Below are positions 1 to 64,000 of a stretch of DNA of 64,000 nt, one piece after another. A program made the position numbers and the translations under genes. The notes under the pieces were generated by a model. That model saw only the letters and a program-made list of their open reading frames with translations. It did not search any database and had not been told where the DNA came from. Source of the stretch: Candidatus Sulfotelmatobacter sp. (lineage in GTDB: Bacteria > Acidobacteriota > Terriglobia > Terriglobales > Acidobacteriaceae); assembly GCA_049584315.1 (NCBI GenBank), contig JBAUXO010000355.1:87558-151557 (forward strand), written 5' to 3'. Every line of letters begins with the position of its first letter. Within the stretch, counting starts at the first letter, position 1.

Positions 1-1114
1 AGTTCACTCGTGAAGTGACAACATCCTCCATGGTGGTGCCGGGAACCGCGCCCGGTATCAGGGAACGAACCAGAAGCCGGGCTACGGAAGCATTGCCGTC
101 GGGGAAGTGAAAGATATAGGGCTCGGCCTGTTCTGGCGAGTCTTCACGGCTTTCCAGTTTCATTCCCTCGAAGCCGGGATAGTCCATCTCCAGACAGTCG
201 AGCGCTGAGACAGCGTCAATGCCAACTGCATACAGTCCATGAGGCGCTGATTGAAAAACTTTCACTACCTCCGGGTCAACCTTCACGTACTGGAGCAAGA
301 AATCCTTGTAGCTAATCTTTCTTAGCTTGCGGCGCTTCTCTTCCGTAGAAAGCCCCGGCAGATAATCGACGGTCGTTTCCTGCAGGCGAGCCAGGTCTTT
401 GCGCGCCGCCTCGGAAATCGGAATCTGCGCCAGAATCTCGGGCGGGTAGGTCAAGCCAAGGTAGTGTGTTCCGAAGCCAGGCAAGCAGCGGTCGACACCG
501 AAAGTTTCTTTGTCGAAGAAAGTCGCCCGCTTCAAACCCATATTTTTATAAAGCTTTTGGTCGAAGTACTTGTAAAAGCGATCGACCTCGATTCCCAGTT
601 CCTGCAGGAGGCTGAATGCTTCTTTGCTGTAGTGATGGGGCGCTTCCAGCGACTGTGTTCCTCCATAGCCGATTAGCAGTCGCTGACCGCTCTGGAACTC
701 GTTGCGTTTCGCGTGTCCACCAAAATCGTCGTGGTTATCAACCACCAGGATTTTGGCCGCTGGTCCCGCGAACTTTCGAAAGAAGTAGGCCGACCCCAGG
801 CCGCTGATGCCGCCACCCACGACTACAAGATCGTAAGATTCCTTTTCGTCGACGGCTTCCGGCCAGGTCTGGCCGTCGCGCATTTCGTGGGCTACTTCCC
901 AGGATCCATCGTGGCTGCCCCGCATTCCTGTCTTGGCAGGTGGGTAATAGCTGGGATCCTTCTCCGGAGCGGAATCGGGCGCAGACACCGCTTCCAGCCA
1001 GGCCGGACTGCTGGCCGCCAGCGAGGCACCCACTGTGACAGCACAACCGTTCAGAAAATCGCGCCGCGTTATGGTGCGGTCCATTCCCAACGCCCGATCT
1101 CGCTCTTTGCTCAT
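1..1114 (-). CDS. Tat-exported FAD-dependent oxidoreductase, SpdH (spermidine dehydrogenase)-like, paralog 4; 3' end outside window
   Basis: Absent from the ORF track because it runs off the window edge. My reverse-complement translation starts at the ATG (complement of 1112-1114), which follows GGAGAGG. It reads [26 protein letters not shown]...[20 protein letters not shown]...VVDNHDDFGGHAKRNEF...[27 protein letters not shown], colinear with the paralogs at 7057, 8976 and 11481. Confidence 0.8.
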   Translation of the reverse strand, partial: MSKERDRALGMDRTITRRDFLNGCAVTVGASLAASSPAWLEAVSAPDSAPEKDPSYYPPAKTGMRGSHDGSWEVAHEMRDGQTWPEAVDEKESYDLVVVGGGISGLGSAYFFRKFAGPAAKILVVDNHDDFGGHAKRNEFQSGQRLLIGYGGTQSLEAPHHYSKEAFSLLQELGIEVDRFYKYFDQKLYKNMGLKRATFFDKETFGVDRCLPGFGTHYLGLTYPPEILAQIPISEAARKDLARLQETTVDYLPGLSTEEKRRKLRKISYKDFLLQYVKVDPEVVKVFQSAPHGLYAVGIDAVSALDCLEMDYPGFEGMKLESREDSPEQAEPYIFHFPDGNASVARLLVRSLIPGAVPGTTMEDVVTSRVN

Positions 1115-1218
1115 CAGCCTCTCCTCTGCGAAAACGACTTTGCCTAGTTCCAGAATCTAGCTCCCGAGTGAGCCATCGAACACAACTTGCCCCTGCTCAC
1201 CTCGCAATCTCGTCCGGC

Positions 1219-4200
1219 CTAAAAGGTCATTCGCAGAGCCAGCTGCAGGATTCTCGGGGCGTAGGTTCCGCTGATTTGGCCAAAGGTCCCTGAGGTGACG
1301 TTCGTGGCCGCAGGCGGTCGGAATTCTGCATGATTGAAGATATTGAATGCTTCGGCACGGAAGATAAGTTTCGTCCTCTCGCCCACGAGATCGGTTGACT
1401 TTTCCAGCGCCAGGTCAAGGTTGGAATGCCGCGGCCCGTGGATTGAATTCCTCCGGTACGTTCCATAGAAGCCCAGCGGACAGGTATCGCCGCTTATCTG
1501 GATGCACGGGTCCAGCCCGAATGCATTGGGATTGAACCAATAGTTTCCCGGCACACCGTTGAAGGTTTGCAGCCGCCGGGGATTAAACGTCGGCACGGAA
1601 CTGACGAATTGATCGGCTCTGACGATTTCTCCATCTCCAGCTCCTGACGGACCTGGCTGCGTGGAGAGTTGGGGAACACCGGCAAGGAAGTCCAACGGGA
1701 TTCCCGATTGAATGAAGTAAATAGGATAAAGGCTCCAGCCGCTGGTCAGACGTTTGGGGGCTTGCTCCCAGGTTTTGGCGAAGGGCAGTTCCCAACCTCC
1801 GCTCAGAGCAAATCTTTGCCTGAGGTCAAAATCTGAGTTGCCGTAGAATTCGTTGTGATCGTAGTAAGGAATAGAAGCAACCCGCGAATTGAATCCCGTT
1901 CCGTTGTCGAGGTTGTGCGACCAGGTATAGGAGCTGGTAAAGAACACGTTCCCGATATACCTCACATCCTCCGCTCTCTTCGTCAGGCTCGCGAGCAGGC
2001 CATTGTAATTCGCGTGGTTGAGGCCATCGAAGGTGGGGGCGTAACCGTAGGTGTTCGGATCGGCATTCGGATTCGAGGCCAAAAGCTCCTGATTTAGGAT
2101 CCGCGTGCTGGTCCCCAGAATCATCGGGTTTTGATCCACCCAGGTGAGCAGCTTGTGAGAAGAACTTCCGACGTAGCCAAGCTCTGCCATCAGGCCGTTG
2201 GCCAGTTGGCGCTCAACGCTCAGGTTGTACTGATAGATGAAGGGAGTTTTCAGGTGGATGTTTACGAAGTTATTGCCCGATCCCAAAAACGGCGTGAACC
2301 CCGCGTTCGTAAAGTTGATGTTCGATGGGGGCGGCTCCTGCGAAGGGAAGGGGTCGGCCACGCCACCTGTCTCGTACGGGTTCGAGAGAATCGGGCTAGG
2401 CGCATTGGTAGGAACCTGGTTTGGTGCAAAACCGAAGCTCGTACCGCCGGCCCAGGGCGCTTCGTCGGTTGCCCAATCTGACATCCAGCCGTTGAGCGTG
2501 TCAAAGAACAACCCACCCCCGCCACGGATACTGGTTTTTCCGTTGCCGAAAGGGTCCCACGCCAAGCCGATGCGCGGTGAGGCATTCGTATGGTCGGGGA
2601 AGTACCAGCCGCGGGGCGCTCCCGGATCGCCGGGAACCAGGAAGCCAAGCGGCGCCCCGGGAAACTTTATCGACTGTGCGCCCGGGACGATGCTGAAACT
2701 GTATCCATGGGTATCGGTTTCCGGACTCGTGTACTCATAGCGAAGTCCGTAGGTCAGGGTAAGGCGCGGCGTCACTCTCCATTCGTCCTGGGCGAACAAG
2801 GCATACTGTCGTTGATGCTCGTTGCTGGGTGCTTTCGAATATTCGCCAAACCCGTCCGATGCGCCGAACAAAAAGTCCGCGAGATCGTCTCCCGACCCGA
2901 TTCCGGCAAGTCCAGAGAGGTAGAAAATCCCGTTGGTCTGGTACGCGTAGATCGAGTTTTCCTGCATGAGGCCGAAGCGGCCGCCGAATTTGAAAGTGTG
3001 GTGCCCTCGATTCAAGGTCAAAGTGTCGGCTAGCGCGTAGTTGTTGTCGGCCTTCCACACCACGTTCGGATTGAAACCCAGGTTCATGCCGCTGGCGAAT
3101 TGCAACGACGGTGGCCCGAAGGGGTCGTCGGACAGAATGCCGACGCCCAGTTGCGAGGGCGTGGGCAAATGACTCGTGGGGAGGACGGTTTCATAGAAAC
3201 GCTGTGCCGTTACCAGCAGTTCATTCAAGGTGGAGAGCGAGATGGTTTTTGTGTAGGCGATATTTCCGAAATAGACCCAGGTCGTATCCGCAGCGGTAAA
3301 CCCGGCAATGTTGGCCCCAAAGAACGGGTTAAGGATCGGTTCCTTGTTGGCGCCAAGCGACAGGGAGATGCGATCGTTTCGCGTGGCGTAGAAGTCAAAC
3401 TTACCCACATACTGATTGACATTGTCCTTCTCTGGCTCCTGCGGAAAGACTTCTCCGCTGGGCGAAGTCGGGATAATGCCGGCGGCGATGTAGTTGTGGG
3501 CAACCGAATTGATCTTCGTCGGATCGATAATTCCTTGCGCGGCTAAACCTGGATTCGATTGATAGTACGGGTGCGGGCTTTGGGCGCAGTTTCCCAGATT
3601 GTTGGGTAGGACGATGGCGGGATTCCCTGTCAGATAGCATGCCACAAGAAGATTGTTGCCTTGTGAGGCCTGCGAGAAGTCGCCGTTTAACTCGGCAGGG
3701 GTGTAGGTTGTCACGAACCCCTCATTGACGGTTGCCGTCTGGCGCTGCCCCTGATAGCCAAAAAAGAAGAAAAACCGGTCTTTGCCATTCAGCAACTTGC
3801 CCAGTGTAATCGGACCGCCAATCACACCCCCAAACTGATTGCGCTTCAGCACTTGGCGAGGATTTCCCAGTTCGTTGTCGATATAGTCATTGGCGTTAAA
3901 TGCGTCATTGCGCAAGTATTCGAACAAGCTTCCATGCAACGTGTTGGTTCCTGACTTGAGTACCACACTGATGGTGCCGCCTCCGTTCCGGCCATATTCG
4001 GCGGTGTAGTTGTTCTCGAGAAGTTTGAATTCTTCCACGGCTTCAGGATTGGGATTGAATACCACCTGGTTGCTCGTGGTTCGATTGTTCATGCCGCCAT
4101 CGAGGAGGTATGTGATGGCGTCGCCGCGTCCTCCCGCCACGGTGATGCCCCCGAGTCCGGTTTCGGTGGACCCGCCATTGCTTGTGCCGTAGGTTCCAAT

Positions 4201-4743
4201 GTCATCCGCGATAGGAAGAACGCCCGGCTGGGTCAGTGCCAGGTCCAGAGTATTGCGTCCGTTGAGAGGAAGGTCCTGGATGGCTTTGCCGGTGACCGTG
4301 CCCCCGATCGTAGGATTCACCGTCTCCACCTGGGCAGCCTGCGATTGCACTTCGACAGTTTCATTCGCAGCTCCCACCTTTAAGCGAATGTCGATACGCA
4401 GCGCCTGGTTAATGGTGAGTTCCTGCGCTTCGGTCGTGGCCTTGGCGAAGCCGCGGCTCTCGACCGTTACCTTGTACATGCCGATAGGCAGGTCGAGCAC
4501 CTGGTAGCTCCCCTTGCCATCGGTCGCTGTGTTCCAGTTCACATTGGTGCCGGCGTTGGTCACGGTCACTTCGGCACCGCCCACGGCCGCTCCCTGAGGG
4601 TCAGTGACGATGCCGATCACTCGTCCGTTGGTGTCTTGTGCCCAAAGGGAAACTCCGAAGATCAAAACGGCGAGAGACAGAGTGATTGCCGCCCGCCGCG
4701 TGCAGGGTGAGCAGGAAAAACGCTTGCAGCTTCGAAGTGCCAT
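1219..4743 (-). CDS. TonB-dependent-receptor-like outer-membrane protein with carboxypeptidase-regulatory-like N-domain (TBDR-1)
   Basis: From ORF 1219..4872. I set the start at the internal ATG 4743, which has GGAGGG 6 nt upstream and gives the signal peptide MALRSCKRF...LAVLIFGVSLWAQ. GRVIGIVTDPQGAAVGGAEVTVTN...YKVTVESRGF is CarboxypepD_reg-like. The rest is a long G/N/Y/F-rich barrel sequence ending LALRMTF, with the terminal Phe typical of OMPs. Confidence 0.85.
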   Translation of the reverse strand: MALRSCKRFSCSPCTRRAAITLSLAVLIFGVSLWAQDTNGRVIGIVTDPQGAAVGGAEVTVTNAGTNVNWNTATDGKGSYQVLDLPIGMYKVTVESRGFAKATTEAQELTINQALRIDIRLKVGAANETVEVQSQAAQVETVNPTIGGTVTGKAIQDLPLNGRNTLDLALTQPGVLPIADDIGTYGTSNGGSTETGLGGITVAGGRGDAITYLLDGGMNNRTTSNQVVFNPNPEAVEEFKLLENNYTAEYGRNGGGTISVVLKSGTNTLHGSLFEYLRNDAFNANDYIDNELGNPRQVLKRNQFGGVIGGPITLGKLLNGKDRFFFFFGYQGQRQTATVNEGFVTTYTPAELNGDFSQASQGNNLLVACYLTGNPAIVLPNNLGNCAQSPHPYYQSNPGLAAQGIIDPTKINSVAHNYIAAGIIPTSPSGEVFPQEPEKDNVNQYVGKFDFYATRNDRISLSLGANKEPILNPFFGANIAGFTAADTTWVYFGNIAYTKTISLSTLNELLVTAQRFYETVLPTSHLPTPSQLGVGILSDDPFGPPSLQFASGMNLGFNPNVVWKADNNYALADTLTLNRGHHTFKFGGRFGLMQENSIYAYQTNGIFYLSGLAGIGSGDDLADFLFGASDGFGEYSKAPSNEHQRQYALFAQDEWRVTPRLTLTYGLRYEYTSPETDTHGYSFSIVPGAQSIKFPGAPLGFLVPGDPGAPRGWYFPDHTNASPRIGLAWDPFGNGKTSIRGGGGLFFDTLNGWMSDWATDEAPWAGGTSFGFAPNQVPTNAPSPILSNPYETGGVADPFPSQEPPPSNINFTNAGFTPFLGSGNNFVNIHLKTPFIYQYNLSVERQLANGLMAELGYVGSSSHKLLTWVDQNPMILGTSTRILNQELLASNPNADPNTYGYAPTFDGLNHANYNGLLASLTKRAEDVRYIGNVFFTSSYTWSHNLDNGTGFNSRVASIPYYDHNEFYGNSDFDLRQRFALSGGWELPFAKTWEQAPKRLTSGWSLYPIYFIQSGIPLDFLAGVPQLSTQPGPSGAGDGEIVRADQFVSSVPTFNPRRLQTFNGVPGNYWFNPNAFGLDPCIQISGDTCPLGFYGTYRRNSIHGPRHSNLDLALEKSTDLVGERTKLIFRAEAFNIFNHAEFRPPAATNVTSGTFGQISGTYAPRILQLALRMTF

Positions 4744-4974
4744 ATAAAGCCCTCCGGCCGAAATCGAATTTATTAACCGGTACGGATCGCAGAGACAGAA
4801 GTCCAGAAGTTTGAAAACAGATAGGGTAACGACGCGGGAACGGCTCATCGAAGGCGTGGACAACATCGTCACAAAAGACTGCGCACGGCATATGGGGCAA
4901 CCTCGGCTCCTGACGCGCCTTTGAGTCCGAATTATGCGTTGCAGATTCCGCCCAAACCTTACGAGAATTGTGGA

Positions 4975-5004
4975 AGGTTAGAAAAGTATCGCCTTCAGTG
5001 TCAA
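4975..5004 (-). promoter_or_regulatory. Putative sigma70-type promoter of TBDR-1/paralog-4 operon carrying the shared block TTGACA-N18-TAACCT
   Basis: The reverse complement reads TTGACActgaaggcgatacTTTTCTAACCTTcc. The same architecture occurs at 5203-5231 and 13574-13603. Confidence 0.5.
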
Positions 5005-5202
5005 GCGGAAAATTCCTATCGAGCGAAAGCGTTTCTTAAATCGCCCGAGCGCTCCCAGGTCGCCAGGTTCCCGGACCGCACAATACCCAGAGGGAATGGG
5101 GCTCTTCGCTTCGTCATAACGCAAACGCCCGACGTTGGCGGTACTGAGGGTTGAAATCTCCCTTCGCGGGTGGAGCGGTCCGAGGAGTGGCTTTCATTCT
5201 TC

Positions 5203-5231
5203 TTGACAGGGCTCGCTAGTTTTTCTAACCT
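5203..5231 (+). promoter_or_regulatory. Putative promoter of the ggt-spdH-like operon (TTGACA-N17-TAACCT, shared block)
   Basis: TTGACAgggctcgctagTTTTTCTAACCTTgc, followed by TATAGT at 5240-5245. It is divergent from the copy at 4975-5004. Confidence 0.5.
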
Positions 5232-5300
5232 TGCGGACTTATAGTAATGTGTGCTGCGAGACGCAGCCAATCTCTGCTCCGCAATAGCGGTGGAACTTTC

Positions 5301-6980
5301 ATGCGGGTTTTGACGGGCCTGTTCATGTTGTGGTGCCTTGGGTTGCAGCCAGCCTTGGCCCAGGACCGCGACTATGGTCGCTCCATGGTAGTGACGGACC
5401 GCGGCATTGTGGCTACCAGCCAAGTTCTAGCTTCCCAGGCTGGCGCCCATATGCTTGAGCAGGGTGGTTCGGCTATCGACGCGGCGATTGCCGCCAATGC
5501 CGTGCTGGGCGTAACTGAGCCCATGATGAACGGCATCGGTGGCGATCTGTTTCTGCTCTATTGGGTTGCAAAGAGCGGCAAGCTGTACGGGTTAAACGCA
5601 AGCGGGTGGGCTCCGCAAGGCCTCACGATCGATTTCCTGAAGAAGCAAGGCATCACCTCGATGCCTGACGATGGAATCCACAGTGTCACGGTGCCGGGAG
5701 CCGTGGATGGTTGGGCGAAGGCTCATCAGCGTTTTGGAAAATTGCCTTGGAAAGTCTTGTTTACACCTGCGATTTACTATGCCGAGAACGGCTATTTTGT
5801 CCCTGAAATCATCGACGATTTCTGGCGTATCGGGCGCACCAGGTTGAAACAGACACCGGAAGCGCAGCGTGTCTTTCTTCCCCATGGCAAGCCCCCTGCC
5901 GTGGGCGAAAAATTCTCCAATCCCGATCTGGGGAAGAGCTTGCGATTGCTGGCGGACAACGGACCTCGGGAGTTCTACGAAGGCGAAATTGCGAAAGCAA
6001 TCCTCAAGACATCGGACTCTCTGGGCGGGACCATGCAAGCCGGCGACTTGACGGAATTTTCTTCGGAGTGGGTTGATCCGATCTCGATCGATTACCGCGG
6101 GTGGAGAGTCTACGAACTTCCTCCTAATGGGCAAGGTATGGCTGCGTTGGAAATGCTGAATATCATGGCTGTCTCGCAGCCGGACAAGCAGGGCCCACAG
6201 GGGACGGTAGAGCTCAACAAGAAGATCGAAGCGATGAAGCTCGCCTACACCGACCTGTATCGCTACAACGGTGATCCTCGCTTCGCGAGTATCCCGGTGC
6301 GAGGCCTGCTTTCGAAAGAGTATGCAGAACAACGTGCCGCGTTGATTGATCCGCAGAAAGCGAATTGTGCCGCGGTCAATGGTACGCCGGCAAAAAGCGA
6401 CACCACGTACCTGGCCGTAGTCGACAGGGATGGCAACATCGCTTCCGTGATCCAGAGTGTGTACGACTATTTCGGTTCTGGCGTTGCGGTGACAGGCATG
6501 GGTTTTCTGCTGCAGGATCGAGGGGGACTATTTGTGCTCGATCCCAAACATCCGGATGCGCTCGCCCCGCACAAGCGTCCCTTCCACACCATCATTCCTG
6601 CCTTCATGGAGCGGGGAGACCAACACATCGGATTTGGGATTATGGGCGGTTCCAATCAGCCGCTTGCGCATGCGCAATTCGTGTCTGACGTAGCGGACTA
6701 TGGCTGGAACATCCAGGCAGCTCTCTCCGCTCCTCGTTTCACTATCCGCGACACCGGAGAGCCGATCAAGTGCACCATTGTTCTGGAGTCGCGGGTCTCG
6801 CCCGAAGTGCAGAGTCAATTGCGACAGAAGGGCCATGATTTGGTTCTGCGAAAGGATTATTCCGCAGTGATGGGACGGGGGCAGGCAGTGCTTCACGATT
6901 CCACAACTGGCACGAATTTTGCTGCCTCTGACCCGCGAGCCGATGGCTCCGCCGAGCCGGAGGCAATGCCAAACCAGTAG
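5301..6980 (+). CDS. ggt: Gamma-glutamyltransferase (periplasmic), paralog 1
   Basis: From ORF 5247..6980. The signal peptide begins at the internal Met at 5301 (MRVLTGLFMLWCLGLQPALAQ). GGT blocks are ASQAGAHMLEQGGSAIDAAIAANAVLGVTEPMMNGIGGD, the nucleophile-Thr context KSDTTYLAVVDRDGN, and GFGIMGGSNQP. Confidence 0.9.
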   Translation: MRVLTGLFMLWCLGLQPALAQDRDYGRSMVVTDRGIVATSQVLASQAGAHMLEQGGSAIDAAIAANAVLGVTEPMMNGIGGDLFLLYWVAKSGKLYGLNASGWAPQGLTIDFLKKQGITSMPDDGIHSVTVPGAVDGWAKAHQRFGKLPWKVLFTPAIYYAENGYFVPEIIDDFWRIGRTRLKQTPEAQRVFLPHGKPPAVGEKFSNPDLGKSLRLLADNGPREFYEGEIAKAILKTSDSLGGTMQAGDLTEFSSEWVDPISIDYRGWRVYELPPNGQGMAALEMLNIMAVSQPDKQGPQGTVELNKKIEAMKLAYTDLYRYNGDPRFASIPVRGLLSKEYAEQRAALIDPQKANCAAVNGTPAKSDTTYLAVVDRDGNIASVIQSVYDYFGSGVAVTGMGFLLQDRGGLFVLDPKHPDALAPHKRPFHTIIPAFMERGDQHIGFGIMGGSNQPLAHAQFVSDVADYGWNIQAALSAPRFTIRDTGEPIKCTIVLESRVSPEVQSQLRQKGHDLVLRKDYSAVMGRGQAVLHDSTTGTNFAASDPRADGSAEPEAMPNQ

Positions 6981-7056
6981 CGGGGCTGGTTTTCTGGGAG
7001 GGGTACCTTTGCGTCCCAGCATCGTCCATGAATATTGAACGCTTCGTCGTGAATCC

Positions 7057-8970
7057 ATGAGCGAAGAAAATCGCGACCGGCAGTTGGGAATGGGACGGCG
7101 CATCACACGGCGCGATTTCCTCAACGGCGTTGCCGTAGGCATCGGAGTGCTAGGTTACGCCAGCCTGCCCGATCTGGCTCACGCTACCCATGCTGCATTC
7201 CAAGCGGGCGCGGATTCCGCCAAATTCTATCCGCCGGCTTTGACAGGAATGAGAGGCAGCGCGCCGGGATCATACGAGGTTGCCCACGCATTGCGCGATG
7301 GAGCTTTCTGGGAAACCGCTGGAAGCCCCTCGGACACGAACGAAACGTATGATTTAGTCGTAGTCGGGGGCGGCATCAGCGGGCTGGCTGCGGCTTATTT
7401 CTACCGCAAGAATGCCGGCCCGAGTGCGCGCGTTCTAGTCCTCGATAACAACGACGATTTTGGCGGGCACGCCCGGCGCAACGAGTTCCGCGTGGACGGA
7501 CGGCTGCTGTTGAGTAACGGCGGCACCCAGTCAATTGAGAGTCCCTCGGAATACAGCGAAGTGGCCAAAGGCGTCCTCCGTGATCTGGGTGTCCAAACGA
7601 AGGCCTTTTATAAGGCCTACGATCAGAAGTTGTATTCGCATCTCGGTACCGCCTGCTTCTTTGACAAGGAGACCTTTGGTGAGGATCGCCTAGTAACTGG
7701 AATGGGCACGACTCCTTGGCCCGAGTTTCTCAAGAAGAGTCCCTTGCCGGAAGAACTACAGCAGGGGATTGCCCGTCTGTACGATGGGAAGAAGGACTAT
7801 CTTTCCGGCCTCTCAAAAGAGGAGAAACATGCGCGCCTGGCCAAGATCAGTTACGCGGGATTCTTGACCGAGATTTGTAAAGCCGATCCCGGCGTCTTGC
7901 CATTTTTCCAGAGCTATACCCACGATTTGTATGCCGTCGGAATTGATGCGGTCTCAGCGCTTGCCTGTTATAGAAATCCCGACGACTACGGGGCATGCCA
8001 CTACGCAGGTCTTGATGGAATGAACCTAGGCGGAGACCGGGAAAAAGAAGAACCCTACATTTTTCATTTTCCCGATGGGAATGCGTCCATCGCCCGCTTG
8101 CTGGTGCGCAGTCTCATCCCTGAAGCGGTTCCAGGTCACACCATGGAGGATGTGGTTACCGCAGGTGCCGACTACAGCAAGCTTGATCAATCGTCATCTC
8201 CGATGCGAATTCGCCTGAACTCAACCGCGGTGCGGGTACAACACTCCGGGCAACCAGAGTCGGCCAAAGAGGTCGAAGTCTCGTATGTCCAAGAAGGAAA
8301 GCTGAAGAAGACAATAGGGAAGTCCTGCATCCTCGCCTGTTACAACACCATGGTCCCATATCTTTGTCCCGAGCTGCCGGAAAAGCAAAAAGAAGCTCTG
8401 CACTATGGCGTGAAGGAACCATTCATTTACACCCACGTTGCGCTTCGCAATTGGGCGGCATTCCACAAACTGGGGATACGACAAATCGTCTCGCCGGGAA
8501 GTTACCACAGCTTTACTATGCTCGATTTTCCTGTCAGCCTGGGCGCGTATCAGTTTCCCAGCAACCCGCAGGAACCAATGGTGCTGTTCATGTTGCGGAC
8601 TCCCTGCAAGCCGGGGTTGCCGCGCCGAGATCAGTACCGGATGGGCAGGTTTGAACTCATCAGCACGCCATTTTCCAGGTTTGAACGCAATATCCGTGAA
8701 CAGTTGAATCGCGCACTGGCGCCGGCTGGATTCGATTCCGCCCGCGACATTGCTGCAATTACGGTCAATCGGTGGGCGCACGGTTACGCCTACGAATACG
8801 ATTCTTTGTTTGATCCGCACTGGGCGCCAGAAGAGCGACCTTGCGTCATTGGACGAAAACAATTTGGTCGAATCTCGATTGCGAATTCCGACGCCGCGGC
8901 CAGCGCTTATACGAACGCAGCAATTGACCAGGCCTATCGTGCGATTCAAGAACAAGTGAAAGGTGTGTAA
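7057..8970 (+). CDS. Tat-exported FAD-dependent oxidoreductase, SpdH-like, paralog 1
   Basis: 637 aa. Twin-arginine motif [17 protein letters not shown], dinucleotide fold [19 protein letters not shown], and family blocks [16 protein letters not shown] and [21 protein letters not shown]. Confidence 0.85.
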
Positions 8971-8975
8971 GAAAT

Positions 8976-10952
8976 ATGGCTGACCGCAAGAATGAAGACG
9001 GCTGTCGATCTCGCGACCACGCGCTTGGCATGCACCGCAACATCACCCGCCGGGATTTCTTGAACGGCGTGGCCGTTGGCGTGGGTGGCGCGCTGGCCAA
9101 TCCATGGATGGGCAGATTGCTCTTGGCTCAAACCGGTACCGCCTCCGCGCAGGACCACCCCGGTTATTATCCCCCAACTCTCAACGGAATGCGGGGAAGT
9201 CATCCCGGTGCCTTCGAAGTCGCACACGCGTTGCGTGACGGAACCTTCTGGGAAAAAGCCGGCAAGCCGATCGAGACCGGCGAGGAATACGACCTGGTGG
9301 TGGTCGGCGGCGGCATTAGCGGTTTGGCGGCGGCCTACTCCTATCGCAAGCAAGTCGGGCCTTCAGCTCGCATCCTCATTCTGGACAATCACGATGATTT
9401 TGGCGGACATGCCAAAAGAAACGAGTTCCACCTCGGTGGGAGGATGCTGTTGACCAACGGGGGAACTGTCTCCATCGAGTCGCCGTTTCCTTACAGCAAA
9501 GAAGCGCGCGGACTGCTTGCCGAGTTAGGAATTGATCCCCCGGCACTCGAAAAGAAGTATGCAGACAATCGCGCCTCCGGCGGTCTTGGATTTGGCTACT
9601 TCTTCGACAAGGAAACGTTTGGAACCGAGCGCCTGGTCACGAACGCGCCTGGAGGCTACGGTCGACAGGGTGGGTCAGCAAAATGGGCGGAATTTCTGGC
9701 GCGAACTCCGATGTCGGCTCAGGCTCAACAGGATATTGTCCGCATTCAAGAAGCCAAAGTTGACTATATGGAAGGAGTAGATCAAGAGGAAAAGAAGGCC
9801 CGGCTTTCCAAAATGAGCTACAAAGATTTCCTGCTCAATGTGGTGAAGGCTCACTCCGATATCATTCCTTTTTACCAGACTCGCACTCACGGGCTGTATG
9901 GGATCGGCATCGATGCGGTTCCGGCGCTAGATTGCTGGGCCATCCACTTTCCTGGATTTCAAGGCATGGGTCTCGATCGCGTGCCTTCAAAAGGCTTGAC
10001 CTTCACTGCGCTGGGAGAAGTAACACCCCAAGAGGAATTTCACTTTCACTTTCCCGACGGCAACGCGTCGATCGCGCGCATGTTAGTGCGGTCGTTAGTG
10101 CCGGGTTCTGCTCCCGGGAACACGGCCGAGGATATCGTGACGGCCAGAATGGACTACTCTCGCCTGGATCATGGAGATTCTCCCGTCCGGATACGCCTGA
10201 ACAGCACCGCGGTGCTGGCGCGGCATGTGGGAGACTCTGCTTCCGCCAAACAAGTCGAGGTGGTGTATGGCCGCGACCAAAAAGCGTACAGCGTACGTGG
10301 CAAAGCAGCGGTGCTGGCGTGCTGGAATATGGTCATTCCGTATCTTTGTCCGGACCTGCCTGCGGAGCAGAAAGAGGCGCTCCACTATGGCGTTAAGGTG
10401 CCCCTGGTTTACACAGTGGTGGGCCTCCACAGCTGGACTGCATTTCACAAGCTGGGAGTCCGGGGCATCTCCTGTCCGGGGATGTATCACACTTCCATGA
10501 ATCTGGATCAACCCGCAAATATCGGTGACTATAAACCTCAGCCCGAGTCTCCGGATGAGCCCATCTTGGTGCACATGCTGCGCACCCCGTGCCAGCCGGG
10601 TCTTTCTGCCAGGGAACAGCAACGTGCCGGCCATTATGATCTGCTGGGTACGTCATTTGAGACTTTTGAGCGAAACATTCGCGACCAATTTGTGCGGGTG
10701 TTAGGCGGCGGCGGTTTTGATCCTGCCCGCGACATAGAGGCGATTACGGTCAACCGCTGGCCCCATGGATATGCCTACGAATACAACCCTCTATGGGATC
10801 CAGATTGGCCCGAGGGTAAGCGACCGTGTGACATTGCACGCCGCACCTTCGGACGCATCACCATCGCGAATTCCGATGCTGCTGCAGCCGCCTACACCGA
10901 TCAGGCCATCGATCAAGGTTACCGGGCTGTACGGGAATTGTTGTCCAGCTAA
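8976..10952 (+). CDS. Tat-exported FAD-dependent oxidoreductase, SpdH-like, paralog 2
   Basis: 658 aa, starting 5 nt after the paralog 1 stop. Motifs: [72 protein letters not shown]. Confidence 0.85.
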   Translation: MADRKNEDGCRSRDHALGMHRNITRRDFLNGVAVGVGGALANPWMGRLLLAQTGTASAQDHPGYYPPTLNGMRGSHPGAFEVAHALRDGTFWEKAGKPIETGEEYDLVVVGGGISGLAAAYSYRKQVGPSARILILDNHDDFGGHAKRNEFHLGGRMLLTNGGTVSIESPFPYSKEARGLLAELGIDPPALEKKYADNRASGGLGFGYFFDKETFGTERLVTNAPGGYGRQGGSAKWAEFLARTPMSAQAQQDIVRIQEAKVDYMEGVDQEEKKARLSKMSYKDFLLNVVKAHSDIIPFYQTRTHGLYGIGIDAVPALDCWAIHFPGFQGMGLDRVPSKGLTFTALGEVTPQEEFHFHFPDGNASIARMLVRSLVPGSAPGNTAEDIVTARMDYSRLDHGDSPVRIRLNSTAVLARHVGDSASAKQVEVVYGRDQKAYSVRGKAAVLACWNMVIPYLCPDLPAEQKEALHYGVKVPLVYTVVGLHSWTAFHKLGVRGISCPGMYHTSMNLDQPANIGDYKPQPESPDEPILVHMLRTPCQPGLSAREQQRAGHYDLLGTSFETFERNIRDQFVRVLGGGGFDPARDIEAITVNRWPHGYAYEYNPLWDPDWPEGKRPCDIARRTFGRITIANSDAAAAAYTDQAIDQGYRAVRELLSS

Positions 10953-11016
10953 CGGAGTCACTGCGCAGGGAGGAATCCATGTTCACCGAAGTGTTCTTGC
11001 TGTTTTATTGTTGTTG

Positions 11017-11448
11017 ATGAGCTTCGTCTTGGTGATGCCGGGCATCGCGCAAAAATCTGAAACCGAGAAAGAAATCCTTGCTCTGGAAGATAAGATGAAC
11101 GCGGCCTACGCTGCCAACGACCTTCCGACATACTTCGCTTACTACGCCGATGATTTCACTCAGTGGCTTCCCGAGGGGCGAACCGATCTGCCGCAATATA
11201 AGAAGGAGTGGACGGAATTTATCCGCAGCGGGGGGAAGATCGAATCGGATCAGATTTGCGACATGCACCTACAGGTCTGCCTCGCTGGGGACACCGTGGT
11301 TGCAAGCTACCTTTTACATGTCAGCACCCGATCGCCGAAAGGCCAGGTCAGCGATGACGACTTCCACGAGTCCGACGTCTGCTTCAAGCGTGATGGAGTC
11401 TGGAAGGTCGTACATCTGCATTATTCGCCTGCGCCGAAGAAGAAGTGA
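11017..11448 (+). CDS. Secreted NTF2-fold (SnoaL/DUF4440-like) protein
   Basis: Distal part of ORF 10765..11448. A hydrophobic leader MSFVLVMPGIAQ is followed by EKEILALEDKMNAAYAANDLPTYFAYYADDFTQW...DGVWKVVHLHYS. The start is uncertain (ATG 11017 or TTG 11008). The GGAGG at 10968 is instead followed by an out-of-frame 12-codon mini-ORF at 10979. Confidence 0.6.
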   Translation: MSFVLVMPGIAQKSETEKEILALEDKMNAAYAANDLPTYFAYYADDFTQWLPEGRTDLPQYKKEWTEFIRSGGKIESDQICDMHLQVCLAGDTVVASYLLHVSTRSPKGQVSDDDFHESDVCFKRDGVWKVVHLHYSPAPKKK

Positions 11449-11480
11449 TTCCCACTCTGTGACTTGGGGAGAACATAAGG

Positions 11481-13445
11481 ATGTCTGATTTCGAAGACCG
11501 CTACCTAGGTATGGATCGGCCGATCACGCGCCGGGATTTCATGAACGGCGCTGCTATGGTGATCGGAGCCGCCCTGCTTCCGACTGCTCGGGCGTTCGGC
11601 GTGGCGAATCCCCTGGAGCCGCAGAACGAACCCGGATACGATCCACCAGTCAAGACCGGCTTGCGCGGCAGTCATCTCGGTTCGTTCGAGATTGCGCACA
11701 GCTTGCGCGACGGCACCTTTTGGGAGAGCGCGGGCAAGCCGGTCGAGAGCGGCGAAACATATGATCTGGTGATTGTCGGAGGAGGAATCAGCGGGTTGGC
11801 CGCCGCTTATTTCTTTCGCGAGAAAGCGGGAAAGTCAGCTCGCGTTCTCATTCTTGAGAACCACGACGACTTCGGAGGTCACGCCAAGCGAAACGAATTT
11901 CACCTGGGCGGCCGGCTGCAGCTCTTGAACGGTGGAACACTCCTCATCGACAGCCCTACGGCGTACAGTCCAGAGGCCGATGGTTTGTTGAAGAAGCTCG
12001 GCATTGATCCTCCAGGATTCGAGGCGAGATACACAGACCATAAGCTCTATCGATCTCTGGGTCTCGGTTCTGCTGTCTTCTTCGATAAAGAGACATTCGG
12101 CGAGGATCGGCTGGTGGTGGGCTCTCCGGGACGCGGCTGGGACGATGAAGCGCCTGATAGCCCAGTAAGAAAAGCGCTCACCTGGACGAACTTCATGAAC
12201 CAGACGCCGCTCTCCCCTGAAGTCCGGCGCGACATTGTGCGCGTACAGGAAGCTAAAGTCGACTACCTGCCGGGTCTCTCTTCGGCAGAGAAGAAGGCAA
12301 GACTTTCAAAGATGAGCTATCGGGACTTTCTGCTCAACGTGGTGAAGGTGGACCCCGGAGTGATTCCGTTTTACCAGCGCCGCACGGAGGGAGAATGGGG
12401 AGTCGGAATTGACGCCGAGCCCGCTTTGGACTGCTGGGCTCTCGGCTTCGCTGGATTTCAAGGCATGGGTCTGCAGTCCGGTGCCGCACCGCACATGAGT
12501 TATTCAGCGGCTGGTTACGCCAGCGGCGGTTCGTATCGTTTTCATTTTCCTGATGGGAACGCTTCGATTGCTCGATTACTTGTGAGGGCGCTCATTCCAG
12601 AGGCTGTTCCTGGCCACACGGCGGAAGATGTGGTCACCGCCCAAGTCGACTACAGCCGCCTGGACCGAGAAGATGCTCCCTTAAGACTTCGCCTGAACAG
12701 CACGGTGGTCGGCGCACGCAATGTTGGAACGCCTTCTGCCGCTCAAGAAGTCGAGGTTCTCTACGCGAGTGGCAAGCAAGTGTTTCGAGTACGGGCCAAG
12801 GGGTGCGTGCTGGCATGCTGGAACATGATGATTCCTTATTTGTGCCCGGAGCTTCCCGAAGCACAAAAGGAGGCCTTGCATTACCTGGTCAAAGTGCCGT
12901 TGGTTTACACCAGCGTCGGCATTCGGAACTGGACATCATTCCAAAAGCTAGGCATTCAGCGCGTCTCTTCGCCGGGTTCCTACTGGTCCGATGTTAGCCT
13001 CAACTCCGCAGTGAACCTGGGTGAGTATCGAAGTCCCACGAACCCCGAAGAACCAATCTTATTGCATCTCAGTCGGGCTCCCTGCAAGCCTGGCTTGCCA
13101 GCCCGGGAGCAGCACAAAATCGGCAGATACGAACTGCTGACCACGACTTTTGAGACTTTCGAGCGGAAAATCCGTGACCAGCTCGCCCGTACTCTAAGCG
13201 CCGGGGGCTTCGAACCGGCGCGCGACATCGAGGCCATCACCGTGAATCGCTGGCCGCATGGCTATGGTTACGAGTACAACCCGCTATTCGATCCCGACTG
13301 GCCCGAAGACCAGCGTCCCAACGTGATCGGCCGCAAACCCTTTGGACGGATCACCATTGCCAACACCGATTCTGCGGCAACCGCCTATACCGATACGGCG
13401 ATCGATCAGGCATACCGGGCCGTGAACGAGTTATTGCGCGGCTGA
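11481..13445 (+). CDS. Tat-exported FAD-dependent oxidoreductase, SpdH-like, paralog 3
   Basis: 654 aa with an AAGGA RBS. Motifs: [72 protein letters not shown]. By eye it is closest to paralog 2. Confidence 0.85.
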   Translation: MSDFEDRYLGMDRPITRRDFMNGAAMVIGAALLPTARAFGVANPLEPQNEPGYDPPVKTGLRGSHLGSFEIAHSLRDGTFWESAGKPVESGETYDLVIVGGGISGLAAAYFFREKAGKSARVLILENHDDFGGHAKRNEFHLGGRLQLLNGGTLLIDSPTAYSPEADGLLKKLGIDPPGFEARYTDHKLYRSLGLGSAVFFDKETFGEDRLVVGSPGRGWDDEAPDSPVRKALTWTNFMNQTPLSPEVRRDIVRVQEAKVDYLPGLSSAEKKARLSKMSYRDFLLNVVKVDPGVIPFYQRRTEGEWGVGIDAEPALDCWALGFAGFQGMGLQSGAAPHMSYSAAGYASGGSYRFHFPDGNASIARLLVRALIPEAVPGHTAEDVVTAQVDYSRLDREDAPLRLRLNSTVVGARNVGTPSAAQEVEVLYASGKQVFRVRAKGCVLACWNMMIPYLCPELPEAQKEALHYLVKVPLVYTSVGIRNWTSFQKLGIQRVSSPGSYWSDVSLNSAVNLGEYRSPTNPEEPILLHLSRAPCKPGLPAREQHKIGRYELLTTTFETFERKIRDQLARTLSAGGFEPARDIEAITVNRWPHGYGYEYNPLFDPDWPEDQRPNVIGRKPFGRITIANTDSAATAYTDTAIDQAYRAVNELLRG

Positions 13446-13573
13446 TCGCCAGCGCGATTGTTACTTTGCAGAAATTGCACATCCGGAAAAGACCTGACGG
13501 TTCCCCCGCCTTCTGCCTTGGACGCAGAAAATCTCAATCGGTTCGTCTGATCGAAGGCATCGCGATTTTGGGC

Positions 13574-13603
13574 TTGACAGGGGAGATGTACTTTCTCTAA
13601 CCT
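13574..13603 (+). promoter_or_regulatory. Putative promoter of TBDR-2 with the shared block (TTGACA-N18-TAACCT)
   Basis: TTGACAggggagatgtacTTTCTCTAACCTTcc, followed by TATAGT at 13612-13617. Confidence 0.5.
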
Positions 13604-13728
13604 TCCCAATCTATAGTAGAGTTTGTGAGCCCTTCTAGCCCAAAGTTCTTGTCTGCTGCCTGCCGCGCAGTGCGTCAAGATGGCAACAGGTTCTTAGGCA
13701 TTCTTCGCGATTGCTTAGGAGACCGCTC

Positions 13729-16700
13729 ATGGTGCCGTGGAAACGTTTTGCGTTCTTGTTGTGTTGCTTGGCGTGTCCGCTTTTGGCATGGTCACAGACG
13801 GGTCTCACCTCATTGCGCGGCACGGTTACCGATTCCTCGGGAGCCGTACTTGCAGGTGCAGAGGTCAGCCTTGAGAACCCATCGACTGGGTTTCACATGG
13901 CCCACACCACGGACCAGAGCGGGGCTTACGAGTTTCCTCAAATCCCGCCCGGCGACTACACAATTACACTGACCAAAGCAGGATTCGGCAAGCAGGTGAA
14001 AGCCGCCGAACTCCTGGTCAGCCAGCCTGCGACGATAAATTTTGCACTCTCCGTTCAGGCCGTGACTCAGACTATCGAAGTTAGTGATGTCGCGCAGACT
14101 CTCAATACGACCGATGCGACCATCGGCAATGCTGTGAGCAATTCCACGATCGAGGCCCTTCCCATCGAAGGGCGTAATGCGCCGGACTTGTTAAGCCTGC
14201 AACCTGGCGTCGTGTACCTGAATTCCCGCGTGACCAATCCTGACGAGGACAGCAGAAGCGGGGCGGTGAATGGCGCTCGTTCCGATCAGGGCAACATCAC
14301 TCTGGACGGAGTTGACGACAACGACCAGAGGCAGGGTTACGCGTTCACTGGGGCGCTGCGGTCGACGCTGGATTCCGTGGAAGAGTTTCGTGTCAGCACA
14401 ACCAACTCCAACGCGGACAGCGGCCGTTCTTCGGGCGCACAGGTCACGCTTGTGACCAAGAGCGGGACCAATACTCTTCACGGCAGCCTCTATGAATACA
14501 ACCGCACTAATTTTGGGCATGCCAATAACTGGTTCAACAAGGCGGCTGAGATGGAGGCAGGATTGCCGAATAAGCCAGGCCAGTTGATTCGCAACACATT
14601 TGGGGGGACGTTCGGGGGCCCCATCAGGAAAGACAAGATTTTCTTTTTTATAAACTACGAGGGCCAGAAGACACAGGAAAACCAGCAACAGAGCCTGACT
14701 GTCCCGAATGCTTCATTCGCGGCTGGTAATGTCAGTTATAACTGCTCGGGCAGTCCGGGATGCCCTGCAAGTGGGGTTCAGACGCTGACACCGGCACAGG
14801 TCGCCACTATGGACCCGATTTGTACGACTACTTGTCCTTGGGGGCCCGGTGACGACCCAAACGCGCTGGCCACGTTTCGCGCCTACCCTGGCCCCAATAG
14901 TCCCGGGGGAGATGGGCTGAATACCGGCGGCTTCACCTGGTCCGCTCCCGCTCCTGCCCGGCTCAATACCTACATCGCTAAGTTCGACTATCAACTGAGT
15001 GATCGCCAACGTCTGTTTGTGCGCGGCAACCTGCAGGGCGACAGGAGTTCTTCGGCCCCGGAGTTTCCCGGCAATCCTCCGAGTGCGTCCGTCGTGGACA
15101 CCGCGAAGGGAATTGCCATCGGTCACACCTGGACCGTCAGCAGCACCCTGATTAATAACTTCCGCTATGGCTATATCCGCCAAGCGTTGAACAACGTGGG
15201 GGCAGGGAACAACTCCTTCTCGGATTTTGCGGGAATCAGCCCGCTAACCGCCGAAAACAATACCACCATCCTAGATGTCCCCGTGCAAAACCTTATCGAT
15301 GACTTTACCTGGGTCAAGGGCAAACACACACTGCAGTTCGGGGCAAACTACCGTTTGATCCACAACAACACGGCCTCGAATAACGTCTCATTCGGCTCGG
15401 CTTCGACGGGAGCGGCCAACATCAGTCAGGCTGCCATTGCGGGAACCGGCCAGAGCTTTGATCCCGAGGCGTTTGGTTTCCCAGCAGTGTCTGGGGCCTT
15501 CTCCACCAGCTACGACAATGCAATTACCTCCATCGCGGGTTTGTTAAGCACCATTAACCTGCATAACAATTATCAGGTGACGAACTCAACCACCGCTACA
15601 CTATTGCCGACCGGTGCGATGATCCCTCGTGATTTCAAAGCCAACGAATTCGAGTGGTACGTGCAGGATTCCTGGCGTGTGAAGCCCAATCTGACGGTTA
15701 CGGCAGGTCTGCGACACACCCTTTTGCAGACTCCGTATGAAGTGCATGGGCAACAGGTTGCGCCCACCGTAGACTTGCACCAATGGTTCGCCAATCGCGC
15801 CACTGCCGCCGCTCAAGGGTTCGGGAATCAACCGGAATTCGCCTTTGCTCCTTCCGGCCAGAGCCGCGGGGGCAATGCGTACTGGAACGCGAACAAACTG
15901 AATTTTGCTCCCCGCTTCGCAGTCGCTTACTCTCCCAATCTCAAAACCTCGATTCGTGCCGGCGTGGGCCTGTACTACGACCATTTTGGCCAAGGGATTG
16001 TTGACGGTTTCAGCCAGTTCGGCTCGTTCGGCTTGACCAGCACGCAGGCGGCTCCGTCGAACATCTTCACGCCGGACGATGCGCCACGTTATACCGGGAG
16101 AAACATCGTGCCGCCGTTGCCCGGCGGCGCTCCACAACAAACGGTCACTTATCCCGCATTCCCTCCCGATAATCCCAACACGACCGGGTTTACCTTCAAC
16201 TCGAATGGAATCGATGGCCAAATCAACACCCCCTACTCCATGGCGGCGGATTTCTCCGTCCAGCGGCAGCTAGGCAAGGGATGGACGTTCGAAGCTGCCT
16301 ACGTGGGCCGGTTTGGCCGCCACCTCCTGCAGCAGCGCGATCTGGCCGCTGGTACTGATCTTGTGGATCCAAAGTCCGGCATGGACTATTACACGGCGGC
16401 AACCTTAATGTCGAAATTTGCGCTGGCGCACGGTGAAGATCCGGGTGCCACAATTTCTCCAATTCCTTACTTTGAAGATCTATTCCCGACTGCGGCGGCA
16501 GGCGGGTTTAGCGCGTCCCAGAATATTTACACGGGCTCCGGCGGCACCAACGCTTGTCCTTCGGGTTTCAGCTGGGCGAACCGGCCGGGACGAGAAGTCG
16601 GCGCGCCCTTCCGCTTGGGATTGATTGCGACTGCTCTTGCCAATGGAGGCGAGTCTCCTGTTTGTGCCGGGTTGCCGCCGGTGCCCTACTGGGACCCTCA

Positions 16701-17580
16701 GTTCTCCTCTCTTTTCGCGTGGTCGTCTCTCGGTACCAGCAGTTACAACGCTGGCCAACTCATGTTGCGCCATCCTATGAGTCGTGGCCTGCAGGTCGAC
16801 TTCAGCTATACCTATTCCAAGTCGCTCGATTTGGGTTCGGATGCCGAACGCACGAATTCGCAGGGGACGACGTCAACGACTACCCCGGTCGGCCAGGGCG
16901 TTAGTACCGTCCTGAGCTACATTGCGAATCCCTGGAACCCGGGGTTGAATCGCGCGCCGTCGGACTTCGATTTGCGCCATGTGATCACTGCGGACTGGGT
17001 TTACGAATTGCCTTTCGGCAAAGGAAAGACTTTCGCCGGTGGCTCAGGAACCTGGCTCGATGCCATTATCGGAGGCTGGCAGATCTCCGGCCTGAATCGC
17101 TGGACCAGTGGGTTTCCTTTTAGCGCCATCGATTCACGAGGTTTCACTCAGAACTTCCTTTTCGAGAGCAACATGGTGCAAACGGGCCCGGTCAGCTCGG
17201 GCGTATTCATGATCGGCGGAGCCCCGTATGCCTTTCCCAATCCAAGTGCCGTGGTGGCCGGGGTACAAATAACACCCGACGTTCCAGCTACCCTGACCCC
17301 GATGCGCTTCGCCTACCCAGGGGAAGCCGGAAGCCGCAACAACTTCCGCGGCCCGGGCTACTTCGGGATTGACATGGGTTTGGCGAAGAGTTGGAAAGTC
17401 CGCGAGCGCATGGACTTGAAGTTTGCTTGGGAGGTTTTCAACTTAACCAACTCGGTGCGTTTCGATACAAATACGAACACCTCACTGGATAATGGTTCCG
17501 ACGACGGCTCGTTCGGTTTGTACCGCGCGACGCTGACGGTTGAACGGGTCCAACAATTCTCGTTGAGGTTCGGTTTTTAA
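13729..17580 (+). CDS. TonB-dependent-receptor-like outer-membrane protein with carboxypeptidase-regulatory-like N-domain (TBDR-2)
   Basis: From ORF 13711..17580. The ATG at 13729 is preceded by AGGAGA. Signal peptide MVPWKRFAFLLCCLACPLLAWSQ. TSLRGTVTDSSGAVLAGAEVSLEN...YTITLTKAGF is CarboxypepD_reg-like. The protein ends FSLRFGF. Confidence 0.85.
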   Translation: MVPWKRFAFLLCCLACPLLAWSQTGLTSLRGTVTDSSGAVLAGAEVSLENPSTGFHMAHTTDQSGAYEFPQIPPGDYTITLTKAGFGKQVKAAELLVSQPATINFALSVQAVTQTIEVSDVAQTLNTTDATIGNAVSNSTIEALPIEGRNAPDLLSLQPGVVYLNSRVTNPDEDSRSGAVNGARSDQGNITLDGVDDNDQRQGYAFTGALRSTLDSVEEFRVSTTNSNADSGRSSGAQVTLVTKSGTNTLHGSLYEYNRTNFGHANNWFNKAAEMEAGLPNKPGQLIRNTFGGTFGGPIRKDKIFFFINYEGQKTQENQQQSLTVPNASFAAGNVSYNCSGSPGCPASGVQTLTPAQVATMDPICTTTCPWGPGDDPNALATFRAYPGPNSPGGDGLNTGGFTWSAPAPARLNTYIAKFDYQLSDRQRLFVRGNLQGDRSSSAPEFPGNPPSASVVDTAKGIAIGHTWTVSSTLINNFRYGYIRQALNNVGAGNNSFSDFAGISPLTAENNTTILDVPVQNLIDDFTWVKGKHTLQFGANYRLIHNNTASNNVSFGSASTGAANISQAAIAGTGQSFDPEAFGFPAVSGAFSTSYDNAITSIAGLLSTINLHNNYQVTNSTTATLLPTGAMIPRDFKANEFEWYVQDSWRVKPNLTVTAGLRHTLLQTPYEVHGQQVAPTVDLHQWFANRATAAAQGFGNQPEFAFAPSGQSRGGNAYWNANKLNFAPRFAVAYSPNLKTSIRAGVGLYYDHFGQGIVDGFSQFGSFGLTSTQAAPSNIFTPDDAPRYTGRNIVPPLPGGAPQQTVTYPAFPPDNPNTTGFTFNSNGIDGQINTPYSMAADFSVQRQLGKGWTFEAAYVGRFGRHLLQQRDLAAGTDLVDPKSGMDYYTAATLMSKFALAHGEDPGATISPIPYFEDLFPTAAAGGFSASQNIYTGSGGTNACPSGFSWANRPGREVGAPFRLGLIATALANGGESPVCAGLPPVPYWDPQFSSLFAWSSLGTSSYNAGQLMLRHPMSRGLQVDFSYTYSKSLDLGSDAERTNSQGTTSTTTPVGQGVSTVLSYIANPWNPGLNRAPSDFDLRHVITADWVYELPFGKGKTFAGGSGTWLDAIIGGWQISGLNRWTSGFPFSAIDSRGFTQNFLFESNMVQTGPVSSGVFMIGGAPYAFPNPSAVVAGVQITPDVPATLTPMRFAYPGEAGSRNNFRGPGYFGIDMGLAKSWKVRERMDLKFAWEVFNLTNSVRFDTNTNTSLDNGSDDGSFGLYRATLTVERVQQFSLRFGF

Positions 17581-17599
17581 GTTGCAGGTGGAGACGAGC

Positions 17600-18472
17600 T
17601 CAGAATGTTGGTGGAGTATTTACCCAGAGAACGGCAGCTTGCTTATTGGTCGGGTTGAACCAGCGGTGGCCACGGTTGCTCTCGAACCAAAAGCTGTCAC
17701 CCTCCTCCAGCAGGTGACATTCGACCTCATCAAGCCAGACTTCCAACGTGCCGTCTAGCATGTACAGGAAGTCCTCGCCCTGGTGCATGTACGCACCGTC
17801 GCTTCCCGTCCCTGGGGGAACTCGAATCAGCATGGATTCGAGCATCTTCGTGCCCGTCGAAAGCAGTTCCATGCGGACACCCGACTTCGTTTCCAGGCTT
17901 TTGCGATTGCGTGGCCGGATCACACGATTAGATTGCGCAGGTAAGTCATAGAGTTCCAATACCGTGGTGCCATATGCTGCTGCCAATCGGTAAATTGTGG
18001 CTACGGAAGGATTGGCACGAGAGAGTTCGATGGCGCTGAGAAAGCCTGCAGAAATGTGGGCCTGCCGAGCCGCCTTGGTTACGGTCAGGCCTCTTTTCTT
18101 TCGGAGCCGACGGAGTTTGTCACCCAGATCTGGAGTGGGCTTGACAGGATGCATTGACTTTCTAACACGTAGATCTGTTCCTAGGGCTTCCTTTATCCCG
18201 GGGACATTTAGTTTCTTTACGTCGCGCAGGTACTTGATGCGTTTTAGAACGTCGAGCAACTCGGGAGTATATAGGCGATAACTACCTGCGCTTCGCGCCG
18301 GAGTCACAAGACCCACGCCTTCCCAGAGACGCAATGTCGAGGAACTGATTCCCAGAATTCGCGCGGTCTGCCCCACAGTCAGAAACCGCACACTTTCCGA
18401 ATTAGCAATGCGCCTTGATTTGGGTGATTTTGGGCGTCGCAAGCAATTAATAGTAACCCCGAATATTACCAA
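17600..18472 (-). CDS. Three-module transcription regulator: MerR-type HTH + XRE-type HTH + C-terminal cupin (PuuR-like core)
   Basis: 290 aa. VGQTARILGISSSTLRLWEGVGLVTPARSAGSYRLYTPELLDVLKRIKYLRD is MerR-like. LGDKLRRLRKKRGLTVTKAARQAHISAGFLSAIELSRANPSVATIYRLAAAYGTTVLELY is XRE-like. HQGEDFLYMLDGTLEVWLDE...GDSFWFESNRGHRWFN is a cupin. Confidence 0.8.
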   Translation of the reverse strand: MVIFGVTINCLRRPKSPKSRRIANSESVRFLTVGQTARILGISSSTLRLWEGVGLVTPARSAGSYRLYTPELLDVLKRIKYLRDVKKLNVPGIKEALGTDLRVRKSMHPVKPTPDLGDKLRRLRKKRGLTVTKAARQAHISAGFLSAIELSRANPSVATIYRLAAAYGTTVLELYDLPAQSNRVIRPRNRKSLETKSGVRMELLSTGTKMLESMLIRVPPGTGSDGAYMHQGEDFLYMLDGTLEVWLDEVECHLLEEGDSFWFESNRGHRWFNPTNKQAAVLWVNTPPTF

Positions 18473-18519
18473 ATGTGAAATTTGCTGATTTGGTTGTAAT
18501 GTAACGGGAAAGCACGACT

Positions 18520-19255
18520 TAGGAGAATCTGCCGTGATGCCTCTGATTCCCGCAACTTCCTAAGGTGAGGCATCTTGAGGAGAACACCTCTGCACCTTTG
18601 CGTGCGCTGGCGACTCAACTGCAGACATCTTGGAACGATGCGTGGACCTTGGATACTACTGCGGCTTGAAGAAGTTGGGAAAGCCGGCAACAAGGAGAAG
18701 AACCCTTGTCGGGCACTATTCCCATCTCGCCACTAGGCCCATCTTGCCGTACCATGCCAGATGTCTGAATCATGTGCGGGCGCTCTCGCTGGTGGAAGCG
18801 GCGCAAATTACAGCGCGCAGCATTCCGGAATGGCGCAATAAGTACTTCCACCTGCGATGCGACGAGGAAGGAAGATCGTCAAGGTGGCGATGGCGCCGAG
18901 ACTGGCTATCGCTCTCTATTGGATGTGGCGCAAGGGATGGAATTACGAGTAGTCAAGAAAGTTCGGTTCGCACGCGGGCAAGCTCGGAACAGGCGATGGT
19001 ATGCAGTAGAACATCGAGAAATTGATTGATCAGCCCGCTCCTCTTCATCGAGGAGTTCGAAGTAGTAATCATGATCGAAGTTGTGACCGAAGAGATGCAT
19101 GGCTCGGACCGAGCTTCTGACCTGAACTGATTACGAGCGAGCCTTGGCTGGTATGGCACTTTTTTTTTGCGAGAGCGAAATGGCGCTCATCTGTGACTGG
19201 ATGGAGCAGTGTGGGGAAAAAGTACTTGACGACGCCGACATTGTAAGAGATGCCT
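18520..19255 (+). mobile_element. IS110-family element relic (left copy): 5'-truncated, frameshifted and nonsense-mutated transposase C-terminal part plus about 245 nt of 3' non-coding tail
   Basis: Pieces read across frames: LVEAAQITARSIPEWRNKYFHL / MRRGRKIVKVAMAPRLAIALYWMWRKGWNYE-TAG-SRKFGSHAGKLGTGDGMQ-TAG (ends 19009). No DEDD N-terminal domain is present. The tail 19010-19255 is homologous in inverted orientation to 30040-30283. The 5' boundary is approximate. Confidence 0.75.
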
Positions 19256-19324
19256 TTTTACAACAGTCTGCCTTCAAACTCCCCCTCGACGCAGGAGTAC
19301 CATTGTGTAGCTAAGGGGTCTGAT

Positions 19325-20047
19325 ATGGGCTTTCGTTTGGCAGCAACCCTTCTCGTTCTCACTGCCTCGTTCACCTTTGCCCAAAACAGCAAGCAGAGAC
19401 TCTGCGACGCTCCGTCGGCCACCACGGTCAAACATGATGGCGGAGTGATTGTAGAAAAGGTAATGCTCAGGGGTAAGTGGGGAAGCAACGGCGGATCCGC
19501 TTACCTTCCTGACAAAGACATTGCCGACGGTGCGATCGTGTTCTCGCATTCCGCGATTAACACGAACAACGGTTCGGCAGTTGATCTGCTACCGTTGGCC
19601 TTGACGCTAGCTCACGCTGGCGCAGCGGTTATCGTGCCCGCACGATCTCTGGCATGGCCACCGACCGATCAGTCAAGCAACCGCGAAGGGGCAGTGGTCA
19701 TCTGCGCCGAGCATTGGCTGATCGACCACACCAAAGTATTTAACAACGGTGAGCCCACGGTGAATGACAAGAACATTGTTGTGCGAGAGGGATATGCGTA
19801 CGTCGGCCCGCGAGTGTGCGACCCAACCGTTCTCGACCAATGCGACTTCATGAGCCCGTTTGCCTCGGAGGATTGCGCCCTCAAGCGCTACTGCCGTCAA
19901 AGCGTGTGGGTTCCCCTTGGCGAAACCGAAGGCGGCGATAATACACGCAGCATCATCTCCGACCAGGGATCAAAAACCGCAAGCTGGCTTCAGAAGAATT
20001 TGGGATTAGCTCCAATCAGGGCTGTGGCAGCTGCCGAGTCCTTTTGA
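19325..20047 (+). CDS. Secreted hypothetical protein
   Basis: From ORF 19250..20047. The internal ATG at 19325 has an AAGGGG RBS and gives signal peptide MGFRLAATLLVLTASFTFAQ. I recognise no family. Confidence 0.6.
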   Translation: MGFRLAATLLVLTASFTFAQNSKQRLCDAPSATTVKHDGGVIVEKVMLRGKWGSNGGSAYLPDKDIADGAIVFSHSAINTNNGSAVDLLPLALTLAHAGAAVIVPARSLAWPPTDQSSNREGAVVICAEHWLIDHTKVFNNGEPTVNDKNIVVREGYAYVGPRVCDPTVLDQCDFMSPFASEDCALKRYCRQSVWVPLGETEGGDNTRSIISDQGSKTASWLQKNLGLAPIRAVAAAESF

Positions 20048-20113
20048 GGGTCGTGACTGTTGAAATCGCGTCAATAGATGCACTTTTTTGACCCGGACGG
20101 GTGTCGGGCAATT

Positions 20114-20185
20114 CTCGGTGAGCGTTATCGCCTGTGTCGGTTGAAAAACTCCTAATTTTGTCAAAATAGGAGTTTTTCAATAGAC
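20114..20185 (+). repeat. Palindromic repeat element, copy 1 (perfect 14-bp stem TTGAAAAACTCCTA / TAGGAGTTTTTCAA, 12-nt loop)
   Basis: CTCGGTGAGCGTTATCGCCTGTGTCGGTTGAAAAACTCC...GGAGTTTTTCAA. Arms lie at 20141-20154 and 20167-20180. It is related to 29231-29390. Confidence 0.7.
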
Positions 20186-20407
20186 ACTCCCGATTACGCT
20201 CAAAACTCCACCTGACGGGCGAACAGACGCCGCAAGCTTGTGACATCGGCCTGTTAACAATCTCTGCGCATGATAGCCTTGGTTTGCTGAGATGGCCGAC
20301 TGGCCGTATCGGCAAGGCGAAGCGGACTCGCGGAGTGGTCTTGCGGTTCAAGAAGTACACCCACTCTGCGGACGAGAGTGTACTGGGTAGTTAAGAAAAG
20401 GGAACAC

Positions 20408-21541
20408 ATGAAAAAGTCTCTTCTCCTGATAATCGCTGTTTTTGCCGTACAGCAACTGGCGGCTGCCGCCAATCCCAATCCTCCACTGAAGGTGGGCATT
20501 GTCGGCCTTGAGCACGGGCACATCGAGTTTTCCCTGCGGGGCGGCGCGCTCGCACCCGCCGGCGGACTGCTGAACCGCCCCGATATTCAGATTGTCGGTG
20601 TGGTCGAGTCAGACCAGTCGCTTTTTGACTCCTACGCGCAGCGCCACCATATGTCCGCCGGCCTTCTCTTCCGCAGCATTCAGGAGATGGTCTCGCAAGT
20701 TCATCCTCAGGCGGTTCTGGTTTTCACCGCCCCCAGCGACCACAGGCGGGTCGTCGAGGAATGCGCTGCCCTGGGCGTCCACGTGATGGTGGAGAAGCCT
20801 CTAGCCATCAGCTACAAAGATGCGCTCGCCATCCAAGACGCCGCCCAGCGTGGCAAGATTCATGTCCTCGTCAACCTGGAAACCTCCTGGTACCCAAGCA
20901 ATACCGAAGCCTTCGATCTGCTGCAGCGGGGCGCTCTCGGTCCTATCGTGAAGACGGTCTTCCGAGACGGTCACCGCGGCCCCAAGCTGCTTGGCGTGTT
21001 CGGACCCGAGTTCCTCAACTTTCTAGCCGATCCCAAACAGAACGGTGGCGGAGCTCTGTTCGATTTCGGCTGCTATGGAGCGAATCTCATGACTTGGCTC
21101 ATGGATGGCGAATCTCCGCTATCCGTAACAGCCGTAACGAAGCAACTGCAGCCCGATCTTTATCCCAACGTAGACGACGAAGCGGAGATCATACTGAACT
21201 ACAAGAACGCTGTCGCGATTGTTCAGGCCTCCTGGAATTGGCCTTTCGCAGTAAAGCAAATGGATGTCTATGGGCGCACCGGCTATGCCAAAACCATCGA
21301 CTCCGGGCGCATGGAAGTCCGAAAGGCGAATGCGTCCGAAGGCCAGATAATAAAGGCGCAGTCTCTTTCCGCTCCCTACGACGATCCGTTGCACTACCTG
21401 GAGGCGGTCATGAACGGTGAAGTCCAGGAAGGAAATAGCCTGTCCTCGCTGCAGAACAACGTAACCGCGTCCGAGATTCTCGACGCGGCACGGCAGTCCG
21501 CTCAGACTCGCAAAACTGTTGAGCTACCTCTTCCTAAGTAG
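20408..21541 (+). CDS. Secreted Gfo/Idh/MocA-family NAD(P)-dependent oxidoreductase
   Basis: From ORF 20378..21541. The ATG at 20408 gives signal peptide MKKSLLLIIAVFAVQQLAAAA. LKVGIVGLEHGH is the Rossmann start, and GVHVMVEKPLA is the EKP motif of the family. Confidence 0.8.
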   Translation: MKKSLLLIIAVFAVQQLAAAANPNPPLKVGIVGLEHGHIEFSLRGGALAPAGGLLNRPDIQIVGVVESDQSLFDSYAQRHHMSAGLLFRSIQEMVSQVHPQAVLVFTAPSDHRRVVEECAALGVHVMVEKPLAISYKDALAIQDAAQRGKIHVLVNLETSWYPSNTEAFDLLQRGALGPIVKTVFRDGHRGPKLLGVFGPEFLNFLADPKQNGGGALFDFGCYGANLMTWLMDGESPLSVTAVTKQLQPDLYPNVDDEAEIILNYKNAVAIVQASWNWPFAVKQMDVYGRTGYAKTIDSGRMEVRKANASEGQIIKAQSLSAPYDDPLHYLEAVMNGEVQEGNSLSSLQNNVTASEILDAARQSAQTRKTVELPLPK

Positions 21542-22583
21542 GGCCGATCACCCTATGCGGACGCTTGGAATTCCATATTCTCGTCGACCGAATCTGCGCG
21601 CGGGGCGTGCCAGACGCGTTGTCGCCGGAGCGGTTAGCGCCACACCAAGTGAAGGCCGGGCCCACGACCACTGCGAGGCTGCTGGGCCAGTTCGTGAGAT
21701 GTGCTGACGGAGGGATATGTCACCGAGGACAGAAGGCCCTGGATATCCCCAGAATATTTTCGCGAGTTGCAGGAAGGGTCGGGAGGGAAACTGGCTTAAA
21801 CACTCATTTGACCGGGTTGGCTATCTCTGGTTTCAACAGTTACAGGCTCCGGATCTTTCACTGGGTGCGAGACTCTATCAAGTGTTTCGCAACACCATCC
21901 CAAAGGGTCCACGAATGGAGCCAGTTTCCCTCGACCCGGCGAAGAATCGTACCCACATTGAGGTAATAGTTCTTGTCCCCCTGCTGGACGGGCACACGTA
22001 ATCGCGGCGGGTGGCAGCGTCAAAGGCCTATGACACAACGTATATGAGCCGTTCGGTGGGCATTCTAGCCTAGAACGAAACCTCGTGGTGGAGCAGTCCG
22101 TTGGGAGGCTCGGCAGTCGGCCCTTGAGACCAGTCGATGATGAAACTGCGCGCCTGGGGGGTCAAATCCCGGCTCTGAAGAACTTGTTCCTAAGCCGCTC
22201 CACAGTTGAATATTCGCAAGGACCTTTCGGTCAGTGACCTGAATGGAGATTTGAGCTCAGCACTTTGGATTGTTATTTGACCGTTTCACCCTTTGCGAAC
22301 AGCCGCGCGGGGTTCAACCAGCAGGAAACATGACGGGAAGAGTCAACATCCTCTTCATGTCTCACCTCTCGTGTCCAACATTATTGAACCTCCGAGGCTA
22401 ACTGTCGAAATAACGCTAATTGAAGAGAAAGATTTTACAAACTGGTGACAAACCCTTGACACTTCCGAGTCGTGACTCGACCTACGATCACTGGCCAAGC
22501 AGGTCAGAGAAGGTTCTGTGTCCGTTACTCCTACCGATGGTTCGACCCTCCTCTGCCGCTGATTTCGCTAAGGAGAGACTCCT

Positions 22584-23645
22584 ATGCAGGTTTGCAGGAC
22601 GGCAGTCGTCGCTTGCTTCGGCCTGGTTCTTTTCATGGTTTCGTCCCCGGCCAAAGCACAATATCGGATCACAAACCTAGTTTCGAATCAAGTCCACCAA
22701 GCCCGGACCATCGATCCACTTCTGGCCAACGCCTGGGGATTAGCTCGGGGCGCGACATCGCCTTGGTGGATCAGTGATAACGACACCGGCTGGTCGACCC
22801 TCTATGAGGCAAGTGGAACGCAAGTGCCACTCCGGGTTTTGATTCCGACCGCCGGAAACGGGCCAGCCTCGCCGACCGGCCTAAACGGCCCAGGCACGCC
22901 GACTGGAGTCGTTTTCAACGGATCGTCAACCGATTTCCAGATTCAGGGCATGGCATCAGCCTTCATTTTCGCGACGCTGGATGGGACTATCAGCGCCTGG
23001 GCGCCAGGAGTAAACAAGAACCAAGCGATCATCGCGGTGGACAACTCGGCGAACAAAGCGATGTACACGGGCTTGGCCATCACCAGCAAGCCCTCGGGAA
23101 ATTTCCTCTATGGGGCGGATAACACGAACAATCACATAGATATGTTCGACGGCAACTTCAACCTCGTGAAGTCGTTTGGTGATCCGGCGATTCCATCGAA
23201 CTTCTCCGTGTTCGGCATCCAGGACATTAATGGCCTGGTTTACGTCGCGTATGCTATACCGAACATCGGAGCCGGCGGTTTCATCGACCTCTTCACGGAG
23301 GACGGTACCTTCGTGAAGACACTGATCCAAGGACCGCCACTCAATCAGGCCTGGGGCATCGCCGCGGCCCCCCCCAATTTTGGACCGCTGAGCAACACTC
23401 TGCTGGTTTCAAACAACTCGGTTAACGGCACCATCAACGGGTTTGACCCGATTACCGGGAACTTCGTGGGTACGATCAAGGACCAGAACGGACAGCGGAT
23501 CATCCTCAACAACTTATGGGGAATCGCCTTCGGAGGCGGGAACAAGACCAATGGGGCAACAAACGAGCTGTTCGTCACCGTGGGTCAGGGAATTGGCACC
23601 GCCGAATTGGCCGGCACCTTTTCATCCATCGTCTACAAGCCATAA
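22584..23645 (+). CDS. Secreted TIGR03118-like (beta-propeller-type) hypothetical protein
   Basis: 353 aa with a GGAGAG RBS and signal peptide ...LFMVSSPAKAQ. The N-terminus YRITNLVSNQVHQARTIDPLLANAWGLARGATSPWWISDNDTGWSTLY matches my memory of the TIGR03118 family. The family call is unverified. Confidence 0.7.
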   Translation: MQVCRTAVVACFGLVLFMVSSPAKAQYRITNLVSNQVHQARTIDPLLANAWGLARGATSPWWISDNDTGWSTLYEASGTQVPLRVLIPTAGNGPASPTGLNGPGTPTGVVFNGSSTDFQIQGMASAFIFATLDGTISAWAPGVNKNQAIIAVDNSANKAMYTGLAITSKPSGNFLYGADNTNNHIDMFDGNFNLVKSFGDPAIPSNFSVFGIQDINGLVYVAYAIPNIGAGGFIDLFTEDGTFVKTLIQGPPLNQAWGIAAAPPNFGPLSNTLLVSNNSVNGTINGFDPITGNFVGTIKDQNGQRIILNNLWGIAFGGGNKTNGATNELFVTVGQGIGTAELAGTFSSIVYKP

Positions 23646-23680
23646 CCGACGAGCAGGCTTAAAGCCGAAAACCTAACGGG

Positions 23681-23708
23681 GGCCGCCTGAAAACAGGCGG
23701 CCTTTCTG
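23681..23708 (+). terminator. Rho-independent terminator of the 22584-23645 gene
   Basis: GGCCGCCTG-AAAA-CAGGCGGCC is a perfect 9-bp stem, followed by TTTCT. Confidence 0.75.
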
Positions 23709-23709
23709 C

Positions 23710-24220
23710 GTGTGCCGAGCGGGATCGCAAGCTGGAGGGTGAAAGTCCCTTTGACGAGTTGATGGAAGGGAAGTCATAGCGAAGCGCAAGGGTGAAACAA
23801 CACTCGCCGCGAGACGGGGCCTGAAAGAAGCGCATAGCAAAGACGCGTGCCGATGAACCAGAATCGGATGCGCGGCCTCGGTGGCGGGCGAGCGGGAGCA
23901 TGACTGCGAAGCCCACATCCATCAAGTCCACTGGCGGTAAATCCGGCGGTTGGGCGTCGAAGGCGGTCGAACCTACCTCGGGAGATCTGCGACATGTCAC
24001 ACAACGTGACTGAGGAGGAAGCGATTCACCCTGACCGTGTCGCAGAAGTCCGAGGGCAAAGTAGGTCATGCAGTCGGTGGGAAGATTGAGGCACTCCAAA
24101 GGCCGAAAGGCGGAAAAACAGATGGGCACTCCGGGAACGATGACTGAAGGCCCGAACGGTAGCTGTAGGGGGAATAAAGCGAAGGGTAAGTAAGTGGCGC
24201 GACTCAGGACCGAACAGTCA
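23710..24220 (+). mobile_element. Probable 5' fragment (domains I-III/IV start) of a group II intron; no reverse-transcriptase ORF or domain V/VI
   Basis: It starts with GTGTG (the GUGYG consensus) 2 nt after the terminator T-stretch. It is purine-rich and non-coding, with strings typical of bacterial group II D1-D4 RNAs (GGAGGGTGAAAGTCCC, AGCGAAGCGCAAGG, GAAGGGTAAGTAAG). It ends abruptly at the stop codon of the convergent gene at 24222. Confidence 0.45.
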
Positions 24221-24221
24221 A

Positions 24222-25484
24222 CTATTCCCTCTTCAGTTGCGAAAGCATTTTGTCGATGGATCTTTCAAACTCGGCAGGGGAGTGGATGAGATAGACCTTT
24301 CCGTCTAAGGTTTTCGTTAATTGTTCGATGCCATCAGGGAACAGTTTTCCAGGCGTCGGAGAGTATTCAAAATAAAACCAATGTGGACCGCCTGCATTCT
24401 TCACGATCTGACCCGCGTGGATTGGGCCAGCAGGGCGCGTGGTCGGCCCGAGAAAGACCACTGCATCGGAGAGGTTGCCAGAAACCATTTCCTTGCTGAC
24501 AAGATTGATCAGAAACTTGGGTGTATCGCGATTTTCGAGCGCCTGGGTCGATACGGTGCCTGTCTCAGCTCCACGTAGTTGGTCAATCAAACCGAGAAAC
24601 CCTTCGCCGTCGAAGTGATCTCGCCGGAAGATCTCACGTTGTTGTTCCAGGTTGAAAGCAACGACGCGCACTGATTTGTAGGGCGTCTGACGCAAGAGCG
24701 AGTATAGAGATTCGATCAAGAAAGCTCGATCCCATGCGTGCAACTGTATCGTGCGTGGATTGATGGGTGCGGTATCGAGCAAAACCGTGAGGCGAATCCA
24801 TCCCCCCTGCGCCGCGGCGACAATGTCCGATGCCGGTTTGAACAAGGGTTCGACACTGAGTGGAGCGATCGCAAGAGACACATCTCTTTGAAATCGATGC
24901 ATCGCGATGTGAATCGGCCATCGCTTGCGGAATGTCCGACTTTGTTCGTCGATGACCAGAATCTCGACTCCGTAGTCGCCTTCCCCAACTGCAAATGCAC
25001 CAGTCACCTTGAATTCATTCCGAGCTTTGGAAGCATCCTGCCCCGTGATGAACTTGTCGAGCCCCGGAAGGTCGAACCGCTCAGCTAGCAGAACCGCGGT
25101 CTTACCGGCGGGGGTTACCCGGGCAAAAATCCCAATCGAATTCTTTTTTCCGCCAAAGATCCCCACGCGGCAACGCACGGCGTAGCCGGAATCAAAGCGG
25201 AATGAGAAATCCAGTTTCGGTGTCCATTCGTGAACCGAACAAGGTAGGAGGTCCGGCGAAGAAGAAGTGAAAAAAGGCGTGATTACATCAGCCTCTTGGA
25301 TCGATAGCGGAATTTGGGCAAGCGTCGGTGTCGCAAAGAGCGCAAAGATTAGAGGGAGCAAAATCGACAAACCATTTGGCCATGTAACTGATGCCAGCAT
25401 CGCATCGCGGCAAACACAGAGATTCGCCAGGCCCAGTCTACTACGCTGCCTGGCTAGGATTGCTGTTGAAACATCCCGATTCAC
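24222..25484 (-). CDS. Secreted hypothetical protein (C-terminal half loosely VWA-like)
   Basis: 420 aa with a GTG start and GAGGGA RBS. Hydrophobic leader LSILLPLIFALFATPTLAQ. It lies downstream of, and is probably co-transcribed with, the wHTH-TPR regulator. No firm family assignment. Confidence 0.65.
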   Translation of the reverse strand: MNRDVSTAILARQRSRLGLANLCVCRDAMLASVTWPNGLSILLPLIFALFATPTLAQIPLSIQEADVITPFFTSSSPDLLPCSVHEWTPKLDFSFRFDSGYAVRCRVGIFGGKKNSIGIFARVTPAGKTAVLLAERFDLPGLDKFITGQDASKARNEFKVTGAFAVGEGDYGVEILVIDEQSRTFRKRWPIHIAMHRFQRDVSLAIAPLSVEPLFKPASDIVAAAQGGWIRLTVLLDTAPINPRTIQLHAWDRAFLIESLYSLLRQTPYKSVRVVAFNLEQQREIFRRDHFDGEGFLGLIDQLRGAETGTVSTQALENRDTPKFLINLVSKEMVSGNLSDAVVFLGPTTRPAGPIHAGQIVKNAGGPHWFYFEYSPTPGKLFPDGIEQLTKTLDGKVYLIHSPAEFERSIDKMLSQLKRE

Positions 25485-25538
25485 TCAAAATCCCTCAATG
25501 AGCCTTATTGCCTTGATTACGATAGTTGAGAACTTCTG

Positions 25539-27959
25539 CTATTGCAGCTTCGCGTACTCCGCTTCGGCCTGCTTGAGGATGGGGATGTCGGGGTCGGCGT
25601 CTTTCCAGAGGGTGAAGAAATCTTTGTAAGCGGCGAGTGCCCGTACACGGGCGGCGTCAGCATCCGCGCCCTGCGAGGTTCTCGACTGCAAGGCGTTGGC
25701 ACGAGCCACTCCGAGATGCGCCAAGGCTCCCGTCCAGCAGTTCCAGACGATGCCGCTGTGATCGAGAATCTTCTGAAACTCGCCTGCGGCAGCACTGCCC
25801 TGTCCGGCTGCCAAGTATGCCTCGCCGCGTACGTACACATGATAAAGACAGGAAATATTGTTACCGAACGGGATGTTGCCCAACTCGATGGGTGAAGCAG
25901 CTTGCAAGGCATTCAGAGCGGGAATGGGATTCTTCTTGTCCAGTGCCAATTGTGCCCGGATCGCAGGCAGCCAAAGTGACTGTATCTGAGTGTCCAGTGG
26001 GAAGCGTTTGCCTAAGTCCTTGGCCAAGGTCTCGGCTCGCGCCGTGTCGCCCGCCCTGGCAAACGCAAGCGCCGCTTCATTCTCGGCACCCTGACTCGCG
26101 GGGGCAAGTTTTAAGGCCTTTGCCGCTATCTGCCGGGCCTCCGCCGCGTTCCCGTAAGCCGCTTCTTGTAGCGCCGCATTCGCCTGCCATATCGCCCCAC
26201 TTTCTTTGTTGTCCGCCCGCACGGCGGATTCCACAGCTCGTTCGATGAGTTCCAACGCCTGGCCAAGATGACCAATGTAGGCCTCGGTGTCGGATGCAAG
26301 CGCAAGTCCATAGTGTTCATACTCGGGTTTGCCCGCGAGCCAGTCTTGCTGTTCCGCCATCGCCGCGGAGTCCGAGCCCAAAAAGGCCAAAGCGTAGAGA
26401 TCACAGTGGAGTTGGTAGTCATCCAGTTTTCGCGCCTGCGCCTCGCGGATGACCTTCCGCGTTTCTTCAAGACGTTGCAAGGCAAGAGTGTAGGCATCCA
26501 GAGCTTCGTGGTAGCGGACCTGATCGGGCGCAAGTCGCACGGCTTGGCGGGTTACTTCCTTGGCCTTCTCGTACTGACCTAGTGCGGCGTATTCCACGCC
26601 CAGATTCAGGTAGCCGATGCCTTCCCGCGGATAGCTCGCAATCTCCTCCTGATAAGTCTGGACCGCTTTATTCACCTCGCCGGTTACAGTCGAATAGTAA
26701 GCAGCTGTGATCGCCAGCTTTTCCCGTTCGCTCGCATGTTCCCGCAAGTGGAATGCCTTGGTGAAGTACGCGCTAGCCCGAGCGACCTCGCCGAGGCTGT
26801 TGTACTCAAAGCCCACTGCCTCGTAGCCCAGGGCAAAATTCGGGTCCAGCTCGATGGCGCGTTGATTGTAGGGCAGGGCTGCGGCCACGCCTCGCTCGCG
26901 AAACGCTTTTCGGCCAAGGCTGTACGCTTTCAGAGCTTCGAGCGAAGGCGTGGTGGCCTCTGCCAGCGGAACATCGAATCTCTGCACAGTAGCCAGGGAT
27001 TCTCCCAGTTCGCGCCGCACCCGGGATGCCGCTTCGCCCAGTTGGTCCAGTACCATCTCCTTGGACGCAGCCGTCACCTGCTCCTGAGCGAGCGTTTCAC
27101 CGTTCTGACAATTCACCGCCTTCAGCCCCACCACATATTCGCTGCCCAGACTGCCAATCGCTCCAGCAAGGTACGCCTTGCAGGCCGCCCGCAGGCAAAG
27201 GTCGCGAGCCACCTCGGGCGTGAGTTTCGTACTGGCTGGGCGGGTCATCAGTTGCAATGTCTTCGCCACGTCGCTGTCGGACAGCACATTGAGGAACGGT
27301 GATTGCCGCAAGGAGATGTTGAGTGCCGTCTTCAGCGTCTCGTCGAACACCGGATCGCCCGTCGAATTCTCGAAGTCCGAGACCAAAACCGAGTCGGTCT
27401 CGCCTAACGCAATGGACTTGTGCCGGCGAAGCATAAGGATGGATCCCATCAATAACAGGACACCAAATGCGGTGGCCGCGAGAATCCAGACCCAGCGGCG
27501 TCCGCGAGGTTGCGGCAGCGCAGGAATCGTCGGCGCCTTCGCTTCCATCTGCTCCCTCTGTTCGATAACTATCCTCGACAGGGAGCGACTTTCGAGGACC
27601 AAACCCGTTCCCTCCTCTGATATTGCTCGTACTCTTTCGGCAAAGCGATAGCCCCGCCCCGGCAAGGTCAGAATGTAACGGTGGTCTTGCGCGGTTTCTC
27701 CCAGGGCTTTCCGCACCATAGAAATGTGTTTGGTGAGATTGGCCTCTTCGACGAACGTGTCGGGCCAGAGCTTCTTCATCAGTTCGTCCTTGGAGACTTC
27801 CTCGTCGCCGTGCTCGACCAGGATCAGCAAGGTCTCAAACGCTTTGGACGTGAGCGGTATGGTCCGGTCTCCGCGCAGGAGCAGGTTTCTGCCCGGGTCA
27901 ACGCGGTAGGGTCCGAATTCGTAGAACTGCTTGCCCGTCATGCGCAAACGCGCTTTCAC
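25539..27959 (-). CDS. Membrane-anchored winged-helix (OmpR/CadC-type) DNA-binding protein with TPR-rich periplasmic region
   Basis: 806 aa. YEFGPYRVDPGRNLLLRGDRTIPLTSKAFETLLILVEHGDEEVSKDELMKKLWPDTFVEEANLTKHISMVRKAL...LPGRGYRF is trans_reg_C-like. One TM helix (WVWILAATAFGVLLLMGSILML), then multiple TPR-like repeats. Confidence 0.85.
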   Translation of the reverse strand: MKARLRMTGKQFYEFGPYRVDPGRNLLLRGDRTIPLTSKAFETLLILVEHGDEEVSKDELMKKLWPDTFVEEANLTKHISMVRKALGETAQDHRYILTLPGRGYRFAERVRAISEEGTGLVLESRSLSRIVIEQREQMEAKAPTIPALPQPRGRRWVWILAATAFGVLLLMGSILMLRRHKSIALGETDSVLVSDFENSTGDPVFDETLKTALNISLRQSPFLNVLSDSDVAKTLQLMTRPASTKLTPEVARDLCLRAACKAYLAGAIGSLGSEYVVGLKAVNCQNGETLAQEQVTAASKEMVLDQLGEAASRVRRELGESLATVQRFDVPLAEATTPSLEALKAYSLGRKAFRERGVAAALPYNQRAIELDPNFALGYEAVGFEYNSLGEVARASAYFTKAFHLREHASEREKLAITAAYYSTVTGEVNKAVQTYQEEIASYPREGIGYLNLGVEYAALGQYEKAKEVTRQAVRLAPDQVRYHEALDAYTLALQRLEETRKVIREAQARKLDDYQLHCDLYALAFLGSDSAAMAEQQDWLAGKPEYEHYGLALASDTEAYIGHLGQALELIERAVESAVRADNKESGAIWQANAALQEAAYGNAAEARQIAAKALKLAPASQGAENEAALAFARAGDTARAETLAKDLGKRFPLDTQIQSLWLPAIRAQLALDKKNPIPALNALQAASPIELGNIPFGNNISCLYHVYVRGEAYLAAGQGSAAAGEFQKILDHSGIVWNCWTGALAHLGVARANALQSRTSQGADADAARVRALAAYKDFFTLWKDADPDIPILKQAEAEYAKLQ

Positions 27960-28230
27960 AAGATTTCAGAAGTTTTCACCGTCCATTTCAGGACATTTCT
28001 TGGGCGCCCATGCACAAATGCTGCTTGTTCGGCGACCGGGTCGGTGGCCAAAGAGGAATTCTGGTGTACCACGGTAGCACAGATCTAAGGGCCAGAAAAG
28101 CTGCGGTGCCGCGTGCACGCCGTGATAGGCGGGTTCTCACCACTGGCTGAGGGTGCGCCCGGCGACCCATCGTTCCGAACCCCCATGGGAAGTCCTGGAA
28201 TTTTGATCAAGCACGCAGAGGAGAAACCAA

Positions 28231-29061
28231 ATGACGATACAGTCCTGTGCAAAAGTTGCGGGAACCGTCGTAACGTTCGTTGCGATCGTACTTGCGGCAA
28301 TGTCTATCAAGGCGCCCCGCGCTCACGCGGACGATGACGACAGGGAGTCCAGAATCAAAATTGGCTTCGAGATAGCGCCCGTCCCCCTGAATCTGGCGGG
28401 TAAAGACCGGGCTATGGTGGGGCTCGGCAGCTATCTGGTCAACGCGGTGGGCGACTGCAATGGTTGCCACACCGCGGGCGGACCTCCAAACTTTAATTAC
28501 GCGCAAGGCGGAAACCCCTATTTTAACCAGCCGCAGGTGACCGATCCGACCGTCTACCTGAGCGGTGGCCAGAACTTCGGTCCCGTCGGGACTCCAACCG
28601 GGCCTAACGGTTACTCTGGTCCGAACATGATTTCCCGAAACTTGACGCCGGACAAGAATGGGCTGCCGGAGGGCGGTCATACGCTCTCAGAGTTTAAGCG
28701 GATCCTGAGGCATGGCAAAGATTTCGACCACATCCATCCCACCTGTACGGCAGCACAGCTGGCAGAGATTGAGGCGGGTGCCACGCCCGTTTGCATTCCC
28801 ACTTCACCTGGCAATACAGTCGACGGTGATCTCCTGCAAGTCATGCCCTGGCCGACGTTTTCGCACATGAGCGACGGAGACATCGAGGCCATCTACGAAT
28901 ATCTGAGCGCCATCCCCTGCATCGACAACACAACGAGCCCGCCACCGGACGGTGCGCCCAACGAGCTACGCAACGACTGCGGGAACGGCGGGGCGGCAGC
29001 CAACGATGCTGTCAAAGATTCTAGAACTCAGCAAGCTCCGCGAGCGCGCCAAGTCCGCTGA
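28231..29061 (+). CDS. Secreted monoheme c-type cytochrome-like protein
   Basis: 276 aa with signal peptide ...VLAAMSIKAPRAHA. It has a single CxxCH (GDCNGCHTAGG) and a distal Met context VMPWPTFSHMSDGDIEAIYEYL. Confidence 0.7.
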   Translation: MTIQSCAKVAGTVVTFVAIVLAAMSIKAPRAHADDDDRESRIKIGFEIAPVPLNLAGKDRAMVGLGSYLVNAVGDCNGCHTAGGPPNFNYAQGGNPYFNQPQVTDPTVYLSGGQNFGPVGTPTGPNGYSGPNMISRNLTPDKNGLPEGGHTLSEFKRILRHGKDFDHIHPTCTAAQLAEIEAGATPVCIPTSPGNTVDGDLLQVMPWPTFSHMSDGDIEAIYEYLSAIPCIDNTTSPPPDGAPNELRNDCGNGGAAANDAVKDSRTQQAPRARQVR

Positions 29062-29161
29062 ATCTGGGCTGAAAAAACTACGGCTTGGTCGGACCTGGCA
29101 ACTATCTTGGTCAACGCGTGCGGCTGGGCCACATTCAGCCTGATAACCTAAACAAAGTTGC

Positions 29162-29200
29162 CCCACCCTTCGCCATTTTCCGAAGGGTGGGCTTTCTGTT
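29162..29200 (+). terminator. Rho-independent terminator
   Basis: CCCACCCTTCG-ccattttc-CGAAGGGTGGG is an 11-bp stem, followed by CTTTCTGTT. Confidence 0.7.
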
Positions 29201-29230
29201 GACGTGATATCCCTATTAACTCATTGACGG

Positions 29231-29390
29231 TCGGTGAGTGTGATCGCCTGTGTTGAAAAACTCACTCGCCGGAAATGGTCGAAAAAACCTTGCAATAGGA
29301 AACCCTACGAACGACGATCTCCATTTTGGCAAACATTTTCTGTTTCCCAAATTCCGGCTATTTGGACAAAACAGGAGTTTTTCAACATGC
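29231..29390 (+). repeat. Palindromic repeat element, copy 2 (arms separated by about 110 nt)
   Basis: TCGGTGAGTGTGATCGCCTGTGTTGAAAAACTC (arm 29253-29263) ... GGAGTTTTTCAA (29374-29385). It is the same element as 20114-20185, in the same orientation. Confidence 0.65.
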
Positions 29391-29478
29391 CTGTTTCAAC
29401 AGTGACGCGGAGAACAACCAGACCGAATTAAATACGATTCTGATTTATGCACAAGCGAATGCGGTTTCTACGTGCTGC

Positions 29479-29886
29479 TCACGGGCAGGTCAGTTGAGCG
29501 GTGGCGGCGACCTGGCATCCGCCGCCTCCGCAGAGAGTTAGAGTGTCAGGACACACGCGGGCCCCGCTCGGGGCGGACCCGAATACGGTATAGGTACCGC
29601 TGCCTCCTACACTGCACTGCGCGAAGCCGGCACTGCTGACCGTCACTTCCGTCGTGGGTGCGTTTTGGTAACAGGCACCCCAAGTCGCGGTGAGAACCAC
29701 TGGAGCCGGATACGGAGGTTCGTAGAAACCCAGGGCCGTGAATTGAACCTGGCCCTCAGCGGAGGGAGGACTGATGTTCACCGTTTGCAATATTCGAGTC
29801 GGAGACGTTGCTGAGCCGCAGGCCAGTGTGATGATGGCTGCGAGAATGAGGAAGAAAAGGAACAACTGAGGCCCGGAGCTACGCAT
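29479..29886 (-). CDS. Small Cys-rich lipoprotein, hypothetical
   Basis: 135 aa with an AGGAAG RBS and a lipobox leader MRSSGPQLFLFFLILAAIITLACGS. Confidence 0.65.
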   Translation of the reverse strand: MRSSGPQLFLFFLILAAIITLACGSATSPTRILQTVNISPPSAEGQVQFTALGFYEPPYPAPVVLTATWGACYQNAPTTEVTVSSAGFAQCSVGGSGTYTVFGSAPSGARVCPDTLTLCGGGGCQVAATAQLTCP

Positions 29887-30039
29887 GGCAGACTTCCTGC
29901 GCGGATAAGAACCCCTGAACGGGCTTTAGTTGCTTACCCCGACAACAAAACGATAGTTACTTCCCCGGGTTTTGGAAGGGTTTTGGGGACGGGCTTGCCG
30001 GGCCGGCGTAATTGACTTTTCCCTCTGTTGTTGCCAAGT

Positions 30040-30810
30040 CGCGTCTCTTACAATGCCGGCGTTGTCAAGTAATTTTCTCCCACACTGCTCCATCCACTGA
30101 GAGATGAGCGCCATTTCGCTCTCGCAGAAATGAGTGCCATACCAACCAAGGCTCGCTCGTAATCAGGTCAGGTCAGAATCTCGGTCCGAGCCATGCATCT
30201 CTTCGGTCACAGCTTCGATCATGATTACTACTTCGAACTCCTCTCTAAAGAGGAGCGGGATGCCCAATCAATTACTCGATGTTCTACTTTACACCATCGC
30301 GATTTCCCGGCTGTCCCTGCGAACCGACCATCGCCACCTTGGCGATCTTCCGTCTTGGTCGCATCGCCAGGCGGAAGTGCTTATTGCGCCATTCTGGGAT
30401 GTAACTTGGGCCGCTTCCACCAGCAAAAAGCGCAACATCGAACTCCCTTGCTTCGTGATATGGCCCAGTTCGTCGCCGATTTCCGTTTGAGTCCTCCAAG
30501 GGCACGAACCCCAAACACGCCGCGATCTGCTTCGCACTGAAATCGCTCCGTCCTTGCGATGATACGAAGGCTAAGGCCGTCAGTGCACCCACTCCAGGAT
30601 GCGTCCGCAAGCGTCGTGCCTCCGGACATTTCTCTACTTCCTGCTCGATCACTTGCGTCAGATCGGCAATCCTCGGGTTCAGCCGATCCAGCAGCTGCAG
30701 CAGATCTTCCCGTCGGCGGCTCGCCCAGGGGGATTCAAGCATTCGTTCCGCCCGACCGATTGCTCTACGATTCTTGTGCCTTGGTCCAAAGTGCGACAGA
30801 GCTAGCAATA
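30040..30810 (-). mobile_element. IS110-family element relic (right copy, inverted relative to the left copy): 5'-truncated, frameshifted and internally deleted transposase plus conserved 3' tail
   Basis: ORF 30284..30808 reads ...LNPRIADLTQVIEQEVEKCPEARRLRTHPGVGALTALAFV...CLGFVPLEDSNG (Transposase_20-like). It shifts frame to HITKQGSSMLRFLLVEAAQV, then PEWRNKHFRLAMRPRRKIAKVAM--GSQGQPGNRDGVK. The DEDD domain is absent. The tail 30040-30283 matches the reverse complement of 19010-19255. Confidence 0.75.
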
Positions 30811-31007
30811 GCCATGATGAAAAACAGTATGGCTCCGTCGAGAAAGCTCTTATAGGAAATCGGCGATGTTCCTGGGTGAATCCCTCCTCCTGTCATTGAA
30901 ACCCCACCAATACCGACCACAGCGAGCGCCCGCATCACCAGCGCGACTACGGTGCAAACGATCCCAATCCAATAGGCTAGGTTGCATATCCGCTTTTCCA
31001 AGTTCAT
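30765..31007 (-). CDS. Small two-TM membrane protein, hypothetical
   Basis: The internal ATG of ORF 30765..31334 follows GAGAGGAG. Sequence: MNLEKRICNLAYWIGIVCTVVALVMRALAVVGIGG...ILFFIMAIASSVALW. Confidence 0.4.
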   Translation of the reverse strand: MNLEKRICNLAYWIGIVCTVVALVMRALAVVGIGGVSMTGGGIHPGTSPISYKSFLDGAILFFIMAIASSVALWTKAQES

Positions 31008-31572
31008 TCTCCTCTCACCGTGGATTTCCGGGGACGGCCCAGATGCGGACAATATACACCTCTGCCACTTACTGCACCCTCCGAATCGCCATGCTGCTGT
31101 CATGAAGCGTCTTCTTGAACAGAATGGTGTGTTCCCAGCGAATGCTAGGCCCATGGCGGCCCGAGTCAGGCCCACAGAGCTTGGATGGCGGTAACGCCGA
31201 CCTCCGGCAAAGGGACTCTGGGCACTTGATGGTTCTATTTTCAGCGCGGTGGTCGGACCCAGAGCCGACCGGAGCCCTACGCATGAGAGGAACCTACGCT
31301 GTGAGCAAACCCTCAAGAATCTTTCAACCATCAACGAGTTGACGGCCGCGATGCTGGACCGTGGAACAGCGAAGCATACGCGCCAGCAACTGAGTAACGA
31401 ATTGGACCGGCTGAAGGCCCGAGGCAGCTTCAGGCCACCGACTGCCGTAGATATGTGGCGCTGTTTCAGATTTTGCGGGGCATCGTTCAGCGGGTTAGAA
31501 CATCAGGCTGTCACGCAGGGGGACTTGGGTTCGAGTGCTATAACTCCCGCCAAGCCTTTGGTTCGTGCCTGG

Positions 31573-31878
31573 CTACTCACGTTTTTCTGTTGGGCCGAAG
31601 CGCACCTCGTGCGCCATCAGTTTATCGTCCATCTTTCCCGCATGGATGACAACGCGGTCTCCAACTTTAAGATCCCTGATAGATACACGTATGCCGCTCT
31701 TCACAAATTTCGTTTCCGCCATCGTGTAGACGGTGACTGTCTCTTTGCCCGTTTGCACGGTGATCGAATTGTCCGCCATTGCCGTCACCGTGCCCATGAC
31801 GTGCTGGTCTGTGCCATGAGCTGACGCCATCGGTGCGGCAAGTGCGGCAAATGCAAGAAGCAGAATCGTTTGTTTCAT
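31573..31878 (-). CDS. Small secreted protein (OB/DUF5666-like), last gene of the metal operon
   Basis: 101 aa with an AGGAGA RBS and signal peptide MKQTILLLAFAALAAPMASA. GTVTAMADNSITVQTGKETVTVYT...VGDRVVIHAG. Confidence 0.6.
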   Translation of the reverse strand: MKQTILLLAFAALAAPMASAHGTDQHVMGTVTAMADNSITVQTGKETVTVYTMAETKFVKSGIRVSIRDLKVGDRVVIHAGKMDDKLMAHEVRFGPTEKRE

Positions 31879-31893
31879 TGCGAGATTCTCCTT

Positions 31894-32499
31894 TTAGTGG
31901 TATTCGTTCGGGTTTAACTGTGGTGATTTGCCTTCGTTCAAGAAACGTTCTTCTTCCAACTCTTCCGCCCTATCAGAGTCGCTCTTCGGGTTGAACCGCT
32001 CCATTTGCTTGAGCTCCTCCGCAGTCTGGATTGGCAGATGACGGATGAAAAGCACCAGGTTCCACGTCTCCGTATTACCGGCTTTGGCATGTTCGCCAAA
32101 TGCTGGCATTCCACTCAGCTGAATGCCGTTTTCAATCGTGTAATAGAGCTCGCCATCGCTCTTGTTTTGTGTTTCTTTCTGCCGCATGTCCGGTGGTTTG
32201 GGGTAGAGACCTTCACCAAATAACGTGTCGCCACTTCCATCGTTAGCGTGGCACGTGGCGCAGTGGTCGGCGAAATGCTCCATGCCGGCGTGAAGGTCAG
32301 ACGAGGAGGAAAGTGGATTGCGAAGCTGACGGTATTGGGAAGGAACGGCCAATTCGCGCGCGCTCGTGGCAACCAGTTTTTCGATCGCAGAAGGATTATC
32401 GCGCGCACTGAAACCACGCCGCATTGTCACCGATCCGAATGCGGCAGCGCCTGCGATGCCTGCAGCGGTGATGGATAAAAGGAGGGTGCGTTTTTTCAT
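31894..32499 (-). CDS. Secreted class-I c-type cytochrome
   Basis: 201 aa. Heme motif CATCHANDGSG and distal GMPAFGE. It starts 4 nt after the stop of the TolC-like gene. Confidence 0.8.
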   Translation of the reverse strand: MKKRTLLLSITAAGIAGAAAFGSVTMRRGFSARDNPSAIEKLVATSARELAVPSQYRQLRNPLSSSSDLHAGMEHFADHCATCHANDGSGDTLFGEGLYPKPPDMRQKETQNKSDGELYYTIENGIQLSGMPAFGEHAKAGNTETWNLVLFIRHLPIQTAEELKQMERFNPKSDSDRAEELEEERFLNEGKSPQLNPNEYH

Positions 32500-32503
32500 G
32501 CGC

Positions 32504-33919
32504 TCACCTTTCCTGCGGGCTCGTGCCCACCTGAAATGGAAGGTTCACCTCGCGCACTGGTTGGTCGATTCCTCCTGGCTGCGAAGGAGCTTCTAGACCA
32601 TCCGTGAGTAGGTAGGACTGCAGCGAAACTGAGCTCGTTGCGAACGTCTCCAGCGCTGTGATGTAGGAGACTTCCAGCTGCATCAGGGTTCTCTGGGCAA
32701 TAAGAACCTGCGGGTATGCTGCAGCCATGTCCTGGTATTTCTTGGCATACATCTCATACGCCTTTTGCGCCCTCGGTATCATCTGGTTCTTGTAGCGATC
32801 GACTGCGGTTTGCGAGAAGGTATAGTTTTGGACGACGCTTGCCGCCCTTTCCCGCAAAACGAGCTTCACACGCTCCACTTCGCGCTTCGCCCTCTCTAAA
32901 TCAGCCTTAGCGGTGGCGACATTTCCCTGGTTGTGGTTAAAGATGGGAATTCTCACCCCCACATCGGCAAAGCCCTGCAATCCGACGGGTTTCCCATTAG
33001 GCTCGGACAACAACTCGCCATTCTGTTGCATGCCGCCGCGGATTTGCAGGTCGGGAATCGATTCCCGCTTTGCACGAGCCAGGGTGGCTTCCGCTCGTTT
33101 GACACCGAGCTCGGCGATTCTCACGGCTGGACTGTCCTTGACGATTTTCTCCATCAGTTCATCCGCATTGACTGGCGGGGTGTCCTCCAGCTTTCCTTCG
33201 AGCTTCATCAAAGGGAGCCGCGGGTTTCCCACGACAGCAGATAGGGCTTTCCAAACCCGCTGCTGGTTCTGTTCCGCCATGGTGACCGCGAGTTCTGCCT
33301 GTTGCGCTTCCACTTCCGATTCGAGCTCGTCGGGAGCGTCCGCTTGCCCGACATTCGCCAGCTGATGGGAGGTCTGGACTGCCTCGTCGGCAAGCTTGCT
33401 GAGGTGTTGGCGCAACTCCAGTGTCTGTTGGGCAGCGAGCGCTTGGAGGTACGACATGCGCACGTTTGTGACGACACGCACTTTTTGCTCCTCGGCTTCT
33501 GTTTCTGCCTGTTTGAGCTCCTGATCAAAAATCGTTCGATTCAACCCCAGCCTTCCACTCAGCACGACGTCCTGCTGGACGAAAAATCCCTGCTCCCCCC
33601 CGTGAAACGACCCGCCTCGAATCTGTTCGCCCTGGTAGCCGAACGTCGGGTTTGGGTAGAGTCCCGACTGCTTCTTCCTGCCTTCGGCCGCCTGGATGTT
33701 GGCGGCGGATTGCGCGAACGTCGGGTTGTTTTGTAAGGCCATGTGTTGCAGTTCTTCGAGTGTCATCGCCTTCTGCTCCGAGACCACAGTTTGCGCTCGG
33801 CCTGGCACGGCAAACAGGAACAAAAAACAGGAAAAGCACAGCACAGATCGGGTCACACCACGAAACTGCGGTACTGCCTCGACCCATAATTCAAAAACTG
33901 GAGTAGTGAGGCTATTCAT
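32504..33919 (-). CDS. TolC-family outer-membrane efflux protein
   Basis: 471 aa. It has the two-repeat OEP pattern (LTLEELQHMALQNNPTFAQSAANIQAAEG...; IPDLQIRGG...NHNQGNVATAKADLERAKRE). Its start overlaps the multicopper oxidase stop in ATGAATAG. Confidence 0.85.
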   Translation of the reverse strand: MNSLTTPVFELWVEAVPQFRGVTRSVLCFSCFLFLFAVPGRAQTVVSEQKAMTLEELQHMALQNNPTFAQSAANIQAAEGRKKQSGLYPNPTFGYQGEQIRGGSFHGGEQGFFVQQDVVLSGRLGLNRTIFDQELKQAETEAEEQKVRVVTNVRMSYLQALAAQQTLELRQHLSKLADEAVQTSHQLANVGQADAPDELESEVEAQQAELAVTMAEQNQQRVWKALSAVVGNPRLPLMKLEGKLEDTPPVNADELMEKIVKDSPAVRIAELGVKRAEATLARAKRESIPDLQIRGGMQQNGELLSEPNGKPVGLQGFADVGVRIPIFNHNQGNVATAKADLERAKREVERVKLVLRERAASVVQNYTFSQTAVDRYKNQMIPRAQKAYEMYAKKYQDMAAAYPQVLIAQRTLMQLEVSYITALETFATSSVSLQSYLLTDGLEAPSQPGGIDQPVREVNLPFQVGTSPQER

Positions 33920-35396
33920 GTTTGTGCTCCATCCCCGGCATGTCCATGTTGATTGGCTTATTGCCTTGCCGCTTCCTCCGAAGCTCCATGATTTGGTCGT
34001 ATTTGTCTTGATGGAGCACGCGTACGAAGGTCATCATTCCCGCCATGAACCCGCTCCAGCCGGGGCGCAGGCCAAAGTTTTCGGGTTTGTCTACCATCTG
34101 ATCCATCGCCATCATGGGACCTTCCATGAAGGCATCCTGCGGAAAACCTGGCACGGAGTTAGCATCCTTGCTGACTTCAGGCTTGGCCATTTGCATTCCT
34201 TCCTGACGCATGCCGGGCATGTCTCCGTCCTGAATCGGACTTTTAGTTTTGAGCAGCGAGTTTGACAGCGGCTGTTCGAAGGTCGAGCCGACACCCATTC
34301 CGCGACCCAGGCTTGAACCATTTTCCTCGGACGTCGCGCTTCCTTCCCGCAACATCCCCATTCCGCGCTCCATGTCGAGACCTGCGGGGATTCCATTTCT
34401 CCGTGTCATCGGTCCGACATTGGAGGACATCTGGTTCATCATGTGGTGCGGGAGGTGGCAGTGCAGCATCCAGTCACCGGGATTTGTTGCGACAAATTCG
34501 ATGTCGCGCGATTGCGCTACGCCCACGAGCACAGTGTTTCCTGGGCCCCATGTCGACTCGGGCTGGCGTCCTCCTTCTGTGCCAGTGATCACAAACTGAT
34601 GGCCGTGGAGATGGACCGGATGGTGATCCATGCCGAGATTGATGAGACGGATGCGGACGCGCTCACCGTGCCGCACGATCAGGGGAGTCGTTGCAGGCCC
34701 GGCTTTGCCGTTGAGGGTGAGCCAGTTGAACTCCATGTTCATGGAGTTGGGAACGGTGACATTGGGCAGAATGGCATACTCCTGCAGAATGATTGCGAAG
34801 TCTTTATCCACGCGCGGCCGGTATGGCTCCCTGGGATGCATGATGAACGCCCCAAGCATGCCCATCATTTCTTGCATCGCCATGTGCGAGTGGTAGAAGT
34901 AAGTTCCTTCCTGGTGGAGGGTGAATTCGTAGACAAAGCGCCCGCCCGGAGGGGTCGGATCTTGGCTACTCCCCGGCGATCCATCCATCTCGACCGGGAC
35001 CTCAAATCCGTGCCAGTGCATCGACGTCGCTTCGGGGAGATGATTGTCGACGATGATGCGAACGCGATCGCCCTGGTTCACTTGGATCGTCGGGCCCGGG
35101 GCGCTGCCGTTGTAGCCCCAGAGGTCAATTACACGTCCAGGAACAATTTCTTGCTTAACAGGTTCGGCAATGAGATGGAATTCCTTCACGGCCCCGTCCA
35201 TGCGCCACGGAAGTTGCGGAACGTCGGGCGTTTCTACTGGAACGATCAGACCGCAACTACGCTCCGTAGCACTGCTGATGTGTTTCATTTCCATGCCTGT
35301 TCCACTCTCGTATTGGGCTGCAAACAGGCGAGTTGCAGAGGCGAAACTCGCGCCCAGACCGAGCGTATTTCTAAGAAAATCACGTCTGTTCTTCAT
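33912..35396 (-). CDS. Tat-exported multicopper oxidase (CopA/CueO-like)
   Basis: 494 aa. Tat leader MKNRRDFLRNTLGLGASFASA. Copper-ligand motifs MHWHG, FYHSH, HPVHLHGH and HCHLPHHMMNQM, plus a Met-rich segment MPGMRQEGMQM...MEGPMMAMDQM. Confidence 0.9.
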   Translation of the reverse strand: MKNRRDFLRNTLGLGASFASATRLFAAQYESGTGMEMKHISSATERSCGLIVPVETPDVPQLPWRMDGAVKEFHLIAEPVKQEIVPGRVIDLWGYNGSAPGPTIQVNQGDRVRIIVDNHLPEATSMHWHGFEVPVEMDGSPGSSQDPTPPGGRFVYEFTLHQEGTYFYHSHMAMQEMMGMLGAFIMHPREPYRPRVDKDFAIILQEYAILPNVTVPNSMNMEFNWLTLNGKAGPATTPLIVRHGERVRIRLINLGMDHHPVHLHGHQFVITGTEGGRQPESTWGPGNTVLVGVAQSRDIEFVATNPGDWMLHCHLPHHMMNQMSSNVGPMTRRNGIPAGLDMERGMGMLREGSATSEENGSSLGRGMGVGSTFEQPLSNSLLKTKSPIQDGDMPGMRQEGMQMAKPEVSKDANSVPGFPQDAFMEGPMMAMDQMVDKPENFGLRPGWSGFMAGMMTFVRVLHQDKYDQIMELRRKRQGNKPINMDMPGMEHKHE

Positions 35397-35536
35397 GGTT
35401 CGTCCTCTTCAAGAATTGGCGGACCCAAATGTCCTGTAGAACCCCGACGGACATTAGAGCCAAGCGAAGAAATGCAAATGGCAATCGACATTAAGTCGCT
35501 GCCTTTGCCAACATTGCTAGAAGGAGAGGAGAAAAC

Positions 35537-35974
35537 TCAGATGCGAAGAATGCTATAAGAGGCGGTGTACGCAGAGGGAAGGGAGGGCGGGCCCTTGTCC
35601 AAACTCCATGCGCTTTCGAGATGGGGAGCCGAAAACTTGGAAGTTGTCTCCAGGACTACGGTACCAGTCTGTACCGCTGTCACCCGAGGAACAACTTTTC
35701 TTGAAATGTTGAGCCGTTCAGCCGTGGCACAACCTGTCTTGCACGATCGCCCCTCGACCGCGAGAGTCATGGTCTCGTCAATGGAGCGATGCATGGCTGA
35801 GTGATGGTGAGCCATTCCGGGCATTGAGTCGGAATCCTGGCTGCAGTGCTGATGAGTCACCGCTCGCGAATGGCGTTCACAGATGAGTGTGCAAACCCCC
35901 GCGGGCGTAACCATCCCCCCCAGCAGAACTGCGAGGAGAACTGTCGAAGTCGCGGCTCTCAGAAACACCTTCAC
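35537..35974 (-). CDS. Secreted His/Cys/Met-rich hypothetical protein (possible metal binding)
   Basis: 145 aa with leader MKVFLRAATSTVLLAVLLGG. CTLIC, HQHC, MPGMAHHHSAMH and CKTGC clusters. It lies upstream of the oxidase on the same strand. Confidence 0.5.
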   Translation of the reverse strand: MKVFLRAATSTVLLAVLLGGMVTPAGVCTLICERHSRAVTHQHCSQDSDSMPGMAHHHSAMHRSIDETMTLAVEGRSCKTGCATAERLNISRKVVPRVTAVQTGTVVLETTSKFSAPHLESAWSLDKGPPSLPSAYTASYSILRI

Positions 35975-36055
35975 ACTCTACCTTAAGGTCCAAGACAAGC
36001 GCAAACTCGTTCTAACGCTCCATCGCTGAATCTTATTGGACACCAACGTCCGAAA

Positions 36056-36496
36056 TCATTTGGCGACCAAGCCAAGAAGGACCGCAAAGGAAATGAAAGA
36101 CAAACCGCTCACCAGCGCGTGCTGAGCATAGAGCGGCTCCTCGGAATGCTGCCCAAGCACACCCCTTACGGCACTCGCTATCATGTAGAAGAACCCGACT
36201 CCAACATGTGCGAACAATATGCCCAACCAAAGCATAGAGGTGGAATTCACGAGGTAGAATCCGATTACTCCTCCCACAATTGTTGTGCTCTCCACTCCGA
36301 GCACCCACGTGATTGCTTTCTTCCGCTCAATTCCCGCCCCGAGGAGTAGCAGTATCAGGGCCAAACCCTCGGGTATCTTGTGGACCGATATTCCTGCCAC
36401 GAGACCAACCTCCGGATGGCCAAGTAGATCATCCCCAAACGCGATGCCATGTCCATCCATGGTGCAGTGCAGACCGAGTGCGACCATTAACATCAT
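36056..36496 (-). CDS. ZIP-family metal transporter, C-terminal half only (TM4-8 equivalent)
   Basis: 146 aa. GISVHKIPEGLALILLLLGAG is the ZIP HxxPEG signature. An in-frame stop 12 codons upstream, together with the adjacent TetR stop, excludes a longer N-terminus. Confidence 0.55.
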   Translation of the reverse strand: MMLMVALGLHCTMDGHGIAFGDDLLGHPEVGLVAGISVHKIPEGLALILLLLGAGIERKKAITWVLGVESTTIVGGVIGFYLVNSTSMLWLGILFAHVGVGFFYMIASAVRGVLGQHSEEPLYAQHALVSGLSFISFAVLLGLVAK

Positions 36497-36542
36497 TGCC
36501 GTCTGCGCCAGCCGGGGAGTCCTGATCGATGATCACCCACCT

Positions 36543-37184
36543 TTAGCCCGCATAGAGTAGGTATCCGCATATAGCGCGCAGAGCTCGCTGTTCGGTGGAT
36601 CTCGGACTCGCGCCGGACGCAAGGCCGAGGTCTACCAAAGCGCGGAGAACGGCAATGACGACCCGCTCCGTTGCCCTCGAAACGGGCACTGCCACTTCCT
36701 TTTGGTGATCTCGTAACAGTTGCAGCATGCTTTCATGGAACGCGGCGCTGTCGGCCTCGCTTCCGAGTCTTTCCTCTTCCGTTTCCAGCACACGACTTAG
36801 CCGAGGGCGGTAGTAATGTGCGCTCACAAGCGCCCGAACCACCAACCTGAGGCGGGATTTCAGTCCTTCGCCTTTTCCATCTCGCACGGCCTGCACGACG
36901 GTATCGTGGAACGCCTTCTCAAAACTGCCAATCAGGGCGAGGACGATAGAGTCCTTGTTCGGAAAATATTGGTAGAGGGATCCAATGCTTACGCCGGCTT
37001 TCGCTGCGATCGCGTTGGTGTTGAACGCACGAAGTCCGTCTGATTCTAAAATGCGAGCAGAAGCTTCAAGAATGACACCTACTGTCTCCTGAGACCTCGC
37101 CTGACCGGGCGCTTTGCGGACTCTCAGCGTGTTTTTGCGTGGCCTGCCTCTGCCGTCGCGAACGCGAGTTTCATTTGTGAGCAT
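36543..37184 (-). CDS. TetR/AcrR-family transcriptional regulator
   Basis: 213 aa. FNTNAIAAKAGVSIGSLYQYFPNKDSIV is the TetR HTH. Confidence 0.85.
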   Translation of the reverse strand: MLTNETRVRDGRGRPRKNTLRVRKAPGQARSQETVGVILEASARILESDGLRAFNTNAIAAKAGVSIGSLYQYFPNKDSIVLALIGSFEKAFHDTVVQAVRDGKGEGLKSRLRLVVRALVSAHYYRPRLSRVLETEEERLGSEADSAAFHESMLQLLRDHQKEVAVPVSRATERVVIAVLRALVDLGLASGASPRSTEQRALRAICGYLLYAG

Positions 37185-37261
37185 TTACTCGTATTTTACA
37201 GAGCAGAAAAGAAATATGCCAGGAAACAACGGAGAACAGCCCCAACAGAAATGATATTGAC

Positions 37262-38329
37262 ATGACAAATGATCTGAGAGTTGTACCACACAAATTAAAC
37301 TCCCGATCCCATCGGATTTTCCGAACAACCCTGGGCCTGATGACCCTCCTAGTTGTGATTTCCCCCTTTGCGCGCGTGAGGGGCAGTGCTGAGCCCGGGC
37401 CAGGAATGCTGTTAGCCGTTAACCAAGGTGAAGCCACGCTCGGCATTGTCGATCCGCGGGCAGGCAAGCAGGTCGCAACGATCGCGGAGGGAGGCGTGAC
37501 TGGTCACGAGGTAGCTACTTCGTTCGATGGAAAGCTAGCATACGTTCCGATCTACGGAGATTCGAGCGTGGGCGATCGCGGCACTGATGGAAGAGAGTTG
37601 GTAGTGATTGATATCGGCTCTCGCAAGGTCGTCCAGCGCTTCGATTTCGGGCACGGGGTCCGACCCCATTGTGCGGTGATGAATCCCAACGACGGTCTGC
37701 TCTACGTCACAACCGAGTTGGACCGCACCGTCACAATCATCGATCCGAAAACACTGAAATTGGTGGGAACGATTCCTACTGGTCAAGACGAATCACACAT
37801 GCTTGTGCTTTCTCATGACGGACGATTTGGATACACGGCAAATGTGGGGCCGGGAACAGTCTCGGTTCTCGATCTCAAGGCTCGGAAACTGATTTCGGTT
37901 ATACCTGTTTCTCAGAAAACGCAGCGCATTTCCATCTCTGTCGACGATCGAACAGTTTTCACCGCCGACCAGACGAAGCCGCGCTTAGCGGTAATCGACA
38001 CCGCCACAAAGAAGTTGAAGACCTGGATTCCTTTGAGCGCTTCCGGATATGGCACCGCCACTACACGCGATGGACGGTGGATCTTGGTGGCCATACAGAG
38101 TACTTCTCAGGTGGCAGTTGTCGACCTGCAAACGTTGCAAGTCGCCAGCACGATCGACGTACCCCCGGCGCCGCACGAAATCTTCATCTCTCCCAACAAC
38201 GATGTAGCGTATGTCTCCTGCACCAAAAGCGACAAGATCGCCGCGATAAGCCTTTCCCATTGGTCGATAGAGAACCTCATCGCTGCTGGCAATCGAGTTG
38301 ACGGACTCGGTTGGGCATCGTTGCCGTGA
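37262..38329 (+). CDS. Secreted YVTN/YncE-type beta-propeller repeat protein
   Basis: 355 aa. Repeated units: LAYVPIYGD, LLYVTTELDRTVTIIDPKT, FGYTANVGPGTVSVLDLK, TVFTADQTKPRLAVIDTAT, VAYVSCTKSDKIAAI. Confidence 0.65.
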   Translation: MTNDLRVVPHKLNSRSHRIFRTTLGLMTLLVVISPFARVRGSAEPGPGMLLAVNQGEATLGIVDPRAGKQVATIAEGGVTGHEVATSFDGKLAYVPIYGDSSVGDRGTDGRELVVIDIGSRKVVQRFDFGHGVRPHCAVMNPNDGLLYVTTELDRTVTIIDPKTLKLVGTIPTGQDESHMLVLSHDGRFGYTANVGPGTVSVLDLKARKLISVIPVSQKTQRISISVDDRTVFTADQTKPRLAVIDTATKKLKTWIPLSASGYGTATTRDGRWILVAIQSTSQVAVVDLQTLQVASTIDVPPAPHEIFISPNNDVAYVSCTKSDKIAAISLSHWSIENLIAAGNRVDGLGWASLP

Positions 38330-38446
38330 GGTGACTCTTACTTCTGGGTATTTGTCCGTATCTGTGGAGCAGAAGACCGATATGACCCGCAACAACGACC
38401 GGAACGGAAATGGAAATAAACCAAACGCCCCGGAGGCTTTGGGACC

Positions 38447-39172
38447 ATGACAGCAATTGTGCAATGTTCCTTGATTCCGCATACAGATATGGCAAACACT
38501 TTACGTACACCTCAGGTCAGAACGGTTCTGAACCGACTATTCGCCGTAGCGGCCCATGATCAGGAAGCCCCTCGCTGGCGGAAGCCGGGCCTCTTATGGG
38601 AAACCGCTACCGCGCAAGAGCGGGCAGACGCCTCAGAGTCCACTTACATGTCCATCTCGCCGGAGGGCGGCGACCTGCTCTACATTCTCGTTCGAGCAAA
38701 GCGTCCGAACACCGTTATTGAGTTCGGTACGTCGTATGGAATTTCCGCCATCTATCTGGCCGCGGCAGTCGCCGACAACCGTGCGGGCCGCGTGCTCAGT
38801 ACCGAGCTGAGCGAGGCCAAGGCGCTGGCCGCTCGCGCAAACTTGAAGGAAGCTCGCCTCGCGGATCGCGTCACGATTCTGCTCGGCGATGCCATGACAA
38901 CTTTGAACGATATCCCGGGTCCGATCGACCTCGTACTGCTCGACGGTTGGAAGGACTTGTGCCTTCCAGTTCTGCGGTCGCTCGAATCTCGTCTGGCGAT
39001 CGGTGCGTTGATCGTGGCAGACGACATTAACCTCCCTTCCTTGAGCGCCTACCTTGAATATGTACGCCATCCTGCCAACGGATACATTTCGGTTGCCTTT
39101 CCCGTGGTAGACGGTATGGAAATAAGCTGCTGGACCGCTGATGGACCGTCCGAAGAAAAAGGTGCGTTATGA
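38447..39172 (+). CDS. Class I SAM-dependent (O-)methyltransferase
   Basis: 241 aa. Motif I is VIEFGTSYGISAIYLAAA, followed by RVTILLGDAMTTL and IDLVLLDGWKD. Confidence 0.7.
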   Translation: MTAIVQCSLIPHTDMANTLRTPQVRTVLNRLFAVAAHDQEAPRWRKPGLLWETATAQERADASESTYMSISPEGGDLLYILVRAKRPNTVIEFGTSYGISAIYLAAAVADNRAGRVLSTELSEAKALAARANLKEARLADRVTILLGDAMTTLNDIPGPIDLVLLDGWKDLCLPVLRSLESRLAIGALIVADDINLPSLSAYLEYVRHPANGYISVAFPVVDGMEISCWTADGPSEEKGAL

Positions 39173-39822
39173 CTATGGAAACCGAGAATTCGCTTTCGGT
39201 TGCCGCTCCCCCTGAAGTGCCCCGTCGGCCAACTCGCTCGTTCCGTTCCGTTCGATGGTTGAATGGAGGCGTTCATTGGATCAGCGCGTTCGTACTCGTT
39301 TACGCCTTCATCAGAAATGGTGAAACGACGCACGCGATGATGAACCCTGTCGCCATGACAGGCGAAGTGAAGTTGGGCCTCGTTGTCGGTCTCATTTTTC
39401 TTATCCGGTTTATCTGGGTGCAAAGCAGGCGCTCAGGCGGCGGGAGGTGGGTGGGGCCTTCGGTTCGAATCCCGCAATCCAAAGTCATGCGTATAACCGA
39501 TTGGGGAATCTATCTCGGGGTGGCGGCTTCGGTTGTTTCGGGGCTCTTGATTGCATACCTTCGACCAGGCGCTGCGATCATTCCCGAGAGCAGAGGGTTT
39601 TCGACCAGCAGCCCAGCTTTGAACTTTGCACTTGAGGCTCATGCCTTCGTTTCGATCGCCTTGGAATGGCTATGCGGCTTCCATGTCGTGTACTCGCTCT
39701 GGTACTGGCTAATAAAGAAAGCGCAATGGGGCAGCATTGCAAGTGTTTGGCTGGATCGAGCCGCACTTGCCGTAGGCCGTGTGGCAAGGTCGCATACCGG
39801 AGGAAAGAGCTTTCGTGCGTAG
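39169..39822 (+). CDS. Integral membrane protein, possibly cytochrome b561-like
   Basis: 217 aa. Its start overlaps the upstream stop (ATGA). It has 4 predicted TM helices with His at VHWISAF and EAHAFV...GFHVVY. The family call is tentative. Confidence 0.45.
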   Translation: MTMETENSLSVAAPPEVPRRPTRSFRSVRWLNGGVHWISAFVLVYAFIRNGETTHAMMNPVAMTGEVKLGLVVGLIFLIRFIWVQSRRSGGGRWVGPSVRIPQSKVMRITDWGIYLGVAASVVSGLLIAYLRPGAAIIPESRGFSTSSPALNFALEAHAFVSIALEWLCGFHVVYSLWYWLIKKAQWGSIASVWLDRAALAVGRVARSHTGGKSFRA

Positions 39823-39867
39823 GGGACCCTATTGAGACGACAATCTTCGAGAGCGGAAAGGAGCATC

Positions 39868-40400
39868 GTGAGTAGGACCTGGCTCATTACTGGCGCATCT
39901 GCGGGTTTGGCAGGCTAATGACGGAGCGCCTCCTTATCTGAGGGATCAGGCCGTGGCTACGGTACGACGTGACGATTCCGTTGCCGATCCGCGAGCGCGG
40001 CGTGTGGACCGACTGGTGGTGTCCATGCACGACCTCACAGACACCGCGCTATCCGGGAGGTAGTGGACAAATCATTTCGCCAGCAGGTCGGATCGATGTC
40101 AATGTTAGCAATGCGGGCTATGGGTTGTTCGGCACGGCCGAGGAGGTAACGGAGGCGCAGATGCATCATCAGATTGCGACCATACCCGAGCTTCAGCCTC
40201 TATCACGCGACCAAATGGGGCATCGAGGGGTTCACCGAGTCGGTGGTCCAGGAGGTCGCGCCTTGCGGAAACGACTTCATCATCGTCGATCCCGGTCCGA
40301 CCGCCACCAATGGCTGGCGAAAGGGGACCGGTTCGAGGTGGTCATCGCCAAGGCCGGACTAATGGTCATGACCCAACCCCTAACAACTGGACCATCTAGA
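39868..40400 (+). pseudogene. Short-chain dehydrogenase/reductase pseudogene (frameshifts plus an internal deletion)
   Basis: The GTG start with GGAAAGGAG RBS gives MSRTWLITGASAGLAG-stop. Other frames continue as ...RIDVNVSNAGYGLFGTAEEVTEAQMHHQIAT and SLYHATKWGIEGFTESVVQEVAPCG..FIIVDPGPTATN. The segment between the NAG and YxxxK blocks is missing. Confidence 0.75.
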
Positions 40401-40786
40401 ATGTGAGTTCAGGAGAACGGCAATGAAGGGCACACGACACAGCGAAGAGGAAATCATCGCGATCCTGAACTGTTTCCTTCGTATACGTATAGATCAAGTG
40501 CCGCACCACCGGGTCGCGAGCAAGAGAACTTTCCAATATGGCACACTCGCATGACGGTAGTCGTATTCCCAGCGGAAAGTGATCCATTCCTTGGGCATGT
40601 AGTCAAAACGTGATCGCACTGTTCCAGGTCTATATAGCGGCTGCCGCGGGGCGCTTCCGTCTCGATTTAAAATACAGCCAACCGTACTCAAGAACATCCA
40701 ACGGGAGGGGATGTTAATGTCTGCTCGCATAGGCTTTTCGAGGAGTCGAAAATGAGCAAAGCCGTGCGTCTCGACGCGGTGAGCAC

Positions 40787-41525
40787 TTGACTCAGCGATC
40801 ACAATTAGACGCAGAGAAATCTCTGTTGGCGCGGCACGAGGCCCTTTTTCGTGTGTCTCACGCCATCAACGTTTATCGAGATCCCAAAGAGTTGTTTAGG
40901 GTTCTTGCGAATGAACTGCGGCACGTCGTGGACTTCGACTTTGCAGCTTTGTTCTTGTACGATCAGGCGACGAATAAGATCCAGAATTCTGTACTTGAAA
41001 CGCTGCAGGGGCCAGGATTCTTAATCCCCTCTGATTTTCCCGCAGAAGAAACAATCACGTGGTGGGTGTACCACCATCAAGAGGCCCGTCCTCATATTCT
41101 CGCGTGAGGAAGAGGAGCGGTTTCCCAGGATGATGGAAGTCCACAAACATTACGGTGTGGAGTCCTCGTGCGTCTTGCCGTTAACAACAGCCTATCGACG
41201 CTTGGGCAGTTTGAGTTTCGGTGCCCGATTTCCTAACGCTTATTCCTCCAATGAAATTCGTTATCTCTGTTTGGTCGCGGAGCAGGTGGCACTGGCGGTG
41301 GACAATGCACTGCGTGAAGAGGAACGCAGCAAGAAACTGACAGGCTCCAAGTTGGACACGTTACTGAGCCAAGGCTATAGCATGGATCCCGATCCGTTGC
41401 CCTTCTCGGCTAACTGGGTGAGCGGTGTGTTCTTTTGGGAGTGGGCGGACACTGCCGTGCCCTATAACTCAAGCTCTGGTTCCGTCTGGGAAGAGGTCAA
41501 CACGGACATGCAGAGCCAGCCGTAA
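40787..41525 (+). pseudogene. GAF-domain regulator fragment, frameshifted and lacking an output domain
   Basis: ORF 40787..41107 (...ELFRVLANELRHVVDFDFAALFLYDQATNKIQ...WWVYHHQE) continues in another frame as EEEERFPRMMEVHKHYGVESSCVLPLTTAYRRLGSLSFG...VAEQVALAVDNA (41130..41525). The C-terminus is unrelated sequence. Confidence 0.65.
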
Positions 41526-41813
41526 GAGCCAACTGTAATCCGGCAGAAAGGGCCAGCCAGACCAGTCTGTTACGAAACACTTGGCGGCTTTTCTAAGCAA
41601 TGAGAGAACCTGAAACGAATGCTGAACCTGCTGGGCGGAACTCGCTTGCGAGCAGCACTAGGCTCCTAACCATGGGATCCCTTCGCATCCGAGCCCGAAC
41701 GCGAAAAAGCGATCTCCGCATCTCCCGAACATCGCTTCTTCATCACTTAGGGCCCCCAGTTTCGTAACAGACGGATGGCCCTTCTTCTGCTTCTAGCCCT
41801 CCGGATTGCCCCA

Positions 41814-42656
41814 TCAGTTTTTGCGCACAGAGATTACCGAAGCCGTGTAGCGATCACCGCGCAGCAAAGAGAGACTGTATTCGATGGCAACGTTCTGAGC
41901 GTCATATGTTGTCTCGCGGATCATCAGTAGCGCGTTTCCGGCAGACGTTTCAAGTATCTTAGCTTCCTCTTCTCCGGCAACCACAGCTCCGATCACTTCT
42001 TCTGCACAGAGCAGCTTGCGCTTGTAGCCGTGCTCAAAAATGGAATAGAGAGACTGTTTTTCCAAGTCTTGTTTGTCGATCCCTGCAAAAATGCGTGCGG
42101 GAAGATAACTGGTTACGACGGCCACCGGTTCGCCATTGACAGAGCGGAGGCGTCGGGCCCGGTAGACGCGCTCTCCAGGAGTAAGTTTCAGGGCCTGCGC
42201 CACTTCCAAGTCAGGATCTTCCAGACCGATGCTCAACAGGCGGGCAGACGGATTAAGTCCACGCCTCCGCATCTCTTCGCTGAAGCCACGAAGCTGTTGA
42301 AAATTCCAGGGCACGCGTCCGGAACCGACGACCGGCCGCTTCCCCTTCGCGACCACCAAAAGCCCTTCGGATCGCAATTTTTGAAATGCCTGGCGGACAG
42401 GCATCTTGCTGATCTTCAGCGCTTGAGCAATCTCGCCCTCCGAGCAGAAAGTCTGGCCTTCTCTCAACTTGTTCTTCTTTATCAGCTCGCGCACATGATC
42501 AACGATCTGCATGTAATAGGGCACAAAGCTGTTGCTGTCGATCGTCAGATCGAGCCTCTCCACCGTGACGAGATCGGGTACTCGAGTGGGTTGCGACAAA
42601 GGTCCCCCTCCGGTGGCAAACGAACGTAGTATACAACGTATATATGAAGCTTTCAA
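41814..42656 (-). CDS. GntR-family regulator, HutC/NagR-type (wHTH + UTRA effector domain)
   Basis: VPYYMQIVDHVRELIKKNKLREGQTFCSEGEIAQALKISKMPVRQAFQKLRSEGLLVVAKGKRPVV, followed by a UTRA-like C-terminal half. The true start may be the GTG at 42563 (VERLDLT...). Confidence 0.85.
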   Translation of the reverse strand: MKASYIRCILRSFATGGGPLSQPTRVPDLVTVERLDLTIDSNSFVPYYMQIVDHVRELIKKNKLREGQTFCSEGEIAQALKISKMPVRQAFQKLRSEGLLVVAKGKRPVVGSGRVPWNFQQLRGFSEEMRRRGLNPSARLLSIGLEDPDLEVAQALKLTPGERVYRARRLRSVNGEPVAVVTSYLPARIFAGIDKQDLEKQSLYSIFEHGYKRKLLCAEEVIGAVVAGEEEAKILETSAGNALLMIRETTYDAQNVAIEYSLSLLRGDRYTASVISVRKN

Positions 42657-42843
42657 TCAATCTTCGTCTAGACTCCCCGCGTTAGCAATCTGTGGCTGTT
42701 GTACGCAATTAAAAACAATATTATCAACTGCTTAACTTGACTCTTGCGACTGCATAAAAGACGGCCTCGGTAGGTCGTGGAGAGAATGTTCTTGACACCA
42801 TATATACATACGAGGTTCATATGCTTCGTACCGGAGATTGCCT

Positions 42844-45800
42844 ATGATGGCCAAGCTTGCCATTCCCGAGTATCAAAAGCGTGTGCACTTCACTTCCTGC
42901 CAGAACATGACTCGCGTCATCGGGATTATTTTCTTGTTGTGCGCGGCTTGCACTGTGGAAGCTCAAGTGGAGTCGGGGAGAATTGTCGGTACTGTCAGGG
43001 ACGCTTCCGGCGCGATCCTATCGGCAGCCACGGTGACTGTCACCGAAACACAGACGAACGCAGAGAGAAAAATCACGAGCAATAGCGAAGGTGAATATGT
43101 GGTCACCGAACTGAAACCCGGAACGTACACCGTGAAAGCACAGCGGCAGGGTTTCAAAACGGCGGTTGAGTCTGCATTCAAGCTCGATATCAACCAGGTT
43201 GTGCGGGTAGATTTCTCCTTGGTCGTGGGGTCTGTGCAGGAAAAAGTGATAGTTACTGCCGCCGAACCGCTGGTGGAATCAGAAACCTCATCAATCGGGC
43301 AGGTGATCGATGAAAGCCGAGTTCGCCAGCTCCCCCTTAATGGACGCGACTTCATTCAGCTCGCCTATTTGAGCCCTGGAGTCAACATGGGCCCGGCCAG
43401 CACCGGCAGCACTGGTAACGTACAGCAGGGCGATATCCCCGAGGACGAGCGCGGAAACGGTTCGATCCAGGTGAATGGCCTATGGGCGACCAACAACAAC
43501 TACCTTTTGAACGGATTCGACAACAACGAACAACAGATAGGTTTCGAATTGATCGAGCCGCCCATTGATGCCATCCAGGAATTCAAAGTTCAAACCAACA
43601 ACTTCGGTGCCGATATCGGGAAGGGCGGGGCGGTCGTCAACGTTGTGACCAAGGCAGGCACCAACCGCTTTCACGGCAGCGCATTCGAGTTTCTTCGGAA
43701 TTCCTACATGGATGCAAAGAACTATTTCGACGATCCCACCCAGCCCATCCCGCCCTTCAAACGCAACGAGTTTGGTGGCGCATTCGGAGGACCGATCATT
43801 CGAGATCGCACTTTCTTCTTCGTCGACTATCAGGGACGGCGCATCCGCACCTCCGAAACGTATCTTTCCCCTGTGCCCAGTCCCTCAGAGGTTGGTGGAA
43901 ACTTTTCCGATCTCTTAACCGGTACTTCCCCTACGGTTGTCGTTGACCCAGTGACGAACACTCAGTTCATGGGGAATGGCTCGCAGCCGAACGTCATTTC
44001 GGCCTGTGCGACTCCTGGAGGTCTTAGTTCGATCGGTCAGGCGTGTCTCGATCCCGCGGCGCTGAATGTGGTCGCGCTTTTCCCGCGACCGAATGTTTCA
44101 CCCAACCTCGGGGATCTGTTTCGCCTTAATCCGGTCAACCAGAACAATCAGGACGCGTTCGACGTTCGTGTCGATCACCAGATCAGTTCCCAAAATAACT
44201 TTTTCGGCATCTTCAGCTACGGTAACGTCCAGAACCACAATCCCGACCCGTTTCCTGGAATTGCCGGCGGAGGCTCATTCACCGGCAACATCAACAACAA
44301 AGCACTGCTTGCGGGACTCAGCGATGTGAACGTGTTTTCTCCCACCAAGATCAACGAACTGAAGATCGGCTACGCGCGCTACGTGGTCGATGCCGTTCCC
44401 TTTTTTGAAGGACAGCAACTTGCGACGCAATTAGGGATTCCCGGAATCAACGATCCGAATAACCCCCTCACGGGCGGCCTGCCCAACATCCAGATCAGCG
44501 GGTTGAACCCCTTGGGCAACGGCGACTGGTTCCCCGAAAATTTGCGCGAGGATAATTATCAATTGCTGGATTCCTTCACCTACATTCACGGTCGTCATTC
44601 CTTCAAGATGGGAGGCGATCTGCGCCGCCGCGAGCACGGTTTTTTTCAGGTTCAAAATACTCGAGGAGACCTCTTCTACACGGGCCAATTTACCAACGAC
44701 CCGCTCGCCGACTTTCTCATCGGTTACACGCAGAGTCTTTTCCGCGACGCACAAACAGGAAGTTACGGCATGCGCTGGTGGGAGTTTGGCACCTATCTGA
44801 TGGATGACTACCGCGTTTCTGACAGGCTCACTCTCAACTTTGGAGTACGTTATGACATCTACACGCCCATGGTCGAAGAGTACAATCGCCTGGCCAACTT
44901 CGACTTTGCCACCGGCCTGTTTGTCGCTCCCGGAGTCACGCCCGGCACTACTCGCTCCGGCGATGTAGCCACTAACTGGAAGAACTTTTCTCCCCGCATC
45001 GGTTTTGCATATTCCCTGGGCAGCGACAATAAAACAGCAGTGCGCGGTGGCTACGGCATTTTCTATGATATGCAAGCGGACCAGAACGACACCGAACTGG
45101 CCTACAATGACTTGCCCGGTGTCTATGGCAGCCAGTCTTTCACTGCGCCTCTGGGACCAACTCCGGTCATGATTCTGTCCCAGGGCCCACCCGCGATTAT
45201 TTTTTCGAGTATCACGAACCCCACAGGCCGCGCCAGTGCCGCCTATTTCCACAATCCCACGACCTACATCGAGGAATGGAACCTGAACGTCGAGCGCCAG
45301 CTCGGCAAGGACATGGTCCTCCAGGTTGGATACGAGGGCACGCGGGGCGTGCACCTGACTTACTTGAGAAACCTGAATCAGGCCACGACACCAACGTGGG
45401 AAAATTTTTCTGGCCCCACCGGAAACGAAGGACGACCTTACGACTCCACCGTTCCCAACATCGCTGCTATCCGCACCGAGGGGCACGACATCAGTCTGAG
45501 CAATAACGGCTTGCAAGTGCGTCTTGAGAAACGGTCCTCCCATGGATGGAGCATGCTCGATAGTTACACTTACCAGCACACCATCGGTCAGGCCACCGAG
45601 AGCGAAGTGCCCAACTCTGACGGAGAACCGCAAGACACCTACAACATGCGCGCCGAGCGCGGAAACGTCACCCCCGACTTTCGACACCAGTTCACTTCAG
45701 CGTGGTCCTATGAAATCCCGTTTGGCCCCGGGAAGCGCTTCTTCAACGGCTCAGGGCCCAGGCGCTGGATTGCCGGAGGCTGGCAGTTGAACGGGATTAT

Positions 45801-46329
45801 TTCGCTCTATTCAGGCCAGGCGTTCACCCCCTATTTGTCGTACGATCCAACCAATACCGGTTCTGGAGGCCCACGGCCAGATTTAGTCGGCAATCCTTAT
45901 AACTTCTCCAATGCTGGCGCAGGTTTCAATTACGGCAACAATGCGGTCGGAGGTCCGACGCCAGACTGCAGCACTTCGACAAGCAAGAATATCAACTGCT
46001 GGTTTAATCCGTCTGCCTTCGCATTGCCCGCGATTGCCTCCGGTCAGCCGACGCCACCGTCTGGAACGAGCTACGCGACAACGTGGGGAAACGCAACCCG
46101 CGGCAGCCTGCGTGGGCCAGCCTTTTACGATACTGACTTCTCCATCTTCAAAGACTTCAAACTTAAAGAGAGTAGCCAACTGGAACTGCGGGGCGAGATC
46201 TTCAATCTCTTCAATACGCCGCAGTTCGCGCTACCCAATAACCTGGTTGACACTCCGAATGCCGGGCAGATCACAAGCACGCTCCATGAGTCCCGGCAGA
46301 TCCAAGTCTCGGTAAATATTTCGTTTTAG
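42844..46329 (+). CDS. TonB-dependent-receptor-like outer-membrane protein with carboxypeptidase-regulatory-like N-domain (TBDR-3)
   Basis: From ORF 42838..46329. The ATG at 42844 lies 6 nt after GGAGA, with an alternative at 42907 (MTRVIGIIFLLCAACTVEAQ). GRIVGTVRDASGAILSAATVTVTE...YTVKAQRQGF. The protein ends QVSVNISF. Confidence 0.85.
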   Translation: MMAKLAIPEYQKRVHFTSCQNMTRVIGIIFLLCAACTVEAQVESGRIVGTVRDASGAILSAATVTVTETQTNAERKITSNSEGEYVVTELKPGTYTVKAQRQGFKTAVESAFKLDINQVVRVDFSLVVGSVQEKVIVTAAEPLVESETSSIGQVIDESRVRQLPLNGRDFIQLAYLSPGVNMGPASTGSTGNVQQGDIPEDERGNGSIQVNGLWATNNNYLLNGFDNNEQQIGFELIEPPIDAIQEFKVQTNNFGADIGKGGAVVNVVTKAGTNRFHGSAFEFLRNSYMDAKNYFDDPTQPIPPFKRNEFGGAFGGPIIRDRTFFFVDYQGRRIRTSETYLSPVPSPSEVGGNFSDLLTGTSPTVVVDPVTNTQFMGNGSQPNVISACATPGGLSSIGQACLDPAALNVVALFPRPNVSPNLGDLFRLNPVNQNNQDAFDVRVDHQISSQNNFFGIFSYGNVQNHNPDPFPGIAGGGSFTGNINNKALLAGLSDVNVFSPTKINELKIGYARYVVDAVPFFEGQQLATQLGIPGINDPNNPLTGGLPNIQISGLNPLGNGDWFPENLREDNYQLLDSFTYIHGRHSFKMGGDLRRREHGFFQVQNTRGDLFYTGQFTNDPLADFLIGYTQSLFRDAQTGSYGMRWWEFGTYLMDDYRVSDRLTLNFGVRYDIYTPMVEEYNRLANFDFATGLFVAPGVTPGTTRSGDVATNWKNFSPRIGFAYSLGSDNKTAVRGGYGIFYDMQADQNDTELAYNDLPGVYGSQSFTAPLGPTPVMILSQGPPAIIFSSITNPTGRASAAYFHNPTTYIEEWNLNVERQLGKDMVLQVGYEGTRGVHLTYLRNLNQATTPTWENFSGPTGNEGRPYDSTVPNIAAIRTEGHDISLSNNGLQVRLEKRSSHGWSMLDSYTYQHTIGQATESEVPNSDGEPQDTYNMRAERGNVTPDFRHQFTSAWSYEIPFGPGKRFFNGSGPRRWIAGGWQLNGIISLYSGQAFTPYLSYDPTNTGSGGPRPDLVGNPYNFSNAGAGFNYGNNAVGGPTPDCSTSTSKNINCWFNPSAFALPAIASGQPTPPSGTSYATTWGNATRGSLRGPAFYDTDFSIFKDFKLKESSQLELRGEIFNLFNTPQFALPNNLVDTPNAGQITSTLHESRQIQVSVNISF

Positions 46330-46420
46330 TACTTTATCTGAGCCGATTCGAAAGCAGTTCCTGATTCCTCAGCCTGCAGCTACACTTTGCCGCAAGAGAA
46401 CCTCAGGAGGCAATGAACGC

Positions 46421-48610
46421 ATGAAGTTTAGAGAAACTCGGCAAGTTGCGATCGCCCTGGTCGCAATCTTCATCACGTTCCTCCCGTCGTTTGTTTTTGC
46501 CAGAGAGAGTTCTAATTCCAAGAACACCCCGGCGGCTGATTCCGCAAAGCCCTTGTCCCCTGTCCATCTCGAGGGCAATTATTTCTCACACGACGGCCAT
46601 CGTTTTATCCCGGTTGGCGCAAACTGGGTCCCGGCAAAGGCGGCCATGCAATGGCCCACGCAGTGGGACCCGAAAGCGATCGAAGCCGATTTCGCGCGTA
46701 TGCACGATCTCGGCTTCAACACCATTCGTCTCGATTTCGTTTGGGCTTGGATCGAGCCCCGCCCCGGCGACTACAATCCGGAAGCACTTCGCGCGCTGGA
46801 TTTCCTGGTTTCTCTTGCTCATCGTTATCACATTTATCTGCATCCCAGTCTCCTAATCGGCGGGGAAGTGGGTGAAGCGTATTGGGACGTGCCATACCGC
46901 CAAGGTCGGCATCCTCATTCCGATCCCGATATGCTGCGCATCGAGACCGACCACGTAGCCGAGCTGGCCCGTCGCTATGGAAAAGAAACAGCAATTCTCG
47001 GCTGGGATCTAACCGATGAACCTCCGTTTTGGATTGTGCCAGATAGCACCACAGACGCGATGGCCATCAACTGGACACGGCTGCTTACCTGGTCGATCCG
47101 CCGTCACGATTCGCTGCATCCGATTGTCGTCGGGACCAGCATGGAGGATGTGGGTCGCGGTCCGTTTCGCCCCGATAATCTCCGCGAAGAAGCAGACTTC
47201 TTTAGCGTTCACCCTTACTCGATTTATGCGCCCAAACTTTTCCCCGATGCCATGCTCTCCGAGCGCGGCACCTATGGCTCAGCCTTCGAGACGGCGCTGT
47301 CGGGCGGGGCCGGGCGTCCGGTCATGGTGCAGGAGATCGGAGCTTCGTCGGCCCAATACGATCCCGATCAGATTGCAAAGTTTCTCCGCGTGAGCCTGTA
47401 CTCAGGACTGGGCGCAGGAGCAAACGGATTCCTTCTCTGGTGCTTTACCGATGCTGCGCCGGAACAGTTCCACAAAGTCCCCTACCTTCGCTCTCCTCAT
47501 GAAACCCAATTCGGTTTGACTACTTGGGACGGTAAAGATCGGCCTTCCGCAAAAATGTTTAAGGAGTTCGAGGATATAGTCAGCCGACTGGATCTCAGCG
47601 GAATTGAGCCGGCGCCAGCGGAGGCCGGCATCATTGTTCCTTATGAGTGGTCAAAGCCGCATGGTGACTTCTCTCACTTTGGCCTGACCGGACCGGAAGT
47701 TGTTCCTTACACTTCGACGGATGAAGGCGCGAATGTAGCGGGACAATCGCAGCCCACTTTTAGCGAAGAAAACCTCTGGATTACGGGTTCCTGGGTGTCA
47801 TCTTTTGTGCTTGCGCGACGCGCGGGTATGAAGGCAGATTTCCCGCGAGAGTATGACGACTGGCAGACGCGCCCGATGGTGCTGATGCCCTCACCATTGA
47901 CCAGTACCGATAGCTTTATCGTTCACGTGCACTCGGATTTCTGGCAAAAAGCAAAGCAATACGTCTCGAACGGAGGCGCGCTCTACGCGTCAGTTGCGGC
48001 GGACGCTGCGATACCCGAGATGGAGTCTTTGTTTGGGGCAAGGATGGTCGATGCCAACCCGAAAGATGACATCACGCTGAAGGTAGTCGCCCCGTTTGGT
48101 GACTTAAAGGTCGGCGAAACTTTTCATTACTCCGTGTCTTCCGCAACACCTCGTTCCTGGGGTGCGATCCTTGAAGTCAAGGGCGGCACGGTGATCGCGG
48201 TCGACCAAGACGGCAGGCCTGCCTTGGTCGCCAACACTGTGGGCTCGGGCAAGACTCTGCTAAGCGCCTATCCGCTGGAGAACTATCTCGCCAATCTGCC
48301 GTCGGCTTTTGATAAGCCCGAGAGCACGTACCGAATTTATGAGGCCTTTCGCCAATGGTCGGGCGTAAAAACACTCTTTCGAAGCGATCAGCCCTCGGTC
48401 GAGGTCTGTGCCTTGAGCGCAGGAACTCACGGATACGCGGTTGTAACCAACCACAGTTCGGAGGAACAAAAGGTGACAATCACCGCGGCCGGCCTGCTCC
48501 ATTCAATCAACAGAATAACGCCGCAAGGCGCGATGCCACTCCCAATTACCCGCGCCACGTTCAAACTCGATATAGGAGCGTATGAGGGCGCGGTTTTGGA
48601 GTGGAAGTAA
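46421..48610 (+). CDS. Secreted clan GH-A glycoside hydrolase (GH5/GH42-like TIM barrel with a C-terminal GH42-type accessory region)
   Basis: 729 aa with signal peptide ...FLPSFVFARE. FNTIRLDFVWAWIEPRPGDYNPEALRALDFLV, GWDLTDEP (acid/base Glu context) and PVMVQEIGAS (nucleophile Glu context). Confidence 0.7.
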   Translation: MKFRETRQVAIALVAIFITFLPSFVFARESSNSKNTPAADSAKPLSPVHLEGNYFSHDGHRFIPVGANWVPAKAAMQWPTQWDPKAIEADFARMHDLGFNTIRLDFVWAWIEPRPGDYNPEALRALDFLVSLAHRYHIYLHPSLLIGGEVGEAYWDVPYRQGRHPHSDPDMLRIETDHVAELARRYGKETAILGWDLTDEPPFWIVPDSTTDAMAINWTRLLTWSIRRHDSLHPIVVGTSMEDVGRGPFRPDNLREEADFFSVHPYSIYAPKLFPDAMLSERGTYGSAFETALSGGAGRPVMVQEIGASSAQYDPDQIAKFLRVSLYSGLGAGANGFLLWCFTDAAPEQFHKVPYLRSPHETQFGLTTWDGKDRPSAKMFKEFEDIVSRLDLSGIEPAPAEAGIIVPYEWSKPHGDFSHFGLTGPEVVPYTSTDEGANVAGQSQPTFSEENLWITGSWVSSFVLARRAGMKADFPREYDDWQTRPMVLMPSPLTSTDSFIVHVHSDFWQKAKQYVSNGGALYASVAADAAIPEMESLFGARMVDANPKDDITLKVVAPFGDLKVGETFHYSVSSATPRSWGAILEVKGGTVIAVDQDGRPALVANTVGSGKTLLSAYPLENYLANLPSAFDKPESTYRIYEAFRQWSGVKTLFRSDQPSVEVCALSAGTHGYAVVTNHSSEEQKVTITAAGLLHSINRITPQGAMPLPITRATFKLDIGAYEGAVLEWK

Positions 48611-48644
48611 CTGGGAAGGCCAGCACGATGAATAGGAGAAGCCG

Positions 48645-49589
48645 TTGATTGGAGCGGTGGATATTGGTGGAACCAAGATAGCCGTCGCGATGATTGACGG
48701 TGATGGCAAGGTCTTGGCTCGCCTCGAATGCCCGACGGACGCTGATCGCGGTTATTCCGAAGCGCTGCGACGCATCGTTGAGATGCTTCGAGCTACGGCG
48801 CAGACCGCAAACACAAGAATCTCTGGAATTGGGATTGGGTCTACTGGACCGGTCTATCCACTGACGGGCGAGATCGGCGATGTCAACTTCTTTCCTCACT
48901 GGAAAGGAGAGAATCCGGTAAGAGAGCTGAGCCGGATCTTTCGAGTGAGTGTAGCCATGGAGAACGATGCCGACGCCGCGGCTCTGGGAGAAGCCGTTTG
49001 GGGCGCGGGCAAGAATAAGAGCAGGCTGATCTATGTGACGGTCGGAACCGGCATCGGGACGGGACTCATTCTGGATGGTGACGTCTACCGTGGAGTGAAT
49101 CAGTCTCATCCGGAAATTGGCCATCATGTTATCGATCCTTCCGGTCCACTCTGTTTGTGTGGCTTCAGCGGCTGCTGGGAATCTCTGGCGGCTGGTCCGG
49201 CCATGGTCACATGGATTGAGAGTAACGCACCACCTGACTATTCTCACCGCGATGGACTCACGGCCAAGAAAATCTGCGAACTGGCTCAGCAAGGTGACGC
49301 TTGGGCGATGCGTGCCGTCGAGCGCGAAAGCCACTACCTTGGCCTCGGGCTCGCCAATCTGGTCACGATGTTTGTTCCTGAAGTCATCGTGCTCGGCGGC
49401 AGCGTGATGAAAAGCGCGGTCCTTTTTCTGGAGGACATGCGGAAGGTCATTGTCGCCAGTTGCCGCTTCGTCCCCCACGAAAAAACCGAATTGGCCTTGG
49501 CTTCGCTGGGCGAGGACTCAAACCTGATTGGAGCCGCCAGAGTTTGGCACTACCGCTTCGGCTCGAAGGTGAGGACCGGTGCAATCTGA
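48645..49589 (+). CDS. ROK-family sugar kinase
   Basis: TTG start after AGGAGA. IGAVDIGGTKIAVAM is the ATP motif and HHVIDPSGPLCLCGFSGCWESLAAG is the ROK zinc motif. Confidence 0.85.
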   Translation: MIGAVDIGGTKIAVAMIDGDGKVLARLECPTDADRGYSEALRRIVEMLRATAQTANTRISGIGIGSTGPVYPLTGEIGDVNFFPHWKGENPVRELSRIFRVSVAMENDADAAALGEAVWGAGKNKSRLIYVTVGTGIGTGLILDGDVYRGVNQSHPEIGHHVIDPSGPLCLCGFSGCWESLAAGPAMVTWIESNAPPDYSHRDGLTAKKICELAQQGDAWAMRAVERESHYLGLGLANLVTMFVPEVIVLGGSVMKSAVLFLEDMRKVIVASCRFVPHEKTELALASLGEDSNLIGAARVWHYRFGSKVRTGAI

Positions 49590-50628
49590 TTTCTCCGTAA
49601 TCGAAGGCGCATATCTTCGCGATATCCTCGATCAGCCACGCGTGCTAGACGAAACACTAACCGGACTAGAGGTTTCGAAGGCTCTACATCAACTCGCAAC
49701 CCACCTCCAGCAAGGCAAGTTCAAGACAGTTGTCCTCACCGGCATGGGCTCGTCCTTCCACGCCCTCCATCCCCTCAACATCGAGCTCGTCAATCACGGT
49801 CTGACCGCGATGATGGTGGAGACTTCGGAGCTTCTGCATTACAGAAGCCGCCTCTTCGATTCGAAGACATTGATCATCGCGGTTTCTCAATCCGGGCAGA
49901 GCGCTGAGGTTGTCCGCCTGTTGGAAATCAATCGGGGCAAGTCGGCCGTCATCGCCATTACCAATACACCAGGCAGTCCCTTGGCAGAGCGGGCCGACGC
50001 TACAATCCTCACCCAAGCAGGCCATGAATTTTCAGTTTCTTGTAAGACCTACGTGACAGCGCTGATGGCATTGCAGTGGTTAGGCGACGCCCTCTGCAAG
50101 CGGGATTTGCGGCGCACTCGCCAGGAACTGCAAACTGCCAGCCCGGCGGTTCGCGATTACCTGGCCCGGTGGAAAGAACATGTACAAGACTTGGCGCAGA
50201 TGCTGAAAGGTACTCGACATCTGTTCCTTGTTGGCCGAGGATCGTCGCTCGCTGCAGTTGGGACGGGCGCTCTGATCGTTAAAGAGTCCGACCATTTTCA
50301 CGCGGAAGGCATGAGCAGTGCGACATTTCGTCATGGCCCGTTTGAAATGCTCAGTGAGGAGACTTTCGTCCTTGTCTTTGCCGGCGAACATAAAACTCGC
50401 GAACTCAATCAACGCCTTTTCGAGGATGTTCGCGAAGAGCAGGGTCGGGCAGAGTTGGTAGCCGAAGGCGCGGCGTCTCCGCCCTGCGCCCTGCCCTCTG
50501 CGCCGCGGTGCATACATCCAATCCTCGAGATCTTGCCCGTGCAGATGGTAACCCTGGCTCTGGCTGCGCAGGCGGGGCGTGAACCGGGCCGTTTTGAACT
50601 AGCCTCGAAAGTGACCACAAGGGAATAG
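49579..50628 (+). CDS. Double-SIS-domain sugar-phosphate isomerase/deaminase (NagB-II/AgaS/FrlB-like)
   Basis: 349 aa. The GTG start overlaps the ROK gene by 11 nt. VVLTGMGSSFHALHP...IIAVSQSGQSAEV is the SIS signature, and a second SIS is at LFLVGRGSSLAAVGTGALIVKES. Confidence 0.75.
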   Translation: MQSDFSVIEGAYLRDILDQPRVLDETLTGLEVSKALHQLATHLQQGKFKTVVLTGMGSSFHALHPLNIELVNHGLTAMMVETSELLHYRSRLFDSKTLIIAVSQSGQSAEVVRLLEINRGKSAVIAITNTPGSPLAERADATILTQAGHEFSVSCKTYVTALMALQWLGDALCKRDLRRTRQELQTASPAVRDYLARWKEHVQDLAQMLKGTRHLFLVGRGSSLAAVGTGALIVKESDHFHAEGMSSATFRHGPFEMLSEETFVLVFAGEHKTRELNQRLFEDVREEQGRAELVAEGAASPPCALPSAPRCIHPILEILPVQMVTLALAAQAGREPGRFELASKVTTRE

Positions 50629-50631
50629 CTG

Positions 50632-51912
50632 ATGACGTCCCACTCCATGCCACGAAACCGATACATGGTTGCCATCGTCTTCCTCACGTTCTTTGTAATG
50701 TCGTTGCTTACCAACATTCTCGGCCCGATCGTGCCCGACATCATCAACAGCTTCAGCGTAAGCCTGGCTGCCGCCGCTTTCTTACCGTTCTCCTTTTTTA
50801 TTGCCTATGGAGTGATGTCAATTCCCGCCGGTTTTCTTGTGGAACGCTTTGGTGAAAAGCCGGTTATGATTGCCGCCTTCCTGGTGGGTACGGCGGGGTC
50901 GCTGAGTTTTGCCCTGCACCCGAGCTATCAAGTGGCCGTGTCCTCGCTATTCGTGATGGGATCGGGAATGGCTACGTTACAAACTGCGATCAATCCGCTA
51001 TTGCGGGTTTCCGGGGGCGAAGAGCATTTCGCATTTAATTCTGCTTTTGCCCAACTCGTCTTCGGAAGCGCCTCTTTTCTGAGTCCGTACATGTATTCGT
51101 ATTTGGTCTTGAACCTAGATAACAAGCACGCCGGTAGAAATTGGCTACTCGACGTTTTGATCAGGATCACCCCCCCGGCACTGCCTTGGGCCTCGATGTA
51201 CTGGATCTTTGCTGTGTTTACCCTGGCCATGGTTGTGGTTCTTTTCTTTAGCCGCTTTCCTCGCGTAGAGCTTAATGTCGACGAGCAGGCCGGCTCCCTC
51301 GAGATGTACGGCAGCCTTTTTCGCAAGCCGATGGTCTGGGCGTTCTTCTTGTGTGTTTTTGCCTACGTAGGCTCGGAGCAGGGAACAGCCGATTGGATCT
51401 CAAAATTTCTTTCCCAATATCACGGCTACGATCCGCACACCACCGGCGCAACTGCAGTCTCATGGTTCTGGGGCCTGCTCACAGCCGGCTGCTTCATCGG
51501 CATGTTGCTTCTGAAGGTTTTCGATAGCCGCTACGTACTGATCGGCGCTTGTCTGGGAGCACTTTTGTGCTTGACCGCCGCCCTGTTCGGCCCGGCCAAC
51601 GTTTCGGTTATTGCTTTTCCTGGGATTGGTCTTTTCGCATCCGTGATGTGGCCCATCCTAGTGTCGCTCGGACTCAATTCCGTGTCGGAGCACCACGGTT
51701 CCTTCGCCGGGATTTTGAGCACTGGAATTATGGGTGGGGCCGTGGTGCCGGTCATCATTGGACGTATCGGCGATCATTTCGGCCTCCGGGCGGGAGTCGC
51801 ATTCCTTTATGTCACGTTCGCTTGCGTTCTGAGTGTTGGCTTCTGGGCCAAGCCGCTTATTACCAACGCGACCGTCAGTCTTAAGAAAGCCGAAGTTCAG
51901 CCTGCCACTTAG
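50632..51912 (+). CDS. MFS sugar transporter (FucP/GluP/NagP-like)
   Basis: 426 aa with 12 TM-like segments. The N-terminus VAIVFLTFFVMSLLTNILGPIVPDII is typical of the fucose/glucose-galactose/NagP subfamily. Confidence 0.8.
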   Translation: MTSHSMPRNRYMVAIVFLTFFVMSLLTNILGPIVPDIINSFSVSLAAAAFLPFSFFIAYGVMSIPAGFLVERFGEKPVMIAAFLVGTAGSLSFALHPSYQVAVSSLFVMGSGMATLQTAINPLLRVSGGEEHFAFNSAFAQLVFGSASFLSPYMYSYLVLNLDNKHAGRNWLLDVLIRITPPALPWASMYWIFAVFTLAMVVVLFFSRFPRVELNVDEQAGSLEMYGSLFRKPMVWAFFLCVFAYVGSEQGTADWISKFLSQYHGYDPHTTGATAVSWFWGLLTAGCFIGMLLLKVFDSRYVLIGACLGALLCLTAALFGPANVSVIAFPGIGLFASVMWPILVSLGLNSVSEHHGSFAGILSTGIMGGAVVPVIIGRIGDHFGLRAGVAFLYVTFACVLSVGFWAKPLITNATVSLKKAEVQPAT

Positions 51913-52376
51913 ACTGTCTACTGGTGCCAACAAAAGTGCGCCCCGCATGTCGTCAATTGGGCTTACTCTAACGCAGGGACAGATAGCAGCGAGAGCTCAA
52001 GAAGGCAACGCGTGTTCATCGGGAGAGTCTCTCGGATCCGCCTCCTCTGGAGGCGTTGTACGAACATTGTACGGAAGGTTAGTTGCTTGTAAGCAATTGA
52101 TAATAAAAGATATATTGGTGAAGGCGGTCGGAGTCGAGATGTCTGGAGTGTTGACAAGAGGTAAGTTATTGATGTCGGGAGGTGCCACAAGGGGTAAAAA
52201 GGCCCCATTGCCCGATCCATTGTACGTTCATTGTACGAAAATGCTTTCGGTCTGAAGCCCGCGGCGCGCTACATTCGGCGGTCCAATCGCCCCTGGTGCC
52301 TGAAAAGATAACGAGCGGCCAGACTCTTGAAGTATACACAAAAAAATGAGATATTTACACATTAGGAGGGCCCCTC

Positions 52377-52580
52377 GTGCGGACGAATATCGAAATCGAT
52401 GACCGGTTGATACGCCAAGCCATGAAACGCAGCGGAAGTCGCACAAAAAGAGCGACTGTAGAAACGGCGTTGCGACTGCTGGTAAAGACGCACTCTCAGA
52501 CTGCAATTCGGCGACTGAGGGGCAAGGTGGACTGGGAGGGTAACCTGGAGGACTCTCGCGAAGGCCGTGTTCGGGAATAG
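52377..52580 (+). CDS. vapB: Type II antitoxin, VapB family
   Basis: 67 aa, GTG start after AGGAGGG. MRTNIEIDDRLIRQAMKRSGSRTKRATVETALRLLV. Confidence 0.8.
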   Translation: MRTNIEIDDRLIRQAMKRSGSRTKRATVETALRLLVKTHSQTAIRRLRGKVDWEGNLEDSREGRVRE

Positions 52581-52585
52581 GTGCC

Positions 52586-52981
52586 ATGGTCATCGTGGAC
52601 ACAACTGTGTGGATTGATTATCTGGGCGGTATCGGAAACGCCCAAACAGCTTGGCTGGACCGGGAAATCAGCCACCAGCGCCTCGGTCTGACCGATATTA
52701 TTCTTTGCGAAGTATTGCAAGGCGTCCGCGGGGAATCCGCTTTTGCGCGGGTGCGAAATGATCTATCAAAGTTTCAAGTGTTCACCACCGGCGGTATTGA
52801 TCTAGCAGTGGCCGCGGCTCAGAACTACCGCTCTTTGCGACGCCGGGGCCACACCGTTCGCAAAACGATCGATTGCCTGATCGCAACTTTCTGTTTAGAG
52901 GCAGGACATTGGCTTCTGCATCGTGATCGCGATTTCGATCCTTTCGAGCAACACCTCGGGCTTAGCGTAGTTCACCCATAG
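52586..52981 (+). CDS. vapC: PIN-domain toxin VapC
   Basis: 131 aa, 5 nt after vapB. MVIVDTTVWIDYL...DIILCEVLQG...IDCLIATFCLEAGHWLLHRDRDF carries the PIN acidic residues. Confidence 0.85.
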   Translation: MVIVDTTVWIDYLGGIGNAQTAWLDREISHQRLGLTDIILCEVLQGVRGESAFARVRNDLSKFQVFTTGGIDLAVAAAQNYRSLRRRGHTVRKTIDCLIATFCLEAGHWLLHRDRDFDPFEQHLGLSVVHP

Positions 52982-53314
52982 CTCCGCTCATCAAAGGCTC
53001 TCTAGCGTGCGAAAAGCATGTCAAATTCTAGCCGGACGCACGTTGCGCCTCCGGCAAATTAGTCTGAGCCCGATCAGCATCAACTACAGTTTATTTGCTC
53101 ACGGTTGCAAAGGGAGCCTCTGGAATGGCGACGATTCAAGCTCGGAACGAATGCACCAGCTTTGAGTGCAAAACGTTGGTGCGAATTTATCGCGTACGGG
53201 TAGTAGGCTAAATGTCGCCCACTACTGGCGTACGCAATCTGTGCCGGGAATATCTATCATTGCTATGATCGAATGTTCCTATGAACTGCCGCCGAGCCGA
53301 GATACTGGATTTTT

Positions 53315-53697
53315 CTAAAAACCCGCGCCATGAGAGTGGTTCGAGAAGTTCCGTTTATGCAAGTCATTCCTGAACGCTCTTTTCGTGAAATTGGCGATAT
53401 CCGTTTTGAGTAACTTCTTGTTGATCGCGATCCGTGCCAGCGCGAGACCGGCAGCTGGGAAGTGAGGATGGTGGAGCGAGTCTGATAGCGATCCTCGCAG
53501 ATTTCTCACACTTCGCGCCGCTCGGCTTCATTCAGCGGAGCCATGGCCCAGTCATCGATGACCAGAACCTCGATGCGACCGAGTCGTGCCAGGAGGTGTC
53601 GCAAGCTGCCATCGGCGCGCGCCAGAGCCAGTTCGCGCGACAAAGCAGCGGCGCGCAGATAGAGTGCTGACTAGCCATCACGGCAGGCTTTAGGCCA
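53315..53697 (-). pseudogene. IS21-family istB (helper ATPase) relic, N-terminally truncated with nonsense and frameshift mutations
   Basis: The reverse-complement translation reads KACRDG-TAG-SALYLRAAALSRELALARADGSLRHLLARLGRIEVLVIDDWAMAPLNEAERREV-TGA-EICEDRYQTRSTILTSQLPVSRWH. There is no Walker A region and no istA. Confidence 0.7.
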
Positions 53698-53830
53698 AGT
53701 TGACGAACCGCGCGCTCTAGTTCGTTCGCTCCCGCCCCGGGATCTTGTAGCGGCACGGCAGCAAAGCCTGCGAAGCGATCAGGATGCTTCTGAACGGTGG
53801 CTGCAAGATAGTCATTCGCCTCTTGCGCGA
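53688..53830 (-). pseudogene. Amidohydrolase-2-family gene fragment
   Basis: A frame of ORF 53532..54116 reads EANDYLAATVQKHPDRFAGFAAVPLQDPGAGANELERAVRQLGLK. It runs directly into the istB relic (LGLK|ACRDG). Confidence 0.4.
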
Positions 53831-54744
53831 AGTTTAGAGCCGGCGGACCTTCCAGATCTGGTTTCCGCGCCGACTTTAACCAGCCAATCGATAAAGGCGT
53901 GCATGATCGGTGGCTTGTCGGCATCGAGCGGCGTGAGAACGAAATAGCTAGGCCGGCGGACCGTAATTTTCGGAAAGGGCGTGCACAGCCTGCCGAGTTG
54001 GACGTCATGAGCCAACACAGGCATCGGTCCAATCGACAATCCAAAACCATCCAGCGTTGCCAACAGTACGACAAAGTAATGGTCATAACGTTCTTGTCGC
54101 GCCGGCGGCTGGCCATTATATCCAGCCGCTATGAGCCAGTCCTCCCAATCGCCCGGCCTCGATTCGGTTGAGAGAATAGTGTGCTTCGCGAGGTCCCTTA
54201 GCTTGCGAAGCGGTAGCCGCTTCAGTAATGCCGGGCTGGCCACCAGCGTGTTGGCTTCGTCAAGAAAACGTTTTGCCGAATACTGCCCCCACGGTTGCGG
54301 TCCGCGCCGAATAGCCAGATCGAAAGAACCTCGCAACGTTTCATTCAACGCGCTGGAGGTCGAGATCCGGACTTCGGTGTGGGGATGCTTCGCGTAAAAC
54401 TGCGGCAAGCACGGTATTAGCCAGCGCATGGCAAAACTTGCCGGAGCATTGACGCGCAACACTTGTGTCGCCGTTATGCTGCCGTAACGGCGCGCGGCGT
54501 CCGCAATTCGATCGAATGCTTCGCTGATTTCGCGCGCAAAGGCGAGACCGTGCAGTGTCGGAACCATGCGCTGGCCAGAACGGACAAACAGCGTCTGACC
54601 GAGCCATTCTTCCAGAGCCTGGATTTGCTTGCTCACCGCGCCGTGGGTGACGCCAAGCTCGTTGGCCGCAGCCGTAAAGCTCCCCGTACGTGCGGCGACT
54701 TCAAAAGCACGCAGAGCGGTCATGGGGGGAAGGCGTTGCGCCAT
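53812..54744 (-). CDS. LysR-family transcriptional regulator (GcvA/AmpR-like)
   Basis: 310 aa. LPPMTALRAFEVAARTGSFTAAANELGVTHGAVSKQIQALEEWLGQTLFVR. It is divergent from an MFS gene. Confidence 0.85.
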   Translation of the reverse strand: MAQRLPPMTALRAFEVAARTGSFTAAANELGVTHGAVSKQIQALEEWLGQTLFVRSGQRMVPTLHGLAFAREISEAFDRIADAARRYGSITATQVLRVNAPASFAMRWLIPCLPQFYAKHPHTEVRISTSSALNETLRGSFDLAIRRGPQPWGQYSAKRFLDEANTLVASPALLKRLPLRKLRDLAKHTILSTESRPGDWEDWLIAAGYNGQPPARQERYDHYFVVLLATLDGFGLSIGPMPVLAHDVQLGRLCTPFPKITVRRPSYFVLTPLDADKPPIMHAFIDWLVKVGAETRSGRSAGSKLRARGE

Positions 54745-54746
54745 AT

Positions 54747-54763
54747 TGTGAGATTATGTCACA
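54747..54763. promoter_or_regulatory. Palindrome TGTGA-N7-TCACA abutting the lysR start codon (candidate LysR autoregulatory/activation site)
   Basis: TGTGAGATTATGTCACA lies 3 nt upstream of the lysR ATG, in the 400-bp lysR-MFS intergenic region. Confidence 0.35.
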
Positions 54764-55146
54764 TAATCGGTGAGAACTATTCGTTTGTCTGCCTAATTCT
54801 CACGTCTTATACTGACCTCAACTGGGGATGAAAGCACGATGGCAATCGTCATGTATGGCGGAAATGCTTGTTCTCAGCAGAAAAGGGGATCACAACACGG
54901 ACTAGCAGTTGCTTCATCGCCGCCGCCCCACCGCGACGATTTCGGCGTTTCAAATCCCTTCGGTAATCCTGGCTGACAAAACCGGAAGCGAAGACTTTTT
55001 TGCGCAGGAACATTATTGACATGCGTGTCGTTAGCTGAAGCAGGTTTACTTTACCCGTTCAGTTCTGTTTCTAGGGCTGTTGCTGGATTTGGGCGGAATG
55101 GGTTCAAGCACTCACCACCCGCTCGATAGGTTTTGAGTGGAGGAGG

Positions 55147-56466
55147 ATGCAACTTCGAATGCAGAGCACAAGTGCGACAGGCTTATTATCAATCCGGCGA
55201 CCAGCCTGGTTTTCACAGCAGCGGCGCAGTCTCGCTGGAGCGTGCCTCGCTCATATGCTGCACGATGGCTACACGGATCAGCTATATGCGCTGCTGCCCG
55301 TATGGCAGTCGGAATTCGGCCTTTCTTATTCCGGTCTGGCCGTGGTTCGTGCTCTCTATTATGGCACCATGGGTGCCTTGCAAGTCCCGGGCAATAAGCT
55401 TATCGCCAGACTCGGCACGCGCGCGTCGCTGACGTTGGCGACCTTCGTCGCGGCAGCAGGCTATCTGATGATGGCGCTTCCTTGCCGATTTTCGGGCCTT
55501 TGTATTGCCTTGGTCCTCGCCGGTATCGGATCGAGCGTTCAGCATCCGCGCGCCTCGTTACTGGTGACGAACACTTACGGAGATGCCTCACGCGGGCCGC
55601 TCGGCATATATAACTTCTCTGGCGATCTCGGCAAGGCAACCTTCCCGGCCGTGGTCGCGCTACTTTTGCCGTTCGTCGCCTGGCGGCCTGTCGTCGGAAT
55701 CATGGGCTTCGTTGGAGTGGCGGTGGCTTTCGCATTGTTCGCCCTCGTGCCCCGGCAACCGTTCATAGCGCCAGTCGAGGATAAACCCACAGCGAAGAGA
55801 CGAGGCAGCAGCGGCTTCGGTCTGCTCCTCACAATCGGCGCGCTCGACACAGCGACACGGATGGGCTATCTCCTGTTCCTGCCATTTCTGCTGCACGCCC
55901 GCAGCAGATCGGGGGCAGTGGTCGGTCTCGGCCTAGCCCTAGCCCTGCTCTTCATCGGGGGAGCGCTCGGCAAAGCGGCATGCGGCTGGCTCGGCCAGCA
56001 CCTGGGTGTCGTGCGGAGCGTGATTGCCACGGAGGCCGCAACCGCATTGCTGATAACGGCGACCCTGAAGCTCCCACTCGCGCCGATGCTCGCGGTCCTT
56101 CCGCTTCTCGGCATCGTCCTCAACGGCACCTCGTCCGTATTGTATGGCACTGTCCCGGACCTAGCCCCGAAAGGCGACATCGGCCAGGGATTCGCGCTCT
56201 TCTACACGGGTGTTATTGGCGCTGGGGGGCTTGCGCCGATCGCTTACGGGGCGATTGCCGATCATTCCAATCGGACCGTCGGTATCCTGGCCGCGGCTTT
56301 GACGGCCGGCGTTATCATACCGCTGGCTCTCGCGCTGCGGCCCATTCTCGAAAACGAGCGCGGTGCGGGATTGCTGGCATCACCAATGCCGCTCCGCTTA
56401 CAGATACACGATTGCCAGTCCAGCAAACTGGCGATATCACAACCCGCTTCAAACCGAGGAGAGTAG
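55147..56466 (+). CDS. MFS transporter
   Basis: 439 aa, about 12 TM segments. ...LAHMLHDGYTDQLYALLPVWQSEFGLSYSGLAVVRALYYG... Confidence 0.8.
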   Translation: MQLRMQSTSATGLLSIRRPAWFSQQRRSLAGACLAHMLHDGYTDQLYALLPVWQSEFGLSYSGLAVVRALYYGTMGALQVPGNKLIARLGTRASLTLATFVAAAGYLMMALPCRFSGLCIALVLAGIGSSVQHPRASLLVTNTYGDASRGPLGIYNFSGDLGKATFPAVVALLLPFVAWRPVVGIMGFVGVAVAFALFALVPRQPFIAPVEDKPTAKRRGSSGFGLLLTIGALDTATRMGYLLFLPFLLHARSRSGAVVGLGLALALLFIGGALGKAACGWLGQHLGVVRSVIATEAATALLITATLKLPLAPMLAVLPLLGIVLNGTSSVLYGTVPDLAPKGDIGQGFALFYTGVIGAGGLAPIAYGAIADHSNRTVGILAAALTAGVIIPLALALRPILENERGAGLLASPMPLRLQIHDCQSSKLAISQPASNRGE

Positions 56467-56669
56467 CATGACTACAAGAGAACACCGTCACCTTCATTAA
56501 AACCGCACCACCAGCATGGCTATTAGCTTTCTGGAAAGAAATCGATGACAAGAGCTTCGGCAAAGGCTTCGACTGCTTTGCGGAAGATGCAGGCTTCCCT
56601 GCCGCGATGCCATTTGCTTGATAGGTATGCTTTATTGTGAGGAGCGACGAGCGCAGCATAGCAGCGAAA

Positions 56670-57545
56670 TTATCTTTGCCGCGTGTTCAGTTTATCGAGT
56701 GCGCGTTTCAACTCTTCTAGCTTCTGTCCGGCTTCACCGAGCTTGCCTTCCGCCGTCAGGCGCTGGTAGTCGGCAAGGTCTTTGCCGGCTTCCGCGATGA
56801 GTAACTGCGATCCTCAGTGGGCTGGGGCGACCCGGCGGATGCTGCTGTGCTTCGCGACGGCTCCGCGGTGACTGCCGTGGCGCTCAGCGACGACACTCCT
56901 CCGCCAAAAAGCGCCGACATCGCCGACTCGAAGGTTGGACCGTACCCCAGGCGATCTTGCAGCGCGAGCACGACCAGTCGCAACTCCGGCATCGGACTTC
57001 GCTCTGCCTGCCGGTAAATCGGTTCTGCATACAACAGCGCGCGCCCGGTGGAGATCACCAGCAATGCGCCGCGCCGCGCGTGTGAGCCTTGCTGATTCCA
57101 AAGCGTCAATTGCCCGGAAAGCTGCGCGTTCTGATCAATTCGCGCCTCGATTCGCAGCGGTCCATCGACAAGCTTCGTTTTGGGGAAGTTGTAGACTACC
57201 GACACACTACGCACTGTGCTCTGGACCGGCATGTTGCTCAAAATCAGAGGGGCAGCCCTTCCGCCGTGAAACCATTGACCGGGTTCATCGTGATGCCATA
57301 GCCATTGTAGATCGGCTTCTCTTAATCCAATTGCGGCTGCTTTCCGGAAGTTTATCGACGTTCAACTCGCGCGCAGCGAGCATTACCTCGCGATTCGCGC
57401 CATCGGCTCATAGCGGTCAATGTCGATGTCGGGAAAGTCGTGGTAAGTACGGATTTCCTGAATCTGGCGCAGCGTGTCCTGCAATGCATGCCAGTCCCAC
57501 AGCCGGATATTTTGGAGTGTGGCCTGATTGTTAGCCGGGTCTTGT
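56670..57545 (-). pseudogene. UPF0182-family membrane protein pseudogene (C-terminal third only, several frameshifts)
   Basis: Reverse-strand pieces: NNQATLQNIRLWDWHALQDTLRQIQEIRTYHDFPDIDIDRY...; GYGITMNPVNGFTAEGLP; ORF 56756..57241 (...GALLVISTGRALLYAEPIYRQAERSPMPELRLVVLALQDRLGYGPTFESAMSALFGG); and a tail AEAGKDLADYQRLTAEGKLGEAGQKLEELKRALDKL in a third frame. Confidence 0.65.
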
Positions 57546-57573
57546 CACACATCAGGATCCGCGGTCGTCGTTC

Positions 57574-58272
57574 TCATCGCGTGAACTCCAGTTTCCGTAT
57601 GGCGGGGAGAGTAGTCAATTCTTGGACTGCAGCGGGAAGATCAGCGTCTTCGTGTTTACCTTTCCATTCCACCTTCCAACCATAAACTCGATTCGCGCCA
57701 GGTGAATTCTCGGCGTTGACAGTGGGTTGCGTTCCAAAGAGACCTGCTTGGCTGAGCAGCGTCGCAATCTCGCTCTGAGTCGGTCCGTCAGCTGCAACCG
57801 TTATCGCAAGTGTCCCGCTGTGTCGTCTCGGTATTCGAATTTCAATCTTCTTCATTCCTGCCAGAACCAGGAATCCCAGCGCAAAACCAACCAAGCCGAG
57901 TCCAAGCTGTCCACCTCCGAAACAAAGGCCCATGACAGTGACAAACCAGATGGTGGCAGCAGTCGTTACTCCTACCGCAAGGTCGCCGCGCCTCAGGATG
58001 GCACCCCCTCCGATGAATCCAATGCCTGAAAGAATACCGAGTGGAAGTCGCATGATATCCATTGTGACAAATGAATCCGGCGGCCTTCCATTCGAATTTA
58101 GCAGCCAATTCGCTTGGATCATGGCGAGGCAGGCAGCAAGACCTACCAGCAGATTTGTGCGGAAACCTGCTGGGCGACCCCGTTCATCGCGATCCACTCC
58201 TAGCACACCTGCGCATACGGCGGTCAGCACCAAACGCAACGTAATTGCTTGCCAGGTCAGAGTGATGGGCAT
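57574..58272 (-). CDS. MgtC/SapB-family membrane protein with C-terminal ACT-like domain
   Basis: From ORF 57574..58347. The ATG at 58272 follows GAGGAAG. ITLRLVLTAVCAGVLGVDRDERGRPAGFRTNLLVGLAACL. Confidence 0.8.
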   Translation of the reverse strand: MPITLTWQAITLRLVLTAVCAGVLGVDRDERGRPAGFRTNLLVGLAACLAMIQANWLLNSNGRPPDSFVTMDIMRLPLGILSGIGFIGGGAILRRGDLAVGVTTAATIWFVTVMGLCFGGGQLGLGLVGFALGFLVLAGMKKIEIRIPRRHSGTLAITVAADGPTQSEIATLLSQAGLFGTQPTVNAENSPGANRVYGWKVEWKGKHEDADLPAAVQELTTLPAIRKLEFTR

Positions 58273-58423
58273 AATTGCTTCCTCATATTTCTCCCGAAGA
58301 ACCGAATTGTGACCCACTGAGAAGTAGGACCGTCCCCAAGCTCTCAATCGGCGCTGCAGCGATATTTCTACAGCTAGGCATAATGGATTGACGCCGACAG
58401 TTTCCTTCGACAGTAGTCGATGG

Positions 58424-59356
58424 TCAGGGAAAAACTGAAAACAAGTCCTTCAGGTCCGATTGGGTTGCCGCATTGCCCAGGTAGGGCGCGACCCCAAAGA
58501 TCTCCTCGACGCTTCGCAGCAAGGCACCATGATCGTAATGAACGGAGTTGCTATAGCCCTTGTCTTTGGCAAACGGTGAAAGAACGATCATTCCGATCGG
58601 CCCGTCCCCGATATCGGCTTCGTCCCAGGTGATGAAAACCGCTCCGCCGTCCCGATAAGCTTGCGAATTCAGAATTTGCGGCAGGCATTTCGCGAGCCAG
58701 GCGTCGCCTTGGGCGACTTTGTTGTAAGAAGGGGCGCAACTGTCGTGCATGTCGTCGCACACGTTGGGAGTGATGAAGTTGTATCGCGCGACGGAATTGT
58801 TCGCCAGATCCTTGGCCAACTCCTCGAACGGGCGGACGTGTTCGATACAGTAGGAGGAACTGATATTTTTCTTATCGGTTACGTCATCGAAATAAACGAA
58901 CGGGTCGTGGCGCACGGCGTAGGGATATTTATTCGAAAGAGGACAGTCCTCTCCCGAGATATTTTCTTCATAGGCGCGCCAGGTTATGCCTCCGCCGGGC
59001 GCGTGCTTCAAAAGCGTTACCAGGTGTTGTGAACTGGACTGGCTATCGGCCAGCGGTGGCCGGTCATCAAGGATTCCGAAATTCGTGCCGGCCTCAATCC
59101 AGATGTAGTTGGGCAGACTGGGATGATTGTTTCGAGGGTTGAAGTACTGCTCCGCGTGGGACGCCATGGGCAAGAGCGTTTGGTTCATGTAAGGCGCAGA
59201 CTTGTTGCCCTTGATGGATGACCAGTTCTGGTTCTCCATCACGATCACCCACACGGTTTTGATGTGTTGCCCCGAAGAGGCAGGTCGACGATCTGCCGCC
59301 AGCGCACTGGCGACCAATGCGGCTAGCGCAAGTACTTTCGCGATTTGTCGAGTCAT
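58424..59356 (-). CDS. Secreted phosphoesterase-family protein (acid phosphatase/phospholipase C-like)
   Basis: From ORF 58424..59386. The internal Met gives signal peptide MTRQIAKVLALAALVASALA. IKTVWVIVMENQNWSSI and NHPSLPNYIWIEAGTNFG. Confidence 0.75.
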   Translation of the reverse strand: MTRQIAKVLALAALVASALAADRRPASSGQHIKTVWVIVMENQNWSSIKGNKSAPYMNQTLLPMASHAEQYFNPRNNHPSLPNYIWIEAGTNFGILDDRPPLADSQSSSQHLVTLLKHAPGGGITWRAYEENISGEDCPLSNKYPYAVRHDPFVYFDDVTDKKNISSSYCIEHVRPFEELAKDLANNSVARYNFITPNVCDDMHDSCAPSYNKVAQGDAWLAKCLPQILNSQAYRDGGAVFITWDEADIGDGPIGMIVLSPFAKDKGYSNSVHYDHGALLRSVEEIFGVAPYLGNAATQSDLKDLFSVFP

Positions 59357-59578
59357 CTTTCTATTTTGCTCCGAGATCGACCACACTGAGCATGCATTTC
59401 TATTCTGCAGTCCCCGCTTTCAGGGAAGCGGTAGTAGAAATCAACGCCTTTGTGGTGAAGAGAGCTACACATTTGCCAGAGTTCAAACGGTGGTCTCCTG
59501 GGTTTCAAGGTTCACTGATTTCGGTTGCAAAGACTGTACTCACCTCATCTTAGGGCATCGGTTCCATCATCGGAAAAA

Positions 59579-59985
59579 ATGGCTTTGGCTCAAAGCTGGT
59601 ATAAACGTCTTCCTGTTTGGCAGCTTATTGCGGTTCTGTGCGTACAGGTGTATGCGCAGAATCCTGCGCCGGTTCTCGAATCCGCGCGCGGACCGAACCC
59701 CCGGGCCAAGAAAAGAAACGGTACGTCGTGCTCGTTTCTTTCGACGAGTTCCGCTACGACTACACCGAACGGTATGGCGCAAAGAATCTGCACGCTCCCG
59801 CAACTCAGGGAGCAGGCGCTCCAGAGGGAATGGGTCCGGTCTATCCGGCGCTCACTTTTCCCAATCATTATTCGATCGTAACTGGGCTTTATCCGGAGCA
59901 TCACGGAATCGTCGCCATGAGTTTTTACGACCCGAAACGCAAACAGCGATACGCCTTCAATGATTCCTCCACCAACATCCCGTAG
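59579..59985 (+). pseudogene. Nucleotide pyrophosphatase/phosphodiesterase (NPP, type I phosphodiesterase) pseudogene: frameshifted and 3'-truncated
   Basis: The signal peptide frame (MALAQSWYKRLPVWQLIAVLCVQVYAQ) shifts near 59700 into KKRYVVLVSFDEFRYDYTERYGAKNLH...LTFPNHYSIVTGLYPEHHGIVAMSFYDP. It stops after about 130 residues, 1 nt before the ggt-2 stop. Confidence 0.7.
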
Positions 59986-59986
59986 T

Positions 59987-61675
59987 TCACTTGGTAGTCG
60001 GTTCCTGCGGAATCGCTTCACCATCGGAACGGGGATCGGCGCCGGCAAAGTTCACATTTCGTTTCATGTCTCTCACGACCGCCTCACCCTGGCCTACCGT
60101 GAAGGAAAATGGCTCAAGCAATTCAATCTGGTGCCCACGTTTCGTCAATTCGTCTCTTACGGATTGCAGAATCGTGTTTTCCATCTGTACGTCGCAGCCT
60201 TCAAAAGTTCCTTTCGTAAACCTTGGCTGCTCCAACGCTGCTTGCACGTTCATTCCATAATCCACCACGTTTGCGACAAACTGCGCGTGCGCCTGAGCCT
60301 GGTTCCACCCTCCCATGATGCCGAACCCGATGTGAATGTCATCCTTCTCCATGAATGCCGGAATAATCGTGTGCAGCGGACGCTTATGTCCGGCCAGCGA
60401 ATTCGGAAGCCCCGGTGTCAACTGAAATCCCGCGCCGCGGTTTTGAAAGGAAAAGCCGAGCCCCGGAGCGACCATTCCGGTGCCGTAGCCAGCGTAGTTA
60501 CTCTGGATCAGCGAAACGATATTTCCGTCCTTGTCGATCGCCGAAAGGTAGATCGTCGAATTGCCGTGAGCGTCGAGCATTTTCTCAATGTCGGAAGGGA
60601 TCACTTCGCACGCGGCCTTATCCATCTGGATGAGCGCCGCACGCTTCTTCGCCAGGTCCTTTGAGAGCATCTCCCTCACCGGAACCGGCGTGAATCGCGG
60701 ATCGCCGACATATTTATACATATCCGCGTAAGCCAACTTCTTCGCCTCGATCATGATATGCAACGCGTCCGAGGAGTTGTGCGCATACTGTCCAAGCGGA
60801 AACTGCTCCATGATGTTCAACATCGTTAATGCGGCAATTCCTTGCCCATTCGGTGGCAGTTCGTAGACGGTCCATCCGCGATACGTGGTCGAGATCGGCT
60901 CGACCCACTCCGGCTGAAAATCGTGAAAATCTTCGAGCGTGTGCGTACCACCCTGCGCCTGCAGGAATTTCACCATCGTTTCGGTCATTGGGCCGTCGTA
61001 GAAAGCGTTGCGGCCATGCTCGGCCACTTGCCTAAGCGAATTGGCCAGCACCGTATTCTTGAATTCATCGCCCACCTTCGGTGCGACGCCGTGGGGCACA
61101 TACGTCTCTTTGTAGCCCGGTTGCTGCATCAAACTCTTCGCGACCCAGTAGCGCGCGTTCCTCTCAGCCAGCGGAAATCCATTCTGTGCATAGTAAATCG
61201 CGGGCGCGAGGATCTCGGAGAAAGGCAGCGTGCCGAACCTGCCGCGCAACGCATCCCATCCCGCGACGGTACCGGGAATGTCGATGGTTTCCACGCCGAT
61301 GGGATTGATGTGATCGACGCCGCGCGATTTCAAATATTCGATGGTGAGCCCTTTGGGTGTCCAACCGCTGGAGTTCAATCCATAGATCTTCCCCGTCTTC
61401 GCGTCATAGTAAATTGCGAATAGGTCTCCGCCCATGCCGTTCACATACGGTTGCACTACACCCATAACCGCGTTGGCGGCAATTGCGGCGTCAACGGCGT
61501 TGCCGCCCTGTTCCAGAATGTGCGCACCGGCCTGGGAGGCGAGAAATTGCGGAGCCGCCACAATTCCCAGCTTCGTCACAACCATCGATCTTCCTTGGCC
61601 AGGGACGGAAGAAAACTGTTGAGCCGCAACTGTGGAACAAAGTGAAATCATGACGGTAGCAATAATGATCTTCAT
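59987..61675 (-). CDS. ggt: Gamma-glutamyltransferase, paralog 2
   Basis: From ORF 59987..61729. The ATG at 61675 gives signal peptide MKIIIATVMISLCSTVAAQ. ASQAGAHILEQGGNAVDAAIAANAVMGVVQPYVNGMGGD, the nucleophile context NSTIYLSAIDKDGN, and GFGIMGGWNQ. It is colinear with 5301-6980. Confidence 0.9.
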   Translation of the reverse strand: MKIIIATVMISLCSTVAAQQFSSVPGQGRSMVVTKLGIVAAPQFLASQAGAHILEQGGNAVDAAIAANAVMGVVQPYVNGMGGDLFAIYYDAKTGKIYGLNSSGWTPKGLTIEYLKSRGVDHINPIGVETIDIPGTVAGWDALRGRFGTLPFSEILAPAIYYAQNGFPLAERNARYWVAKSLMQQPGYKETYVPHGVAPKVGDEFKNTVLANSLRQVAEHGRNAFYDGPMTETMVKFLQAQGGTHTLEDFHDFQPEWVEPISTTYRGWTVYELPPNGQGIAALTMLNIMEQFPLGQYAHNSSDALHIMIEAKKLAYADMYKYVGDPRFTPVPVREMLSKDLAKKRAALIQMDKAACEVIPSDIEKMLDAHGNSTIYLSAIDKDGNIVSLIQSNYAGYGTGMVAPGLGFSFQNRGAGFQLTPGLPNSLAGHKRPLHTIIPAFMEKDDIHIGFGIMGGWNQAQAHAQFVANVVDYGMNVQAALEQPRFTKGTFEGCDVQMENTILQSVRDELTKRGHQIELLEPFSFTVGQGEAVVRDMKRNVNFAGADPRSDGEAIPQEPTTK

Positions 61676-61688
61676 AAAAATGGTCCCT

Positions 61689-61994
61689 TCAGAATCCTGG
61701 AAGGTCAAGGTGAGCCACAAAGCTCTCAATCACTTCCACAACGCCATCGATATTCAGCGGGTGGTTCTCGTCGTAAGGAGAATCGCCGCAACCGGGGTTA
61801 TCTGCACAGACTAAGCGAAATGATTGAAGCTCGGGAACCGAAGTCATCTCCATAAAATCTGTCTTTGAGCAGCCCAGTCCGTGAAGGTACAGAATCTTGG
61901 GCCCTGAACCTGGCCGGTCAAAGTAACAGAGCGTATGGGATCGTCCCGCCGCGATCTCGGTCATTTCTAAACTTTGCGACGATCGATTTGTCAT
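61689..61994 (-). pseudogene. Alpha/beta-hydrolase N-terminal fragment (stops before the nucleophile elbow)
   Basis: 101 aa. ...GPKILYLHGLGCSKTDFMEM...RLVCADNPGCGDSPYDE...VIESFVAHLDLPGF-stop, 13 nt upstream of the ggt-2 start. Confidence 0.55.
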
Positions 61995-62253
61995 GGTTCA
62001 GCGACTCGTCCGCTTGGGAACGCGCGCGACACGCAAGCAGTCACTTTATCAGTGCGCCGCATCGAGTTTCTTGAGTACTTCCTGGACGTCGCGGCGAATC
62101 TCACCGCGATACTGCTCTGTATCGGTCCGGGAAGACGCTGGGACGGTGTGACCGCGATTAGCACGAACCCAGACCGCTGCATCGCAAATTTTCTCCTTTA
62201 GATCGACAATAGCTTACTAAAAAACAGATCCAAGTGATGCTACGATGCCTGAA

Positions 62254-64000
62254 TCAGCGCGTCGCGCCGAGCTGCTTGAGGTTCTGCTGCGCGCTGTCAC
62301 GGATCAATTTGCGCCGCGCCTCCGTATCGGACCATGACGACGCCGGCGCTGTGTGAGATTCCAGCAGGGCCAATGCCTTTTCGGCAGTCTGACGCGCCAG
62401 ATCTTTCTGCCCGTCCGACAAATAAGCGTCGGACAGGCTATCCCATGCGTCGGCCGAGTCCGGATAGGCAGCGACGACCAGCTTCATGATCTCGACCCCT
62501 ATCTTGGTCTCGCCCACGGCCATATGGTCGTAGCCCAGGATGGTGACAACAATCTCCGGAAACAACTGCGCCTTCGGATCGTTGCGCCGCGCCTCTTCCA
62601 GTTGCTTTGTCACGTGAGCTACTCCTCCCGGAGGCTCGAGTTGATCGAGGATTGACGCGGACGCCAAAGGCTGCGCCGGAGCGTGGCCTGGTGTCGTGAT
62701 CAGGGTGGTCACAAACCAATCCACGATAATGCCGGGCAGCTCAGGATGAGTCTTGAACAAATCGGTGCCGTGGGTTCCGACGGCGGGAATTCCGGTGTCT
62801 TCAAAACCATTCCAGGGAGCCTTCTTAGCCGCCGCGTAGTGCACGAGCCGCTTGCCCGGGTTGGAGCTGACGCCGTAGATCCATTCCATCACTTCATCGG
62901 TGGGAGGGTCTTCATCATCGTCGGCCACGACGAACAGCCCCGGCAGTTGCGATGCCTGCCGCAGGAATTGCAGACCAGGCAAAAAGGTTTCTCCAGAAAG
63001 CAACGCCAGCGATTTCACCTCAGTGGAATGCCGGCGCGCGGTTAAGACCGCGTTATCGACGCCCAGTACTCCGGCCCCTCCCAGGCCGATGACGTCTCCA
63101 TTAACTCCTGGTTGCGAGACCAAGTATTGCCAGGCTGTATCAATGTCATCCGCCCATATTTTCTTTACTGGCTTGTCCTCGCGCGAAGAGAGTTGACGCT
63201 TGCCGCCGGTTTCGCCATAACCGCGCATATCGAGGGTAAGGGTGTTGATTCCAGCCGCCGCCAGTTGGCCGGCAAGATCACCCCAGGACTTGCGGTCACG
63301 GTTGCCCTGATGCAGCAGCAACACGCCGGGACCGGGCTTGGCTGCGGCAAAGTAGCCGGCCTTCAGGATGGTGCCATCGGACGCTTTCAGGTCAACCACC
63401 CGTGCAGCGGGCTGCTGCTGCGATTCCTGCGCCTGATTCCTCCGCGAATCCGGTGGCACCAGATTGTTCGCGCGGTAGTAGACCACAAGCTGCCCGTAGT
63501 GCTCACCGCTGTGCTCGATGGCGAACGTCCAGATGTAGGAGTTGTGGGCCATCCGTCTCCCGAAGAACTTCGATGTTTTGTCCAGCCCTGCGTCGCCCTG
63601 CTGTTGAATGACTTTCGCTCCGTCGGCGACGGCCTCCTGCACGAACTTGACGACGTCGGCCTTGGTCTTAAAAGCGTCACGCGAAGGATTGTCGCCCTCG
63701 CCGAAATCAGGCCCGAGGTTGGATCCGGAAATCCTCCGTATCAGGACAAAATCCAGTGCCGCGGCGTGGAGAAGATTCTCGGCAAAGGCACGCTCGTCTT
63801 TCTGCAGCTTGAAGTCGTATTTGTCCTCGGGAAAATCCTGAGCCATCGCGACAAGTTTGTTCCCGATGTCGTTCCACCTGTCTAACATCTCGTCGGATCG
63901 GGAGCGCGCCGGACTCGGAGCCTGATTCTGTGTTTGGCCCTGACTTCCAAGGCACGTTCCGGCGAGGGCAAGCAATATCACAGCAGCTAGCGCAAGCCCA
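62254..64000 (-). CDS. Secreted fusion protein: DinB-like domain + alpha/beta-hydrolase (dienelactone-hydrolase-like) fold + C-terminal TPR-like helical region; 5' end at or just beyond the window edge
   Basis: The reading frame stays open to position 64000 (GLALAAVILLALAGTCLGSQ is a signal peptide). DinB-like: DRWNDIGNKLVAMAQDFPEDKYDF...EHSGEHYGQLVVYYR. Hydrolase fold: GVLLLHQGNRDRKSWGDLAGQLAAAGINTLTLDMRGYGETGG...LFVVADDDED. Tail: PDSADAWDSLSDAYLSDGQKDLARQTAEKALALL. Confidence 0.75.
   Translation of the reverse strand, partial: GLALAAVILLALAGTCLGSQGQTQNQAPSPARSRSDEMLDRWNDIGNKLVAMAQDFPEDKYDFKLQKDERAFAENLLHAAALDFVLIRRISGSNLGPDFGEGDNPSRDAFKTKADVVKFVQEAVADGAKVIQQQGDAGLDKTSKFFGRRMAHNSYIWTFAIEHSGEHYGQLVVYYRANNLVPPDSRRNQAQESQQQPAARVVDLKASDGTILKAGYFAAAKPGPGVLLLHQGNRDRKSWGDLAGQLAAAGINTLTLDMRGYGETGGKRQLSSREDKPVKKIWADDIDTAWQYLVSQPGVNGDVIGLGGAGVLGVDNAVLTARRHSTEVKSLALLSGETFLPGLQFLRQASQLPGLFVVADDDEDPPTDEVMEWIYGVSSNPGKRLVHYAAAKKAPWNGFEDTGIPAVGTHGTDLFKTHPELPGIIVDWFVTTLITTPGHAPAQPLASASILDQLEPPGGVAHVTKQLEEARRNDPKAQLFPEIVVTILGYDHMAVGETKIGVEIMKLVVAAYPDSADAWDSLSDAYLSDGQKDLARQTAEKALALLESHTAPASSWSDTEARRKLIRDSAQQNLKQLGATR

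Follow-up and report, generated by a model that had tools for sequence, protein, structure and literature searches.

In the PULs of Bacteroidota and the CUT loci of Xanthomonas, a gene for a TonB-dependent receptor (TBDR) comes first, and it is accompanied by exported degradative enzymes, an inner-membrane transporter, cytoplasmic enzymes and a local regulator. Can a locus of this kind also serve amines? Polyamines are ubiquitous and rich in nitrogen, and little is known about their acquisition by the abundant oligotrophs of soil. The closest described systems on the amine side are E. coli PuuR, a putrescine-responsive XRE-HTH and cupin repressor of the puu genes, and the periplasmic spermidine dehydrogenase SpdH of Pseudomonas aeruginosa (PaSpdH; PA3713; PDB 7D9F-7D9J), whose Tat leader has been validated experimentally (PMC6085387), whose haem b has H54 and H562 as axial ligands (PMC12564564), and whose products and further route through KauB and beta-alanine are known (PMC9397018). 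Homologues of SpdH are sought as direct-electron-transfer enzymes for biosensors, and their substrates are stated to be unknown (PMC12564564). No prior description of a TonB-linked SpdH or polyamine locus in Acidobacteria was found in the literature searched; the one match to TonB and "spermidine dehydrogenase" dealt with the carboxyspermidine dehydrogenase of petrobactin clusters, which has no bearing on this locus.

Here, we describe such a locus at positions 1-18472 of a 64-kb stretch of DNA, called the window below, from a Candidatus Sulfotelmatobacter-like peat-soil acidobacterium. It encodes four flavoproteins with a Tat signal, two TBDRs of about 1200 amino acids, a hydrolase of the gamma-glutamyltransferase (GGT) family, an exported NTF2 protein and a regulator. 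The layout is conserved in many soil Acidobacteria, and the module most likely captures polyamines and breaks them down outside the cytoplasm.

Genes of the locus

The leftward operon starts with TBDR1 (1219-4743, minus strand), which is followed after a gap of 104 bp by the co-operonic SpdH_A (1-1114, minus strand). SpdH_A is cut by the edge of the window to its N-terminal 371 amino acids, and its full length of 646 amino acids is found in the related locus L081 (2118-4058). As seen in L084, two more genes of the locus lie to the left of the window, one a 238-aa ORF lacking an export signal and the other coding for a Tat-signal Amidohydro_3 protein of YtcJ type, giving the order TBDR1-SpdH_A-orf238-amidohydrolase. 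The rightward operon consists of the GGT-family Ntn hydrolase (5301-6980), SpdH_B (7057-8970), SpdH_C (8976-10952), the NTF2-fold protein (SnoaL_3/DUF4440; 11017-11448) and SpdH_D (11481-13445), all on the plus strand. A second receptor gene, TBDR2 (13729-17580, plus strand), and the gene of regulator R (17600-18391, minus strand) complete the part inside the window, which is probably the larger part of a regulon of about 22 kb. Leaders of the TBDRs, GGT and the NTF2 protein were judged by eye in the translations to be of Sec type.

An earlier note on this DNA had listed the genes of positions 1-18472, and each was found where it had placed it. Its statement that every structural product is exported is right inside the window and fails for the whole operon, on account of the 238-aa ORF, and the "export-only" character it gave to the module is an artefact of the window: loci of relatives also contain a permease of the inner membrane and enzymes of the cytoplasm. 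Within the window, no inner-membrane transporter, aminotransferase or aldehyde dehydrogenase (ALDH) was found, which counts against a complete pathway there, and the genes beyond the regulator at 18.5-35 kb (a GFO/IDH/MocA oxidoreductase, an OmpR-TPR regulator and a multicopper oxidase/OEP/cytochrome c set) have no operator and no link to it.

The note's likening of the flavoproteins to SpdH has proved well founded. In profile and sequence searches, the four proteins are full-length homologues of PaSpdH with 46% identity each (SpdH_B, E 9e-160 and SpdH_C, E 2e-157 against 7D9F, residues 3-618). All have an FAD Rossmann domain (PF13450, E 1e-9 to 1e-11) with GxGxxG, and the stretch VVGGGISGL is invariant. 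Both haem-b ligands, H54 and H562, are present in SpdH_B, C and D and in the full-length SpdH_A of L081, within the motifs EVAH/EIAH and NRWxHGY, and Y443 is kept in all four. An alignment of 111 homologues has 98 invariant positions, including GxGxxG, H54, H562 and Y443. The twin-arginine motif SRRDF[LM]NG occurs in four of four copies (RRDFLNG in SpdH_A), TIGR01409 scores above its cut-off for SpdH_A, B and C, and the SRRDFLNG leader is the same as the validated one of PA3713. Judged by their sequences, the four flavoproteins are true homologues of the FAD/haem-b spermidine dehydrogenase (EC 1.5.99.6). They are not of one type. D282, which like Y443 is a residue mutated in crystal structures of PaSpdH (D282 in 7D9I), is kept only in the canonical-type SpdH_B and is replaced by Gly in SpdH_A, C and D; three of the four paralogues therefore may be inactive on free spermidine.

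Both receptors are of the Oar/CarboxypepD_reg type and combine CarboxypepD_reg with OMP_b-brl_4 (PF25183), with E values of about 1e-176 to 4e-176 for TBDR1 and about 1e-148 to 6e-148 for TBDR2, and a 22-strand barrel domain is found in both (PF00593, E 3e-10 in TBDR1). A Plug domain matches weakly in TBDR1 (E 0.006, 17.6 bits, below the cut-off of 23.9) and was not detected in TBDR2 by profile search; sequence search gave no solved homologue of TBDR1. The two receptors share 26% identity. Orthologues of TBDR1 (56-86% identity) adjoin SpdH or amidohydrolase genes in at least 15 genomes, and those of TBDR2 are found in L055, L075 and L205. The same window has another TBDR locus at 42838-51912, of sugar type with a typical sugar-import set. 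As to the NTF2 protein, the next gene after its own is an SpdH_D-type gene in every locus compared, and Foldseek with its AlphaFold2 model (pLDDT 88) matched generic NTF2, CaMKII-hub and DUF4440 folds only.

A common promoter/operator and its candidate regulator

What holds these genes together? The promoter/operator TTGACA-N15/16-TCTAACCTT-N13-AAGGTT occurs in exactly three copies in 64 kb, where none is expected, and each of them stands in front of a different transcription unit of the locus. In front of TBDR1 (4955-5004, minus strand; TTGACA-N16-TCTAACCTT) it contains the perfect inverted repeat AACCTT-N13-AAGGTT. Before the GGT-SpdH_B-SpdH_C-NTF2-SpdH_D operon (5203-5251, plus strand), the half-site on the right is a degenerate AATGTG, a variant that is itself conserved in relatives, and before TBDR2 (13574-13623, plus strand) it reads AGAGTT. 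Because a common promoter/operator heads all three transcription units, the grouping of the genes is not due to chance. TBDR genes are very numerous in Acidobacteria, and chance adjacency was considered; it was rejected, as the operator is common to the units and an orthologous TBDR1 is retained.

In 1.57 Mb of related loci, the perfect repeat is found 12 times and is followed in every case by a gene for a TBDR or SpdH, with about 0.3 copies expected by chance according to our own estimate, and a relaxed motif gives 23 matches, nearly all of them 5′ of SpdH, TBDR, amidohydrolase or GGT genes. A general strong promoter as the nature of the motif was rejected, since nearly all matches in the 1.57 Mb precede genes of the module. 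Generic scans for sigma-70 promoters and terminators gave fewer matches than shuffled sequence. In a scan of 120 metagenome contigs, the operator is followed by a TBDR gene in 101 of 119 cases; 96 of the 120 also carry a gene homologous to that of the regulator, which is typically divergent.

This co-occurrence makes regulator R the candidate binder of the AACCTT/AAGGTT operator and a candidate repressor. No operator lies upstream of its own gene in the window. The protein was described before as XRE-HTH plus cupin, and both domains are there (HTH_31/HTH_3 at residues 115-174, Cupin_2 at 215-284), but an N-terminal MerR-HTH (MerR_1, E 4e-17) had been overlooked. The analogy with PuuR is one of architecture only, in view of the additional MerR domain and of the score against the PuuR model NF007408, 56 bits with a cut-off of 211, where residues 116-290 match model positions 8-185. 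The MerR-XRE-cupin family has more than 4000 members and is uncharacterised.

The operator often heads, on the metagenome contigs, operons of TBDR, aminotransferase, APC permease, aminobutyraldehyde-type ALDH, GABA transaminase and methylmalonate-semialdehyde dehydrogenase (MMSDH) genes, a set for the assimilation of diamines, GABA and beta-alanine, with GABA transaminase (TIGR00700) and MMSDH (TIGR01722) above their cut-offs; the TBDR encoded there shares only about 30% identity with TBDR1. Beside SpdH, TBDR or amidohydrolase genes in L049, L050, L056, L059 and L076 are genes for ALDH, class-III aminotransferase, an arginase-family protein, copper amine oxidase, PQQ-cytochrome c dehydrogenase and APC permease, and in L056, from Bryobacteraceae, the assimilation genes and the SpdH module stand in one locus. 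These catabolic genes of relatives match the SpdH products and the KauB/beta-alanine route. That this regulator/operator family appears to control operons of aminotransferase, ALDH and APC permease suggests amine catabolism.

Proposed function and alternative readings

We consider it rather probable that the regulon of about 22 kb serves to capture polyamines with high affinity and to degrade them outside the cytoplasm, the substrates being spermidine, spermine and their relatives, possibly in amide-capped form. Without substrate, the MerR-XRE-cupin regulator would occupy AACCTT-N13-AAGGTT, which overlaps the -10 element of three near-identical promoters, and by analogy with PuuR an amine bound by the cupin domain would release it. 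TBDR1 and TBDR2, judging from their family and context, would take the substrate across the outer membrane with TonB energy. The homology, cofactor ligands and export signal of the SpdH proteins can be read directly from the sequence; in the periplasm these FAD/haem-b enzymes would cut C-N bonds at secondary amines of the presumed substrates, yielding 1,3-diaminopropane, aminoaldehydes and shorter amines, and electrons would pass via haem b to the respiratory chain. The Tat-exported amidohydrolase and, in this lineage, the GGT-family Ntn hydrolase may remove acyl caps or hydrolyse amide products. Assimilation would then be left to APC-type permeases followed by class-III aminotransferases, aldehyde dehydrogenases and MMSDH presumably encoded elsewhere in the genome; genes of these kinds stand behind the same operator in related genomes.

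Why should free polyamines require a TBDR? By their size, free spermidine and spermine could pass through porins, which leaves a TBDR without evident purpose unless the substrates are scarce or bulky. A tentative alternative is that the substrates are amide-conjugated polyamines too large for porins, such as N-acyl and hydroxycinnamoyl polyamines, acetyl-polyamines or siderophores with a polyamine backbone, whose capped end is accepted by the G282-type enzymes and which are uncapped by the amidohydrolase and the GGT-like acylase. A TBDR fits a bulky ligand better, and the regulon has two distinct exported amide hydrolases. Furthermore, position 282 is the sole one that strictly splits the two SpdH types, and the types differ in their neighbours: an amidohydrolase gene, the conserved partner of TBDR and SpdH that lies beside both in 15 loci with a Tat or Sec signal, accompanies the G type in 13 of 33 loci and the D type in 1 of 47 (p 2e-5), and a TBDR gene does so in 18 of 33 and 5 of 47 (p 3e-5), both p values being uncorrected for phylogeny; these associations also count in favour of the main reading. 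Tandem pairs of a D-type and a G-type gene recur among the homologue loci, and one G-type clade, in 7 genomes, lies amid benzoate/4-hydroxybenzoate/protocatechuate genes, a neighbourhood that may come from a single phylogenetic event. The amidohydrolase itself gives little help, as no characterised close relative of it was found and its best PDB match, 3ICJ, is labelled "uncharacterized", and no genes for catabolism of the acyl acids are found in the window. Drawn more widely, the same reading would possibly make these dedicated TonB-dependent polyamine utilisation loci of soil and peat Acidobacteria, in which G282 SpdHs would work with the amidohydrolase and the GGT-like acylase to take apart capped polyamines, for instance plant phenolamides or polyamine-based metallophores, in the periplasm, with electrons fed directly into respiration. 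It is equally tentative that a hitherto unrecognised MerR-XRE-cupin amine sensor governs the system from AACCTT-N13-AAGGTT and that these are the first TBDRs for polyamines or their conjugates.

The earlier note had named gamma-glutamyl amines as possible substrates; that GGT would release the amine from such a conjugate ahead of SpdH now seems quite improbable. GGT is indeed the first gene of the SpdH_B-C-NTF2-D operon under their common promoter, the order GGT-SpdH-SpdH-NTF2-SpdH is kept in L045, L075, L105, L114 and L205-L207, and the protein belongs to the family (PF01019, E 4e-144, 482 bits), with TIGR00066 just above its cut-off (375 against 358 bits). Its score against the E. coli-type model NF007187 is, however, 245 bits with a cut-off of 990, and its best structural relatives are 2NLZ (E 4e-119) and 2I3O, the closest being annotated as cephalosporin acylase, of a "cephalosporin-acylase-like" subgroup. 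Only Thr391, the residue of autoprocessing and nucleophile, and the Gly483-Gly484 oxyanion hole are kept (SD-TT-YLAV and MGGS aligned). At the residues that bind the gamma-glutamyl group in E. coli GGT (R114, N411, Q430, D433, S462 and S463), the replacements R114S, N411Y, Q430R, D433L and S462H/S463T are found, with the same pattern in 2NLZ and 2I3O. Moreover, GGT is missing in L039 and L055, two close relatives that have TBDR1, SpdH_A/B/C, the amidohydrolase and an SpdH_B of 86-88% identity, and in all more distant TBDR-amidohydrolase-SpdH loci. The TBDR-SpdH linkage is conserved across many Acidobacteriota, and GGT is found in only part of the clade. The gamma-glutamyl reading is not supported, and the polyamine reading is supported by the SpdH homology and by regulon operons of amine-catabolism type. 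Another view, which we regard as unlikely, is that the SpdH paralogues act on other secondary or tertiary amines, such as opine- or nicotianamine-type metallophores and N-alkyl amino acids, which the TBDRs import. Known substrates are limited to those of PaSpdH and a few enterobacterial enzymes, and the G282 change with the four-fold paralogy suggests diversified specificity, but the operator/regulator family would control GABA transaminase, aminobutyraldehyde-type ALDH, MMSDH and GadC/polyamine-type APC permeases, and the arginase-family protein and copper amine oxidase of related loci fit breakdown of di- and polyamines. Might the receptors instead carry cargo outward? Myxococcus Oar, a TonB-dependent transporter, reportedly secretes a protein, and it has the same architecture with N-terminal CarboxypepD_reg; the absence of a solved TBDR1 homologue leaves room for TBDRs that bring Tat-folded enzymes to the surface for extracellular oxidation. 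This is very improbable, because the electron acceptor of SpdH must be linked to the cell, the operator heads TBDR operons with an inner-membrane permease and cytoplasmic enzymes for which only import makes sense, and the neighbouring TBDR locus of the window is a sugar-import set.

Comparison with known systems

If the polyamine reading is true, amines would be added to the substrate range of TonB-dependent transporters. The locus shows that the little-studied SpdH family has radiated into periplasmic batteries of several paralogues in Acidobacteriota. The operator and the family of three-domain regulators make a testable regulon, with which genes for the catabolism of amines can be annotated across thousands of soil MAGs.

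With P. aeruginosa SpdH, the locus shares homology over the full length, the ligands, the Tat motif and the periplasmic location, and in relatives the same operator precedes genes for the later steps of the SpdH pathway (aminoaldehyde dehydrogenase, beta-alanine/GABA transamination and MMSDH). It differs in the number of paralogues, which is four here (three with D282G) and one in P. aeruginosa, and by its TBDR-led operons, amide hydrolases, NTF2 protein and other regulator. The C-terminal two thirds of that regulator align end to end with the model of E. coli PuuR, and the role may be alike, namely an amine-sensing repressor with a site overlapping the promoter; unlike PuuR, it has an extra MerR-type HTH at the N-terminus, equally conserved, and would control TBDR-led operons, not gamma-glutamylation. 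The GGT-family protein has the same residue pattern and Thr nucleophile as the cephalosporin acylase-like proteins of Bacillus halodurans (2NLZ) and Thermoplasma acidophilum (2I3O), but here it has a Sec leader and is transcribed together with SpdH genes. As a whole, the locus has the layout of the PULs and CUT loci, and it differs from them by its presumed amine or polyamine substrate, by having no SusD-like partner, and by the use of redox flavohaemoproteins and not of hydrolases only.

SpdH homologues and their gene neighbourhood

Four flavoproteins with Tat signals, SpdH_A to SpdH_D, were supposed in the earlier note to be relatives of the spermidine dehydrogenase of Pseudomonas aeruginosa (PaSpdH, PA3713). 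This kinship was borne out by matches over nearly the full chain of the crystallised enzyme, 7D9F (SpdH_B, E 9e-160; SpdH_C, E 2e-157), and by retention of the haem ligands and the FAD motif. Each of the four is 46% identical to PaSpdH, and they share 54-60% identity among themselves. In PaSpdH, haem b is axially ligated by His54 and His562 (PMC12564564). The equivalent residues sit in conserved EVAH and NRWxHGY motifs, and both are invariant across 111 homologues together with 96 more positions, the FAD motif among these. The leader SRRDFLNG is identical to that of PA3713, which was validated by experiment as a Tat signal (PMC6085387), and a periplasmic SpdH has also been argued for elsewhere (PMC11107197). 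Two mutants of PaSpdH, D282A (7D9I) and Y443A (7D9J), are found in the PDB. Tyr443 is universal, while Asp282 is retained only in SpdH_B and is Gly in SpdH_A, C and D. Position 282 is the sole alignment column that splits the family cleanly, into 60 D-type and 49 G-type sequences.

All the genes named in the earlier note were found by ORF listing, translation and Pfam/NCBIfam scans. The TonB-dependent receptor TBDR1 (1219-4743; 1174 aa, CarboxypepD_reg and OMP_b-brl_4) is directed leftward, as is SpdH_A, which starts at 1114 and is cut off by the window edge. Protein names in public sources and an identical NCBI contig, GCA_049584675.1 (L084), assign the window to Candidatus Sulfotelmatobacter (Acidobacteriota, Terriglobia). 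This contig supplies further sequence on the left, where the leftward operon goes on with the rest of SpdH_A (646 aa in full), then a 238-aa ORF (L084 15714-16430) and an Amidohydro_3 protein of 578 aa that bears a twin-arginine leader, GRREFLG. The 238-aa ORF has no signal peptide and no Pfam/NCBIfam match, and it shares 26 nt with the start of the amidohydrolase gene. Among relatives just the closest (L045) have this ORF, and L039 and L055 lack it, which makes a lineage-specific insertion into the operon probable. Beyond the amidohydrolase lies a convergent gene for a Sec-exported PQQ/cytochrome-c dehydrogenase (L084 18460-20586). Rightward genes encode the GGT-family hydrolase (5301-6980), SpdH_B (7057-8970), SpdH_C (8976-10952), an exported NTF2 protein (11017-11448), SpdH_D (11481-13445) and TBDR2 (13729-17580), and the regulator gene (17600-18391) is convergent with that of TBDR2.

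A second TBDR-led locus on the plus strand (42838-51912) starts with a 1163-aa CarboxypepD_reg TBDR and also encodes a 729-aa GH5/GH42-like protein, a ROK kinase, a SIS-domain protein and an MFS transporter. Its gene content resembles that of a locus for sugar utilisation, and its presence shows TBDR-first to be a general layout in this genome. On the minus strand, genes for a cytochrome c, an outer-membrane efflux protein (OEP) and a multicopper oxidase stand in a row (31894-35396). This row has the appearance of an oxidation/efflux set for copper or other metals and is unrelated to the SpdH locus.

A shared promoter and its candidate regulator

Comparison of intergenic regions revealed TTGACA-N15/16-TCTAACCTT upstream of TBDR1, GGT and TBDR2 and nowhere else in the 64 kb, making three matches against 0 expected. 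Alignment of orthologous promoters delimits a conserved block in which a 17-nt spacer separates a -35 box from a -10-like TAACCT. This -10-like element supplies the left arm of an inverted repeat, AACCTT-N13-AAGGTT, of which TBDR1 has a perfect copy (4955-4981); at GGT and TBDR2 the right arm is degenerate (AATGTG and AGAGTT, respectively). A variant operator with a non-palindromic right arm, AACCTTGCGGACTTATAGTAATGT, is found at 5225-5251 and in orthologous promoters of L001, L002, L039, L055 and L075, which suggests that the regulator may bind the GGT/SpdH_B promoter more weakly than, or differently from, that of TBDR1. A solitary SpdH_B orthologue (L001 9733-11920; 92% identical) in another genomic context retains the promoter/operator sequence of the GGT-SpdH_B promoter.

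Across 1.57 Mb of related loci there are 12 copies of the perfect repeat (about 0.3 expected by chance, by our estimate), and the gene immediately behind it is always an SpdH gene or an orthologue of TBDR1. Scanning metagenome contigs with the exact pattern (20 specified bases) gave at least 120 matches, where chance would, by our rough estimate, give a few. Among the matches listed, a TBDR gene follows the motif in 101 of 119 cases, most others being interrupted by contig ends, and 96 of 120 contigs encode a regulator homologue (35-47% identical), mostly divergent from the motif. Because of this co-occurrence, the MerR-XRE-cupin protein is the candidate operator binder. Its three domains are about equally conserved among 97 members, and none of the more than 4000 members of the family is informatively named. 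Position and symmetry of the operator would fit a dimeric repressor at the -10 region; the regulator would repress these promoters, and an amine would relieve repression.

Conservation of the module and contents of the proposed regulon

How far are these genes linked in other genomes? One genome of each species was scanned, and the 80 loci obtained, almost all in Acidobacteriota MAGs, were mapped by tblastn, clustered by ORF and placed in a context-annotated tree. About 45 genomes have a lone D282-type SpdH with no TBDR close by. Where a locus has at least two SpdH genes, these usually include a tandem pair of D-type and G-type and adjoin an orthologue of TBDR1 (56-86% identity) and an Amidohydro_3 protein of 550-580 aa, the latter nearly always with a Tat or Sec leader. 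The order is TBDR, amidohydrolase, D-type, G-type in L042, L043 and L046, and TBDR, D-type, G-type, amidohydrolase in L052 and L061. In counts uncorrected for phylogeny, an amidohydrolase is present at 13 of 33 G-type loci against 1 of 47 others, and a TBDR at 18 of 33 against 5 of 47. Of the linkage proposed in the earlier note, the pairing of TBDR and SpdH is typical of multi-SpdH loci, and GGT is restricted to a window-like subset (L045, L075, L105, L114, L205-L207); L039 and L055 are without it, yet keep TBDR1 and SpdH_A/B/C (SpdH_B 86-88% identical). The NTF2 gene is in every case immediately upstream of an SpdH_D-type gene.

Other loci add genes for aldehyde dehydrogenase (ALDH), class-III aminotransferase, arginase-family protein, copper amine oxidase, PQQ-cytochrome c dehydrogenase and APC permease. 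The proposed pathway is at its most complete in a Bryobacteraceae MAG (L056 1-20062), where outer-membrane, periplasmic, inner-membrane, cytoplasmic and regulatory components are gathered in 20 kb: amidohydrolase, TBDR, ALDH, SpdH, second amidohydrolase, PQQ-cytochrome c dehydrogenase, second ALDH, class-III aminotransferase, APC permease, regulator and second SpdH. SpdH/TBDR/amidohydrolase modules repeatedly have as a neighbour a Sec-exported PQQ dehydrogenase whose C-terminal domain is a cytochrome c (L056 11937-14267; L059 11965-14298; L115; and L084, as described); these enzymes might oxidise aminoaldehyde products in the periplasm. One G282-type clade (L057, L058, L062, L065, L071, L072, L079; SpdH at about 10000-11950) lies amid conserved aromatic-acid catabolism genes, predicted as BoxB-like, BoxC-like, 4-hydroxybenzoate hydroxylase-like, pcaB-like and a BoxR-like regulator; this may reflect aromatic-amine conjugates or mere synteny.

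Behind the operator, window-like operons of TBDR, SpdH_A and amidohydrolase are found in L105, L114 and L115. At least 25 metagenome contigs have a divergent regulator gene, the operator, and then TBDR, transaminase, APC permease, ALDH, transaminase and ALDH. In one of them, L143, these genes score as a class-III transaminase, an APC transporter of GadC/basic-amino-acid-polyamine type, an ALDH of aminobutyraldehyde/betaine-aldehyde type, a GABA transaminase (TIGR00700, 564 bits; cut-off 507) and a methylmalonate/malonate-semialdehyde dehydrogenase (TIGR01722, 569; cut-off 449). Judged by family, this is the predicted enzyme set needed to assimilate 4-aminobutanal/GABA and 3-aminopropanal/beta-alanine/1,3-diaminopropane, the known SpdH products and their fates in P. 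aeruginosa (PMC9397018; PMC7576179). The TBDR of the transaminase-type operons is another paralogue, with about 30% identity to TBDR1, which means that one control element serves several TBDR clades. Homology, export signals, synteny and this cis-element support a putative regulon for acquisition and catabolism of polyamines or other amines, of which the window encodes the outer-membrane and periplasmic half.

Possible substrates and known systems

The amine would be imported in a TonB-dependent manner, and haem b would hand electrons on to the respiratory chain. An Oar-like role of the TBDRs in export is unlikely, because operons for a permease and cytoplasmic enzymes stand behind the same promoter. 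The specific substrates are putative, and so is any role for the amidohydrolase, the GGT-like enzyme, the NTF2 protein or the PQQ dehydrogenase nearby. That the substrates are bulky, amide-capped polyamines is a rather doubtful proposal; such compounds would account most economically both for the requirement of a TBDR and for the association of G282 paralogues with amide hydrolases.

The gamma-glutamyl version of such a substrate, put forward in the earlier note, is a weak one. The locus GGT passes generic GGT models, and its best solved relative is the 'cephalosporin acylase' 2NLZ of B. halodurans (E 4e-119), followed by 2I3O of T. acidophilum. Aligned to E. coli GGT (2E0W; chain numbering +24), it conserves the Thr391 nucleophile and Gly483-Gly484; R114, N411, Q430, D433, S462 and S463, which we take to be the gamma-glutamyl-binding residues of the E. 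coli enzyme, are all replaced, by S, Y, R, L, H and T. With such atypical residues the acyl specificity cannot be inferred, and the protein is best described, from its sequence, as a predicted exported Ntn amide hydrolase. A second GGT-family paralogue (59987-61729, minus strand; 48% identical to the locus GGT) is unlinked to SpdH genes.

In the searchable literature no account was found of a four-paralogue SpdH battery with a D282G split, of a conserved Tat amidohydrolase partner of the SpdH/TBDR module, of a three-domain regulator family with an AACCTT-N13-AAGGTT operator, or of SpdH, a GGT-like acylase, a PuuR-like sensor and a TBDR-led utilisation locus in combination. Each of these last four components is already known on its own.

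What the first reader, a model, noticed from the sequence alone, without database searches (positions are those of the whole stretch)
19010..19255. 3' non-coding tails of the two IS110 relics are far better conserved than the transposase ORFs: possible IS1111-type bridge/seek RNA module or other selected non-coding function
By manual alignment, a 110-nt core (19050-19159 against the reverse complement of 30134-30243) differs at only about four positions. The whole tail, from the transposase stop to ...ATTGTAAGAGA (19010-19252 / 30043-30283), is clearly more similar than the upstream coding DNA. That coding DNA has accumulated frameshifts, a nonsense codon, a roughly 75-nt deletion and many substitutions. 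IS110-family recombinases are known from 2024 work on bridge/seek RNAs to be guided by a structured RNA encoded in a non-coding end, which lies downstream of the gene in the IS1111 subgroup. The tail contains palindromes such as GCTCGG-A-CCGAGC. A dead transposase with a preserved RNA-coding end would be interesting. It could be trans-mobilisation by an intact copy elsewhere, RNA exaptation, or gene conversion.
Basis: partly seen in the sequence, partly recalled or inferred. Interest (0 to 1): 0.65.

Follow-up and report, generated by a model that had tools for sequence, protein, structure and literature searches.

The report
Guide-RNA ends of two dead IS1111-type elements
The two conserved "tails" are the right-hand non-coding ends of two broken copies of a common soil-Acidobacteria insertion sequence; in working copies this end looks like it encodes the guide RNA that picks the insertion site, and the broken copies simply inherited its slow rate of change, which makes the finding ordinary.

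Summary
Tail A (19010-19250, +) and tail B (30283-30044, -) are 90.6% identical. The 110-nt core has exactly 4 mismatches. The adjoining transposase remnants are about 85% identical and carry large indels.

Both tails are the 3' non-coding right end of 5'-truncated relics of an unnamed IS1111-group element. The element is abundant in Terriglobia: more than 118 genome loci, 57 with an intact 350-aa transposase.

Family-wide, the tail looks like a seekRNA/bridge-RNA gene:
- Helices covary.
- One 5' segment covaries in register with the left target flank.
- A second 5' segment is complementary to the right flank (Fisher p = 1e-8, replicated in an independent set).
- A TTGACA box forms a promoter with the left end when the two ends are joined.

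The target is a REP-like palindrome.

The claim that dead copies specially preserve the tail is not supported. Against the nearest intact copies, tail and coding remnant are equally diverged (about 92-93%). In active copies the tail core is already the slowest-evolving part (0.89 against 0.81). Both relics share a substitution that breaks an otherwise invariant helix pair. The antisense ORF is not conserved. This is a new member of a known kind, of low interest.

The parts
18783..19009 (+). Copy A: C-terminal remnant of the IS110/IS1111 transposase gene (profile positions 917 to about 1141). It is frameshifted, has an in-frame TAG, and its original stop is at 19007-19009.
   Evidence: nhmmer with the full-IS profile; six-frame translation
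19010..19250 (+). Copy A: the 3' non-coding right end (the 'tail'), a putative seekRNA/bridge-RNA gene followed by the recombination end.
19016..19028 (+). Copy A: left-target-guide-like segment GAG-AAAT followed by TGATTG, which resembles the left-end tip TGATTCC.
   Evidence: In the family, tail column 14 against left-flank position -4 is the top mutual-information pair of the whole scan. Positions -3 and -1 also covary in the independent set.
19030..19036 (+). Copy A: right-target-guide-like segment (TCAGCCC, the 'CAG' type).
   Evidence: CAG-type tails sit next to nGCCTG right flanks at 22:3, and T-type tails next to nGCGAT at 52:15 (Fisher p = 1.2e-8). The association is replicated. Copy A's own right flank is TGCCTT.
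19037..19056 (+). Copy A: hairpin P1 (GCTCCTC-loop-GAGGAGT).
   Evidence: Compensatory pair CG 37 / UA 33 / UG 8 with none broken; CG 27 / TA 17 in the second data set.
19057..19157 (+). It contains helix GTAATC (19065-19070) / GATTAC (19129-19134), helix ATGATC/GATGCAT, helix GGnTCGGA/..CTGACC and hairpin GCC..GGC.
   Evidence: Covariation UA 61 / UG 11 / CG 3 and GC 27 / AT 13 / GT 6. This is the most conserved stretch of the whole IS in the protein-selected copies (0.894).
19103..19103 (+). G-to-C substitution shared by copies A and B (30190 in B).
   Evidence: (pair 130/150: GC 78, other 2)
19172..19188 (+). Copy A: hairpin AGAGCG-AAATG-GCGCTC. It is near-invariant, so there is no covariation evidence for or against it.
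19226..19250 (+). Copy A: right-end recombination and promoter module, made of a -35-like TTGACG (19226-19231), the subterminal inverted repeat GCCGACATTGT (19234-19244) and the tip AAGAGA.
   Evidence: Subterminal repeat ACAATGTCGGC / GCCGACATTGT in intact copies. Joined ends give TTGACA-17/18 nt-GATGAT in 48 of 53 copies.
19251..19266 (+). Copy A: right arm of the REP-like target (TGCCTTTTTACAACAG).
   Evidence: Matches the right-flank consensus nGC(CTG/GAT)nTTnCGnCAAC.
30284..30734 (-). Copy B: transposase remnant (profile 608-1029 and 1099 to about 1141). It carries a PF02371 match, a 69-nt internal deletion and frameshifts, and the SG motif is mutated to NG.
30044..30283 (-). Copy B: the 3' non-coding right end (tail), with the same anatomy as copy A. 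Guide-like segments are at 30277-30265 (GAG-TAAT-TGATTG) and 30263-30257 (GCATCCC, T-type).
   Evidence: Its right flank CGCGAC is of the GAT type, matching its T-type guide.
30027..30043 (-). Copy B: right arm of the REP-like target (CGCGACTTGGCAACAAC).
29195..29262 (-). An unoccupied REP-like palindrome of the family that this IS targets (…CACTCACCGACCGTCAATGAGTTAATAGGGATATCACGTCAACAG).
   Evidence: compared with the empty sites

Best explanation
Each tail is the right-hand non-coding end of a 5'-truncated, dead copy of an unnamed IS1111-group (IS110-family) insertion sequence of about 1.37 kb that is common in Terriglobia.

In intact copies the gene for a 350-aa DEDD transposase is followed by about 241-245 nt containing, in order:
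1. A segment with the same sense as the left target flank (GAG-NAAT), followed by TGATTG, which resembles the left-end tip.
2. A segment complementary to the right target flank (CAG or ATC, then CCCG).
3. A covarying hairpin and a roughly 100-nt multi-helix scaffold.
4. A variable region.
5. A -35 box, an 11-bp subterminal inverted repeat and the end of the element.

Inferred mechanism, by analogy with ISEc11/ISPa11 seekRNAs and the IS621 bridge RNA. The tail is transcribed with or downstream of the transposase gene and binds the transposase. Its 5' guide segments pair with the bottom strand left of the insertion point and the top strand right of it. The insertion point lies in a REP-like palindrome (…TGAGTG-NAAT^nGCGAT or nGCCTG…). 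The CAG and ATC guide variants choose which side, and so which orientation, of the asymmetric palindrome is used. After excision, the joined ends create a TTGACA-17-GATGAT promoter.

What is shown here: the element's anatomy, its target, the helix covariation, the guide-flank covariation and the conservation profile. What is inferred: that an RNA exists, that it binds the protein and that it guides insertion.

The two window copies are inert relics. Their tails look better conserved than their coding DNA because the tail scaffold is the slowest-evolving part of the active element, and because both relics come from one sub-lineage. There is no sign that the relic tails themselves are under selection.
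For: Family membership:
- Copy B matches PF02371.
- A conceptual C-terminus finds thousands of IS110-family proteins in Acidobacteriota.
- An intact relative scores 224.8 bits against NF033542, 'IS110 family RNA-guided transposase'. It also matches the IS621 and ISCro4 transposases weakly.

Family anatomy:
- 123 tails were found in more than 118 Terriglobia loci. 57 follow an intact 348-354-aa ORF.
- Left end, right end and the 11-bp subterminal repeats are defined.
- The REP-like target was seen both occupied and empty.

RNA structure: covarying pairs occur in three helices.

Guide behaviour:
- The strongest of all tail-column by flank-position associations is the in-register pair of column 14 and left-flank position -4.
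- Right-guide type against right-flank type gives Fisher p = 1.2e-8.
- Both associations are replicated in 46 protein-selected metagenomic copies.
- The polarity matches IS621, where the 5' guide pairs with the bottom strand and the 3' guide with the top strand (PMC11208160). It also matches seekRNA, which carries matches to both target strands (PMC11187229).
- Joined ends form a promoter-like site in 48 of 53 copies.

Inherited conservation rather than selection on the relics:
- Protein-selected intact copies give CDS 0.813 (codon positions 0.875 / 0.914 / 0.649), tail 0.851 and tail core 0.894.
- Relic against nearest intact copy: A is 93.4% in the coding remnant and 92.5% in the tail; B is 91-92.5% and 91.6-95%.
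- Intact-intact pairs have a tail/coding divergence ratio of about 0.47.
- Differences in the relic coding remnants show a near-neutral codon pattern.
- Copies A and B share two private substitutions.
Against: - No transcript, RNA end or protein binding can be shown here.
- No Rfam family hits the tails, even at E <= 10.
- Single-sequence folding is no more stable than shuffled controls, with z about +0.2.
- RNAalifold on the raw 80-sequence alignment gave only a weak consensus with one compensatory pair. Most predicted pairs never vary.
- Guide-flank complementarity is imperfect. The 'GAG' of the left guide needs a 2-nt skip to match TGAGTG. The CAG-type right guide needs a 1-nt register shift.
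- No shared core dinucleotide could be identified at the two junctions.
- Copies are phylogenetically related, so the Fisher p-values overstate independence. A protein determinant co-inherited with the tail variant could produce the same association.
- Substitutions in the relic tails largely avoid columns that are invariant in intact tails (A: 2 of 85 columns hit; B: 0 of 85). This leaves some room for residual constraint.
Confidence: 0.75

Rival explanations
1. The relic tails are themselves maintained by selection. They might be a trans-acting source of guide RNA for intact copies elsewhere in the genome, an exapted small RNA, or a mobilisable module in the way ssr9 of ISPpu9 is.
For: - The 110-nt core has only 4 mismatches, against about 15% divergence in the coding remnant.
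- Substitutions in the relic tails mostly avoid family-invariant columns.
- 29 5'-truncated relics and 13 solo tails exist in other genomes.
- There is a precedent: solo ssr9 copies that form their own circles (PMC12288879).
Against: - Relative to the nearest intact copies, the tails are as diverged as the coding remnants.
- The tail/coding divergence ratio is higher in relics than between active copies.
- Both window tails carry a change that breaks a helix pair invariant in 78 other tails.
- No promoter-like site lies upstream of tail A on its strand.
- The truncation points of relics and solos are ragged, not a defined module boundary.
- The abundance of tail-bearing relics comes from ascertainment, because the search used a tail motif. 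Among the non-ascertained fragments, five keep the left end and only one keeps the tail.
Confidence: 0.08
2. Gene conversion or recombination between the two copies, or with intact copies, recently homogenised the tails but not the coding remnants.
For: - Copies A and B share two substitutions found in none of the 78 other tails (19103 and 19169).
- Identity peaks in a contiguous 110-nt block.
Against: - Shared private changes are equally expected from common descent within one sub-lineage.
- The same identity profile (core above whole tail above coding) is seen across unrelated intact copies, so no special event is needed.
- The guide region immediately 5' of the core differs between A and B in the way their different flanks predict. 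This argues against wholesale conversion.
Confidence: 0.1
3. The conserved stretch encodes a protein on the opposite strand (MHLFGH(N/S)FDHDYYFELL…).
For: Open frames of 64 aa (copy A) and 115 aa (copy B) exist on the opposite strand.
Against: - Among 57 intact IS copies the frame is open for anywhere from 10 to 115 codons. Fifteen copies have 18 codons or fewer, and the peptide changes frame between lineages.
- Neither ORF matches a Pfam family.
- Loop-length and 1-nt indels in the region are tolerated in intact copies.
Confidence: 0.01

Closest known systems
IS1111-group elements with a 3' seekRNA: ISEc11, ISKpn4 and especially the REP-targeting ISPa11 (Siddiquee et al. 2024, PMC11187229)
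   Same: - A transposase of about 350 aa with the GL-P----SG motif.
- A short left end and a long downstream non-coding region.
- Subterminal inverted repeats (11 bp here).
- Site-specific insertion into a palindromic repeat.
- Short non-coding-region segments matching both strands of the target around the insertion point.
- A promoter formed by joining the ends.
   Different: - The host is Terriglobia, and the target is a different REP-like palindrome.
- No RNA or activity has been demonstrated here.
- The guide-like segments lie within about 30 nt after the stop codon, upstream of the first hairpin.
- In my orientation the bottom-strand-pairing segment comes first, whereas the paper reports the top-strand match 5' of the bottom-strand match in IS1111 types. 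I could not check their strand convention.
- Sequence relatedness to those elements was not tested.
IS621 bridge RNA (IS110 group; Durrant et al. 2024, PMC11208160; Hiraizumi et al. 2024)
   Same: - An RNA-guided DEDD recombinase.
[quoted passage not shown]
- Guide-target covariation across natural copies.
   Different: - In IS621 the RNA lies in the left end, upstream of the gene.
- IS621 has two clearly defined internal loops (target and donor) and a CT core. No donor-binding loop or core dinucleotide could be identified here.
- Protein similarity is only weak (E = 5e-9 over the C-terminal half).
ISPpu9 / Ssr9 of Pseudomonas putida (PMC12288879)
   Same: - An IS110-family element inserted in REP sequences.
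- A small-RNA gene downstream of the transposase gene.
- Copies of the RNA module without a transposase gene.
   Different: - Ssr9 is dispensable for transposition and moves as a discrete module with its own end boxes.
- Here the transposase-less tails have ragged 5' ends consistent with deletion, and the tail carries target-matching segments.

Membership tests
IS110 family, IS1111 group (insertion sequence) | DEDD (RuvC-like) N-terminal domain plus PF02371 C-terminal domain; transposase of about 330-350 aa | tested here: met
   Window copy B matches PF02371. The relics lack the N-terminal domain. Intact relatives are 348-354 aa, carry PF01548 and PF02371, and hit NF033542 at 224.8 bits against a cutoff of 140.
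IS110 family, IS1111 group (insertion sequence) | GL-P----S(T)G motif in the C-terminal domain | tested here: met
   Intact relative: GLVPLEKSSG (reference sequence). Copy B reads GFVPLEDSNG, so the motif is mutated. Copy A lacks this region.
IS110 family, IS1111 group (insertion sequence) | Subterminal inverted repeats of 7-17 bp | tested here: met
   ACAATGTCGGC near the left end and GCCGACATTGT near the right end, 11 bp. The right-end copy is present in both window relics (19234-19244 and 30060-30050).
IS110 family, IS1111 group (insertion sequence) | The longer non-coding region lies downstream of the transposase gene (long right end, short left end) | tested here: met
   Left end to ATG is about 88 nt. 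Stop codon to right end is 241-245 nt.
IS110 family, IS1111 group (insertion sequence) | Sequence-specific insertion at one position of a defined target | tested here: met
   All full copies sit at …TGAGTG-NAAT^nGC(GAT/CTG)… of a REP-like palindrome. Empty sites of the same kind are present in the same contigs.
seekRNA / bridge RNA (RNA guide of IS110/IS1111 recombinases) | [quoted passage not shown] | tested here: met
   The left-guide-like NAAT covaries with left-flank positions -4, -3 and -1. The right-guide-like CAG or ATC is complementary to right-flank CTG or GAT (Fisher p = 1.2e-8; replicated). Complementarity is imperfect and the copies are not independent.
seekRNA / bridge RNA (RNA guide of IS110/IS1111 recombinases) | Conserved secondary structure supported by compensatory changes | tested here: inconclusive
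   Three helices each have one or two covarying pairs, but most pairs are invariant. RNAalifold on the raw alignment is weak. Folding z-scores are about 0.
seekRNA / bridge RNA (RNA guide of IS110/IS1111 recombinases) | A donor-binding element that recognises the IS ends or donor flanks | tested here: inconclusive
   TGATTG in the tail resembles the left-end tip TGATTCC, but it varies (TGAAT, TGGGT, TGAGT) without matching changes in the left end. No second loop was identified.
seekRNA / bridge RNA (RNA guide of IS110/IS1111 recombinases) | A stable RNA is made from the non-coding region, co-purifies with the transposase and is required for transposition | not testable with these tools
   No expression or biochemical data are available.
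seekRNA / bridge RNA (RNA guide of IS110/IS1111 recombinases) | A match to a curated or published covariance model | tested here: not met
   Rfam 15 gives no match at the gathering threshold or at E <= 10. The models of Durrant et al. were not available, so this says little.
Autonomous small-RNA module of ISPpu9 type (ssr9-like) | A discrete module with its own repeated end boxes, found alone with defined boundaries | tested here: not met
   Transposase-less tails start at different positions. The window relics keep 227 nt and about 450 nt of pseudogene.

The most novel reading that the evidence does not exclude
Truncated copies that keep the right end, including the two in this window, could remain functional guide-RNA genes. 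They might supply alternative target specificities in trans to intact transposases in the same genome. Copy A carries an AAAT/CAG-type guide and copy B a TAAT/ATC-type guide. They might also be mobilised as transposase-less passengers, which would make them a reservoir of guides that outlives its recombinase.
Probability: 0.06. Interest if true: 0.6.

Novelty: new member of a known kind. Interest (0 to 1): 0.25.

Why it matters
For this window it matters little. The two tails are inert leftovers, and their conservation is explained by the biology of the parent element.

The by-product is modestly useful. It describes an unnamed and abundant IS1111-group element of soil Terriglobia with a defined REP-like target. 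A natural three-base guide variant (CAG or ATC) correlates with which side of the palindrome is used. That is a ready-made natural example of guide reprogramming that could be tested experimentally. The element also explains many fragmented 'transposase' calls in Acidobacteriota metagenome-assembled genomes.

Tried and rejected
- Rfam scans of the window at the gathering threshold, and of the tail at E <= 10, found nothing on the tails.
- RNAalifold on the raw 80-tail alignment gave a weak structure and missed P1 because of gap columns. I refolded a cleaned alignment instead.
- Single-sequence folding of both tails gave no stability signal.
- The antisense ORF was rejected.
- I tested whether the tail is preferentially retained in relics. 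The apparent excess of 5'-truncated copies comes from searching with a tail motif.
- BLAST of the DNA upstream of both truncation points found no other repeat that could have caused the truncation.
- The promoter/terminator scan around copy A found nothing on the + strand.
- I tried to find an orthologous locus in a diverged strain. The only long hit is a 99.985% identical contig, GCA_049584675.1, so no rate comparison was possible.
- I could not identify a shared core dinucleotide at the two junctions or a donor-binding loop.
- ISfinder naming, and sequence comparison with ISPa11 or ISEc11, were not possible.
Full report
**1. Checking the observation**

The two regions were read and aligned. 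The transposase frames end at TAG 19007-19009 (copy A, + strand) and 30286-30284 (copy B, - strand). From there to the last shared bases (…ATTGTAAGAGA, 19250 and 30044) the two tails are 222/245 identical, with one gap column.

The coding DNA just upstream is alignable only for about 150 nt. It is 87/99 and 38/48 identical, with gaps of 10, 1, 69 and 3 nt. Further upstream the pairwise alignment is meaningless, at 47%. For substitutions alone, though, whole tail against coding remnant is not significant (23/245 against 22/147 mismatches, Fisher p = 0.10). Only the core stands out.

**2. What the two copies are**

Copy B's longest frame matches Pfam Transposase_20. A conceptual C-terminal protein assembled from both copies finds thousands of IS110-family proteins, the best at 87% identity, from Acidobacteria, Sulfotelmatobacter and Terriglobales.

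Two contigs carrying close relatives (L001, L002) showed the whole element:
- a left end TGATTCCATGACAATGTCGGC…;
- an ORF starting MIIIGCDYHP…;
- the same tail;
- a right end …GCCGACATTGTCAGAGA.

An nhmmer profile of 42 full elements was run against the window. Copy A corresponds to profile positions 917-1386 only (18783-19250). Copy B corresponds to 608-1029 plus 1099-1386. Nothing else in the 64 kb is derived from this element. Both copies are thus 5'-truncated relics that keep the right end. The DNA upstream of 18783 is simply not IS DNA.

**3. The family**

A 28-nt motif from the tail core was scanned against one genome per species. The 123 tails divide as follows:

| Class | Count |
|---|---|
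| Follow an intact 348-354-aa ORF | 57 |
| Follow a full-length but interrupted gene | 18 |
| 5'-truncated at graded positions | 29 |
| No transposase similarity upstream | 13 |
| At a contig edge | 6 |

An intact protein scores 224.8 bits (cutoff 140) against NCBIfam NF033542, 'IS110 family RNA-guided transposase'. It also matches the IS621 and ISCro4 transposases weakly in the PDB.

The element has every diagnostic feature of the IS1111 group as listed by Siddiquee et al. (PMC11187229) and Durrant et al. (PMC11208160):
- a protein of about 350 aa with the GL-P----SG motif;
- 11-bp subterminal inverted repeats;
- a short left end of about 88 nt;
- a long right end of 241-245 nt.

**4. The target**

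The left flanks of about 70 full copies and the right flanks of about 100 copies are conserved. Unoccupied versions occur in the same contigs. They form a REP-like palindrome, …CACTCA-(stem-loop)-TGAGTG-[T/A/C][A/T]A[T/A]^[C/G/T]GC(GAT or CTG)nTTnCGnCAAC.

The palindrome is asymmetric. Read on one strand the right arm is nGCGAT, and read on the other it is nGCCTG. The same elements were read on both strands. The window holds one empty site at about 29195-29262. Both relics still abut a right arm of this kind (19251-19266 TGCCTTTTTACAACAG; 30043-30027 CGCGACTTGGCAACAAC).

**5. Does the tail encode a guide RNA?**

*Structure.*
- On 80 unique tails (alignment A2), RNAalifold on the raw alignment was weak.
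- On a cleaned alignment it predicts a hairpin P1, a multi-helix scaffold and further hairpins.
- Pair counting on A2 gives 94.3% of cells paired, against 33-44% for slid controls. Fifty-two cells have changes on both sides, against 14.5 ± 9.7 in shuffles.
- The informative pairs are few. In P1 they are CG 37 / UA 33 / UG 8 with none broken. In the GTAATC/GATTAC helix they are UA 61 / UG 11 / CG 3.
- In an independent, protein-selected set of 46 metagenomic copies, P1 again covaries (CG 27 / TA 17). A pair in the GGGTCGGA…CTGACC helix shows GC 27 / AT 13 / GT 6 with none broken.
- Single-sequence folding energies are unremarkable, with z about +0.2.
- No Rfam model matches.

*Guides.* I computed mutual information between every variable tail column and every variable flank position, following the logic of Durrant et al.
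- The single strongest pair is tail column 14 with left-flank position -4. Column 14 is the N of GAG-NAAT, about 10 nt after the stop codon. This is the in-register, same-sense position.
- The four-base tables show the matches directly. Examples are AAAT with AAAT, CTAT with CTAT or xTAT, TAAA with TAAA, and TAAC with TAAC.
- The next strongest signal links columns 26-28 to right-flank positions +4 to +6. Tails reading CAG lie next to nGCCTG at 22:3. Tails reading (A/G)T lie next to nGCGAT at 52:15 (Fisher p = 1.2e-8).
- The sense is complementary: CAG pairs with CTG, and ATC with GAT.
- Each palindrome offers both kinds of side, so genome composition cannot explain the association.
- The association is replicated in the metagenomic set, at 5:0 against 4:35.
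[quoted passage not shown] It also fits the 'matches to both strands' of seekRNAs.

*Promoter.* Abutting the right and left ends gives TTGACA-17/18 nt-GATGAT in 48 of 53 intact copies. This is the junction promoter typical of the family.

*Caveats.*
- Complementarity is imperfect.
- No core dinucleotide or donor-binding loop was identified.
- The copies are phylogenetically related.
- No RNA has been observed.

I put the guide-RNA reading for the family at about 0.8.

**6. Is the tail specially preserved in the dead copies?**

No, for six reasons.
1. Against the nearest intact elements, copy A is 93.4% identical in the coding remnant and 92.5% in the tail. Copy B is 91.3-92.5% and 91.6-95.0%.
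2. Between intact members of the same subfamily, coding divergence is 4-9% and tail divergence 1.3-4.2%, a ratio of about 0.47, and 64% of coding changes are synonymous. In the relics the ratio is about 0.6-1.1. Coding changes are spread evenly over codon positions and 33-54% are synonymous. Both parts therefore look relaxed.
3. In the protein-selected set, which is free of the bias of my tail-motif search, mean pairwise identity per column varies by region:

   | Region | Mean pairwise identity |
   |---|---|
   | Coding sequence, all positions | 0.813 |
   | Codon positions 1 / 2 / 3 | 0.875 / 0.914 / 0.649 |
   | Whole tail | 0.851 |
   | Tail core | 0.894 |
   | Guide region | 0.830 |

The A-against-B profile (core 96%, tail 91%, coding 85%) is the family profile.
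4. Among IS fragments in the fetched loci that were not selected by the tail motif, five keep the left end and lack the tail. Only one keeps the tail and lacks the left end. The many tail-bearing relics are an ascertainment effect.
5. Copies A and B share two substitutions found in no other tail (19103, 19169).
6. No promoter-like site precedes tail A on its strand.

One residual point runs the other way. Substitutions in the relic tails mostly avoid columns that are invariant in intact tails. I read this as divergence accumulated while the lineage was active, but it leaves a small probability of residual constraint.

**7. Other rivals**

The antisense ORF is open for 10 to 115 codons among the 57 intact copies and changes frame between lineages. 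It has no family match, so it is rejected.

Gene conversion is not needed. It is disfavoured because the guide region differs between A and B in step with their flanks: A is CAG-type next to TGCCTT, and B is T-type next to CGCGAC.

An ISPpu9/ssr9-like autonomous RNA module does not fit, because the transposase-less tails have ragged 5' ends.

**8. Verdict**

The finding is a correct observation with a largely correct family assignment. The part that would have made it interesting, selective preservation of the RNA end in dead copies, is not supported.

It is a new, unnamed member of a known kind: an IS1111-group element with a seekRNA-type 3' end that targets a REP-like palindrome. Interest in the window finding is low. 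The family-level guide and target-side correlation is a neat but expected illustration of natural guide reprogramming.

Noticed in passing
window 23803-23971 (+): Strong Rfam match to group II intron domains D1-D4 (RF02001, 99.6 bits), lying in a 577-nt gap between ORFs. No D5/D6 match and no reverse-transcriptase ORF lie nearby, so it looks like an intron fragment or an ORF-less remnant.
   Followed up: partly
window about 29195-29262 (-), and many sites in L007-L117: A family of asymmetric REP-like palindromes in Terriglobia genomes: GTTGnAAn(CAGGCG or ATCGCG)-ATTT-CACTCA-loop-TGAGTG-NAAT-nGC(GAT or CTG)nTTnCGnCAAC. It is the specific target of this IS, which uses either side depending on a 3-nt variant in the tail.
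   Followed up: partly
L001 4080-4321: A second, 5'-truncated tail copy lies directly after the right end of a near-complete element, giving a tandem tail-tail arrangement. L085 has a 17-nt duplication of the right-end tip (GCCGACATTGTTAGAGA, twice).
   Followed up: no
window 19063-19076 and 30230-30217; tail consensus positions 58-71: The tail contains GTAAT^CATGAT, which resembles the true target centre GTAAT^CGCGAT. Several transposase-less tails (L016, L022, L055, L071, L106) begin within about 20 nt of this point. This may be a pseudo-target or a preferred breakpoint. I did not test it.
   Followed up: no
A2 columns 196-216 (the loop after the GCC..GGC hairpin; window about 19158-19168): Lineage-specific expansions of an A/C-rich repeat (AAAGCAACAGCAAAAG…) of up to about 20 nt in some intact copies. 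Copy A has a run of nine T here instead.
   Followed up: no
window 30480-30500 (-): In copy B the catalytic-finger motif GL-P----SG reads GFVPLEDSNG, with the serine next to the glycine replaced by asparagine. This is a further inactivating change besides the frameshifts and the deletion.
   Followed up: partly
window 16325-23000: This stretch is 99.985% identical to contig JBAUYG010000326.1 of assembly GCA_049584675.1 (58.7 kb). The window therefore comes from the same or a near-identical uncultured population, and the relic is fixed in both assemblies.
   Followed up: partly
L002 5655-6368, and internal fragments in L005, L007, L014, L017, L028, L043, L048 and L119: Additional IS110-family fragments match only profile positions of about 640-1060. 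They probably belong to other, more distant IS110/IS1111 elements co-resident in these genomes.
   Followed up: no
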